A stretch of DNA of 64,000 nucleotides from Mobula hypostoma (lineage: Eukaryota): positions 42,596,001-42,660,000 of the forward strand of contig NC_086097.1 of assembly GCF_963921235.1 (NCBI RefSeq), in the 5' to 3' direction. Below the pieces are notes generated by a model that saw only the letters and a list, made by a program, of their open reading frames with translations, ran no database searches and was not told the origin of the DNA. Both the position numbers and the translations under genes were made by a program. This document shows, in pieces, positions 1 to 64,000 of the stretch (position 1 is the first letter of the stretch; each line of letters opens with the position of its first letter).

Positions 1-270
1 CCACAAATTCACCACCCTCTAGCTCAAGAAATTTCTCCACATCTCTGTTTTAAATAGGCGCCCCTCTATCCTGAGGCTCTGCCCTCTTGCCCTCTTGCCC
101 TCACCATGGGAAATAGCCTTTCCACACCTACTCTTTCTAGGCCTTTCAACATCTGAATTGTTTCAATGAGATCTCCCCTCATCCTTCTAAATTATAGCAT
201 GTACAGACCCAGAGCCATCAAGTGTTCCTCGTATGATAACCCTTTCATTCCCAGAATCACCCCAGAATCA
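1..270 (-). mobile_element. CR1/L3 LINE 3' fragment
   Basis: Similar to the ORF2 C-terminus of the CR1 at 48694-49909. Confidence 0.8.
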
Positions 271-367
271 ATTCTCTTTATCTTAGTCCACTCAGCTCAT
301 ACAGAAAAACATGTTTTTTCTATCCACTCCATCAATTCCTTTCAAAATTCTAAAAAATGCAAAATAG

Positions 368-405
<38 letters not shown>

Positions 406-824
406 CCTTCTTAATTCGAGAGAATTAAAAGTAGGTTTATGAAACCTCCCTTCATAAGCCAGACCTTAAAGTCCAGATAATATTCTAATAGATCAGCTCA
501 ACACTCCGACAAAGTCCAATTTATCCTTTCAAAGGCTGGAAGATGACTCCAGATCTGGTCAAACTGGCTTTTATACTTCCTCACATTTATATTGCATGAT
601 TTTAATCAATTCAATATACACAAACTGTAATTGATTTACTTAGTTCTTTTTCTCTTCTGTATTATGTATTGCATTGAACTGTTGCTGCTAAGTTAACAAA
701 TTTCACGACATGCTGGTGATAATAAATCTGATTCTGATTATTATAAAGGGAAATTTGTATTAATCTTTTTAATTATCACCCAGTTAATTACGAGATGACA
801 TGTTCCTGTTCACTAATATTTATT

Positions 825-1122
825 TCTATTTATTTATTTAGAGGTACAGCACATAACAGGCCCTTCCAGCCCAACGAGCTGCCTCACCCAGCAAGCCACC
901 TATTTAATCCTAACCTAATCACGAGGCAATTTCCAATCACCAATTGCGCTACTAACCGGTACAACTTTGGACTATGGGAGGAAACCAGAGCACCTGAAAA
1001 AAGCCCACACACTGCATGGGGAGAAGGTACAAACTCGTTGCAGAGGATGCCGGGATTGAACTCTGAACTCTGACATAGTGAGCTGTAATCATGTCATGTT
1101 AACCACTACGGTAGCGTGACGC
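825..1122 (-). mobile_element. tRNA-derived SINE
   Basis: A/B-box-like head (gtagtggtta..gttcaatccc) and (TAAA)n tail on the minus strand; homologous to 17405-17718 and 37466-37747. Confidence 0.75.
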
Positions 1123-1916
1123 ACAACGTTGACTTGTTAACTGAATCCATCTATATTCTATATGGGAAAGGCCATAGCCACACCTGGGCCTTATACATTT
1201 CAATACTTTCAGATTGGAGACCCAGAACATGTCACACATGCAAAGCAATGGAGAATGTTTTGACAGCAGCTTAAGCATAGTCAGCTGTCAAGGACTTCGA
1301 ATGGTCCTAAGAAAACTCATACAATAAAAAGACAATTAAAATTTAGAACAAAAGATTCTTTTAAAAAAAACAAAACATTTTGAAACGCTGAAACATTCAA
1401 ACAAACTCAATAAATTAAAATAAATACAAAACATTTCCAAAAAAAGAGGCAAGAACTCCATAAGAAGTGACATATGTGGACTACATGAATATTGGCATTC
1501 CAAAGGAAGATAGATTTTATCCTGGTGAGTAGCTCTATATAAAGTGATGCTAAAAAAAAGTTAACTATACATTAACTCATTCACCAAAATAATATTTCTT
1601 TAGAGGATCCATGCTGTAGGTACAAATAAAATTTAGCCTCTGCTTTTATATCTTGTTCAGCAATATATAGATTGTTGGGCTTGTCACCCTTATGTCACCC
1701 AGATTCCCATCTGTCCTGCCCTTACTGACAAGTTTGATCTCACTAGCCAAGATCCTCATGAATCCAAGCCATGAGCTGTACAACTGCATCACTCAATAAA
1801 CCTTTGATTGAGAGCAATTCAATGACCCAAGATTTGCCATCTGACTGTACCAACATTCACAAGCTTTCCAAAGCTATGAGATAAAAATAACTTTTAATAA
1901 TTACAGCATACTTTGA

Positions 1917-2255
1917 GTCATAGAGCACAGCACTACCTCACAGAAAAAGGCCCTCCGCCCATCTAGTCCATACCAAACAATTATTCCACCTCGTCCCGAA
2001 GAGCTGTACTTGGCCCATAGCCCACCATAACGCTCCCATCGGTGTAATTATCCAAACATCTCTTACGTGCTGAAATCGAACCTACATCCGCCATTTCTGC
2101 TGGCAGCTTGTTCCACACTCTCACCCCCCTCTGTGAAGTTCCCTCCTCGTGCTCCTCTTAAACATTTCAGCTTTCTCTCTTAACCCATGACCTCTAGTTC
2201 TAGTTTCACCCAACCTCAGAGAAAAAGCCTGCTTGCATTTACCCTGTCTATTCCA
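1917..2255 (-). mobile_element. CR1 3' fragment
   Basis: TRTRGHGL-type C-terminus and 3' UTR. Confidence 0.75.
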
Positions 2256-2328
2256 GTAACATGGAAGCAGGTTCACAGGTTTGGCGAATGAGGCAGAAAG
2301 TACTGACTACAAATAAGTATATTACAAA

Positions 2329-2878
2329 TGTAGCCCTAGATTTGGCTAGTAGCTTAATCTAGGGGAAGACAGCCTCCTTAACTTAAGAAATCTTGTTTGG
2401 GTGGGTGCTACGTGATGTGTCCCCTGTTACAAATCAGTACCACGAAGTAACGAACAGTACACAATATGCAATTAAACAATTGAGCTTTATAATTCTTAAT
2501 TTGACTATAGGGATAGTAAAGAAACAGAAAAGAAAAAGGGTCCTTTCTCATGAAACAGTCTAACGCACAACATTGGAGCCCACGGTTTCCCGTCTGTTCG
2601 TTCTCCATCGATTTTCTCCCCGGGTGTCGACTCCCGACCCCATTCCAAGTCCACTCTGTCCTGCAGTCTACGACTTCCCCGTTCTGGCATCTTCCCTCTC
2701 CACCTTCCGCTGGACAAAAGACCATGAAACCTTCTCTCAGGCCCAAAAGAAAGAAAAACATCCCCCCCCCATTAGCCAGCGCAAATTCCAAAGCCCCCGT
2801 TATCTTGCGTCATAACCCAAACACTGCGCTACAGAGAAATCATGATATCAGCAGGGAAACCTTTCCCAGGTCGTTACA
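2329..2878 (-). mobile_element. Solo LTR, 550 bp
   Basis: TG...CA termini; 4-bp TSD CAAA at 2325-2328 and 2879-2882. Confidence 0.8.
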
Positions 2879-3534
2879 CAAATGATAAAAAATTCAACCA
2901 AACTTTTCAGTTCCCCTGAGTTACACAAACTGCAAAACTAAATATTAAACGAACGGATATTTGGTTAAAGGTGAGTATGGAGCGTTCCTTCCCAGTGGTT
3001 CTGTGAGGCATGCCCTGGGAACAAAAGGAAATAGAGAGAGAACTTCTCACACAGGTTACTCTTACACCCCTCAAGGTGCTTGTAACCGGTCACCAGGAGC
3101 CATGGCGCGCAAGCCAACCACTGAGAAGAGAGGCAGCAGTTTTTAAACTAGTCAATCAACAATCAACACAGTGGCTTTCAACTGGAAAATAAGGCACACC
3201 CCCACACTGCAATACCCCTCATAATTTTGTATAACTTTATCAAATCTCCCCTCTTTCTACTAAACTCCAGGAAAAAATGTCCTAACCTTTTCAACCTTTC
3301 CCTGTACCCAGGACCAACATCCTGGCAACATCCATGTAAATTTTCTCCTTACGCTTTTAATCTCATTAATATCATCAACCTCAATGACTTAAAAATATAA
3401 AACATATCACCTGACAATACATAAAATTCCTTTACATAAAACACACGTAGAGAATTTTTTAAAAATCGAAAACAAAATCTAAAAAAAAATCAATAATTTA
3501 CCCTATTCCTTCTTATTTCTCTTTGAAATCTCAG

Positions 3535-4830
3535 TTGAAATGAATGGCCCTTGTAGATCCTAAACCAGGAATAACTTGGCATAGGTTCTACGTCCAGGTT
3601 TCCAGTATAATTACTGCTTCAGAACCACAAGACCATGTGGGATCCAGCAGGTAGCATATGCTGAGGATTTCATCAACTGAAATGCCTTATAGTCCCAAAC
3701 ATTATGACATTCCCCAGCAAGAATCAGCCCAATACATTCCAGCCAACTATACATAGTTTGAGTCCTAGAGAACACATGTGGAATAGTTGATTGTAATTTA
3801 TTAAATTATCAATATGAGATAAACGCACTGGAACAGCACATTAAATATTTTGGGCATTTAACTCAAATCGTACAAAATGAGGGCCTCTTGATTTACCTGT
3901 ACCTTCTGGAGAAATCTGAATCAACTGATTGACAGGTCCAAGCGAAGCTTATTTATGAATATAATTTAAGTATAAATGAAATCAGTCTGGATGATGGAAA
4001 GCTAGGCTAACAAAAAGTGTCAGAATGACATTATCTAAATTAGACTTGGATCTACACGGTATAACACAGTGGCATATTTTGTTCCAGCTTCGTTCGAAAT
4101 TAATGTATTATATTCCAAAAATAGAAGATACTGCCATCTACCAACTGCTTAGCATAAGAACCATGGGTAATTCATAAGTTTTAAAATGTGAAGTATTCAT
4201 TATAAACAGATAAAGAACGGCTGTAAACTACTTTCTGCAGGTGTATTTATTGGTTTTATCTTCTTTAAGTTACTTTGCCCATCAATTTTTGTCTGCAAGT
4301 AATATATTACTTGTCATTTGACTCAATCTTCATATGCTCCTTCACTAATGGCTTTCAAAAGCCTTGGGGATCACGCAAGTTAAACATAGGAAGTGCCTTC
4401 AGTTTTATGGTTTGCAACCTCGAGCCAGCATATAATTTAGTTCGGTTGATCATATTTAATAGTCGGTGATGGCCACTTTTGTTGGCAGCTTCAGTTGTTG
4501 CATTATTGACAAGACTGCTGAAGGTTCAATCTCTCAATTGACGTTTGTTGACGAATTATCCCATGCAGATCACAAACCCTTCCATCGCGAGTTTAGTGTG
4601 TACTGGCATGCAATGAGTGTTCTTTGAGGTCCTCGTGGAGACTAATGTACTGTACTGAGAAAACTAACCACAAGCATCATGCTGCCTTTAATGTACACAA
4701 AGTGAACATGGCAAAACTTCGTATATTCCAGAAGTTTAGTAATCCTAATGATAAATTGAAAGATGCCACGTTGAATCCACTAGCATTCATTTTGTGTTTT
4801 CTTACTCCAGATTTTAATTATTATTTAAAT
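3535..4830 (+). pseudogene. Decayed large exon: LRR repeats, LRRCT and three Ig-like domains
   Basis: Polypyrimidine/AG acceptor ends at 3534. Translation through stops/frameshifts: RNNLA, LLLQN..AYAEDFIN (LRR-like); W-N-x-D-C-N-L-L at 3779-3803 and FTC at 3892 (LRRCT); EDTAIY-x-CLA-x-N-x-MG at 4124-4170 (Ig F/G strands); IFIC..NGFQKP..RLII..GSFSC at 4326-4498; SLVC..SWRL..AKLRI..CHVES at 4590-4778. Confidence 0.7.
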
Positions 4831-4872
4831 GTACAAATAGATCAGAGATTGGCCATTGTCTGACCTATTATC

Positions 4873-5545
4873 TTGTGCATTTAAGGGATTGCTGGGTGAC
4901 GTGGCCAGAAGGGCCTTGGGTAAGATTTTTACTGCTATGCTGTAGCTGTTTCATTTTAGCAGGTCTCTAGAGCAGTCTGCTCTGCTTTTAGCATATTTGG
5001 GTTTCAGCTAAAGGTATGTGGCTATGTTGCTCAACTTAGGAATGTTGTGTCAGCCAATGAGGATGATGGAATTGGGAGAAGGTTCTAGAGAACGAGGGGT
5101 GGGGAGGTTTTTGTGACGGACACTAGTGTGGATTGAGGTCTTTTTGGCGGGAGCTGGGAGAAGACGGGGGGGTGGGGGGGGGGAAGGTGGCTAAGGATGC
5201 TGCCCCTGTTGCACAAGGTGCTTTGTGCGGATGAATGGCTTCAAGGAGGAAGTACCGGTACTCCCGTGGGGGAGCCCATTTGTTTGAGATAGAGTCCGGC
5301 GACATTTGGAGGGTGGGTGTGTGCTTTCATGCAGACCGTGGGTCCAGCGTCAGAGTTAAAGACAAATTCAACATCAGCTCCAACTTATGTGCACACTTGG
5401 ACTGGGTTAACCGTAATGGGCCCTTTTATTTTTTTTCTTTTCTTTTTCCAACTAACTGTCCAATAAAGCTGAAATTTGTAGATTTACTTTCTTTATAATT
5501 GTATGCAGTGTATGATCAGTTATTTGCTGCCAACGGCTAATTGCA
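4873..5545 (+). mobile_element. Probable LTR related to 2329-2878, boundaries uncertain
   Basis: Shared motifs (ctccaa..tgtgc..gactg, cccttt T-tract); AATAAA at ~5462. Confidence 0.5.
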
Positions 5546-6299
5546 TGTCAGGGTTCAATTCCTGCCACTTACCTGTAAAAAGTTTCTGCGTTTTCCCCAT
5601 GATCGCATGGGTTTCTTCTGGGTGTTCTGGTTTCCTCCCACGTTCCAAAGACATACCAGTTGGTAGGTTAATTGGTCATTGTCTATGTCCCATGATTAGG
5701 CGAGGATTAAATTGGGGGACTGCTGGGTGGCCAGAAGGGTCTACTCTGCGCTGTACATCAATAATAATAACAACTTTCAATGCCTTTGCCAATCTCTCCA
5801 TCCTATTCCTGATTCCTATCCTTTCTGTCCCTTCATCGTTACCCATCCTTCGTGAGCCCCTCCACTGATGTGCAGCCTACACTGCAGACCCAACCTTAGT
5901 CCAGCTACCTTTGGTAGGGAGATCTTAAAAACGGTAACTAGTCCCCGTTATTAAACTCAGCAGGAGCACACCAAACTGCTAACCTCCAGCACCCCACTTC
6001 ACCCGGCCTCCCGTTCCCTGCTTTCTTCCTGCATCTCCTAAGATACCAGGGCGCTGGCATCTCTTCTCTTCTCCCCTCATGCACCCAAAGCCAGCAATGT
6101 CTGTAAATTAAACCCAGTTTCACCAGCTCTGCTCCATCAGTCACACTGGCAAATCCTGAAAGAGGTCAGCCTCAGTCTGTTCATCATTGAGTAAACTACA
6201 CTGCAGACTCTGTAATCTGTATACTGGTGTCAGCAAATGAAGTGTTTCTTCCGCTTTGAGAATACGGGTAGGAAAAAGTCAAAGCAGAAGTAGATTGCT

Positions 6300-6482
6300 C
6301 AACAATGTTATTGATTAAATTCAGTAATATACTGGTGTACAAGAGCAGCTTGACAATATCTCAGTTGTAGAGGACATGAGCTGATTGACCAAGTAGAGGA
6401 TCTCCTACATTCACGTCTTGCAATTACTGAAATGTCGGCTACTTGTAGCTGTGACATGGGAGCAGCAGCTTACCAGACTTGA
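6300..6482 (+). pseudogene. Decayed SEA-like module
   Basis: IKFSNI..QEQLDNI..GHELIDQVEDLLHSRL across frameshifts resembles the SEA pattern (N..Y.E.L.N..S...EL..QVE..L). Confidence 0.4.
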
Positions 6483-7605
6483 GATTAGAAGCCTGGAGTA
6501 ATGAACCAGAGGAATGAGCTCAAAGCTCACCGCAGCAGCTGAGGAACTTTGGCTCACTAAATAAAAAGATGCTTTTCCTAATTGTCAATGGACATGCAGA
6601 GAAAAAAACTTATCTCATTTGCTAATGTCTTCCAGGATAAGTAATCTTCTGTCTCACTTAATTAGGTCTGTTTTTTGACCACAGGACTCGACTCTTGTTG
6701 TGTGCCTTATGTGTGAAGGTCCAGACAAAATCAGCTTGAGCACCAGATTCAGACAAGACAAAAACACGCTCAGACCTGTCTCCTCAGGGACATCCGGGAT
6801 GTTGTATCCTAAATTCATAGATCTGGCTAAAGCTTAGACAAAATCACCTTGCCCTGGATGTAGTTCACAAAGTCATATCTTTCAGCCAATGTCCCTGAAT
6901 CCCGTCCCAAGCCCTCCCCCAGCAGTAAATTACAGCCACCAGAGGGACCAATCATAATGGTCCGCTTCCAGAAGTCCTCCACATTGTCTTAACACCACAT
7001 GAAACGCCATGGCAGGAGATCAAATAAGGTCAGAAAACCTGCAGGTTATCATATATATATTTGAATTTTACTTATTGATTCACAGAAAGTGAACAAGCTA
7101 AAAAATGTCACATTCAGGTCCTAATGAAAGAACTCAGCCGCAAACATTGACTGTTTATTCCCTTCCATAGATACTGTCTGATCTGCTGAGTTCCAGAATC
7201 TGCAGAAACCCTTGTGTTTATTATTCATTGGCAATCCCAAAAGTCATAGCAATGTACAGTCAAGAAAAAGGCCCTTCAACTCACGGTACCTATGCTGACC
7301 CTTATGCATATCTACTCTAGTCCCACATGTCTGCTGAAATTCCATGAGGACACCTCACCTTGCTCACTTGAGTCCCTGACTTTTAATGTTGTTACTGTTC
7401 TTGCCTACACCAACTCATCTGGCAGCTTCTTTCACTTACAAACTATCCTTTGTGTGAAAAATTTTACCAGGTAGGTCCCCCTTTAAACTTCTCACTCTCA
7501 TGCTAAACCTGTCTTTGAGTTTCGAAATGCCACCACCGAGGAAAACAAACACTGAAGATCTACTCTACCTATGTCTCTCATAACTTTATATAACTTTATC
7601 TGAAT

Positions 7606-8350
7606 TAAAGTTCAAAGTAAATTTATTATCAAAGTGCATACTGTATATGTCACCATATACTACCCTGAGATTCATTTTCTTGTGGCCATTCACAGAAGAG
7701 AAAAATAAACACCATAGAATCATTGAAAAACTGCACACAAACAATCCGTGTGAAAAAAAAACAACTGTGCAAATACAAAAAGAAAGAAATGATAATAAGC
7801 AATAAATATACAGAACATGAAATGAAGAGTCCTTGCAAATGAGTCTGTAGGCTGTGGGAACATTTCAGTGATGGGGTAAGTGAAGTCATCCCCTCTGGTT
7901 CAAGAGCCTGATGGTTGAGATGTAATAATTGTTTCTGAACCTGGTGATGTGAGTCCTGAGACCCCAGTACCTTCTTCCTGATGGAAGCAGTGAGAAGAGA
8001 GCCTGGATGGTGGGGGTCCTTGATGATGGATGCTGCTTTCTTGCAACAGCACTCCTTGTAGATGTGCTCAGTGGTGCGGAGGGCTTTACCCGTGACGGAC
8101 TGGGCTGTATCCACTACTTTTTGTAAGCTTTTCCATTCAAGGGTATCAGTGTTTTCATACCAGGCCGTGACGCAACCAGTCAGTATTCTCTCCACCACAC
8201 AGCTATAGAATTTTGTCAAAGTTTTAGATGTCATGTTGAATCTTCACAAACTTCTAAGAAAGTTTGTGCTGTTGTGCTTTTTTGTAATGGCACTTATGTG
8301 CTGGACCCAGGACAGCTGCTCTGTGATGATAATGTTGAGGAATTTAAAGT
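7606..8350 (-). mobile_element. Rex1/Babar LINE 3' fragment
   Basis: ORF 7650-8234 VVERILTGCVTAWY..KAASIIKDPHHP; AATAAA followed by ttactttgaacttt tail. Confidence 0.85.
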
Positions 8351-8693
8351 TTATGTCATTTCTCAGCATCCAGGGAAAACAGGCCCAGTCTATTCAATCT
8401 CTCCTTACGCCCTCTAATACAGGCAACATCTTTATGAATGTTTTCCTGTGCTCCTCTAGCTTAATCACATCCTTCCTTGTCTTGTAGCACTCCCTGCCAT
8501 TCACTCCTTATGTCCCACCCTGGTGAACTTCCCAAACTGAAAGGCTTTTAATTCCATCTGCTGTTCAAGTCAAGTCAAGTCACTTTTTATTGTCATTTCA
8601 AACATAACTGCTGGTACAGAACACAGTAAAAATGAGACAATGTTTTCCAGGACCATGGTGCTACATGAAACAATACAAAAACTACACTGAACT

Positions 8694-10067
8694 ACCGTCA
8701 TCCCGCCGAGACTAGTGGAGAAACTGTCGCTGCTTGGCCTTAACACTGCCATGTGTTGCTGGATTCTGGATTTCTTGACAGAGAGACCACAGTCAGTTCG
8801 TGTTGGCAGGAACATCTCTGACTCCATCACACTGAGCACTGGATCCCCACAAGGCTGTGTGCTTAGCCCATTGCTGTTTACACTGCTAACACGACTGTGC
8901 AGCCAGATTCAAGGAGATCCTGATCATTAAGTTTGCAGATGATACCACAGTGGTGGGGCTCATCAGCAAAAATGATGAAACAATGTACAGGGAGGAGGTC
9001 AAACACCTAGAGAGCTGGTGCAGTGATAATAACTTGATGCTTAATGTCACCAAAACCAAGGAGACGATCGTCGATTTCAGACGGTCTCAGCCTGAGCACA
9101 CACCCCTCAGCATCAGCGGCTCCACAGTGGAGAGAGTGGAAAACATCAAGTTCCTTGGGGTGCAGATCTCGGACAATCTCACCTGGTCCAGGAACACCAC
9201 TGGGATTGTGAAAGGGGCCCAGCAGCGATTGCACTTTCTGAGGAAGCTTAAACAAGCTTCACTCCCCACTAACATCTTCTACATTCTACAGAGGTGTGGT
9301 TGAGAGTGTGCTGACCTTTCGCATCACAACCTGGTACTCCAGCTGCAATGCTGTCGACAAAAAAGCCTTGCAGAGGGTGGTTAGGGGAGCAGAGAAGGTA
9401 ATTGGGGTCTCCCTACCTTCTGTCCAAGACCTCTTTCAGAGTCGATGCCTCCAGAAGACACAGTACATCATTAAAGACCCCTCACACCCTCTCCATGAAC
9501 TGTTTGTTCTTCTGCCATCAGGCAAACGTTACAGGAGCATCAAAACTAAAACCACAAGGCTACTGAACAGCTTCCTCCCACAGGCAGTCAGACTGCTAAA
9601 TAGCTGCTCTACCTGACTCTGCTTTGGACACTTTTAACTTGCACTGGACACTTATAACTTGATTTTAACCGACATGTGGCTGTTGTGTTTTCCTATTTAT
9701 TGTTATGTTTATGATTGAGTGTTGCATTTTGAAGCACCTTCAATTACTCCAAAAGACTGAGGTTTGGTAAAATACTGAAAGGCTTTTATTCGCTGTACAA
9801 TACAACCTCCACAATGAGTGTCTGCCCCCGGACTGAGGGGGAGGGGCAAGGCGAACACCTTTATACAGGACTCTGTGGGAGGAGCCACAGGGGCAGTCAG
9901 CAGAGGGGTGTGTCCAGACAGGTAACTGAGTTACAACATATATACATGGTTTACCACACATTTGTTATGTTATGATTGCACTGCTCTTGGGAAACGCTGT
10001 GTCATTCTGCCCTGCAGAGCTGATGCACAGTTAGAATGACAAGTAAAGTTTTTTGAATCTTTGAATC
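8694..10067 (+). mobile_element. Rex1/Babar LINE, 5'-truncated, frameshifted RT
   Basis: [36 protein letters not shown]; (TTGAATCT)n tail. Confidence 0.9.
9730..9958 (-). mobile_element. Solo LTR, 229 bp (Gypsy-like)
   Basis: TG...CA termini; 5-bp TSD CATTT at 9725-9729 and 9959-9963; TATAAA and AATAAA on the minus strand. Confidence 0.85.
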
Positions 10068-12134
10068 TTAAGAAAAAACACAAAAACCACACTAGACTAC
10101 AGACATATCCAGGACTGCATAAAGTGCACAAAACAGTGCAGGCACTGCAATAAATAATGAGCAAGACAGTAGGCACAGTAGAGGGCAGTAAGTTGGTGTC
10201 AAGCCAGGCTCTGGGTATTGAGGAGTCTGATGGCTTGAGGGAAGAAACTGTTACATAGTCTGGTCATGAGAGCCCAAATGTTTCGGCGCCTTTATCCAGA
10301 TAGCAGGAGGGAGAAGAGTTTATATGAGAGGTGCGTGGGGTCCTTCATAATGCTGTTTGCCTTGCGGATGCAGTGTGTGGTGTAAATGCCTGTGACAGCA
10401 GAAAGAGAGACCCCAATGATCTTCTCAGCTGACCTCACTATCCGCTGCAGGGTCTTGTGATCTGAGATGGTGCAATTTCCGAACCAGGCCATGATGCAGC
10501 TGCTCAGGATGCTCTCAATGCAACCTCTGTCTTTTGCTAGCTAATCTATAACTTGTTGCAACCTTACCCAGCTTTCTTTATGACCCACTATATCATGATT
10601 TTTAGTGTCATCTGCAAACTGGCTAATCATCCCCTCAACATTTTCATCCAAATCATTACAAACAACAGAGGACCCAGCCCCAGATTATGGACGCAACATT
10701 GGGCACAGACCAAGCTTTCTGAAAATCAAAGCTCCACTACCACTCAATGTCTCCTACCACCAAGCCAATTTTGTATCCAATTTGCTAACTCATGTTTCAC
10801 TTGGGTAGCTTACAATCCAATGGCTAAATTTTCCATTTTCAAGTAACCCACATACTTACCTAGCCGCCTAGTTTTCTTCTCATTTGGTTCATTCCTCTCA
10901 TCCCCTTCCCTTCCGCCCCCCCACCCCAACTGATTCTACTTATTAACATCCAGTCTCGAAACACCTCTCACCCCACCACCACTGTTTTCTTTCAAGCCTC
11001 AATGAAATGCTGGCTTATATCTTTTGCCTTCACAGATGCCTCTTGACCCATTGAGATCTTCCACTGTTCTGTCCTTTGTTCTAGATTCCAATATCTGTTT
11101 CGATGTCCTAGATGCTATGGTCATTAAAACGAACAGGTTAAGATTACTTACCTACAATCATTGATTGGAATACGGCCAGTGTGCTAATATGCCAACTTCA
11201 TGCTGTCTGCTTACTTCCATGATATCAATGTCCATTAAGCTTTAACCATATAATCATGCATGATTTCTTACAGTCACCCTGCTATTCTGGACTTATAGAC
11301 TGGCTGCAAGAAACCATGCATGATTGTATGGTTAACTGAATCAGCTGATGTCTCCTTGTTCTGCACCTCACTTGACTGAGTCCATAAAACGAGAAGTATT
11401 AGCAACAGAAGATCATTAGATCCTTTGAGCTTTCTCTGCCATTCATTAAAACTGCAGCTGATCATTTTGGGAAGTTTCACCAGGATGGGACATAAGGAGT
11501 GAATGGCAGGGAGTGCTACAGGACAAGGAAGGATGTGATTAAGCTAAAGGAGCACAGGAAAACATTCATAAAGATGTTGCCTGTATTAGAAGGCATAAGG
11601 AGAGACTGAATAGCTGATCTCAGAGTGATCTCAGTCACTTTTCAATCCTATAACAACTAACTTTAGTTTGCTTATTGATTAAAACTCCAACTCAGTTTTG
11701 GATACATTCAAGAATTGTCATGGTCTGGATCGGGGTCCCTTTAAATTTACCTTGTTTATGTTATGATCCGGAGCATTGATTCCCTGTTTTCCCGTGTCCC
11801 TTGACTTTGGTGATTAGAGGCATCTAACGCTCGGCTGAACTGGTAGTTTATAGTCTCCGGCTTTCAGCCGTTCGGTGCGGGAGTGTCTGCAAAGTCATCT
11901 AAGGTACGGTGTGCCGATGTCATCTGGCCGGAGCAAGCCTAGTCTCTGCCAAAGCGAGTGCCGGTAATTCGCCTCTCCTCACCGGAGCAACCCAGTCCAG
12001 TTACCTCGCCAAAGCGAGCCTGAAAAGTTTCCTCACCGAGGTGGGTCCGTCAGTTAACCCGCCGGAGGGAATCAAGAACCGCTGTCTACTGTTCCCGGGC
12101 CGAGTCCAGAGCTCGCCACTACCCGGAGGCTCCA

Positions 12135-12470
12135 AGTCAAGTCCTGGCTCCGGCGGCATTCAAGCACCAAGTCAAATCCTGTCCCTGGCGGCATTCTAGC
12201 ACCAAGTCAAGTCCTGGTCCTGGCGGCATTCTAGCACCAAATCAAGTCCTGGCTCTGGCAGCATTCAAGCACTAAGTCAAATCCTGATCCTGGCAGCATT
12301 CTAGCACCAAGTCAAGTCCTGGCCCTGGCAGCATTCTAGCACCAAGTCAAGTCCTGGTCCTGGCAGCATTCTAGCACCAAGTCAAGTCCTAGCCCTGGCG
12401 GTATTCTTAGCACCAAGTCAGGTCCTGGCCCTGGCAGCTTCCCAGTTCTGAGTCAAGTCCTAGCCCTGGC
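12135..12470 (+). repeat. ~35-bp tandem array inside the LTR, about 10 copies
   Basis: Unit AGCACCAAGTCAAGTCCTGGCCCTGGCAGCATTCT. Confidence 0.9.
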
Positions 12471-12616
12471 GATCTGTGATTCCTGTCCTACCCCCTTGTC
12501 TGAATCCCTTCTCTGCCCCTCTCGCCTCTAGCCCTCGTCTGCAGCCCCCGCCTGCACTTCGGTCTAGTTCCATCACTGGAGCTAGATAGGTACTGTCTGG
12601 TGTTCATCCGTGTTGG

Positions 12617-12897
12617 TCTTGTCTTGTCTTGTCCCCGCCTCTGTGGGGTAAGTCAGGCCATCTTGCCGTTGCCCCACGGGGGTCATGTCTTGCCTTGTCT
12701 TGTCCTCGCCTCTGTGGGTAAGTCAGGCTGTCTTGCCGTTGCCCCACGGGGAATCATGTCCTGTCATGTCTTGTCCTCGACTCTGTGGGGTAGGTCGGGC
12801 CGTCTTGCCGTTGCCCCGCAGGGGGTCATGTTTTGTCTTGTCTTGTCCTCGCCTCCGTGGGGTAAGTCAGGCCGTCTTGCTATTGCCCCGCGGAGGG
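12617..12897 (+). repeat. ~70-bp tandem array inside the LTR, about 4 copies
   Basis: Unit GTCTTGTCCTCGCCTCTGTGGGGTAAGTCAGGCCGTCTTGCCGTTGCCCCACGGGG.. Confidence 0.9.
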
Positions 12898-13459
12898 TTA
12901 TGAGTCCCGGCCCTATGTCCTGTACCCAAGGAGGGGTCCCGACTCTGTGTTCTGTGTATGTGTCCATGGTTCCACGTACCTGCTCTCCCGAGACCAAGGC
13001 TCTGTGTTCCCATGTTCCTCTTCTCCCTAGCCCACGTCATGTCCATGCCTGGTTCTGGGGTCCGAGCCTAAGGCAAGACCCAGGTACTGGGTCCTTGCCC
13101 AGTCTGGGGCTCGGAGTCCATACCCTAGCCTCTACATGTCTCCTCTAGTTCTGGGAGCCTATTCCGAGTCCTAGCCCAGACCCTTGATCCCGGCCTAGTC
13201 GTAGTCCTGAGTCCTTGTCCAGTTTGCTACTCCTGCTCCTGCCTTGCCCTCCTGGTATTGAACAATAAACTAAATTTAATTAACCTCACAAGATGTGTCT
13301 TGCATTTGGGTCCACCCTTGCTCCCAATACCCCTGCAGTGTGACAAGAATTAAGTCCCCGTTACTTCCTGGGGTAAGTAATTCCAAAGATTCACATCCCT
13401 TTAACAAAAGAAATTCTTCTTCATCTCAGTGTTAAAGCTCTTTGCTCTAAGACTAAAAA

Positions 13460-13750
13460 GAGATTAGTTTTATTTGTCACATATACATCAAAACAAAATG
13501 TGTTGCTTACGCCTACAACCAACACAGTTCACGTGCGCTGGGAGCACCCAGTGAGTTTTGCCATGGTTCCTGCACCAGTATAGTATGCCCACAAATGACT
13601 AACCCTCACACATACGTCTCTGAACGTGGGGGGAAACAGGGCATCTGGAGGTGACCCACACGGTCACTGGGAGAAGATACAATTTCCTTACAGGCAACAG
13701 TGGGATTAAACCCGATCGCTGATCTGTAGTGCTGTAATAGTGCTACACTA
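13460..13750 (-). mobile_element. tRNA-derived SINE
   Basis: Same family as 43165-43427. Confidence 0.65.
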
Positions 13751-13751
13751 A

Positions 13752-14528
13752 CTTCCAGTTTAAGATGGCACCGGTGAAACAGAGCGATGACTTCCTGGCA
13801 GCAAAAACATCTATCAATTACTTTAATAACCACATTTTTTTCTCAAAATTTATCACTGCAGTCAATAGCCTGTAACGTCCCTTTCAGAGTCAAGCTTTAG
13901 AAATTCCTGCATGATCTGGCATTTTTGTGGTGTGAACTGAAAACTCAAAGGTGCAGGATGGTTATGTGTGTCATGTACAGGCTGAATGGAGATAGTGGAG
14001 CCCGGGTCCGAGACCGGGGAACGAGCCAGTGTTTGGCTACTGCAACGGACTTGGAGGTGATTCAAAGTGGCAGAACCACGGTGAGGCAGAGCCGAGACGG
14101 ATGGGCCTAAGTCCAAGAGTGAGAGCAAGGAACAAGCAGAGATTTGGTCAACTTAAGCACCGGGCCAGATTGAAAAAGTTTGGGGTGTCAGGGCCTTAGG
14201 CAAGGGAGGGACCGGTGTTCGGTTTGCTGCTCCGTGAGGTTTACTCACCTCTGCAGTGAACTGAGGCTGTGGCCTGCAATTAACAGGCTCCTGAATTGGC
14301 CATGACTGACTTCATGACTGTGAACTCACTTTCATGAACTTCAATTCTGAACATTATTCGCTTATTTTTATTGTTTGCACAATTTGTTTTTTTTTGCACA
14401 TTGGATTATTGATTGTGTTCTTTTATAATGGGTTCTATTGGGTTTCTTTGTTTTGTGGCTGCCTGTAAGGAGATGAATCTCAAGTCTGCATATAATATAC
14501 ATACTTTGATAATAAATATACTTTGAAT
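13752..14528 (+). mobile_element. Non-autonomous retroelement with a Rex1-type 3' tail
   Basis: 5' aagatggc head, non-coding body, 3' end matches the tails at 7606 and 36600. Confidence 0.55.
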
Positions 14529-14529
14529 T

Positions 14530-15370
14530 TTTCTATCCTACTGTGCCATCCTCTCATTAAAGACTCTCTCACAAGAGGAAATGTCCTCTTTGTATTTACC
14601 CTGTCAAGCATCCTAAGAATCAGAATGCTTTGTAAAATCACCTCCTATTCTTCTAAATTCCTTTCCACTTAACAAAGTTTCTCCATTTTCACGATCATCT
14701 TACTGAAACTTCTTTGAACTTCCTCTCATGATAACGTACCTTTCCTTGTACAAGGGAACCAAAACTGTGCATACCGTAGTTCTGTAAAAGTGTTCTTGGC
14801 AGTGCCTTGAAGAGTTGAAATAAAGTTTCCTGGCTTTTATATTCCAGTCCCTTTGAAATGAAAGCCAGCTTTCAATTAACATTTCCAATGTATCTGCATG
14901 CTGGTGTTTCATGTAGCGTTCTGAAACTTTCTGCAGTCTTTTCTTTTTAAATAATGATCTGTTTTATTCTTCACTCCACAGTAAACAGCTTCCTATTTTT
15001 CCACATCATCTTCCATTTAACCAACACTTTCCCCACTCACTTGAACCTATCAGTATCTCTTGCTTTCTGCTGTATCATCTGCAAATATGACCACAGTGCA
15101 TTTAATTCCTCCCTCTAACTCATTAATGTACATTGTACACCAATGTGATCACAGCACTGATGTCTGTTAACACACCACTAGTTACAGATTACCAACATGA
15201 AAATTGATCCCCTTTACTAGATGCTTCCTGCTAGTTACCCATCCTCCAGCAAACTAAGATACAACTCCAAAGCTATGAGCTCTCTCCTTTTATGTGGTGC
15301 CTTTTGAAAATCCTTGAATATTCCATCAAGTTGTTGTCCTTTATCCATTCTGATGCTTCCTCAAAGATCT
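14530..15370 (-). mobile_element. Old, degraded CR1
   Basis: Recognisable RT and C-terminal remnants. Confidence 0.6.
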
Positions 15371-16339
15371 CTGCTGGCAGCAGTTTGCCTGACTTGCAGT
15401 TGACTGACTGGATTAATCCTTCAACTGCAGTTCTCCAGACCTGACCAGCTCCTCCAAATGCAACTCTGTAGATTGTAGCACATCCTCTAACTAGAGTTCA
15501 ATTGACTTCTGAAAGCTGTTCCACTGATTGGGTCAATTCCTCTAACTGCTCTTCCATTGACTGGGATAGCTCCCAGTTATCTTGAGTCTACTAAGGTCTT
15601 AAGTGAACAGTTTGTCTCAGAGGAAGCCTCAACAATGTTTGTCAACTTTTGTGAAAATATAGCTTGTCCTTCATTCTGACTCTACAACGATTTTTGAGCT
15701 GTGCATTTTACCTAGAAACTTTCTTTCAATTTAACAATTGGAAGTAGAAAAACCACACCTGTTCTGCCATACAATATGATCATGGCTGATCCATTATCTC
15801 ACACCACACACCCATTATCCCGCCATGTCTTCCAATGCCTCTTTTATTATACTGAGTGGCTCAGCTTCCATTGTCTTCTGTTTTATTCTGCAGGTTCACC
15901 ACCTGCGCATTGAAGGAATGTCTCCTCATCTCACCCTGTATCCTAAGACTATAACCCTCAGTTTCCTAGTCAGATGAAGCATCCTCCCTGTATCCTTCCA
16001 GCCAGAATTTTCTACACTTCAGTAAGATCTACTTTCTTGCAACGAGGCCAGTATCCATTTGCCTTCTTAACTTCTTGAATAGCCACACATTTGCTTTAAG
16101 TAACTTGTCTTTACAGTCTCCTTAAGCAACAACACTCACCCAATCTATCACTATTTAAATAAAATATTGCTTTTTTTTTTGTTTTCCCTTTTTTTGAAAG
16201 TCTGTAGATAATTCCCCTGTCCTTAACAGACAAACATCCATCAGACATGTACTAAATGGTACCAGCATGTTCACTGGGTTGACAGTCCAGTATAATTATA
16301 CCATTAATATGTAGGCACACTGTGAACAATTACTGGGTG

Positions 16340-16645
16340 TTAACTGATGACTACTTTCTGATTTGTTTTACAATTTCACTACCTATTTTGAAAATAGTTG
16401 ATGTAGATATAATAATTCCAAAGTTAGTTGCAATGTACTCAGCAAAGACAGAATTACACACAATCTGGCGAAGAAGGTACACTCAACAGATGGAAGATGC
16501 ATTCTTGGTGATTGTGCTGGCAGACTGTCTTCCGAAGTCAAATTTTTCACGATTTTGATTTAACTTTATGATCTTATGTACTTCTTAAAAACTAAAAGAA
16601 ACTTGGTGCTGGCAGTGATGCAATCGAAAGAGCAGTTGTTCATGA
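16340..16645 (+). pseudogene. Decayed exon, SEA-like module, copy 1
   Basis: SLPILKIVDVDIII..AKTELHTIWRRRYTQQMEDAFL; paralogous to 19560-19890; the acceptor position reads ttttacaa (AG lost). Confidence 0.5.
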
Positions 16646-17404
16646 AAAATAACATCATATAAAATTTGCAAGGCAGCCAAAATCAATATATTGCACACAT
16701 CTCTGAATTGTCTTCCTAGTTTTCTGAATCCATTTGAATTATCAAATTACAAGCTAAATCACAGTTCTCTAAGCTTTCCAATTTTCAGAGGCTAACTCCA
16801 ATAAGGAGTTCACAGCAATGCCTCAGCCACAATCTTTTATAGTTGAGATGCAGGTCTCGGAACAGAAACTTGATTCTGAAGGCAGATTTCATCTTTGCTG
16901 CCCAGGAATGCAATCTGGTGGAAAGGATTGTTTGCTCTTTATAGACCCTGTCAGTTTACTCTAGACCGGGAGCAGAATAAGCCAACATATGGCATAGCTT
17001 TTTTTCAACAATTTTTACAGCCTGAGAGTGACCCAAACTGCTTGGCAACAATGAAGTACTTCTGAAGAATGTCTACTTTTCCATGGCTTTAAGAATGATT
17101 TGAGCACAGCTGTGCTTCACAAAAAGCAATGTGATAATGACAAGGTAATCTTTTTTGCTGATGGGTAAATATTGACCAGGACATTGTGGAGGGCCTCCCT
17201 GTTCTTCCAAGAATAATGTTGAAATACCCATCTGAAGGGCAGACAGGGCTTTATTTTTTTAAAGGTGAGACCCCTGACTTTGGTGGCACCCCGGGCCGTA
17301 CAGGAAAGTTTGTATAATGGGGGTGACCCCCCACTTTTTTATACATTTATTCAAGGGATATGAGCTTCACAGATGGAACCAGCATTTAATTGCCCATCCC
17401 TAGT

Positions 17405-17718
17405 TACTTATTTATTTCTTTTTATTTATTTAGAGATACAGCACAGACAGACCCTTCCGGCCCAGTGAGGTGCAACACCCAGCAACCCACCTGTTTAACC
17501 ATCGCCTAATCACAGCACAATTTACAATGACTAATTCACCTACTAACTGGTATGTCCTTGGACTGTGGGAGCAAGTCGGAGCACCCGGAGGAAACCCACG
17601 TGTTCAAGGAGAGGACGTACAAACGCTTTACAGTCGGCGCCGGAATTGAACCTTGAACTCCACTCTGACCCCCTAAGCTGTAATAGCGTTGCGCTAACCG
17701 CTACACTGTCGTGGCACC
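17405..17718 (-). mobile_element. tRNA-derived SINE
   Basis: gtagcggttagc..ggttcaattcc boxes and (TAAA)n tail. Confidence 0.8.
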
Positions 17719-17719
17719 C

Positions 17720-18320
17720 ATTCCTGAGGAAAATCAGCTGCCTTTGAGAAGGTGGTGATGGTGGTCTGCCTTCTTGAACCACTGCAATCCCTAAGGGATG
17801 GGTATACCCATAATGGCATTGTGGAGAGAGTTCAAGGACTTTGACACTGAAGGAACAATGGTATATCTCCAACTCATAATGGCTTGGAGAGAAATCTCCA
17901 GCTAGTGGTGTTCCCATACTTCTGCCGCCCTTGCCTTTCCAGATGATAGAGATGGTGGGTTTGGAAAGTGCTGTCTAAAGTATCTTGGTGAGTTGCTGAA
18001 GTACGCGGTACAGACGGTACATACTGTGTGCCAGTGCCGCAGTCAGTAAATGACTGTGGATGTGTGGCCTGTCAAGCAGGCCGCTGTACTGTTAAGCTTC
18101 TTGAGTGTTGCTGAAGCTCTCATCCAGGCAGGCTTAGGGTATTCCAGCACATTCCTGACATGAGCCTTGCAGATCTTGGAAAGGATTTGGAGAGTCAGGA
18201 GGTGATTTACTCTCTGCAGGATTCCTGGATTCTGACCTGATTTTGTAGGCATATTGTGTATATGGCAACTCAAGTTGAATTTATGGTTAATAGTACCCAC
18301 CCCCAGGTTATTGATAAAAT
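17720..18320 (-). mobile_element. Degraded CR1/L2-group LINE 3' part
   Basis: ORF 18043-18300 GILQRV..KAHVRNVLEY. Confidence 0.6.
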
Positions 18321-18611
18321 CGGAGTTGTCAACTAAGACAGACTTTACAGAGTTATTCTAGAGCAAAGTTAGCTGTTACCTTTTCTGTCATTTGCAGCCT
18401 TTAAAGGATAAGATTAGTGTGTTAAATTTACTGCACTTGATAGAATTCAATCATAATTACGTTTTATTAAGGAAAGTAGAAGTTGATGAAGAAGAAAATA
18501 TACAAAAACATAAAGAAATTATGTACTCTGAAGCATATGATTTATAATAATCCAAAATGCCATTCCCTCTATTTTTAACCAACATATCAGACTACATACC
18601 AGTTATGGCAA

Positions 18612-19530
18612 TACAATTACAAGTCCTTTAGCCCACAATGTTGTGTTGATCTTTTAACCTACTCCAAGATCAATCTAACACTTCTCTTCTGCATATCCCT
18701 CCATTTTTCTTTCATCCATGTGCCTTTCTAGGAGGTTTTTAAATGTCTCGAATATACCTACCTCTGTCACCACCCCGGCAGTGTGTTCCATGCATCCACC
18801 GCTCCTTGTGTAAAACACCTACCACTGACACCTTTCCTAAGCTTTGCTCCCCTCACCTTAAAATCATGTCCTCTCGTGTCAGCCATTTCCACCCTGGGAA
18901 AATGGCACTGGATGTCTACTCTATCATATTATACACATCTATCAAGTCATCTCTCATATTTCTTCGCTCAGTTTTTTTCCTCATAAAACATGCTCTCTAA
19001 TCCAGGCAGCATCCTGGTAAACCTCCCCTGCACCCTCCCAAAAGCTTCCACATTCTTCTGACCATAATGGAACACAATACTTCAAGTGTGGTTTAACCAA
19101 AGTGCAACTTTACCTCGTGGCCCTTGAAATGAATCCACTGACTAATGAGACCAACAGACCATGTAATTTCTTACATCCCTGTCAGCTTGTGCAAAAACTC
19201 AGAGGGATCTATGGACCTGGACTCAAGATCCCTCTGTCCTCCACACTTCCAAGAATCCTTTCATTAACCCTGTATTCCTCCTACAAGTTCAACCTTCCAA
19301 AGTGTATCACTTCACACTTTTCTGGATTAAACTGTATCTGCCACTTCTCAGCTCTGCTTCCTCTCAGTGTCCCATTGTAACCTACCACACCATTCTACAC
19401 CATCCACAGCACCACCAATCTTCATGTCATCTGAAAACTTCCAAAACCACTCTTGCACCCTCCTCATCCATGTCATTTATAAAGAACCACAAATAGCAGA
19501 GGTCCCAGAACACCATTGGTCTCCGACCCC
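18612..19530 (-). mobile_element. Degraded CR1 3' part
   Basis: CR1 RT C-terminus and 3' UTR motifs. Confidence 0.7.
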
Positions 19531-19559
19531 CCTGGAAGAAATTGGTTTGATTTTGTAGA

Positions 19560-19890
19560 CCTGATGATGATTAATCTTTCATTTGCTTTACAGTTTCACT
19601 GTCTGTTTTGAAATTGGTAGAAGTAGATATAATAACCATTTTTATTTTTACTTAAAGAAATAAAATTTTAAAAATTAATTGCAAAAGCAGAACTAAACCC
19701 AATCTGGCAAAAATACACTCAACAGATGGAAGAGAAATTTTTGATGTTTTGTACTGACAGGATGTCTTGCAAAGTCAAGTTTCTAACTATATTAATTTAA
19801 TCTTGTTATCTTATGTACTTTTTTTCTCTTGTAAATTGAAAACCAGAGGGTTCTGACAGTCATACAATTGAAACAGCAGCTGTTCATGTC
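19560..19890 (+). pseudogene. Decayed exon, SEA-like module, copy 2
   Basis: Acceptor tttgctttacag; SLSVLKLVEVDIIT..AKAELNPIWQKYTQQMEEKFL; conservative substitutions relative to copy 1. Confidence 0.5.
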
Positions 19891-20677
19891 ATCCTGTTGA
19901 GGACAGATGGAAATATTGTAGATGAATATCCCATTAATATTGCATGATGCCATCTTGGAATTAACTACCAATACTATTAGTAGAGAAGTAATGTTAGGTA
20001 AACTAATTGAGCTGAAGGCTAATTAAGTTCCCTGACCCAGATGGAATGTATCCTAGCTCCTAAAAGTAGCTACTGAGGTAGTGAATGTATTAGTTGTAAA
20101 GTTCCAAAAATCTGTGCAGGCTGGAGATGTATCAGAGGCTTGAAAAATTGATAATCTGACAATCAAAGTTAAAAATGGACAGAAACAAAAATAAGATAAT
20201 CGTAGGCCAATTAACCAATCACTTATTGTTGCAAAAATGTTGCAAACTAAAGAAAAAAATTGCAGTAGATTTGTAAAATCATAACCTAATCAGTTAAAGT
20301 CAACAGAGCTTAACATAGAACATAGAATACAGAACATAGAACAGTACAGGCCCTTCAGCCCACAATGTTGTGCCGACCCTTAAACCCTGCCTCCCATAAT
20401 AGAAGATGGCTTCAAGAAGTGCAACTGGATTTGAAAATTTGTTGGTGTTTTTGAGCAAGTGTCTAGCAGAGTGGAGAGAGGGGGATCAGTAGATGTATTG
20501 TATTTACAGCAAAGTGACTCACAAAATGTTAAGCCACAAGAGCCCATTTTTCCATAGGTAATATATTGGCACAGAGGAAGGATCGGCTAACAGGCAGAAA
20601 GCAGTGCGTCAACAGGATAATTTTTAAGGTTGGAATCTGTAACATGGAATCAGCGCCGGATTTACACAAGGTTACAA

Positions 20678-21803
20678 AATCAGAATCAGAATCAGAATCA
20701 GGTTTATTATCACCGGCATGTGACGTGAAATTTGTTAACCCAGCAGGAACAGTTCAATACATAATATAGAAGGGAAAAAGATTAAATAAATAAATAATGA
20801 TAAATAAATAAATCTTATTCCGTATACTTTATACAGTGTACGTATATTGAATAGATTAAAAATTGTGCAAAAAACAGAAATACTATATATTTTAAAAAAG
20901 TGAGGTAGTGTCCAAGGGTTCAAAGTCCATTTAGGAATCAAATGGCAGAGGCGAAGAAGCTGTTCCTGAATCGCTGAGTGTGTGTCTTCAGGCTTTTGTA
21001 TCTCCTGCCTGATGGTAACAGTGAGAAAAAGGCATGCCCCTGGGTGCTGGAGGTCCTTAATAATGGACGCTGCCTTTCTGAGACACTGCTCCCTGAAGAT
21101 GTCCTGGGTACTTTGTAGGCTAGTACCCAAGATGGAGCTGACTAAATTTACGACCCTCTTGCAGCTTCTTTCGGTCCTGTGCAGTAGCCCCCTCCATACC
21201 AGTCAGTGATGCAGCCTGTCAGAATGCTCTCCACAGTACATGTATACAAGTTTTTGAGAGTATTTGTTGACATACCAAATCCCTTCAAACTCCTAATGAA
21301 GTATAGCTGCTGTCTTGCCTTCTTTATAACTACATTGATATGTTGGGACCAGGTTAGATCCTCAGAGATCTTGACACCCAGGAACTTGAAGCTGCTCACT
21401 CTCTCCACTTCTGATCCCTCTATGAGGACTGGAATGTGTTCTTTTGTCTTACCCTACCTGAAGTCCACAATCAGCTCTTTCGTCTTACTGACGTTGAGTG
21501 CCAGGTTGTTGCTGCGACACCACTCCACTAGTTGGCATATCTCACTCCTGTACACCCTCTCGTCACCACCTGAGATTCTACCAACAATGGTTGTATCGTC
21601 AGTAAATTTATAGATGATATTTGAGCTATGCCTAGCCACACAGTCATGGGTATATAGAGAATCGAGCAGTGGGCTAAGCACACAACCCTGGGATGCACCA
21701 GTGCTGATCATCAGCGAGGAGGATATGTTATCACCAATCCGCACAGATTGTGGTCTTCCGGTTAGGAAGTCGAGGGTCCAATTGCAGAGGGAGGTACAGA
21801 GGT
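20678..21803 (-). mobile_element. Rex1/Babar LINE, 5'-truncated
   Basis: [31 protein letters not shown]; (TCTGAT)n tail. Confidence 0.9.
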
Positions 21804-22082
21804 ATAACATATAGTAATATGTAACCTATGGACACTTTCAAGGGCTCTACAACTCATGTTCTCAGTATTACTTATTTACCATTTTTTTGTTATTGCAGTT
21901 TGTCCTCCATTGTACATTGTGTGCCAGTCTTTATTTGTGTGTAGCTTTTCATTGATCTTCTTGTATTTTTGTTCAATTGTGAATGCCTGCAAGAAAATGA
22001 ATCCTAGAGTAGGATATGGTGACATATATTTACTAGGATAATAAATTCACTTTGAACTTACAAAAAATGACTTACAAACCAG

Positions 22083-22084
<2 letters not shown>

Positions 22085-22147
<63 letters not shown>

Positions 22148-22207
22148 AGTGTGTGTGTGAGAGAGAGAGTGTAATAGAGTGTGAGTGTGTGTGAGTATGT
22201 GTGTGTG
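22085..22207. repeat. (GT)n/(GA)n microsatellite
   Basis: Seen directly. Confidence 0.95.
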
Positions 22208-22655
22208 GAGAGAGAGGGAGAAAAGAAAACACGCCATGAAAACCAGATGAATATCAACAAACCCTTGCTAACGTAAGAGATCCAGATATGACAAGCTACC
22301 CAAAATGGACATGCTGAATGGACAAATTCCCGCAGTTCAATATCAGCAGGAATGCAAATTATAAAGAGTAAGGTTTTGGAAAAATTAATTGAAATTTCTA
22401 AAACATTCACCAGGAGTTTAAGACTTAATTTTTTTCCTCACATATCCCTAGTAACCAGAATTATGTTCCCAGCAAAAGCGGGAACTTTTAATCAAACTCT
22501 TGGCACAAGTTAGAACTCCATCCACACTGCCATAGATGAATCCAGACACACTATCTCTAATTCAAAGGAGATCCACACAAATTCAAAAAAGTCCTCAACG
22601 AGAAGCTTTATGCTTTAGATGACTAATGATCAATTATCTCAAGGAAAAGAAGCTC

Positions 22656-24745
22656 ATAAGATAAAACTTTATTTATCCCAAAGGAAATTATTGTTGCGCA
22701 AACACGAGGAAATCTGCAGTTGCTGGAAATTCAAGCAACACACACAAAATGCTGGTGGAACGCAGCAGGTCAGGCAGCATCTATAGGAAGAGGTACAGTC
22801 AACGTTTCGGGCCAAGACTCTTTTCATTGTTGGAAATTATTGTTGCAAGGTTGTTCAGTCAGAAATAGATACTTTAAAATACAAAATATAAGCATTGAGG
22901 TACAAAAAAAATACAAAATATGCATAAAAGGTAATAGTGCAAAATAGAGATATGCAATGAAACCATATAGTGCAAAAGTTTGGGCACCCCAGTCAGAATT
23001 TCTGTTACTGTGAATAGCTAAGCGAGTAAAAGATGAACTGATTTCCAAAAGGCATAAAGTTAAAGATGACACATTTCTTTAATATTTTAAGCAAGAAAAT
23101 TTTTTTTTATTTCCATCTTTTACAGTTTCAAAATAACAAAAAAGGAAAAGGGCCCAAAGCAGAAGTTTGGGCACCCTGCATGGTAGCACTTAATAACACC
23201 CCCTTTGGCAAGTAACACAGCTTGTAAACACTTTTTGTAGCCAGCTAAGAGTCTTTCAATTCTTGTTTGGGGGATTTTTGCCCATTCCTCCTTGCAAAAG
23301 GCTTCTAGTTCTGTGAGATTCTTGGGCCATCTTGCATGCACTGCTCTTTTGAGGTCTATCCACAGATTCTCAATGATGTTTAGGTCAGGGGACTGTGAGG
23401 GCCATGGCAAACCCTTCAGCTTGCACCTCTTGAGGTAGTCCATTGTGGTCAGTTCTACTTTAACTTCATCAGTTCTCAGGACTTGTTTCCAAAATGCATC
23501 AGGTTTGTTTAGATGTTCCTTTGAACCTCTTGAATAGAACTTTTTGGCTGCAATGAGCAAAGGTATGTTTGGAGAAAAAAGGGTGCAGAATTTCATGAAA
23601 AGAACACCTCTCCAACTGTTAAGCACAGGGGTGGATTGATCATGCTTTGGGCTTGTGTTGCAGCCAGTGGCACAGGGAACATTTACTGGTAAAGAGAAGA
23701 ATAAATTCAATTAAATACCAGCAAATTCTGGAAGCAAACATCACACCATCTGTAAAATAGCTGAAGATGAAAAGAGGATGGCTTCTACAACAGGATAATG
23801 AACCTAAATGCACCTCAAAATCCACGATGGACTACCTCAAGAGGTGCAAATTGAAGGTTTTGCCATGGCCCTCACAGTCCCCTGACCTAAACATCATCAA
23901 GAATCTGTGGATAGACCTCAAGAAGAGCAGTGCATGCAAGATGGCCCAAGAATCTCACAGAACTAGAAGCTTTTTGCAAGGAAGAATGGGCAAAAATCCC
24001 CCAAACAGGAATTGAAAGGCTCTTAGCTGGCTGCAAAAATTGTTCACAAGCTGTGATACTTGCCAAAGGGGGTGTTACTAAGTACTGCCATGCAGGGCGC
24101 CCAAACTTTTGCTTCAGGCCTTTTTCCTTTTTTGTTATTTTGAAACTGTAAAAGATGGAAATAAAAAAGTTTTCTTGCTTAAAATATTAAAGAAATGTGT
24201 CATCTTTAACTTTATGCCTTTTGGAAATCAGTTCATCTTTCCCTCGCTTAGCTATTCACAGTAACAGAAATTTAGACCAGGGGTGCCCAAACCTTTGCAT
24301 GCCACTCTGCTTATAAACTTAAGGAGGAGGAGTTGCAGAGTCTTATAGCCCCAGGGAGAAAGGATCTCCTGTGGCGTTCAGTGATGCACCTCAGTGGAGT
24401 CAATCTGTTACTAAAGGTGCTCCTCTGTTTGTCCAGTATGTGATGGAGGGGTGAGAGGGATTGTCCATAATGCTCTGTACAGCTCTGTAGCATCCTCCTC
24501 TCAGACACAGGCACCAGGGAATCCAGTTCCACCCCCAGAACAGAACCAGCCTTCCTGATGAGCTTATCGATCTTCCTGGCATCAGCTGCTCTCACCCTGC
24601 TGCCCCAGCAGACTACAGCGTAGAATAGAACGCTGGCCACCGTTGAGTCATAGAACATCAGCAGCATAGTACTGCAGACGTTGAATGACCAGAGCCTCCT
24701 CAGGAAGTACAGTCGGCTCTGTCCCTTCTTGTGCAGAGCCCCTGT
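22656..24745 (-). mobile_element. Rex1/Babar 3' fragment hosting a Penelope-type piece (22698-22831) and a Tc1 element
   Basis: ORF 24311-24802 KKGQSRLYFLRRL; 15-bp TSD GGAAATTATTGTTGC at 22683-22697 and 22832-22846 around the small insert. Confidence 0.8.
22968..24306. mobile_element. Tc1/mariner IR/DR-type transposon derivative, palindromic
   Basis: WPSQSPDLNIIENLW on both strands; QQDNEPK; inner/outer DR aagtttgggcaccc; arms 22971-23448 and 23822-24299. Confidence 0.92.
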
Positions 24746-26023
24746 ATTTTTAGTACTCATAGTAGAACTTACAAAGACAGAAGGCTCCAAATCATCTCCC
24801 AATACTCCTAGAACTTTCCTTTCAGCAAAATGATCTCAGGATGAGAGAGCATTGCACTAGCAACCTCATTGCACATGGTACAATAATATTAAGGTTGTAC
24901 TGTGGCACTGCAGGTCATACAGCTAGCACTGGGTTCCCATGACCTGAATTCAATGCTCACCTGCAGTGCCTTCATGTGGAGCTTACAAGATCTCCCTGTG
25001 ACTGCTTGTGTTTCCTCAAGTGCTTCAGTTGCTGACCGCCATGCTGATTTGGTAGGTTAATTAGATGTTGTAAAATACCTGCAGTGCTTCTGAATTGTAG
25101 TAGTAACACTGGGAATCTGATCAACACATGAGAGAGAATAAGTTATTGGGAAATAGGTAGGAGAATAGAACTGATGGGACTGCTCTGAGAGCTGGCAGAG
25201 ACACACTGGGCTGAATAGCCTCATCTACTAAATAGCCTCATTTGCTAAAAAAAAATTAAATCATTACCATAACACATGCACATCCTGGAAACAGAACCTC
25301 CGTTGAAAATGCTGGTTCAAGAACAAGCTTAAGGCAAACTATATACTGAGTTTGCTCACAGACTTGGCAACAAGAAAGGAAAACTAAAGTATTGTTTTCC
25401 CCAAACCCAATATAAAACATCAAATGTATATGCACATATAAAATGAACATATTATTTTGTCTTAATCAGTGACCCTTGGAACTAAAGTTATATACATCCA
25501 TTTTTCTGTTATTCCTCATTGAATATGGACTGTATTTAACAAATGTCAAATAATAAATAGGCTTGGACATGGCGAGCTTGTGGTATTGTGAAATGAAATA
25601 TTCTCAAAAGCCTGATTATGGATGAAGGGATTGTTTAATCCTTCATTTCCAGCACTACTCTGGTTATTTCATGATTTCTTATTGTGCGACTTTGACTTAA
25701 AAGTTTTTTGTTCATTTTACAGAAACTTAGTATTTTTGAACTTGCAAAAATATTCTCCTTTTTTTCATTAATCTGCTGCATTACTGAGCTTCAAGTTTTC
25801 GCATTTTCACTCATTCTATTGTTTAAAATAAAACTTGAAAAGCACCAGAAAAAAACAAGAACTTAACAAAATAGTAACAATTAACTTTAAATAGTCCTTA
25901 CAAATTAATCAGGTGGTATGAATAATAATAATTAGTTAATTATTTGGTAAAGAATTTACTTTGCAATCCTAATGTGATTGCAGGCTGTTGAGAAACTTGC
26001 TTGGGTTGGATTCGAATTTAGCC

Positions 26024-26340
26024 AAAGGGGGAGTCTAGTACAAGAGGGCATGATTTAAGGATTGAAGGACGCCCATTCAGAACAGAGATGCAAAGAAATT
26101 TTTTTTAGCCAGAGGGTGGTGAAACTATGGAACTTGTTGCCACAGGCGGCAGTAGAGGCCAAGTTATTGTGTGTATTTAAGGCAGAGATTGATAGGTATC
26201 TGAGTAGCCAGGGCATCAAAGGTTACGGTGAGAAGGCGGAGGACTGGGACTAAATGGGAGAATGGATCAGCTCATGATAAAGTGGCAGAGCAGACTCGAT
26301 GGGCCGAATGGCCGACTTCTGCTCCTTTGTCTTATGGTCT
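26024..26340 (+). mobile_element. CR1 3' end, young family
   Basis: Near-identical to the reverse complement of ~48710-49020. Confidence 0.9.
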
Positions 26341-26753
26341 AAAATATAGTTCACATACATACTTTGCTCAGATGAATTCAGTTCAGTGTCTTTATTTTGC
26401 GGAGTCCTGTTTTTTTCAGTTAATTATGATGGAACTGTTAATACAAAAACAATGAAAAAACAAAATTAGATTGTGTGTAAAAAAACAAGATGTCATTTTA
26501 CCACAGTGTATTCCGCGTGTCACTGAACAGCAATTTCAAACCCATAATGTTTTAGTTGAGTTCAAAATGTTCTATTGCCATTGTTAAATCACTCAACAAT
26601 TTAATATGGATTTAATCCATTTGAAGTTTACTCTACTGGTCTTGTTAATCATTGAAAAACATTAATCATTAAAACAAGCACTTAGGTCGATAAACACAAC
26701 TTAGCAAAAGAGTAAAGTTTGATTGGAGCTCCATCTTCTGCCTTTCTCTACAG

Positions 26754-27569
26754 AAATTTCTTGTCATGTGTCTTTCCTCACTTCATAAGAGAAACAAATA
26801 TCCTTCAAGGAAGAAAATGTGATCTTTATCCAGCCTGCACTTTTTGTGTGTCTTGGCCCACCAACCTGGTCTATACTGAACTGGGCTTTAAAACGTCCTT
26901 CAGTTAAAATGTCCTTCAGCACCCCACTTGGAGTACTGTGTTCAGTTCTGGTCACCTCACTACAGGAAGGATGTGGATGCTATAGAGAGAGTGCAGAGAA
27001 GATTTACAAGGATGTTGCCTAGATTGAAGGGTGTACCTTATGAGAAGTGGTTGAGTGTACTTGGCCTTTTCTCCTTGGAGCAATGGAGGATGAGAGGTGA
27101 CCTGATAGAGGTTTATAAGATGATGAGGGGCATTGATCATGTGGATAGTCAGAGGCTTTTTCCCAGGGCTGAAATGGCTAACACGAGGGGGCATAGTTTT
27201 AAGGTGTTTGGAATGGGTACCAAGGAGGTGTCAAGGGTAAATGTTTCACACAGAGAGAGGTGTGTGCATGGAATGCACTACTGGCGGTGGCGGTGGAAGC
27301 AGATAAAATAGGGTCTTTTAAGAGTATCTAAGATAGGTACATGGAGCTTAGAAAAATAGAGGGCTATGTGCTAGGGAAATTCTAGGCAGTGTCTAGAGTA
27401 GGTTACATGGCTGGCACAAATATAATGTGCTCTAAATTTCTATGTTCTATGTTAAGAGGGTAATTGGAGATGGACAACAAATAATGGTTTTGTCAAAAAT
27501 ATCCATGAAAGAATTATAATTAGAAAACAAAACTTGACGACACACAACTTTGTTTACATTTAGGGATAG
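26754..27569 (+). pseudogene. Probable decayed exon split by a CR1 insertion
   Basis: Acceptor cctttctctacag ends 26753, donor gtgagc at 27570; ISCHVSFLTS*EKQISFKEENVIFIQP..WSILNW then IGDGQQ / THNFVY (weak PKD-domain resemblance). Confidence 0.35.
26920..27452 (+). mobile_element. CR1 3' fragment
   Basis: EYCVQFWSPHYRKDV..ERVQRRFTRM; ttctatg tail. Confidence 0.9.
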
Positions 27570-28287
27570 GTGAGCGTCTATGGAAATCAATTTCACCTCA
27601 ATATGTGTCTTTGTCCCATTAGGAAAGTGCTAACTATAACTAAGAATCTGAAGGGTATTTTGGAAATTACAAGTTATCTAAAGTTGAACAACAAGGATTA
27701 TATCAGCCTTCAGGACAAAATTTACAACAGAAACAAACTGCTATCTCAACAGATTTGCTTTTGCAGGATACGAGCACAATGACAGGGCAGCATTTATTGC
27801 CCATTCTAATTGCACCTCTGAAAGTGAAGGTGAGCTGTCTTTGTGAAGGCTTGTCGTCGGTGGTGTGGTGTTGTTCCACTGTGCTGTTGAATTGGGGTTT
27901 CCAGGATTTGGTCCCACTTACAAAGAAGAACCACGTCAAGACTGTGTGTGACTTGGGGGGATCCCGTATGTGGTGGTGTTGTCAGAACTGCTTCAGGTTA
28001 TACAGATGTGAAATAGCCTGCATTTTACACAGCTTTACAAGAACTGAAACAAAATACACCATTTATTAATTTAGTAACACCAAAAAGTAGAGCAGAATAT
28101 TATAATTGACTTGCAACATACAGAAGGATTAACATATTAACTAAGTAGTTGAGAAAAGAATGAGAAAATGTCATAAGAAATCTAGATAAGTGATCAAGAA
28201 AGTTAAAAAGAAGTGAGAATATGAATAAGAAATTAAAAAAGGAGGGAGAGAGAAAATAGGGAACTACTGACCTGTTAGCCTCGTATC

Positions 28288-29902
28288 CATAAAACCATAC
28301 GGCATTGGAGCAGAATTAGGCCATTCAGCCCATCAAGTCTGCCCCGCCATTCCATCATGGCTTATCCTGGATCCCACTCAACCCTATACACCTGCCTTCT
28401 GGCCATATTAACTTCCGCCTTAAATATATGCACAGACTTAGCCTCCACTGCAATGTGCAGCAGAGCATTCCACGGACTCACTACACCCTGGCTAAAAAAA
28501 AATTCCTTCTTTCCTCTGTTCTAAAGGGACACCCCTCAATTTTGTGCCCTCTAATTCTGGATACCCCCACCATAGGAAATATCCTCTCCGCATCCATCCG
28601 ATCTAGTCCTTTCAAAATTCGGTAGATTTCAATGAGATCCCCTCACATTCTTCTAAGTTCCAGTGAGTACAGGCCCAAAGCCGCCAAATACTCCTCATAT
28701 GTTAACCCTTTCATTCCTGGAAACATCCTCGTGAACCTCCTCTGGACTCCCTCCAATGATAACACATCCTTTCTGAGATATGGGCCCAAAACTGTTGACA
28801 ATACTCCAAATATGACCTGACTAATGTCTTATAAAGGCTCAGCATTACCTTATTGCCTTTATATTCTATTTCCCTTGAAATAAATGCCGACGTTGCATTT
28901 TCCTTCTTTACCACAGACTCAACCTGTAAATTAACATTCTGGGAGTCTTGTACGAGGGCTCCTAAGTCCCTCTGCACCTCTGATGTTTGAACCTTTTCCC
29001 CATTTAGATAACAGACTGCACTATGGATCCTTTTACCAAAATGTGTTATCATACATTTCCCAACACTGTATTCCATCTGCCACCTTTTTGCCCATTCTTC
29101 CAATTTGCCAAAGTCCTGCTCCAATTGCATTGCTTCCTCAGCACTACCTACACCTAACACTTATCTTCATATCATTCACAAACATTGCCACAAAGCCATC
29201 AATTCCATTATCCAAATCATTGACAAACAATGTAAAGAGTAGCGGTCCCAACACTGACCCCTGAGGAACACCACTAGTCACTGGCAGCCAACCAGAAAAG
29301 TCCCCCTTTACTCCCACTCACTGCCGCCTGCCTGTCAGCCATTCCTCTATCCATGCCAGTATCTTTCCTGTAACACAATAGGATTTTACCTTATTAAGCA
29401 GCCTCATGTGTGGCACCTTATCAAATGCCTTCTAAGAATCCACGTAAATGACATCCACTGCCTCTCTTTTGTCCACCCTGCTTGTTACTTCCTCGAAGAA
29501 CTCTAACAGATTTGTCAGGCAAGGTTTCCCTTTACAGAAACCATGCTGACTTTGACTTATTTTATCATTAGTCTCCTAGTACTCTGAAACCTCATCCTTA
29601 ATAATAGACTCCAACACTTTCCCAGCCACTAAGGTTAGGCTAACTGCCTATAATTTCCTTTCTTTTGCCTTCCTCGCTTCTTAAAGAAGTGAAGTGACAT
29701 TTGCAATCCTCCAGTCCCCCAGGACCATGCCAGAATCTAGGGATTCTTGAAAGATCATGACCAATGCATCTGTTGTCTCTTCAGCAATCTCTCTCGGAAC
29801 TCTGGGATGTTGTCCATCTGGCCCAGGTGATTTATCCACCTTAAGACCTTTGAGTTTGCCTAGAACTTTTCCTTTGTAATAACAATGGTACTGACTCCTG
29901 CT
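28288..29902 (-). mobile_element. CR1 LINE, degraded RT
   Basis: ORF 28711-29160 and upstream VPQGSVLGP remnant. Confidence 0.9.
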
Positions 29903-31367
29903 GTTAGATCACCGGGGAGGAAATGGTGAAATCTTTAGTGAAAGCTATAATAACAGGGCACCTTGAAAGGGCTAATAGGAATGACAAAAGTCAGGAAAGA
30001 TTTACGAAAGGAAACTCTTGTTAGACTAATCAGCTGGAGTTATTTGAGGATACAGCTATTAGAAAAGCATGTGGGGTAGTCTAGGTCCGGAGGGCACAGC
30101 CTCAAAATAAAGGACGTCCCTTTAGAACTGAGAGGCAGAGGAATTTCTTCAGCCAGAGGGTGTTGAATCTGTGGAATTCATTCCCACAGACAGCAGTGGA
30201 GGCCAAGTCATTGGGTATATTTAAAGTAGAAGTTGATAGGTTCTAGATTAGTAAGGGTGTCAAAGGTCATGGGGTGAAGGCAAGAGAATGGGGTTGAGAG
30301 GGGTAATAAATCAGCCGAGATGGAATGGCAGAACAGACACAATGGTCAAAATGGCCTAGTTGAGCTCTGCTTCTCTCTCCATCCTGGAATACTGGATTTG
30401 AAGAAGTCTGCTCTGGTTTTGATGTATCTGCATCTGTGGAGGATTTGTTTATTTACACTTCGGTTTCACATCAGTAAAATAGATTAAATGGGGAGGCTTG
30501 AACGTTTGTCATTATTTTTCTCTAGCAGGCATGTGATCCCATTGTGAAAATATAGTTCCCTTGAAATTGCCTTTCCAGGCAGTGGGAAGGTAAGCCTCAG
30601 GTACTGGGCTGTTGAAGTCTTGCACCAGAAAAAGCCAGGCAGCCTTTAAGAGACTGGGGTGGATCCTCACCTTCCGAGGAAGTTAGGAGGATTTTGTTTA
30701 GAATTTTTAACTGTTTCTGATCAGACAACAAAATATTTAAAACAGTTAATTAATCAAAATAATTAAAACCGTTAGAACAAAATGAGTAAAAAATAAATAT
30801 GCTACTTTTTCCCATTCAGAACAAAGCAAACTCTAAGCCTACACCCCACAAGTCGGGTCAGAAAGACAGGCTCCCAGTGTAATACTGCCCCCAGCACAAT
30901 CCATGCTGATTTGATTTGTTGCAAATGATGCATTTCACTGTATGCTTTGATGTACATATGACAAATAAAGCTCGTCTTTAAATCGATAATCACTTTAAAA
31001 AGTCAGGGCTCTATGTAAAATGACTCCACATCACCAATAACGCAGATGGTTGATGCAGACTAATGGTAGTGTTCTGGAAATTTTAATTTTATATAGAAAT
31101 AGGAAAGCATTTTAAGAGGTTTTCTACAGGCTCAGAGAAAGGGTTTAAAGGTCTCCACTGCCAAGAAAATCTTAAAACATCTCATCTAACTTTTAATAAA
31201 GCATGGAGGAAGTTTGAAACTCAAACCTTTCAGTCTGTAAATGTTGATGCATAGTCAATGCTAGCCTGCATAACTTTTTCAAGTCTGGTGCAATACTAGT
31301 GAACTTGTTCCTATACTGATTTTATTAATATTAATGGAAACAATTATAATCTTAAAACTATCTTTAG

Positions 31368-31650
31368 TGAGATTAATTTCAATTGTAATTTTGATCTTCA
31401 TTGGAAGAGTCTAATGAAAACTCTTCAATTCACATTTATTATGCAGAACGAGTATGAACTCTGTTCTAAGCCTTAAATCAATAAAATTACAATTACACTA
31501 TCAGAAATCCTTTAAACTGTGATAGCAGCACATTAATGTATATATCCTGGAAGTTTATTGAATGATTGTAGTAGGTCATCCAATGTCAAACTCCTTTAAT
31601 TCTTATTGCTTCTGGCTCTCAATATCTACTATCTAAAGATACATGAAATG
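31368..31650 (+). pseudogene. Decayed REJ-module exon (polycystin-1-like)
   Basis: Acceptor ends 31367, donor gtaaaa at 31651; CSKP*I..ITI then one frame from 31512: LNCDSSTLMYISWKFIE*L**VIQCQTPLILIASGSQYLLSKDT*N(G), matching the REJ C..P / LxC...W / L..TL..G pattern. Confidence 0.6.
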
Positions 31651-31793
31651 GTAAAATATTTGCAGGTATACGAAGGAACATATAAATCTCATTGTGCATA
31701 AGACTGATGACTGATTGACCATGGTTCTATTTCTCAAATGGTCTGATTACCCACGGGTCTGATTTCTGACAGGACTAATCGTCAACCAGTCTG

Positions 31794-31824
<31 letters not shown>

Positions 31825-32167
31825 GGGGCTGATTGTCCATTAGTGTGATTACTGATATGACTAATTTTCCAATGGTCTGGTTGTCTATGTGCATTACTTT
31901 CAATTGGTTTGATGTCCATGTATTAACTGTTAAAACAGGTCAACAGCAGGTGCCATTTCATTGGTTCTTCACTGAGCCCTGGGATGTCTGAACAGCAAAG
32001 GTGAATACATCAGGATATTCTTCATTGACTACACCTTGACATTCAATACTATCAACCCCTCAAAACTAATCAATAAGCTCCAAGTCTTCGGCCTTAATGC
32101 CTCCTTGTGCTACTGGATCCTGGATCTCTTCACTTGCAGACCCCAGTCAGTTTGGATTGGCAGCAAT

Positions 32168-35100
32168 GTGTGAGCTCGCCGTGCAAGGCAGCAGCTCGTT
32201 ACAGTAGCTCCGTGTGTCTGTTTGTCTTAACGTTATTTAATGTGTTTTGTTTATTTGCTTTTGTACTGGCTAGCAACACTGCGAAATAAAAATGGACATT
32301 AATCTGTTTAAGAATATTTTCACCATCCTTCTGGCTCTCTGGATACTTTATTTCATTGAGTGCTGTGACTACAGGAGTGGAGGCAATATTGTACATACGA
32401 GGGAGCAGCTACTAGCAGCCGGGAAGCAGCCTTTATTTGCCTAGCTGAAGCTAGATATTCTGGACAAGCTGAGACGGAGATACCACGGCTGCAGATCAGG
32501 TAAAAAGCGGCACAACAAGAGACAGATATATAAACCGTATCTCCCATCTATCATTATGGGGAACGTAAGATCACTGTCAACTAAGATGGAGGAACTAGCA
32601 ATACTTACGAGGACACAGAACAAGTACTGGGAATGCAGCATTATGTGTTTCACTGAGACATGGCTACACGAGCAAATCCCGGATTCCAACGTCACTGTGA
32701 ATGGGTTTACAATGAAATGAGCAGATAGGGTTAATCTACAGTGTGGTAAGAGGAAGGGAGGTGGGCTTGCTGTACTTGTGAACAACTGATGGTAGTCCAG
32801 GTGCAGAGGTACCCAAAGCTCCCTCAACACCAATGCCTCCCCTCCTCCCTCCTCCCCTTCTAATTCAACATGTGGATGAACGACATAGGCTATCACTAGT
32901 GACTATTGACTATTGCAGTGACTAGTGGGATACCGCAAGGCTCAGTGCTGGGACCCCAGTTGTTTACAATATATATTAATGACTTAGACGAGGGAATTAA
33001 ATAATGCAACATCTCCAAGTTTGCGGATGACACGAAGCTGGGCGGCAGTGTTAGCTGTGAGGAGGATGCTAAGAGGATGCAGGGTGACTTGGATAGGTTA
33101 GGTGAGTGGGCAAATTCATAGCAGATGCAATTTAATGTGGATAAATGTCAGATTATCCACTTTGGTGGCAAGAACAGGAAAACAGATTATTATCGGAATG
33201 GTGGCCAATTAGGAAAAGGGGAGGTGCAACGAGAGCTGGGTGTCATTGTACACCAGTCACTGAAAGTGGGCATGCAGGTACAGCAGGCGGTGAAAAAGGC
33301 AAATGGTATGCTGGCATTCGTAGCAAGAGGATTCGAATACAGGAGCAGGGAGGTACTACTGCAGTTGTACAAGGCCTTAGTGAGACCACACCTGGAGTAT
33401 TGTGTGTAGTTTTGGTCCCCTAATCTGAGGAAAGACATTCTTGCCATAGAGGGAGTACAAAGAAAGTTCACCAGATTGATTCCTGGGATGGCAGGACTTT
33501 CATATGAAGAAAGACTGGATCGACTAGGCTTATTCTCACCAGAATTTAGAAGATTGAGGGGGGATCTTATTGAAATGTATAAAATTCAAAAGGGATTGGA
33601 CAGGCTAAGATTGTTCCCGATGTTGGGGAAGTCCAGAACAAGGGGTCACAGTTTAAGGATAAAGGGGAAGCCTTTTAGGACCAAGATGAGGAAAAACTTC
33701 TTCACACAGAGAGTGGTAAATCTGTGGAATTCTCTGCCACAGGAAACAGTTGAGGCCAGTTCATTGGCTATATTTAAGAGGGAGTTAGATATGGCCCTTG
33801 TGGCTAAAGGGATCAGAGGGGGTATGGAGAGAAGGCAGGTACAGGGTTCTGAGTTGGATGATCAGCCATGATCATACTGAATGTCGGTGCAGGCTCGAAG
33901 GGCCGAATAGCCTACTCCTGCACCTATTTTCTATGTTTCTATCACTGTCCACATTCCCTCCTTTCCCTGCACCTACCATCCACACCTCCACATACCAACT
34001 GCTATTGTCCTGATCTTTACTTTCCCTGGTCCTCACCTTCCACCAACTCTCCAGTCATTATGGACTCACCTTCCCTACTGAGCAGGTGAGAAGGGCTTTG
34101 GGGAAAGTCAGACATGGCAAGGCATTGGGACCAGATGGTGTGAACCCCAGAGTCCTGAAGGAACGTGCTGAGCAGCTGTGTGGATTTCTCCAATCTGAGT
34201 CTCGGCCTGGAAAGGGTCTTAACTGTGTGGAAAACATCACGGGTAGTCCCAGTACCCAGTACCCAAAAAGGGCCAACCAAAAGTCTTCAATGACTTAGTG
34301 GCCTGACCTCACACATCATGAAGACCCTACAGAGGCTGGTCCTGGCTCACCTCCAGCCCCTGGTCTGATCAGCCTTCAATCCCCTGCACTTTGCTGACCA
34401 GGAGCACATTGGAGTCGATGATGCTGTTATCTACCTGCTGAACAGAGAACACTCCCATTTGGATAAGCAGGGCAGCAATGTGAGGATCATGTTTTTTGAT
34501 TTCTCAAGTGCCCTCGATACCATACAGCCCTCACTGTTGGGGGAAAAGCTCCATTCAATGCAGATTGGCACTTCCATTGGATCCTGGATAATGGACTACC
34601 TGACTGGCACCACAGTCTGTGCAGCTTCAGAGCTGTGTGTCAGACATGGTTATAAGTAGCACTGTTGCCCCCATAGGGAACTGTATTGGCTCCCTTTCCT
34701 GTTTACCCTGTATACCTCCGACTTTAGATACAACACTGAGTCATGTCATCTGCAGAAAGTCTCTGATGACTCAGCAATAGCTGGGTGTATAAAGGGAGGA
34801 CAGGAGGATGAATACAGGGCCCTGGTGGAGGACTTTCTCAAATAGTGCAAGCTGAATCATCAGCAGCTCAACCTCAGTAAGCTAAAGAAGATGGTGATGG
34901 ACTTTGGGAAGACTAAGCCTGCACTGCTCCCTGTTACTATTGATGGTGAGGATGTGGATGTAGTGAGGACCTACACGTACCTGGATGCCAGACTTGAGTG
35001 GAGCACCAACACAGAGGCTGTGTACAAGAAGGGCCAGAGTCACCTCTACTTCCTGAGGAAACTGAGGTCTTTGGGAGTATCTCCCTCACATGTTCTACCA

Positions 35101-35575
35101 GTTAGCTATCACGAGTACAATCTTCTATGTGGTGGTGTACTGGGGAAAAGGCTTCAACACGGGTAATGCCAACAAGCTCAATAAACTGATTAGAAAGGCT
35201 GTCTCTGTTATAAGAGTCAAACTGGACACACTGGAGGCTGTGGTAAAACAAAGGACCTTATGGAAAATCCTGACAATTCTGGACAATGTTTTCCATCCTC
35301 TGCATGCTACCTTGGCTGAACAGAGGAGTACCTTTAGTAATAAACCAAGACCACTGTGCTACTCCAAAGAACGCTATATGAGCTTACCCTCAGTCATTAG
35401 GCTCTATAATGAGTCAACCTATAGCCAGGGATGTGCTGACCCCCTCCTGTTACACTGCGGTAACTTATTTTTTATTCTTTCTGCTTCTCTTCTAATATTT
35501 ATGTTCATGCTCTTGTACTGTTACTGTGACAATGTATTTTCCTTTGGGATCAATAAAGTACCTGTCTATCTAACT
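32168..35575 (+). mobile_element. Rex1/Babar element B with 5' end and APE start, internally deleted
   Basis: LPSIIMGNVRSL..MCFTETWL at ~32540; RIMFFDFSSA; KKGQSHLYFLRKL. Confidence 0.85.
32920..33941 (+). mobile_element. CR1 3' part nested in Rex element B
   Basis: [24 protein letters not shown]; ttctatg tail. Confidence 0.92.
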
Positions 35576-37047
35576 AACATCTCCACCATCTCCCTTACCA
35601 TAGGTTCAGCACAGGGCTGTGTGCTTAAACTCTGCTCTACTGCTTTACACTTATGACTGTGAGGCTAAGCACAGCCCCAATGCCATATTTGAGTTTGCTG
35701 ACAACTCCACTATAGTGCAGTGAATCAAAGATTGTAAAGAATAAACATACAGGAGGGAAATTGAAAATCTGGCTCAGTGATGCCACAACAACAACCCCTC
35801 ACTCAACGTCAGCAAGCCCAAGGAGATGACTTCAAAAGGAGGAAACCAGAGGTCCATGAACCAATCAGAGGTGGAGAGGCTCAGCAACTTTAAATTCCTT
35901 GGAGTCATCATTTCTGAAGTTCTGTCCTGGGTCCAGTACACAAAGGCCATTATGAAGAAAGCACAGCAGCATCTTTACTTTTTGAGAAGTTTGTGAAGAT
36001 TTGGCATGTCATCGAAAACTTCGACAGACATCTATAGATGTGTAGTGGAGAGTATATTCACTTTTTGCATCATGGCCTGGTATAGAAATATCAATGCCTT
36101 TGTACAGAAAACCCTACAAAAAGAAGTGGATACGGCCCAGTCCATCACAGGTAAGGCACCCCCAACACTGAGCAGATCTATGTGGAGCACTGTTGCAGGA
36201 AAGCAGCATCCATCATCAAGCAATACCCACCATCTAGGCCATGCTCTCTTCTCACTGCTGCCATTAGAAGAAGACGCAGGAGCCTTAAGACCCACACCAC
36301 TAGGTTCAGAAACAGTTATTACCCCTCAACCATCAGGCCCTTGAACCAGAGAGGGTAACTTCACTAAACTACACTCACCACATCACAGAACTGTTCTCTC
36401 AACCTATGGATTCACTTTCAAGTACTCTTCATCTCATGCTCTCAATATTTATTGCTTATTTATGTATTATTATTTTTTTTTCATTCTTCTTGGGTTTTTT
36501 TGTACGCTGGTTGTTGTCCATCTTGTTGGGTATGGTGTTTCATTGATTCTATTGCATTTCTTGTAGTTACTGTGATTACCTGCAAGAAATGCATTCACAT
36601 ATATGCACTTCGATAATAAATTTACTTTGAACTTCGAACTTTGAATTTTGGTCAAATTGTTTACTCTTATGATTGTTGACTCTGTGACTGGTCTTGGGTA
36701 TATTTGTCAACCAATCTAACTGGCCATGTTAGATTCTCTGGTTTAATGACTCTATAGTCTGATTATCTATGATCAGATTACCAATGTTTAACATATTTGT
36801 TAAACTCAAACTTGGGTTTTGCCTTTTGAATTGAAGCTACAGTAAGTTGTCTGTGACACTTCAAAAGAATGTCTGAAACATAACTAAAAATAACTGAAAA
36901 TCAATGCAGCTGGAAGCAGAGAATTCTCAGTTATGTGCTTCAATTTGCTCATTTTCTGCATGGATGACATAATTAGTCTATTACGAAAAAAAATCTACTG
37001 CAATAAATATCACATTTTCACAATACATATAGGAATTTGATTCTTAG

Positions 37048-37830
37048 GCAATGGTTTCACCAAACTTGATTACATTTGAAGTGGAAACAACTCCAGTATT
37101 AAGACAAAATCCAGCCACACAAAATATAGTCAATAAGATCCATTAAAGTTCATAAATCACAATATTTTGCCAGAGATTTAATCAAAAAAATCAGATTGGA
37201 TAAATATTGGAACAGGAACGAATAAAAACCTGGCTGAGTATAAACATTTATAATTAATAGTTGACAGTCTAGTTTATCAAACCCCAAGAATCCAATTAGT
37301 TGTTAGAGAGATTTTTCATGTGAACATTCTAGTGCTGCCTTCAGCACCAAGAACAACAGAAACGACGTTTATTTATGCTAATATGGTAGCACTAAAAGTA
37401 TCTCAACACATCACATTTTTGCATCATACTTAATTCCTGAATTCTCCTATAAGATTTTTTGTCCTTATTTTATTTAGAGATGCTGTGTGGAACAGGCCCT
37501 TCCAGCTCAACGAGCCACGATGCCAGCAACCCACCGATTCAGCCCTGGCCTAATCTCAGGACAGTTTACAATGACCAATTAACCTACTAACTGGTCTGCT
37601 TTTTGATGTGGGATGAAACCAGAGGAAACCCATGCATTCCACGGGGAGGACATACGAACTCCTTAAAGAGGACACAGGAATTGAACTTCGAACTCTGACA
37701 CTCCAAGCTGTAATACGTAGCGTCATGCTGACCACTATGCTACCGTCAATTAAAAACTAAATGGCTAGGAAGATCTAAATGTGTTTCTCCTCTGTTAAAA
37801 TAAACCCCTGACCAGATTATTGCTTAAAGC
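37048..37830 (+). pseudogene. Decayed REJ-module exon interrupted by a SINE
   Basis: Acceptor ttcttag; IRSIKVHKSQYFA, INIGTGTNKNL, LIVD, SSLSNPKNP, SCEHSS, LC*YGSTK..IFASYLIPEFSYKIF follow the REJ order LDxSxSxDP..W.C..C...I...L...Y.F. Confidence 0.6.
37466..37747 (-). mobile_element. tRNA-derived SINE inserted in a pseudo-exon
   Basis: Homologous to 825-1122. Confidence 0.8.
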
Positions 37831-38284
37831 AATACCTCCACATTTTGTTGTCTTTATTGGTGGGATGGTTGATATGAATAAAGTGAAAGTCCCTTTTCAG
37901 GTAATCTAAATTGGAGGGGACGGGGGGGGGGGGTCGTGCATGACTATTTTACCTAGAAAGCTAAAGCTCTACATGCATTTATAGACAGATTCAAATAATG
38001 AGGTAAATAAAATGGCTTTTTTCTAAGTTTTTAGCACTTGGTTGGGACAATACTGAAATCAGCAGATACAGGAAGCCTGGCCACCATCTCCACAGTCATT
38101 GCTGTGCACTGCATTTTCTATCCAAAGTGACTGTAGCTGTAGAATCTGCAAAAAAATGTAGATTAATATCGTACATCATATTTAGTGCCATTCCCAAGAT
38201 CTAGAAGAGAACACTTTAGATTTTAAATATTTCAACTGAGGACATTAAAATCTGTTGCAAGTACAAACTCCTTACAGGCAGTAG

Positions 38285-39360
38285 TACACACAACGTGCTG
38301 GGGGAGCTCAGCAGGTCAGGCAGCGGCTATGGATGGGAATAAACAGTCGGCGTTTCGGGCCGACACTCTTCAGCAGGACAGCGGCGGGAGTCCTGTAAAG
38401 CATTGTACTCTGTTGTACCGTCTCTCCTCTTGGATTCAAGAGGAGAGAGTCAGTTAGCACAACTAGGAGCTTGAAGGCTTTGATGGGAAGAGTGTGCCAT
38501 GTGGGAAGCACACCCATACCCTGCGGTCCGCTTCAAATCTCACTTCAAACAAGATCCATCCCACCACTAGCTACATCTTCCCTTCCCCATCCCCCTCTTT
38601 TTGCTTTCCACAGGGACCACTCTCTCCATGACTTCCTAGTCGTCTCATCCTTTCCTGCCAACCTTTCTCACCCATTGATATTTTCTCCTGCAAACTAGGA
38701 GGTGCAACAGTTACCGTACACCTGCTCCGTCACACCATCCAGGATCTTTAACAGCCTTTACAGTGAGGCAGAGATTCACCTGCACCTCCTCTAAACTATT
38801 CGATTGCATTTGGTGTTGGTAATGTGGCTAAGTCTATATTGAAGAGACCAAGCAAGGACCAAACGTATCATTTTGCAGAGCACCTGCACTCCGTCCTCAA
38901 TGACCAAACACAACTTCCGTTTGCCTGTCATTTCAGCTCCCTTTCCTATCCCCACGCCAAACTGCCTGCTCCCTCTGGAGGCCAAATACAAACTAGAAAA
39001 GGAGAGCCTCATCTTTTGCTTGGCTAGCCTGCAGACCGATAGCACGGACAATGGGATTTCCAATTTCAGATAGCACACTGCTCTTCTGTTCCTTTCCCAT
39101 TCCAACCTGTTTATCCAATGTCCCTCCCAGTACACGCCCCCCAGTGCCTCAATATCAGCCTCATCTTGTCCACCAGCCTCCATCTCAACACTCCCCATCC
39201 CACACATTTCCATCTGTCTGTCATTGCCCCTGCCCATCTGGTACCTCCACCAGTCTCACCCCTCCCTGGCTATCTTCCTGATGCAGGGTCTCACTCCAAA
39301 ATGTAGACCATCGCTCTGGGTCCACTGATGCTGTTCGAGTTCTTCCATCAGTTTTTTTTT
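38285..39360 (+). mobile_element. Penelope-like element remnant with an inverted terminal piece (38285-38380)
   Basis: GIY-YIG remnant (FAEHL..HF..EKESLIFCL); degenerate hammerhead-bearing termini. Confidence 0.7.
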
Positions 39361-39457
39361 GATCCCCTGCTTCCCGGCCTCCTACCTCCCACTCCTGCCA
39401 CCATGAAGAGCCATTGTACTGCAGTAAAATTTAAATTAGGCTTCCTATTGTACTCAG

Positions 39458-39680
39458 ATGCCAATTTAAATATGTCAATGAAAGGTCCCACATCTGCACA
39501 AGACACTCACACAGCACAAAATCCATGCCATTAGGGTCATAATTTTCATTTCTGCTCATTGCTCTTCCCACAATGTGAGACATTGGGTTATACCGATCAC
39601 TCAGTCCAATTTTAAATAATTCAACAGTTTTCAAGTTGAAATTGAAGCTGTAACCAGATACATATTTTCAAATTCCAGTG
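39458..39680 (+). pseudogene. Possible decayed REJ exon
   Basis: Acceptor tactcag; VIPITQSNFK*FNSFQVEIEAV. Confidence 0.35.
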
Positions 39681-40124
39681 TGAAGTAAATTTAATAATGA
39701 CTAGGCATTAAGTCGATCAATTATCATGCCATATTAGCATCAGCTGAAGTGTAGGAAAACAGTAGCAATTAGGACATTGCTTCATTGTGCATTGTGTGTC
39801 TGGGCCGTGAAATTATTAATTTAAACAAATGATGCATGTAGATGAGAGCTACTCTGATTATCAGGCACTGAAACAAAAGCAGATGGAGCCAGATCTACCA
39901 TTTTGTTGTTGTGTGTGGGGTTGTATTGGCAGGGACTGGAATCAGATGTAGAGTTATGTTTAATATCACTGACATACATCAGTACAATGCAATATATAAA
40001 GCATACTATAAATTACAATTAAGAAATATATTTTAAAATAAGTAATGTAAAAAGAGAGCAAAAATACATAGGCCAAGCAAATGCAGTGAGGGAGTTTTCA
40101 TGGGTTCATTGACCACTGTGTACA

Positions 40125-40920
40125 TACATCTATTGATGCTTCTGGACACATCTTCAGTGATGTTCCTGGAATCATCGGGTGTTTCGGGTCTTTCAACATC
40201 ATACAACCTTCTCCAGGTGACCAAGCCGGGGCTGATCAGACCCCAGCTTGTGTCCAGATGGCTAGCTACTTATGACTCCATGGCTCCCCTCTTTTGAGCC
40301 ACAGCCATCTTGAGGCCCTCTCTGCCGCATCGGTGGTACTGCGGATGGCTCTCCTCTTCCTCTCTCCCTCAATGGATGCCCAAAATGCTGAAGGCCCTAA
40401 CTAAAGAACGGGCTATGAATCCCCTACAACCAACCTCCACTGGGAGACACCTCGCTCTCCATCCAGCCTGCTGACAGTTGCTGACCAGTCCTGCGTACTT
40501 GGAGAGCTTCCTTTCAAAGGCCTCCTCCAAGCGATCTTCCCATGGGACTGTCAGCTCCAGCAGCACCACTTGCTTAGTCGACTCAGACACTAGGACAATG
40601 TCTGGTCACAGGATGGTGGCTGCGATATGGTTGGGGAACTTCAGCTGCCGTTCGAGGTCCACCAACAGCTGCCAGTCCCTTGCAGAGGTCAGGATGCCTG
40701 CAGATGTTCTTTTGGCAGGTATTGGCTGCTCCCCAGCTCTGACAAAGGCAATGGTCTGCTTAGAGGATCGGGACCGCTTCGCCCACTCAACTCCTGCGCT
40801 GATGGCTTCAGCGATGGTCTTCAGGACCTGATCATGTCTCCACCTGTACCGTCCCTCACCAAGTGCCCTTGCGCAGCCGCTGAGGATGTGGTCCAGGGTT
40901 CCTCGCTTGAGAAGTCTCAG
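40125..40920 (-). mobile_element. RLE-type non-LTR retrotransposon 3' end (HERO/NeSL-like)
   Basis: HILSGC..RWRHDQVL, LELTVPWE, KLSKY, PVEVGCRG (zinc knuckle plus restriction-like endonuclease). Confidence 0.88.
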
Positions 40921-41480
40921 CACAAGGGAAGAAGCTGTTCTTGAAATATTCAGTCTCCTCTCTGATGGTAGTAATGAGAAGAAAGCACATCCTGGGCAAA
41001 GGGATTCTCTAATGATGGATGTCTCACCTATTGAATGTATCCATGATGGAGCTCAAGAGTGAGTGAGTGGCTGACTGAGGGTGAGTGAGTAAGTGAGGGC
41101 GAATGAGGAATTTTTAACTAGGAAATGTTGGTTTGGACTCCAGGTGAATGCTAAGGTTTTGGAAGTCAGATGGTAGGTAAGTTTGTACTCCCATGAGAAG
41201 TTTCAGATTAGCACATCATCTCACACAACCTTTCATGGACCCAGAACATATCCTACACAATCAAAAAGCTCACAATCTAGTTCCTGAGAAGGCTGAAGGG
41301 TGCTGGACTGTGCTCATCCTTACTCATGACCTTCTACAAATATGCACTGGAGAACATCCTAACATGGTGCGTCACTGCATGGTATGGAAACTGCACTACA
41401 GTGGACAGGAAGGCTTTACAACCAGTAGTCAAAACTGCCCACGCATCACTAGCACCAGCCTACCCACCATCAATGACATA

Positions 41481-42555
41481 CAGTGCCTCTATAGCTTTAT
41501 ACACCAGAAGCTTAGTGTTAGTCTACACATCCTGATCTTCAAAACCCTCTTTCTCAATCTGGCACAGCCTATTCTGCAATTTATTTCTAGGTCAATGTTG
41601 GCTCTTGAAAGAAGAAGCCTGCCAAGATATAGAAAACGATCAGTGATCTCCTGAGGGATGTTGTCAACTTGGACAGTAGGAGGTTTAGGAGCTTGATCTG
41701 GACTTGGGTTTTCAAGTCCCAGAAGCTTGTAAGCTCTGGAAAAAGCATCCATTATGCACTGCAGATCCTATGGTGATGTTGTTGTCTGCATATTAGAGCT
41801 CCATGATGAAAGTACTTGACATCTTGCTCCTTGACGAACCTGTTAAGGTTAAAGAACAGACCCCCCATCTGTCCTATAGAGAATCAGAATTCCTTGCGGG
41901 AGATCTTGGCCTATGAGATGAAGAATGATTGCAAGGAAAATGCCAAACAGAGTTGGGGCAATGGCGCATCCCTATTTGACCCCCATCTCAACCTTAACAG
42001 GTGCTGTTTCAGAGCCACGGTGGCACAGTTGAGGTACTTCGCCAGGCACCCAATTTTGGATAGTACCTGCCAAAGGGCAGGATGAATTGTGACTCAACAC
42101 CAATTGCAGTGGGACAGCTACATTATCCGTATGCCTGACTCCCATCTCCCTAAACAATTCCTGGTCGGCCAACTCCAAGGGATGCAAAGCACGCTCCTGG
42201 AGGGCAGAAAAAGCGGTTCAAGGACAACATCGAGACCCACCTGAGGAAGCACCACATCAACCCGAATGGATGGGAGAAATTAGCCCAGGATAGGAAAAGC
42301 TGGAGAAGGACTGTCTAAGGGGGGACTGCACAGCTCAAAGAATACCTCCACTGTGCCGCCGAGACTAGGCTGCTTCAACGTAAGGAGACACTGGGAAAGG
42401 CCCAAGCAGACACATCCACCACCACCTCAATGACCTACACCTGGCAACACTGCAATAGGACTTGCGGATCACAGATCAGCCTCGTCAGTCATCTCAAGAC
42501 CCACAAGAGACACATCAACCACCAGGAGAAGAATGGTACTCGACTATGTGTGATC
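41481..42555. mobile_element. RTE LINE with 5' inversion, nested in a Rex fragment (41225-41480 + 42560-43020)
   Basis: Minus strand 41481-~42055 RT (FLYLG..IDLEINCRIG); plus strand ~42060-42555 C-terminus with C2H2-like HCNRTC..SHLKTH. Confidence 0.75.
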
Positions 42556-43164
42556 ACAGAATATATACAGAAAGATGCTGAAAAAAGGCTAGCAACATCA
42601 TAAAGAATCTCACCCACCCTGCTCATGGACTGTTTGTCCACTCCCATCAGTGAGGAGACTACGTAGCATCCGCGCCAAAACCACCAGACAGTTACGTTCC
42701 CCAAGCACTAATGCTGACTAACACCTCCACCCACTAACCCACTCCTCCACCACTACTTTATCATTTCCTATCAAAGTTGTTTTATGTACTGACCTCTCTG
42801 TACTTAGCTTCACTTTATGTACATATAATCAATCTATATGAATATATAAGCTATCATGTCTATTTATATTTATTGTGTGTTTTATTTTAATTATGGTTTT
42901 CTTTATCTTAGTGCAATTTTATGTGCTGCATCATATCTGGAGCCACAGTTTTTTCATTCCCTTTACACTTGTCTGCAGGAAATAACACTAAACGATATTG
43001 TATCTTAAACAATCTTGAACCTGTTAACAAACACAACTGAGGCTTCCACTTCATCTGCTCCACTGGCTGTATTTTCGGTGAATGCACTACTCAGATAAGA
43101 TGTCAAAAGGAATAGTTTATATCTTTATAGATTATTCCTGAGGTTCACACAAGCCTGCTTATGG

Positions 43165-43427
43165 GGTAGCATAGCGGTTAGCTATTACAGCGCCAGGTGT
43201 AAGATCAGGGTTCAATTCCTGCCACTGTCTGTAAGGAGTTTGTATGTTCTCTCTGCACGTCTGCATGAATTTCCTCCAGGTGCTCTCCCACCTTCCCAGA
43301 CTGTATAGTTACAGTTAGTGAGTTGTGGACAAGCTATATTGGCACTAGAAGCATGGCAAAACCTGAGGGCTGCCCAGCACAATCCTTCACTGATTTGATT
43401 TGACATGAACAATGCCTTTCATTGTAT
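43165..43427 (+). mobile_element. tRNA-derived SINE; tail continues at 44881-44920
   Basis: agcggttagc..ggttcaattcc boxes. Confidence 0.8.
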
Positions 43428-44871
43428 AAAGAAAAGGATCTAGTGACCTTCCCGACGTATATGATGCATAAACTCTGTGATGCAGGCTCCCACCATGCGC
43501 CCCCCGTCTGGCTGATATTCGTTGCTCCGCATTCACAGGGAATCCTGTAAATGCCAGCCATCTTGAGTCCCAGGTCATCTTTGACCTGCATAAGCTGTGA
43601 ATTGAGTTTCCTTTTGGGTTTGTGGATGGTATTTATCAGGTATTTCTTCAGGATCTTGGTGGTCCTTCCAGAAACTGTGGAAATATAGGGAAGACAGGCG
43701 GTAGCGACTGGTTCCTTCTCATTGTTAGGTTTCCTGGTTTTTCATCGGCCCTTTTAAGGGCCTGATTGACTTCCTTTGCCTTGTAGCCATTCTGCAGGGA
43801 AGTCGTGTGTAATCATCTTATTTCCTCATGGAGACTCTCTGGGTCCAAAATAGCTTTCACACCACCATCTGAACAGCGTGCATCCAAACATTCAACTTAT
43901 GATGGAGATGGAGAGGAATGGCTGCCTCCTGGTCCTGGACTTTCTAATACAATGGAAACCGGCTGGTAACCTTGGGCATGACATCTATCGGAAGCCCACT
44001 CACATGGACTTAGACCTCAACAATAACAGTCACCATCACACCAGTGAAAAGCAGTTCTTTCCACTTTGATTAACCGTGCAAAAACTATTTCAGATCTGGA
44101 AAGTCTTCATGAGGAAATAAAACGATTACGCACAATGTTCCTACAGAATGGTTACGAAGTGAAGGAAATCAATCAGGCCTTAAAAGGACCGATGGAAAAT
44201 CCAGGAAACCTAACAATGAGGAGGAACCCGTCACCACACCTGTCTTCCCTATATTTCCACAGTTTCTGGAAGGATTGCCAAGATCCTGAAGAAATACCTG
44301 ATAAATACCATCCACAAATCCAAAAGGAAGCTCAAATCACAACTTATGTGGGTCAAAGATGACCTGGGACTCAGGATGGCTGACCTTTACAGGACTCCCT
44401 GTGGATGCAGAGCAGCGTATATCGGCCATATGGGACACACGGTGGAAAGCAGCATCAAGGAGCACAAGAGGTGTATCTATTTGGGTTACCAGAGAAATCG
44501 GCGGTAGTAGAACATTGCATACGCAGTGACCACAGGATTGCACAAAACTACTGTGCCACACCAATGGCTTTTGGGACCACCTGGTGAAAGAAGCCATTGA
44601 AATAAAACTAGAGAATAAGAACTTTAACAAAAATGAAGGTTTCACTCTAAGTAAGAACTGAAACATGATTTTAAACAAGGTTGGACAGCAGAGACCTGAT
44701 TGCTTGAGGACTGGTCAATCAGGAAGGACAGATGATGGGGGTATAAATACCACCGGAATTGACGTGCCTAGGCATCATCCCTGTTGAAGATGGCAGATTT
44801 TGTCATCAAAACATTGGTTAAAATCGACACCTGGACCTGGCTGGAAGCCCAAGAAGAGTTTATGCATCATC
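43428..44871 (+). mobile_element. Penelope-like element with inverted 5' segment
   Basis: HPNIQLMME..DIYRKPTH (RT thumb); GIYRIPCECG (GIY-YIG) on both strands; 9-bp TSD TCATTGTAT at 43419-43427 and 44872-44880. Confidence 0.9.
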
Positions 44872-45253
44872 TCATTGTATGTTTCAATGTACATGTGGCA
44901 AATCAAGCTTATCTTATTTTATGCTTTTCTTATCATTTTGTTTGGTGCTACAATCTGCATGTCCTAAGACCTCGCTGCACAGGAAATGCATGATGCTTAC
45001 ACTTATTGTACTGACAAAGGTCAACGCTACAATCTGCATGTGCTGAGTGCACGAAGGAAATACAACAAAGGAGCAGCTGGTTGAAGACCTTATTCCACTC
45101 CGCTCCCGTGTTTTATAATGGAACTAGGTATGCGGAGGCACTGCTTTCACAGGGAGGGTCTTTTCTGTTCTGCCAATTGTTACCTAAAGGAGGTTTCATG
45201 TATCCAGACCTATGGCTGTAACCCAAACCCTTTATGCTTCACAATTGTTCCAG

Positions 45254-45894
45254 GACACGGCAGTTGACATTTACAACACCTGTCATTCAAATGAACAGGT
45301 CTGTATTTATGAGGTAATAGATGAGCTCTTCGGTTATATCAATGAATTCAGTTCATTCTCTATAAATTCCACTAAGCAGCAATATAGCATTTGGAGCTGA
45401 CTTCACTGACTGTACACAAGTACCATGAAGAGGCATAATATTGATGCACCATAACAGGCATGGCTGTTAATTATAACAGCAGTGAAGGTGGCAGAGGCCA
45501 GAAGCATCAGCAAGATTAACCGTTCTGAAGGATGTTGCATTGATTTCAGTACAGGCCCTTCAGCCCACAATGTTGTGCTGACATTTGAACTATTGTACAA
45601 CCAATCTACCTCTTCTCTCCTACATAGCTCTCCACTTTTCTATCATCCATGTGGTATAGGAACCATTACCATCCTTCCTAAGAGGAAGCCAACTGTACAT
45701 CTCCCACACAATGGGAATAGGATGCTCAATCTTCTCCTCCGTCTCTTCATCAAAGCCTCCAGGGCATAATGAAGCTCCCTCCAGAGTGGATTTTCTTGCT
45801 TTCCAGTACAGAAATAGCCAATGAGCACTTAGTCTCACTTAACTGGAACTCACATTGAATGTACTCAAAATTCTCACTCTCAAAACACTGTCTG
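45254..45894 (+). pseudogene. Decayed exon(s), REJ end/GAIN start, with repeat insert near 45550-45770
   Basis: Acceptor ttgttccag; DTAVDIYNTCHSNEQVCIYEVIDELFGYINEFSS; ends LELTLNVLKILTLKTLS followed by donor gtgagc at 45895. Confidence 0.45.
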
Positions 45895-47384
45895 GTGAGC
45901 AGGATAGCCAAAAAAGAATAGGATTCAGAAAAAGAAATTTCAATGAGATGAAAAAGAAAGATGAGAGTTGAATTCATATAAGCCTGTATGATTACGTCCA
46001 TCTTCTTGGGCCCTTAGCTCGCAGTGGAGCATAGGCCATTAATGACCTCCTGTCTCCATCATCCAAAGTCGATGGTATGGTTGGAGTTCATTAATGTTTC
46101 TGTAATTCATCACATTCACTGTACAGGGGATTGGCCCATACAGCTTCACTGGAACCCTGCTGGACAGCCTTACCCATTTCCACCTCAAAACGGGGACATA
46201 GGGTTGGACTTTGAGAGGCAAGACTGCATACACACAGACAGCAAATTCTCAGAGACATCATTAGGAACATTGTCTAAATAAAGTATGTCAGAATGTAAAA
46301 GGAAATTATTTGAGCAGGAAGGGAAGATTTGCAATGAAAATAAAATCCTACATTAATTGCATATCCAAATGAGCAGAAGAAAACAAACCATAAATAGATA
46401 ATGAGGTTAATGTTGCAAAAAAGAATGAAAAGAGAACGCGATAGGGTTCTGTAAACATATTAGAGTTAAATGCAGATCAGAAAACAGTGGGTCACCTCAG
46501 GGATCTGGGGAGAACTTGTGGAAGAGTGATCACAAAATAGCAGATGTCATTAATGACATCTTTGTATCAGCAATTACAAATGAGTTGGATTTTTGCTATC
46601 CTCATATATTGCTAGAACTCAAAGCATGAAGGGACCTGATAATAAATACCATGAAGAACTCATAGTGGAGCACAGTGAAAGTAAGATCAGGTCTCACCAA
46701 CTTCACAACAAGGCATTGAAGGAATGGAAAACTTTTGATACTTTGGGGCACCACAGTCCCGAGGAAACATCAGATTGTTTGGAGGGAGAGAGAGTTTAAA
46801 GGAAGTGAGCAGGGGCAGTCAACACATTTTGCAGTCAAAATCCCAAGGAGACATTGGGCATTTGGCAAGGTCCAATAAAAAGAAGTGAGGTTTAAGCAGA
46901 GCTGACATTGTGGGAGTGAGCCAGTGGGGAGTTGAGGCTTTGGTTCATTAAGGCTTCGGTGAGGAGAAGCCAGGCCATAAGTAATTTTTTTTTGTTATTT
47001 ATTCCTTCTTTCTTTCTTATTGCATATTTAGAGCAGTGGGGTATCAAAAAGCATACTGAAATACTCCTCTTGCAGGATATGAAAAGGTAGGAAGAACTCC
47101 AGTGACCCTGAAGACACAGCTACTGTATAAGAAGTGCATCCAGCTGCAGCTCCTAACAGACCACGTTAAGGAATTGGAGCTGGAACTGGATGAACTCTGG
47201 ATCATTCAGGAGGGTTTGATAGACAGGACATACAGGAGGTAGTTACACTGAAGATGCAGGAGACAAGTAACTGGATGACCATCAGGAGGAGGAAAGGGGA
47301 TAGGCAGTCAGTGCAGAGTACCCCGTGACCAACCCCCTCAACAGTACTTAACCTCCCATCTCCATTGTCCAAAGTCGATATTAT

Positions 47385-48005
47385 GACTGGACGAATAAAC
47401 TCTTCTCAGGCTTCCAGTCGGGTACAGGTATCAATTTTAACCAATGTTGTGATGACAAACTCTACCATCCTCATCAAGGATAATGCCTAGGCATGTCTAG
47501 TCCAATGACATATACACCCCCTCCACGTCATCCAACACTCCTGATCGGTTAGTCCTCATCCAATCAGGTTTCCTCTGTCCCACTTTGTTTACAATCAAAT
47601 TCCAGTTCTTACTTAGAGTGAGACCTTGGGCTTTATTAAAATTATTTTCCTCTAGTTTTATTTCAATGGCTTCCCTCAGCAGGTGGTCCTACAGGCATTG
47701 GCGTGGCACAGTAGTTTTTTGCTGTCAAAGTCAATCCTATGGCCATTTCTAATGCAATGTTCTGCTACTGCCGGTTCCTCCAGGTAACCCAAACAGATAC
47801 ACCTCCTGTGCTCCTTGATGCCGGTTTCCACCCTGTGCCCCATCTGGCCAATATACGCTGTTCCACATTCACAGGGAATCCTGTAAACACCAGCCATCCC
47901 ACATAAGCTGTGATTTGAGTTTCCTTGTAAGTTTATGGATGGTATTAATCTGGCATTTCTTCAGGATCCTGATGATCCTTTGAGAAACCGTGGAAGTATA
48001 GGGAA
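47385..48005 (-). mobile_element. Penelope-like element 3' part
   Basis: GVYRIPCECGTAYIGQ..EH (GIY-YIG). Confidence 0.9.
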
Positions 48006-48693
48006 TTCAGGCAAGAAAGGTTCCAAAGGTAGTCATAACCGAAGGGTGGTCGTGGGGACGAGCTCCCACTTCTAAACGAATGCTCTTCATGTCGTGACAA
48101 CCAAGTCCACTCCTGGCCTTCACATGTGACATAGTTCTTATGCCTGGCAGAGCTGTACTCACTGACAGGAGAAGGGGCAAAGGCAGGCCACTGGTGCAAA
48201 CCAGTTGCTCCGGGCAGACGGGCAGATGGGGCTCATTAACCACAGATGGGAGCTCATCTAGGAGGGGGAAACCTCCGCTGCCTTGCAGCTATACCCACTC
48301 ACGGGAAAGGCTTTGGGAGTAAATCCGGAGTCGGAGTCCTGAAGGTGGCTGACTGCTGTACCCAGAACCGGCACGGCAACTCCTGCGATGCTGCTGGCAC
48401 CAAACTGTATCGACTTTCGTCGTTCCTTTGGACCTGTCATCGGCATGGGGGGAGGGGTCCCACTGCATGGGCAACAGACGGATCGCCATATCAACTCTGC
48501 CATGGCTTGCACCCTGGAGAGGCCACTCCAGCTTCGCTTTATAGCGTCGGACAAACACGGGAAGCAGCAGTTACCGGTTATAAGTCAAAATGCTTGACTG
48601 GCATAGAGCATGGCGCCAGGGGTTGCTTCCGACGGTGGGAGAAACCATCACGTTTCACTGGACAGCTGCCGCCCACCTCAAGCTGGGCAGCCC

Positions 48694-49909
48694 ATAAGAC
48701 CATAAAACCATAAGACAAAGGAGCAGAAGTAGGCCATTCGGCCCATCGAGTCTGCTCTGCCATTTTATCATGAGCTGATCCATTCTCCTATTTAGTCCCA
48801 CTCCCTCGCCTTCTCACCATAACCTTTGATGCCCTGGCTACTCAGATACCTATCAATCTCTGCCTTAAATACACCCAATGACTTGGCCTCCACTGCTGCC
48901 CGTGGCAACAAATTCCATAGATTCACCACACTCTGACTAAAAAAATTTCTTCGCATTTCTGTTCTGAATGGGCGCCCTTCAATCCTTAAGTCATGCCCTC
49001 TCGTACTAGACTCCCCCATCATGGGAAACAACTTTGCCACATCCACTCTGTCCATGCCTTTCAACATTCGAAATGTTTCTATGAGGTCTCCCCTCATTCT
49101 TCTAAACTCCAAGGAATACAGTCCAAGAGTGGACAAACGTTCCTCATATGTTAACCCTCTCATTCCCGGAATCATTCTCGTGAATCTTCTCTGAACCCTC
49201 TCCAACGTCAGCACATCCTTTCTTAAATAAAGAGACCAAAACTGCCCACAGTACTCCAAGTGAGGTCTCACCAGCACCTTATAGAGCCTCAACATCACAT
49301 CCCTGCTCCTATACTCTATTCCTCTAGAAATGAATGCCAACATTGCATTCGCCTTCTTCACTACTGACTCAACCTGGAGGTTAACTTTAAGGGTATCCTG
49401 TACAAGAACTCCCAAGTCCCGTTGCATCTCAGAACTTTGAATTCTTACCCCATTTAAATAATAGTCTGCCCGTTTATTTTTTCTGCCAAAGTGTATAACC
49501 ATACACTTTCCAACATTGTACTTCATTTGCCACTTCTCTGCCCATTCTTCCAATCTATCCAAGTCCCTCTGCAGACTCTCCGTTTCCCCAGCACCTATCT
49601 TCGTATCGTCAGCAAACTTAGCCACAAAGCCATCTATTCCATAATCCAAATCGTTGATGTACAATGTAAAAAGAAGCGGCCCCAACACGGACCCCTGTGG
49701 AACACCACTGGTAACCGGCAGCCAACCAGAATAGGATCCCTTTATTCCCACTGATCCCTTTATTCCCACTCCCTGTTTCCTGCCAATCAGCTAACGCTCT
49801 ATCCACATATGTAACTTTCCCATAATTCCTTGGGCTCTTATCTTGTTAAGTAGCCTCATGTGTGGCATCTTGTCAAAGGCCTTCTGAAAATCCAGATATG
49901 CAACATCCA
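48694..49909 (-). mobile_element. Young 5'-truncated CR1 inserted in the RTE 5' UTR
   Basis: Open 325-aa ORF ([15 protein letters not shown]); CAGCCC repeated at 48688-48693 and 49910-49915. Confidence 0.95.
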
Positions 49910-51184
49910 CAGCCCCCAGCCAATAAGGTGCTGTCCGCCACAGTCAGTTTTCCTCATTGGGTGCATGGGGATAATGGATTATTCCACGAAGTGCTGACTG
50001 CAACTACTGCACCAGACAAGAAAGAAAACAAATCCAATAAGACAACACCCCTCAAACTGGGATGTTGGAATGTCCGCACAATGATGACTGGACTTGACCA
50101 AAACCTCAAGGATATCGAAGATGCACAAGAAACAGTGGTCATTAACAATGAGCTACTAAGGCTCAAGGTAGATATAGCTACCCTACAAGAAACACATTTG
50201 GCGGATTCAGGTACACTGAAGGAAAGGGATTTTTCTGGCAGGGAAAGAACCAAGATGAGCCCCGTGAGCATGGAGTGGGTTTTGCCGTTAGGAACTCCTT
50301 GTTGCAAATGGTGGAGCCACCAGAAAATGGATCAGAATGACTTATGACTCTCCACCTACACACCAGTCATGGCCCAGTATCTCTTGTCAGTGTGTACGCC
50401 CCTACCTTGAAACCCACCTCTGAGGCAAAAGACATGTTCTGCGACAAATTAGAAGCTGTTGTCAGGAATATTCCCAGTGACGAGCACCTCGTTCTCCTTG
50501 GTGACTTCAATGCCAGAGTGGGAGCCAATAACAATTCCTGGCCATCTTGTGTTGGCCACTTTGGAAATGGCAAAATAAATGACAATGGACAACGTCTCCT
50601 GGAGTTCTGCTCCTATCACGGCTTGTGTGTCACTAACTCCTACTTTCAGACGAAGTCGCAGTGCAAGACCTCATGGCAACATCTACATTCTAAACACTGG
50701 CACCAACTAGATGTGATCATCACCAAGTGCTCTTTCATCAACTCTGTACTAATCACCTGCTCATACCATAGTGCAGACTGCGATACGGATCATGCTTTAG
50801 TATGCTGCAAGATCAAACTAAGTCCAAAGAAAATCCACCACTCTAAACAAATTGGAAAACCTTGCATCAACACGGCAGAGATGAAACAGTCAGAAAAGGT
50901 TGGCCAGTTTGCCAAGTCAGTACAGGTTACTATGACTACCTCCTCTCAAGGAGATACTGTAACAGAACAATGATCACACCTTTGCAACACCGTCCGCAAA
51001 TCGGCACTCTCTATCTTTGGAAGAAAGAGCACAAAGAGCAGTGACTGGTTTGAGGCAAAGTCCAACATCATGACTCCTGTCATCGAAGCCAAGCGTGCAG
51101 CGCTCACCATCCGACCAAACACTCCAGGCACTTCGAGCTGCTAGAAGCAAAGTGCAACAGACTGCGAGGCAGTGCGCAAATGAG

Positions 51185-51361
51185 AACACAAAATAATCTG
51201 CAGATGTTGGGGTCAAAGCAACACTCACAACACGCTGGAGGAACTCAGCAGGTCGGGCAGCATCCGTGGAAAAGATCGGTCAACATTTCGGGCCGGAACC
51301 CTTCCGACCGATCTTTTCCACGGATGCTGCCCGACCTGCTGAGTTTCTCCAGCGTGTTGCG
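51185..51361. mobile_element. Hairpin Penelope-type mini-element in the RTE ORF
   Basis: 14-bp TSD AGTGCGCAAATGAG at 51171-51184 and 51362-51375; 60-bp inverted arms. Confidence 0.9.
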
Positions 51362-53464
51362 AGTGCGCAAATGAGTACTGGCTCCAGCTCAGTGAGGACA
51401 TTCAGACAGCAGCTGTGACAGGCAACATCACATCGATGTATGATGGTATCAAGAAGGCCCTTGGCCCATCGCAGAGCAAGACAGCACCCCTGAAGTCATC
51501 TAGCGGTGAAATAATCACCAATAAAAGCATGCAGATGGAATGCTGGGTAGAACACTACTCTGAGATCTACTCGAGCGAAAATGTTGTTGTTAGCTCAGGC
51601 CATTGATGCCATCGATTGTCTACCAGTCATGGATGAACTCGACTCCGAACCAGCCATTGAGGACCTCAGCAAGGCAATTGACAGTCTGGCCCCAGGGAAA
51701 GCTCTTGGCAATGATGGGATTCCTCCAGACCTAATCAAACGCTGGAAGAGCTCACTCCTCCAACCTTTACACGAGGTCCTCTATCAGTGCTGGAAGGAAG
51801 GAGCCATACCACGGGATATGCGCGACTCCAAAATCGTCACTTTGTACAAGAACAAGGGTGATAGGAGCAACTGCAGTAACTACAGGGAGATCTCCCTGCT
51901 GAGTATTGTCGGCAAAGTCTTTGCTCACGTAACCCTGGCATGCCTACAAACTCTGGCAGAACGGGTCTACCCTGAGTCCCAATGTGGTTTTCACGCAAGG
52001 AGGTCAACTGTCGACATGATTTTCTCACTCTGTCAACTCCAGGAGAAGTGCAGGGAACAATAGAAACCCCTTTATGTCGCTTTCATTGACTTGACTAAGG
52101 CATTCGATCTTGTCAGCAGGAGTGGGTTCTTTCAGATTCTCCTCAAGATCGACTGTCCCCCAAAACTCCAAAGCATCATCAAGTCATTCCATGACGACGT
52201 GAGGACTACTGTTCGGTACGATGGCAGCTCATCAGAACCCTTCGCTATTTGTAGTGGAGTCAAACAAGGATGCGTGTTGGCCCCAACATTGTTCAGCATC
52301 TTCTTCTCTCTGCTATTGAAGCACGCGTTTGGGACATCGACAGAAGGCATCTACGTGCACACCAGGTCTGATGGGCGGCTGTTCAACCCTGCGTGCCTGA
52401 CAGCAAGAACAAGGGTGCGTAAGATCTTAATACGTGACATGCTCTTTGCCGATGACGCTGCTATAACCTCGCACACCAAACAGCGACTACAAACTCTCAT
52501 GGACCGCTTCTCTAAGGCATGCAAGGACTTCGGGCTTACCATCAGCCTAAAGAAAACAAATTTCCTTGCCCAGAACGTAGCGGAGACACCAGTCATTACC
52601 ATCGACAATTACGATCTAGAAGTGGTCCACGAGTTTACATACTTGGGGTCGACCATTAGCGACGCTCTCTCCCTCAATGCTGAAATCAATAGGCGTATCG
52701 GCAAAGCAACATCGATCTTTGCTCGACTGTCCTCGCAGATCTGGGAGAATCCAAAACTCGCTACAAAGACCAAGACCGCTGTGTACAATGTATGCATTAT
52801 CAGCACCCTCCTGTATGGTAGCGAGACTTGGACCATCAGCTCCAAGCAGGAGAGGAAACTCAATAGTTTTCACCTGCACAGCCTTCGTCGCATCCTCGGC
52901 ATCACCAAGAGAGACAAAGTCCCAAACTCTGAGGTCCTCTCCTGCGCTGGACTTCCCGCAGTGTTCACACTTTTAAGACCAGGCAGACTGCACTGGCTGT
53001 GCCACGACCGTCGTATGAAGGATGGTAGACTGCCAAAGGACATCCTCTACGGAGAAATAGCAACAGGCAAGAGGAACGTTGGTAGACCCCAGCTTCGCTT
53101 CAAGGACCTCTGCAAGCGCGACATGAAAGCCTTAAAAATCAACACAGAGTGCTGGGAGGATACAGCAGAGGACCACAACAAATGGCGAGGAACTCTTCAG
53201 CAACACCTAGAACAAGGCGAGAGAGTGATCCTGAGTCAGTCTGCGGAGCGGAGAGCTAAACGGAGGGCACAGCGGACAGCGGACAACAATTCCACAACGT
53301 CCTACACATGCAGCAACTGTGGCAGAGTCTGCCGTTCCAGAATCGGCCTCAAAAGCCACAGTCGACGCTGCTCAACAAACCAGTGACTACCAGAGGCGCA
53401 GTACCCGTGGCCGACCACGACCGACAGAGGCCCCACACACACACACACACACACACAGAGGCAA

Positions 53465-56400
53465 GAAAGCCTGGGAGAGTGAGCAGTGTGGGTCATGGTG
53501 CACATTGGTAATTGGTACCAGTGACTTGGCTAGGAGGGATGACGAGGACCTGCAAAGTGAATTCAGAGAATTAGGTGCTAGGTTAAAGGACAGGACCACC
53601 CCAGAGTTGTGATCTCAGGATTGTTGTCCGTGCCATGTGTGCTGAGGCCAGAAATGGGAAGGTCATACAGTTTAACACATGGCCTAGGAGTTGTTGCAGG
53701 ATGGAGAGCTTCAAATTTTGGATGATTGGCCTCTCTTCCAGGGAGGGACCAGTAGAGATGGGTTGGTTTGCCCCTGAATGGGAGAGAGACTGATATCCTA
53801 GAAGGGAGGTTTGCACAAGGGGAGGGGAGATTAAACTAGAGTTGCAGAGGGATGGGAACCAAAGTGCCAGAACAGATAGTGGAGAGGTGGTAGAGAAAGA
53901 TGTTGTTAAGCCTACATGCAAAGACAGGAACCCAAAGGTCGAGCATGATGGGATTAATGTTCTGAGTTCCATACAGGTATATTTCAATGCAAGGAGTATT
54001 AGTTCACCTAATGAGGCTTTATGGGTAGAAATGAGGAATAAGAAAGGTATGACCACATTAATGGGATTATATTATAGACCACCCAACAGAGAAGGAAATT
54101 TGTAGAGAGTTCGCAGACTGTTACAAGAAACGTAAGACTGTGATAGGTGATTTCAACTTTCCGCATATTGACTGGGTCTCCCATGCTGTAAAAAGGCTGG
54201 ATGGGAAAGAGTTTGTCAAATGTGTCGAGAGAAGTTTCCTTTATCAGTTCATTGAAGTCCCAACTAGAGACAGTGCGATACTAGATCTCCTATTAGGGAA
54301 TGAGACAGGGCAGGAGGCAGATGTTTGTGTGGGGAAACAATTTGTATCTAGTGATCATAATGCCATTAGTGTCAAGGTAATTATGGAAAAGTAAAGGGCT
54401 GGTCCTCAGGATGAGATTCTAAATTGGAGAAAGGCCAATGTTGATGGTATCAGAAAGGATCTGGCAAGTGTGGCTTGGGACAGTTTGCTTTTTGGCAAAG
54501 GTGTACTTGGTAAGTGGAAGGCATTCAAAAGTGAAATTTTGAGAATACAGAATTTGTATGTTCCTGTCACAAAAAAAAACAAGGGTAACGGGTTTAGGGA
54601 ACTTTGGTTTTCAGGAGATATGGAGGCTCTGGTTAAGTAAAACAAAAGGAGGTGCATAACAATTAAGAAGGAAATCAGGAGTGCTAAATGAAGGCATGAG
54701 TTTGCTCTAGCAGATAAGTTGAAGGATAATACTAAGGCCTTCTATAGATATATTAAGAGCAAAGGGTAGCAAGGGACAAAATTGGTCCTTTGGAAGATCA
54801 GAGTGGTAATCTATGTGTGGAGCCAGAAGAGATAGAAGAGATCTTAACTGGATTTTTTGCTTCTGTATTTACTAGGGAGATGGACGCAGAGTCTATAGAT
54901 GTGAAGCAACACAGCAGCGAGGTCATTGACCCTATACCGACTACAGAGGAGGAGGTGTTTGCTGTCATATTAGGGTGGATAAATCTCCATAGCCTGACAA
55001 TGTGTTCCTTCAAACCCTGTGGGAGGCAAGTGAAGAAATTACAGGGGGACCAGCAGAGATATTTAAAATATCTTTAGCCACGGGTGAGGTGCCAGAGGTT
55101 TGGAGGATAGCTAATGTTGCTCCATTTTTTTAAGAAAGGCTCTAAGAATAAACCAAGAAATTACCGGCCGGTGAACCTGACATCAGTAGTGGGAAAGCTA
55201 TTGAAACGTATTCAATGGGACCAAATATATAAGTATTTGGATAGACAGGGACTGATTAGAGATAGCCTGCATGGCTTAGTGCGCGGTAACTCCTGTCTAA
55301 CAAATTTTATGTAGTTTTTCAAGGAAATTACCAAGACTGGTGATGAAGGCAAGCAGTGGACATTGTGTACATGAACTTTAGCAAGAGCTTTGAAAAGGTC
55401 CCACATGGGAGGTTGGTCAAGAAGGTTCAGTCACTTGTAGGCATTTAAGATGGATTACTAAATTGCATTAGACAGTGGCTTTGTGGAAGAAGCCAGAGAG
55501 TGGTAGTAGATGGTTGCCTCTCTGACTGGAGTCTATCACTAGTGATGTACCGCAGGGATCGGAGTTTGGTCCATTGTTGTTTGTCATCTATACCAATGAT
55601 CTGGGTGATAATGTGGTAAGCTGGTTTAGCAACATGAAGATAACACCAAGGTTGGAGTGTAGTGGATAGTGAGGAAGACTATCAAAGCTTGTAGCAAAAT
55701 CTGGTCCTGCTGATGAAATAGGCTGAAAAATGGTAGATGGAAGTTAAAACACAAGAAAATCTGCAGATGCTAGAAATCCAACACAACACACACAAAATGC
55801 TGCAAAAACTCAGCAGGTCGGGCAGCAGCTATGGAAAAGAGTAAACATTCAACGTTTCGGACCAACACCCTTCATCAGGTCTGGAAGGGGGGAAGAAGTC
55901 AGAATAAATAGATGGAGTGGATGGGAGGAAGAAGGACAAGGTGGCAGTTCATAGGTGAAACCAGGAGAGGAGGGAGGGGTGAAGTAAAGATCTGGGAAGT
56001 TGATTGGTGGAAGAGATAAAGGCTGGATGGTGGGGGGGTCTGATAGGAGAGGACAGAAGACCATGGAAGAAAGGAAAGGGGAAGGAGCACCAGAAGGAGC
56101 TGATGGGCAGGTAAAAAGAGAAGGTGTGAGAGGGAAATGCAAATGGAGAATGGTGAAGGGCAAGGGGCATAATTATAGCAACTTTGAGAAATCATTGATA
56201 ATGCAATCTCCAACCCAAGTGTGGGCTTATTGTAGCAGTAGGGAAAGCCATGGACTGACATGTCGGAATGGGAATGGGATGCAGAATTGAAATGGGTAGC
56301 CACTGGAGATCCTGCTTTTTCTGGTGGATGGAACATATGTGCTTGGTAAAGCGGTCTCCCAAACTACATTGCGTCTCACTGATATACAGGAGGCCACATC

Positions 56401-57358
56401 GAGAGCACTGGATACAGTAGACGACCCCAAAAGACTCACAGGTGAAGTGTCACCTCACCCAGAAGGGCTGTTTGGGGCCCTGAAGGATAGTGAGGGAGGA
56501 GGTGTAGCAGCAGGTGTGGCACTTGTTCTGCTTGCAAGGATAAGTGCCAGGAGGGAGATCAGTGGGAAGGGACAAGTGGACAAGGGGGTTGCATAGGGAG
56601 CAATCCCTACAGAAAGCAGAGAGCAGGGAGTGGGGGGGGGGGAGGGAGGGAAAGATTTTAATAAAGACGAGTGTGAGCTGTTGCACTTTGGGAGGACCAA
56701 CCAGTGAAGGTCTTACACAATGAGTCGTAGGGTACTATGAAGTGCAGTAGGACAGAGGGATTGAGAATACAGGTCCATAATTCCTTGACTGTAGCTTCAC
56801 AGATAGATAGGCACATTCGCCTTCATAAGTCAATGTATTGAGTACAAGTGTTGAGGTGTTATGTTGAAATTGTATTAGATGTAAGTGAGGCCTAAGTATG
56901 TAGTTTTGTTCAGCTACCTACAGGAAAGATGTAAATAAGGTTGAAAGAGTGCAGAGAAAATTAACAAGAATGGTGCCGGATCTTGAGGATTTGAATTATT
57001 GGGAAAGATTGAATAGATCAGGACTTTATTCCTTTGAATATAAAAGATTGAGGGGAGATTTGACAGAGGTATACAAATTTACGAAGGGTATACCTAGGAT
57101 AAATGCCAGCAGGTTTTTTCCACTGAGGTTGGGTGAGACTAGAACTAGAGGTCATGGGTTAAATGTGAAAGGTGAAAGGTGAAAGGTGAAATGTTTAAGG
57201 GGAACATGAGGGGGATCTTCTTCATTCAAAAGGTGATGAGAATGTGGAACGAGCTGCCATCACAATAAGTGGATACAGGTTCAATTTCAACATTTAAGTG
57301 AAATTTGGATAGGTACATTGATGGGAGGGGTATGGAAGGCTCTAGCCTGGATGCAGGT
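53465..57358 (+). mobile_element. Long degraded CR1 (ORF1 esterase remnant, APE, RT) split by Penelope
   Basis: IGTSD..EFRELG, LYYRPP, IGDFNFP, NYRPVNLTSVVGK. Confidence 0.9.
55747..56665 (-). mobile_element. Penelope-like element 3' part with hammerhead motif
   Basis: GTYPC..CHTC, PVATHFNS; CTGATGA..GAAACGTT on the minus strand at 55851-55878. Confidence 0.85.
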
Positions 57359-57360
57359 CC

Positions 57361-57755
57361 ACAAGACCATAAGACCTATGAGCAGAATTAGGCCATTCAG
57401 CCCATCAAGTCTGCTCCATCATTCCATCATGGCTGATTTATTATCCCTGTCAACCTATTTTCCTACCTTCTCCCTGTGTCCTTTGATACCATGATTAACC
57501 AAGAACCTATCCAAATCCACCTTAAGTAGACCCAATGACTTGGCCTGCACAGCCGTCTGTGGCAATGAATTCCCCAGATTCACCACACTCTAGCTAGAGT
57601 GATTTTTTCTCATCTCTGTTCTAAATGGACGACCCTCTATTCTGAGGCTGTTTCATCTGGTCCTAGACTCCCCCACTATAGGAAACATTCTCTCCACATC
57701 CACTCAACATCCAATTGTCTTCAATGAAATCCCCCTTCATTCTTCTCAACTCCTG
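57361..57755 (-). mobile_element. CR1 3' fragment
   Basis: accataag tail; similar to 28288 onward. Confidence 0.85.
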
Positions 57756-58579
57756 GTCGATGGGACTTGGTATATCAATGGTGGGCACAGACTAGATGGG
57801 CCAAAGGGACTGTTTCTGTACTGTAGTTTTCTGTGGCTCTTTGATCTTAATGGAGTTATTACAAATGTAAATTTGAAAGGTGTCTGGAGAAAGAAAAATG
57901 GCTGTACAATCTGTGAAAAGATGCCAAACAGTAACCATGAAAACAATCCATTGTCTTTGTAATAGTTATGAAAAAAACATAGAAGTATTCTGAAAAGGAG
58001 AATGGTGAGGAACCAGGAAAAATAAAAGTGATAAATAATGAACATGGCCATACTTCTCACAATGAATTGGTGAGCGGTAATTGAGCTGAAATCGGATAAT
58101 ATGCAAAGGCTTTAACAGATAAAATACCCCAACAAACATCCACACTAGTACAAAGGTATAGATAGATAGATAGATATACTTTATTAATCCCGAGGGAAAT
58201 TTGGTTTCATTACAGCTGCACCAACCAAGAATAGAGCGTAAATATAGCAATACAAAAAACCCCAACAATCAAACACCAAAATGCAAACTATGCCAGATGG
58301 AAAATAAGTCCAGGACCAGACTATTGGCTCAGAGTGTCTGACCCTCCATGGGAGGAGCTGCACATTCAATGGCCACAGGCAGGAATAACCTCCCGTGCCG
58401 CCAAGTGTTGTATCACGGTGGAATGTGGCCGAAATCCAACAGTAAAAAGTTCAGTAAAAAGTACGACAATAAGGGAAGAGTCTGAGGTGTATATGTTATT
58501 GATTGAGGCAGAGTGTATCAGGGCAGGATGATCAAAGACACTTCCTAATTCAATAACATCCCCCTCAATGTTTTTCAAG

Positions 58580-59242
58580 GGAAATGATTTGAAATACTTT
58601 CTGCAGCAGTTGAAGGAACTCGCAGAGGAGCTAACAGTAACCATCCTGAATTCAGTGCAATAAATTCTTGAATGGTCCAGCTTGATTGAGGAAGATGAAT
58701 ACAATGACAAAACAATTTTCTGTGACTATATCCCTGCTTTTACATTCTGCCGTCTCGTACCCACTTGCCTTGTAACTTCAACCATCCCTCCTTTGCAGTT
58801 CACACCTCATTTGAACCTTTCCACATCCACATCCAAATCCACTCAAACTCACCCTTGGATGGTTCACTCCCCTCTGGATGGTTATCCTCACCTAAGGTCA
58901 TGGGTCATCTCTGTGAACAAGAGGGTTGTTAGGAAGTGAGAAGTTGCTATCCACAGATCTCACAACTGAACATTGCAGTGAGGGGCTGTGAGAGCTCAGG
59001 GGTCTCCCAGTATCTCCTCCCTTCAGAGATGGGGAGGCATAATAGTTACATGATCACAGAATGAAACATAATGTTACCCACTGGGTAAACAATACTGTCT
59101 TTATGTTGATTTGATTTCTCCTTTTTAGTAGAACTTTCACACCTACAGCACATCCAGTAGCATTAGTGCCTTCAGGCATTCCTTTTCAGGGTGACTTGAT
59201 TAGTTTATAACACTACTATTATAAACTGCGCTCAATGATCAG
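58580..59242 (+). pseudogene. Two decayed GAIN-region helical exons (58580-~58730 and 59129-59242)
   Basis: NDLKYFLQQLKELAEELTVTILNSVQ*ILEWSS; acceptor ctttttag then LSHLQHIQ/ALVPSGIPFQGDLI/YNTTIIN, donor at 59243. Confidence 0.5.
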
Positions 59243-60165
59243 GTTGCGTTCAAAACAGTAAAACCATTCAGAGTAAAAAATAAACTGCTGGAGAACTCAA
59301 GCATCTGTGAAGACAAAGGAATGGTCTAAAATTAAGTATATGTTCGGCATAGCATTGTGGGCCGAAGGGCCTATATTGTGCTGTAGTTTTTCTATGTTTC
59401 TATATATATATATATATACACACACACGTATGTTAACTTAAATAAATAGTGCAAAAATAAAAATAAAAAAGTATTGAGGTAGTGTTCATGGGTTCATTGT
59501 CCATTCAGAAAGCAGATGGCAGAGGGGAAGAAGCTGTTCCTGAATCACTGCATATGCGACTTCAGGCTCCCGTACCTCCTTCCTGATGGTAGCAGTGGGA
59601 ACAAGCTATAGCCTGGGTGATGGGGGTCCTTAATGATGTACGCCACAGTTTTGAGGCATTGTTCCTTGAAGATCAGAGGAAGTGCACATGAATCTCTGCC
59701 TCAGCTATTTAGCTTGCTTAGCTCTAGACTCCAGCACGTGCGGTCTCTTGGGTCTCCAAAACTACTCAGAGGACATACAAGATGAAGGGGAGTGCTACGG
59801 TGTGGGAGCAGAAAAGGAATAATTATCACTGATCACATCACTTGCAGTAATCCCTGATCAGCAGAGCTATGCAGCGTATCCCGTTTCATGGTGTGATCAA
59901 ACTGTACCCAAGCAGGCTGAGGGAATTCCTCTTAAAGAACTAGCTCGCTGAAGAATATCTATACGCAGCAGTGATGGGGAAAAAGAGAGAGAAAAATATC
60001 AAAAGGAAAGAGACAGGAACAGCAGAGGAGGAACATCAGAAGGTGGTATTAATATTAACAGAAAGTAATACTAAGCTGCTATCTGCTGTTTTTAATCACA
60101 GTTTAAAGCACTAACTTGTACATGGATTTGTACACCATTTTGTCTCATGATTTGCCTCTTCTCAG

Positions 60166-60837
60166 TTCTATGTGCGTCCTGTTCTGGTGGCATGGCATTT
60201 CCATTTATAGCATGCATGGTGTCGTAGAGTAAATATCATACCTCGTTTCACATGGGTCTTGGACTGTCACAACACAAAAATATTATGGCTACCCCTGGAA
60301 ATTTTACACCAACATACAGAGTCACTTGCCTCATGGAGTGTTGTGTGTGTAGTTGACAACATCCTGCGCCTGTAGAAGGCCAATACAAAAACGTCCGCTC
60401 ATTCTAATCGATGTTTCAGGCCAAGATCCTTCTTGAGGACTGAGAAGGAAGGGGGAGGACAGCAGAATAAAAAGGTAGGGGGAAGGGAAGGAGGCTAGCT
60501 GGAAGGTAACAGGTGAATGCAGGTGAGTGGGAAAGGTGAAGGGCTGGAGAAGAAGGAATCTGATAGGAGAAGAGAATGGGCCAGAGCAGAAAGGGAAGGA
60601 GGAGGGGACCCGGGGGGAAGTGATCGGCAGCTGAGAAGAGGTAAAAGTTTAGAGCGAGGAATAGAGGGGAGGGGGAGTGGGGAGTTTTCTTTACCGGAAG
60701 GTAAAATTGATATTCATGCCATCAGGTTGGAGACTGGATATGACTTACTAGAAGTCTTAATGGATCCTGAAACAAAATAATTGAAATTCAATTTTCACCT
60801 CGCCAGTCACAGAAACAGATGCTGCCAAGTCCTGCAG
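60166..60837 (+). pseudogene. Decayed GAIN exon resembling PKD1L1, split by a Penelope fragment
   Basis: Acceptor cctcttctcag; one frame 60167-60403: ..KYYGYPWKFYTNIQSHLPHGVLCV*LTTSCACRRPIQKRPL (cf. recalled human PKD1L1 GVVGLNLYTCSSRRPINRQWL); resumes LLEVLM.., donor gtaac at 60838. Confidence 0.65.
60404..60740 (-). mobile_element. Penelope-like terminal fragment inserted in a pseudo-exon
   Basis: Purine-rich tract homologous to 55850-56170. Confidence 0.75.
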
Positions 60838-61443
60838 GTAACTAGTTTGCTTCCAAGAAAATGCAAATGGCTACAATTAACACATTCAGAAAGCACATCT
60901 TACGGCAATACACCCTGACTAAGGGGAGTGCCTTCTGCAAGCTACGCTCCTCTGCTGCTCTCACCTCACAAGCAGTGGATTATAGATAAAAGGCAGAGTC
61001 ACCACACTCCTCATCTGAGGCAGCCAAGGGACCTCCTGCTGGTTCTGTTTCGAGAATTCACAAAATATAGACAGTAAACTCAAAGGGAGGATATTGTTAA
61101 CCAATCACTTGCCATCGCAAGGTAGGAAAACAGCTGCGTTATTTATTGCTGCATTCGCGGACGCTGCGTGAAATGCCAAGGTGTACTCACCGTGGTTCCA
61201 ATGACGACTTTCAGCAAGCACAGAAAATATGTGAATGTGTTTGAAATTAGGTTGAAATACTGATACCATTGATCAATTAGCATAATTAAATACCTCACAC
61301 ACGTTTAAATTGGGTTAAGTGCATCAAGCCCAGTGAAATCAAGTTAAGGACATCTGTTAGTCGTTGGTGAATTGTCCCAAAATCTCAAGAAAGCAACATG
61401 AACAACTGCACAGAAGCATAATTACACACCACCTCTCTTTCAG

Positions 61444-61560
61444 CGTTCTTCAATTGAAAGTCTGATTTTCCAGGAACTGAAATGTAATTGCAGTTCTTGT
61501 GTCGTTTGGCATTATTCGGAAATTCGATCAGGCACTTCCCTAGTGTCAGTCATGCATAGA
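61444..61560 (+). pseudogene. Decayed GAIN beta-strand exon
   Basis: Acceptor ctctctttcag; VLQLKV*FSRN*NVIAVLVSFG (cf. recalled PKD1L1 SLQIEIEFS..VMLLVRFS). Confidence 0.5.
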
Positions 61561-61654
61561 AAGCCATCATAGATTCTGAGCATTGAGAAAGAAGGTTATC
61601 CTGCAAGCGATTATCACTGGCCAACACCACTGGTGTGGATTGAGATCCCAGAGC

Positions 61655-61888
61655 AGCACGGTAGCGTGGCAGTTAGCATAACATTATTACAGAGCCAGTG
61701 ACCCCAGTTCAACTCCACCACCGTCTGTAAGGAGCTTCTACACTTTCCCTGTGTCTGCGTCAATTTCCTCCAAGTGTCCCAGTTTCCTCCCACATTCCAA
61801 AGACCGATGGGTTAATAGGTTGATTGGTCACATGGGTTCACAGACTTGTTGAGTCAGAAGGTCTGTTACTGTGCTGTGTCTCTAAAAA
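61655..61888 (+). mobile_element. tRNA-derived SINE
   Basis: gcagcacggtagcgtggcagttagc head, ctgtaaggag core. Confidence 0.75.
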
Positions 61889-62094
61889 CAGCACACCATC
61901 CCTAACAGATCTTTTGATCTCACTCCTGAACGCAACCCCTATTGTTGAAATTCACAATCTTTCAAACTCTTGATCTTCCAGTCTACCGGCTTTCAAATCC
62001 TCAATCCCAAATCCTTCAGTTCCCCAACCTGCCAATTCACCATTCATCTAACCCCCAATATTTGTCCCATTAATCCCTGAAAACACTCAATCCC

Positions 62095-63600
62095 CTAGGT
62101 CCTTATCCTTACCGACTCCCCCATCCTCCAACCTCTGGCCCTAGTACTTCCTGACTCCCCACCCTCCAACCACTGGTCCTGATCCTTACCAACTCCCCAC
62201 CCTCCAATCACTGGCCCTGGTACTTCCTGACTCCCCACCCTCCAATCACTGGTCCTGATCTTTACCAACTCCCCACCCTCCAATCACTGGCCCTGGTACT
62301 TCCTGACTCCCCACCACCCCCAACCTCTGGCCCTGGTACTTCCTGACTCCCCACCACCCCCAACCTCTGGCCCTGGTACTTCCTGACTCCTCACCCTCCA
62401 ATCACTGGTCCTGATCCTTACCAACTCCCCACCCTCCAATCACTGGCCCTGGTACTTCCTAACTCCCTACCCTCCAATCACTGGTCCTTATCCTTACCGA
62501 CTGCCCCATCCTCCAACCTCTGGCCCTGGTACTTCCTGACTCCCCACCCTCCAATCACTGGTCCTGATCCTTACCAATCCCCCACTCTCCAATCACTGGC
62601 CCTGGTACTTCCTGACTCCCCACCCCTCAATCACTGGCCCTGGTACTTCCTGACTCCCCACCCTCCAATCGCTGGTCCTGATCCTTACCAATCCCCCACT
62701 CTCCATTAATGGCCCTGGTACTTCCTGACTCCCCACCCCTCAATCACTGGCCCTGGTACTTCCTGACTCCCCACCCTCCAATCGCTGGTCCTGATCCTTA
62801 CCAATCCCCCACTCTCCATTAATGGCCCTGGTACTTCCTGACTCCCCACCCCTCAATCACTGGCCCTGGTACTTCCTGACTCCCCACCCTCCAATCGCTG
62901 GTCCTGATCCTTACCAATCCCCCACTCTCCATTAATGGCCCTGGTACTTCCTGACTCCCCACCCCTCAATCACTGGCCCTGGTACTTCCTGACTCCCTAC
63001 CCTCCCATCACTGGTCCTGATCTTTACCAATCCCCCACTCTCCAATCACTAGCCCTGGTACTTCCTGACTCCCCACCCCCAATCACTGGCCCTGGTACTT
63101 CCTGACTCCCCACCCCTCAATCACTGGCCCTGGTACTTCCTGACTCCCCACCCTCCAATCACTGGTCCTGATCTTTACCAATCCCCCACTCTCCAATCAC
63201 TGGCCCTGGTACTTCCTGACTCCCCACCCCTCAATCACTGGCCCTGGTACTTCCTGACTGCCCATCCTCCAATCACTGGTCCTGATCCTTACCGACACCT
63301 CACTCTCCAATCACTGGCCCTGGTACTTCCCGATTCCCCACCCTCCAATCACTGATCCTGATCCTTACCGACTCCCAATCCTTCCAATCGCTGGCCCTGG
63401 TACTTCCTGACTCCCCACCCTCCAATCACTGGCCCTGGTACTTCCTGACTCCCCACCCTCCAATCACTGGTCCTGGTACTTCCTGACTCCCCACCCTCCA
63501 ATCACTGGCCCTGATTCTTACAGACTCCATACCCCCCGACCACTCGCACTGGTCCTTATGGACTCTCCCCACCTTCCAATCACTGACCCTGATCCTTACA
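62095..63600. repeat. 38-bp minisatellite with two unit variants
   Basis: A: CTGGCCCTGGTACTTCCTGACTCCCCACCCTCCAATCA; B: CTGGTCCTGATCCTTACCAACTCCCCACCCTCCAATCA. Confidence 0.95.
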
Positions 63601-63790
63601 GATTCTTTCCACCTTAGCTATCAAGCCTGACCATTTCCATTTTATACAATGACTCCCAAACACAGTCCTTGATCTTTCCAAACTCCTCCACCCCCAGCTC
63701 CTAACTCCAGGCCCAATCCCATCAGATTCAAGACCTCAGCAATATCCTCTAGCTATCAATCCTCCCCCACCTCCTCACAAAACTCCCAAG

Positions 63791-63882
63791 TCTAAGTTTT
63801 GGGACAATTGAACTTGCAGCTGCAGTGGTGATGGGTGATAGTGTCTTGCTCATATCAAGCTGCAACGCTATTCTATTCAGAG
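63791..63882 (+). pseudogene. Decayed GPS motif
   Basis: SKFWDN*TCSCSGDG*; three single-base changes (TCT>TGT, TGC>TGG, TGA>TGY) give CKFWDNxTxSWSGDGC, the GPS C.FW....W...GC signature. Confidence 0.65.
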
Positions 63883-64000
63883 GAAAGGAAGCAAAATACT
63901 TAATTGACATACACTAATATGTCTGCCGATTATTTTTTAACTATTGAACAAAATTCAACAAGGCCATGATTCTTTAATTTTAAATACATGCTGCCTTCAA

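Follow-up and report, generated by a model that had tools for sequence, protein, structure and literature searches.

Unique islands in a ray genome as candidate exon relics of PKD1L1

Introduction

Do the short islands of sequence that lie among LINEs in a stretch of ray DNA represent the remains of a polycystin-1-family gene and, if so, of which one? The stretch in question (hereafter the window) comprises 64,000 nucleotides of Mobula hypostoma, in which the original prediction had seen a relic with REJ, GAIN and GPS regions in that order and had picked PKD1L1 as the closest resemblance. Humans without PKD1L1 have laterality defects, and its loss in mice is lethal to the embryo. The gene is also missing from reptiles and birds, in which symmetry is broken without the help of motile cilia. 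Left-right symmetry breaking in cartilaginous fishes is poorly known.

The human protein is UniProt Q8TDX9 (as cited in PMC10814685). An intact pkd1L1 orthologue has been described both in catshark (PMC11979771) and in elephant shark (PMC5318412), pkd1l3 not being found in the latter (PMC5318412). Pkd1l1 forms a left-right module with Cirop, C1orf127, Mmp21 and Dand5 (Szenker-Ravi et al. 2022, as described in PMC12344233).

Layout of the islands

All five peptides originally quoted are indeed present, on the + strand, colinear and in one shared window frame: GVLCV at 60335, LTTSCACRRPIQKR at 60353, VLQLKV at 61445, SKFWDN at 63791 and TCSCSGDG at 63812. GVLCV occurs a second time at 33394, within a LINE. 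Altogether, about 13 islands between 16.8 and 63.9 kb resemble PKD1L1 in what we take to be its order, a reading that agrees with the gene originally picked and adds islands upstream of the range first considered. The features are the following.

16830..16915, + strand: candidate REJ exon relic upstream of the range of the original prediction; identity presumed, weak splice sites
25470..25630, + strand: candidate REJ exon relic, likewise upstream of that range; identity presumed, frameshift required
30529..30589, + strand: 61-nt exon-shaped island with one stop, absent from the original list and found through the list of acceptors
31368..31451, + strand: island 1, candidate REJ exon relic, AG before and GT at 31452
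37033..37135, + strand: island 2, its acceptor weak and a GT donor absent, no Pfam match
37174..37385, + strand: 212-nt island bounded by AG and GT, candidate core REJ exon, frame ambiguous, no Pfam match
39458..39586, + strand: island 3, candidate REJ-end exon relic, acceptor in the top 5.2%
45128..45442, + strand: island 4, 105 codons with 3 stops, a candidate for an exon relic of REJ-end/GAIN-A
58580..58750, + strand: island 5, a frame of 57 codons with a single stop and a helical look
59132..59242, + strand: island 6, acceptor in the top 1.3%, GT donor at 59243
60166..60424, + strand: island 7, holding GVLCV*LTTSCACRRPIQKR, acceptor in the top 0.8%
61444..61531, + strand: island 8, VLQLKV*FS immediately 3' of the acceptor, which is in the top 0.6%
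62098..63599, no strand: 38/113-nt tandem array, scored 1738 by Tandem Repeats Finder, that separates island 8 from island 9
63791..63882, + strand: island 9, a candidate relic of the GPS with FWD at 63797 in one frame and VSCSY at 63841 in a second

The most upstream candidate (16830..16915) has neither a Pfam match in its translated frame nor a self-match within the window, and that at 25470..25630, preceded by an AG at 25468 in the top 8.8% of acceptors, has no Pfam match. The island at 30529..30589, also without a Pfam match, lies between a strong acceptor at 30527 and a donor at 30590 (AAG/GTAAGC) that is among the strongest on the + strand, and it falls where we presume the PKD1L1 order would have it. 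Island 1 reads as 29 stop-free codons without a Pfam match, while the sole Pfam match of island 3 is to Fz, at E 0.0075 and with 17.3 bits where the cut-off is 32.1. In the 212-nt island one frame has two stops and another six; two different frames at 37.2 kb both resemble the same REJ motif by eye, so that such matches evidently arise easily. Decayed coding-like frames are also found on the - strand, at 15.3-15.7 kb of the window.

Splice sites and reading frames

An AG precedes positions 31368, 37033, 39458, 58580, 59132, 60166 and 61444, and three islands end at a GT donor (31452, 39587 and 59243). Only the acceptors at 59130, 60164, 61442 and 45151 fall within the top 2% of AG sites, the first three opening consecutive GAIN-region islands, each at a top-1.3% acceptor. 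Top-5% acceptors occur every 307-406 nt of unique DNA, on both strands. An excess of + strand acceptors (Fisher p 0.003 on hand-picked segments) was discarded as support, since p was 0.07-0.49 under a self-blast-plus-GC mask and the excess was gone under a self-blast mask alone; donor sites had no + strand excess. The AG/GT borders reported for the islands exist as listed, but they do not stand out clearly from chance, their excess not being robust under objective masks. The chosen reading frames were picked after inspection, which qualifies the counts: the six best of them hold 0-3 stops where 1.8-6.4 are expected, and the remaining four have as many stops as expected or more.

Copy number and constraint

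In a blastn comparison of the window with itself, none of the nine islands of the original prediction had a self-match, the sole one nearby being a repeat tail at 45547-45653, just beyond the 45.3 kb island. The tblastx self-matches on islands were few, and were short or low-identity pieces of chained sets. In related organisms, the islands of 58450-61650 have single-contig depths of 5-55, against 1e4-3e6 at flanking repeats. Of the read runs concerned, X5 and X14 span all four islands, X9 covers three and part of the 60.2 island, and X19 reaches just 19 of the 30 bins of this interval. Island 5 is single-copy in the relatives and island 8 in X5, X9 and X14, in a comparison that detects copies of at least 80% likeness; repeats that have diverged further would escape it. 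The four read-tested islands are unique non-repeat DNA among LINEs, as unprocessed exon relics would lie. A match of the islands to repeats had been named in advance as an argument against the polycystin reading; none was seen, either by blastn (nine islands) or by single-contig depth (four islands).

Over 58450-61650 the contigs diverge from the window by 1.6-2.7% (X5), 4.5-7.1% (X9), 6.2-8.0% (X14) and 4.5-5.8% (X19). Five of the seven changes listed for X5 inside islands alter a residue. X14 has a 10-nt deletion at 58581 in island 5; in island 6 it has lost the acceptor through a further 10-nt deletion at 59124, besides one nucleotide at 59213 and another at 59215. Stops interrupt the proposed frames of nearly every island, and that at 60350 in island 7 is not among the differences listed for X5. 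Because of this 2-8% divergence, the residue changes and the frameshifting deletions in two islands of one relative, the four read-tested islands (of 13), which show no sign of constraint and carry disabling lesions, are not part of a working gene. Absent constraint and disabling lesions are equally expected of plain non-coding DNA. Of the 'gene-loss relic' first proposed, the non-functional state and an unprocessed-like layout thus hold for four islands, whereas membership of the polycystin-1 family has no support from any tool.

Similarity searches

Pfam searches with 106 read-through frames (24, 30, 29 and 23) gave no REJ, GAIN, GPS, PLAT or PKD match, and PKD domains, of which PKD1L1 has two before REJ, had no Pfam match in + strand reads of 3.4-4.7, 6.1-7.1 and 11.0-11.4 kb. 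This negative has little power: the Pfam REJ matches of the human protein, although it is intact, score only E ~1e-17 and extend over ~170-220 residues (PMC10814685, table 3: 3.7e-18 for a stretch of 221 aa, 1.2e-16 for one of 166 aa), and decayed pieces of 20-70 codons are likely below the reach of a REJ (PF02010) search. In the same paper, the relevant part of the Pfam list for human PKD1L1 names no GPS match either. The REJ and GPS HMM check suggested with the original prediction returned no match, but it is a weak test for decayed PKD1L1 exons.

The longest island (45128-45442), run with phmmer against 1.84 billion proteins, found no polycystin down to ~36 bits, a score that a frameshift-free orthologue of 40-45% identity would probably have exceeded. 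Its two matches, both to unnamed tandem-repeat proteins, were rejected as composition noise. Word-index searches found no polycystin among the candidates for the 60.2 kb island against proteins of 1301-4141 aa (0 of 7), for the 58.6 kb island against proteins of 101-2000 aa (0 of 12) or for a stacked profile of five islands over 33 positions (0 of 205), the last in a range of 73-2000 aa that leaves full-length PKD1L1 outside. Five PDB searches, including 45128-45442 and islands 5, 7 and 9, gave no polycystin (best E 0.21), and an AlphaFold model of 45128-45442 made without an alignment was uninformative (pLDDT 45). Two metagenome scans, one of them with a 21-mer from the end of the window for sequence beyond 64000, had no match, and no flanking live gene was recognised in the window stretches scanned. 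No RNA run was listed as containing the sequence, a result that has no bearing on expression. The identity originally assigned, a polycystin-1-family member with REJ, GAIN and GPS, is consequently not matched by Pfam, phmmer, word-index or PDB searches.

GAIN and GPS motifs

As an ordered chain, three GAIN/GPS motifs occur once in the window and in none of 300 simulated windows, for patterns chosen after the window had been seen; each single motif of the chain is present in 21-34% of simulated windows. FWD followed by CxC (63797) is a pattern found twice in the window against 0.4 +/- 0.5 in 20 simulations. The GPS motif consists of ~50 residues that end the GAIN domain, with a conserved Trp and 2-4 Cys (PMC9672506); the FWD frame of island 9 has no second Trp, no Pfam GPS match and no PDB match. 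The GPS of PKD1L1 and PKDREJ is devoid of the HL(T/S) triad that cleaving paralogues carry (PMC9672506), and CxCxHL(T/S) is absent from all six frames of the window, with 0.15 expected per simulated window by chance. A missing triad is also expected by chance or from decay.

Discussion

From the sequence we propose that the islands are probably decayed REJ and GAIN exons of PKD1L1, left as an unprocessed unitary pseudogene at its original place in a ray. What is observed here is the motifs, the uniqueness and the unconstrained state of four islands. The motifs presumably fit PKD1L1 better than its paralogues, and a REJ, GAIN and non-cleaving GPS order across many small exons is what we take to be its arrangement. 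Like PKD1L1, the window is without the HL(T/S) triad, an absence that chance or decay would also give. Its islands between 45.1 and 63.9 kb add up to ~345 codons, for which there is room in the ~490 residues that separate the end of REJ from the end of the GPS in medaka Pkd1l1 (1081 to 1574; PMC5318412). Unlike in an intact PKD1L1, nearly all islands have stops and frameshifts, those compared with relatives are unconstrained, and there is no tool-level similarity; the PKD, PLAT and 11-TM parts were not seen here and are predicted to lie outside the window or to be too decayed.

It is rather unlikely, though a serious alternative, that the islands are ordinary non-coding DNA of some age, or transposon relics too ancient to recognise, and that the polycystin reading is one of short motifs matched by eye. 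Negative results in every homology search, strong acceptors at short intervals on both strands with no robust strand excess, the ease with which single motifs arise in simulations, the lack of any sign of constraint and the coding-like frames of the - strand would all be consistent with chance. Against chance stand the ordered three-motif chain absent from all simulations, post hoc though it is, and an AG...GT island (30529-30589) that emerged from the acceptor list and presumably fits the order. Moreover, the tested islands are single-copy at 80% likeness and the searches are weak for decayed PKD1L1 exons. If the match were due to chance, the finding would be ordinary non-coding DNA.

That the islands are the dead remains of a different polycystin-1 paralogue (pkd1b, pkd1L2, pkd1L4.1/4.2 or pkd1L3), or of a duplicated PKD1L1 with an intact parent at another place, seems improbable, even if chondrichthyans have pkd1b and extra pkd1L4.1/4.2 (PMC11979771) and no live gene was recognised in the scanned stretches to give synteny. 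Cleaving paralogues would carry the triad that is absent here, although decay could remove it. The motifs, moreover, are presumably closer to PKD1L1. As for a live, fast-evolving PKD1L1 with stops that are assembly errors, the runs are of relatives and not of the window's own species, so that errors at single stops are conceivable; but stops in nearly every island, a 60350 stop that is not listed as a difference in X5, the deletions of X14, which frameshift and remove an acceptor, and the mostly residue-altering changes of X5 make it extremely improbable.

For a PKD1L1 pseudogene, gene identity, exon structure, age and cause are all inferred. The ancestral gene would have occupied most of the window in + orientation, with REJ exons at ~16.8-45 kb, GAIN exons at 45-64 kb and membrane and PLAT exons predicted beyond 64000. 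Its function would likely have been lost before the split from the sampled relatives, after which stops, frameshifts, LINE insertions and the tandem array may have gathered and several exons decayed past recognition; the relic likely yields no protein. The predicted cause is a lineage without PKD1L1/PKD2 sensing of cilia-driven flow in left-right setting, as in even-toed ungulates. In cetartiodactyls PKD1L1 is reported to be eroded, with exon traces left (Turakhia et al. 2020, PMC7498332; PMC11266680). The ray locus would be the same kind of event, a native-locus loss with exon traces, and an independent one in a cartilaginous fish; the ungulate and whale cases rest on whole-genome alignment to human, whereas orthology is putative here.

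Implications

In batoids, holocephalans and most shark orders, Dand5 has not been found (PMC12344233), and Pkd1l1 as a second lost member of the five-gene module in a ray would fit module loss. Nevertheless, Dand5 loss does not imply PKD1L1 loss, because elephant shark keeps pkd1l1 (PMC5318412) while C1orf127 and Dand5 are reported absent (PMC12344233); on that evidence, cartilaginous fishes do not keep or lose the module as a whole. No report of PKD1L1 loss in a ray was found among the matches listed, in a literature mostly outside subscription papers. We tentatively suggest, as a possibility more doubtful than the pseudogene itself, that rays lost PKD1L1 long ago along with Dand5, independently dismantling the cilia-flow sensing module, and set left and right without flow sensing. 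If true, rays would join reptiles/birds and even-toed ungulates as one more vertebrate lineage to have done so independently, and the first among fishes; a dead ray PKD1L1 would predict that CIROP and MMP21 are also lost and that ray embryos have no flow-sensing organiser.

Sequence setting

The window is AT-rich (GC per 2 kb, 37-53%) and dense in retroelements, self-comparison alone masking 59% of it. The long ORFs at 48.8-53.4 kb read as LINE reverse-transcriptase frames. In type, the repeats agree with those of batoid DNA.

Repeats and other features of the window
11700-13330: LTR-like element, TG...CA ends by eye, internal 35-nt and 72-nt tandem arrays; no long ORF outside its repeats
15330-15720, - strand: decayed frame, part of it resembling a coiled coil (ELSQSMEEQLEELTQSVEQLSEV); nothing significant in Pfam; possibly, at a guess, a LINE ORF1 relic
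16345-16644 and 19565-19888: pair with 69% identity in otherwise unique DNA, decayed frame on the - strand; no Pfam match; an old local duplication or an ancient repeat
22960-24310: Tc1/mariner-like DNA transposon relic, long terminal inverted repeats (by eye)
50000-53400, + strand: RTE-like LINE, almost full-length, a few stops and frameshifts; a short insertion whose ends are nearly mirror images breaks it at ~51190-51370
62098-63599 (1.5 kb): tandem array of 38-nt units, 113-nt higher-order period, strong C-rich skew

Uniqueness of the islands

Between the transposable elements lie the short islands considered as candidate REJ/GAIN/GPS exon relics, among them the following.

45128..45442, + strand: island 45.3
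58580..58750, + strand: island 58.6
59132..59242, + strand: island 59.1
60166..60424, + strand: island 60.2/60.3
61444..61531, + strand: island 61.4
63791..63882, + strand: island at the GPS position

All five peptides quoted in the original prediction (GVLCV, the peptide at 60353, VLQLKV, SKFWDN and TCSCSGDG) are present in one shared + strand frame. Blastn within the window revealed no second copy of the islands, the sole exception being a repeat tail just past island 45.3. Copy number was assessed by comparing 58450-61650 with contigs from 4 of the 24 listed runs, representing four related organisms. The four islands in this stretch were each represented by one contig at single-copy depth, with values of 1e4-3e6 for the adjoining repeats, and are therefore unique DNA. 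In run X9, island 60.2 was covered only in part; coverage in run X19 extended to 19 of 30 bins, islands 60.2 and 61.4 being missing.

Lesions and coding constraint

The same four islands carry lesions, and 58450-61650 gives no indication of coding constraint. Divergence of the contigs from the window was 1.6-2.7% in run X5 and up to 6.2-8.0% in run X14. Among the 40 of 315 substitutions listed, seven X5 changes fell inside islands, five residue-altering and two silent, which is near the neutral ratio; one of the former replaces the stop at 59158 by Lys. Four X14 deletions are among the 12 of 46 indels listed: 10 nt from the first codons of island 58.6, 10 nt spanning the acceptor that precedes island 59.1, and 1 nt at each of two places inside island 59.1. 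The stop at 60350 is absent from the X5 differences listed (11 of that contig's 13). Taken together, these observations make a live gene disguised by assembly errors very unlikely. They fit a dead gene and never-coding DNA alike, and do not separate the two.

Splice sites

The splice-site claim is literally true, since an AG precedes seven of the nine islands as originally placed and a GT follows three, but it is only partly remarkable once ranks and spacing are considered. Out of 8918 AG sites, the acceptors of three consecutive islands (59130, 60164 and 61442) rank in the top 1.3% and the remaining ones from 5% to 31%; on either strand, unique DNA has a top-5% acceptor every 307-406 nt. An apparent excess of acceptors on the + strand (40/192 vs 25/242, p 0.003) depended on hand-picked segments. 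It weakened under objective masks (p 0.07-0.49 with self-blast plus GC, 0.4-1.0 with self-blast alone), and was therefore not counted as support. The island at 30529-30589, itself picked from the acceptor list, has a donor among the strongest on the + strand. Two more unique + strand stretches, 26420-26460 and 4241-4330, lie behind strong acceptors (26418 and 4239); neither had a Pfam match, and they might be further exon relics of the same candidate gene.

Possible resemblance to PKD1L1

Set against the human protein, the nine islands and four more (at 16.8, 25.5, 30.5 and 37.2 kb) resemble successive REJ and GAIN segments of PKD1L1 in the right order, which serves as a lead to a putative PKD1L1 identity. 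The best of these resemblances are the motif at 60.3 kb, the one at 61.4 kb immediately after a very strong acceptor, and FWD (63797) with VSCSY (63841, other frame) at the GPS position. Speaking against this reading, two frames at 37.2 kb both match one and the same REJ motif by eye, and every match taken singly is weak. As a base rate, three such motifs each occur singly in 21-34% of 300 simulated windows, while their ordered chain on one strand, with steps of no more than 15 kb, occurs in 0/300, a count that is not a p-value because the patterns were written after the window was seen.

None of the searches (Pfam, phmmer, word-index, PDB) connected an island with a polycystin; the islands are putative members of the polycystin-1 family. 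The anticipated REJ and GPS domains did not appear in Pfam, 0/24, 0/30, 0/29 and 0/23 read-through frames matching a polycystin; the strongest match to any domain, Fz at E 0.0075, did not reach its cut-off. This negative is weak, because even intact human PKD1L1 scores modestly on Pfam REJ (E 3.7e-18 over 221 residues and 1.2e-16 over 166; PMC10814685), and a decayed PKD1L1 exon of 30-70 codons is likely below detection. The phmmer negative weighs more: the longest island (105 codons) returned only two tandem-repeat proteins from 1.84 billion, with a ceiling of about 36 bits against any representative, and is therefore old, frameshifted or a non-homologue. Word-index searches gave 0/7, 0/205 and 0/12 candidates, two of the three being blind to proteins >2000 residues, and PDB searches with the islands gave no match.

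Origin of the islands

The islands are probably what remains of PKD1L1 as an unprocessed, unitary pseudogene. Loss of function would date to an ancestor of the sampled organisms, and the exons would then have decayed in place as LINEs and the 1.5-kb tandem array built up between them. Identity, exon structure, age and a link to left-right patterning are inferred. Chance resemblance, which the frequency of the single motifs and the silence of the searches would suit and the ordered chain would not, seems rather unlikely. Derivation from another paralogue, or from a duplicate, is improbable. Between 45.1 and 63.9 kb the islands add up to about 345 codons; in medaka Pkd1l1 the stretch from REJ end to GPS end measures about 490 residues (PMC5318412). 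No HL(T/S) triad was found in the window, and this triad is missing from PKD1L1 and PKDREJ as well (PMC9672506). Both points are compatible with PKD1L1 and not probative.

A PKD1L1 relic would be of the same kind as, and work like, the PKD1L1 loci that have eroded in even-toed ungulates and whales (PMC7498332 and PMC11266680). Orthologues of pkd1L1 are reported in catshark (PMC11979771) and elephant shark (PMC5318412), and Dand5 was looked for without success in batoids, holocephalans and most shark orders (PMC12344233; general background in PMC10126504, PMC11727252 and PMC13631074). Among the top results of a literature search, none described a ray that has lost PKD1L1. If true, such a loss would raise the question of whether left-right patterning in rays does without flow sensing, which is a tentative and somewhat doubtful proposition.
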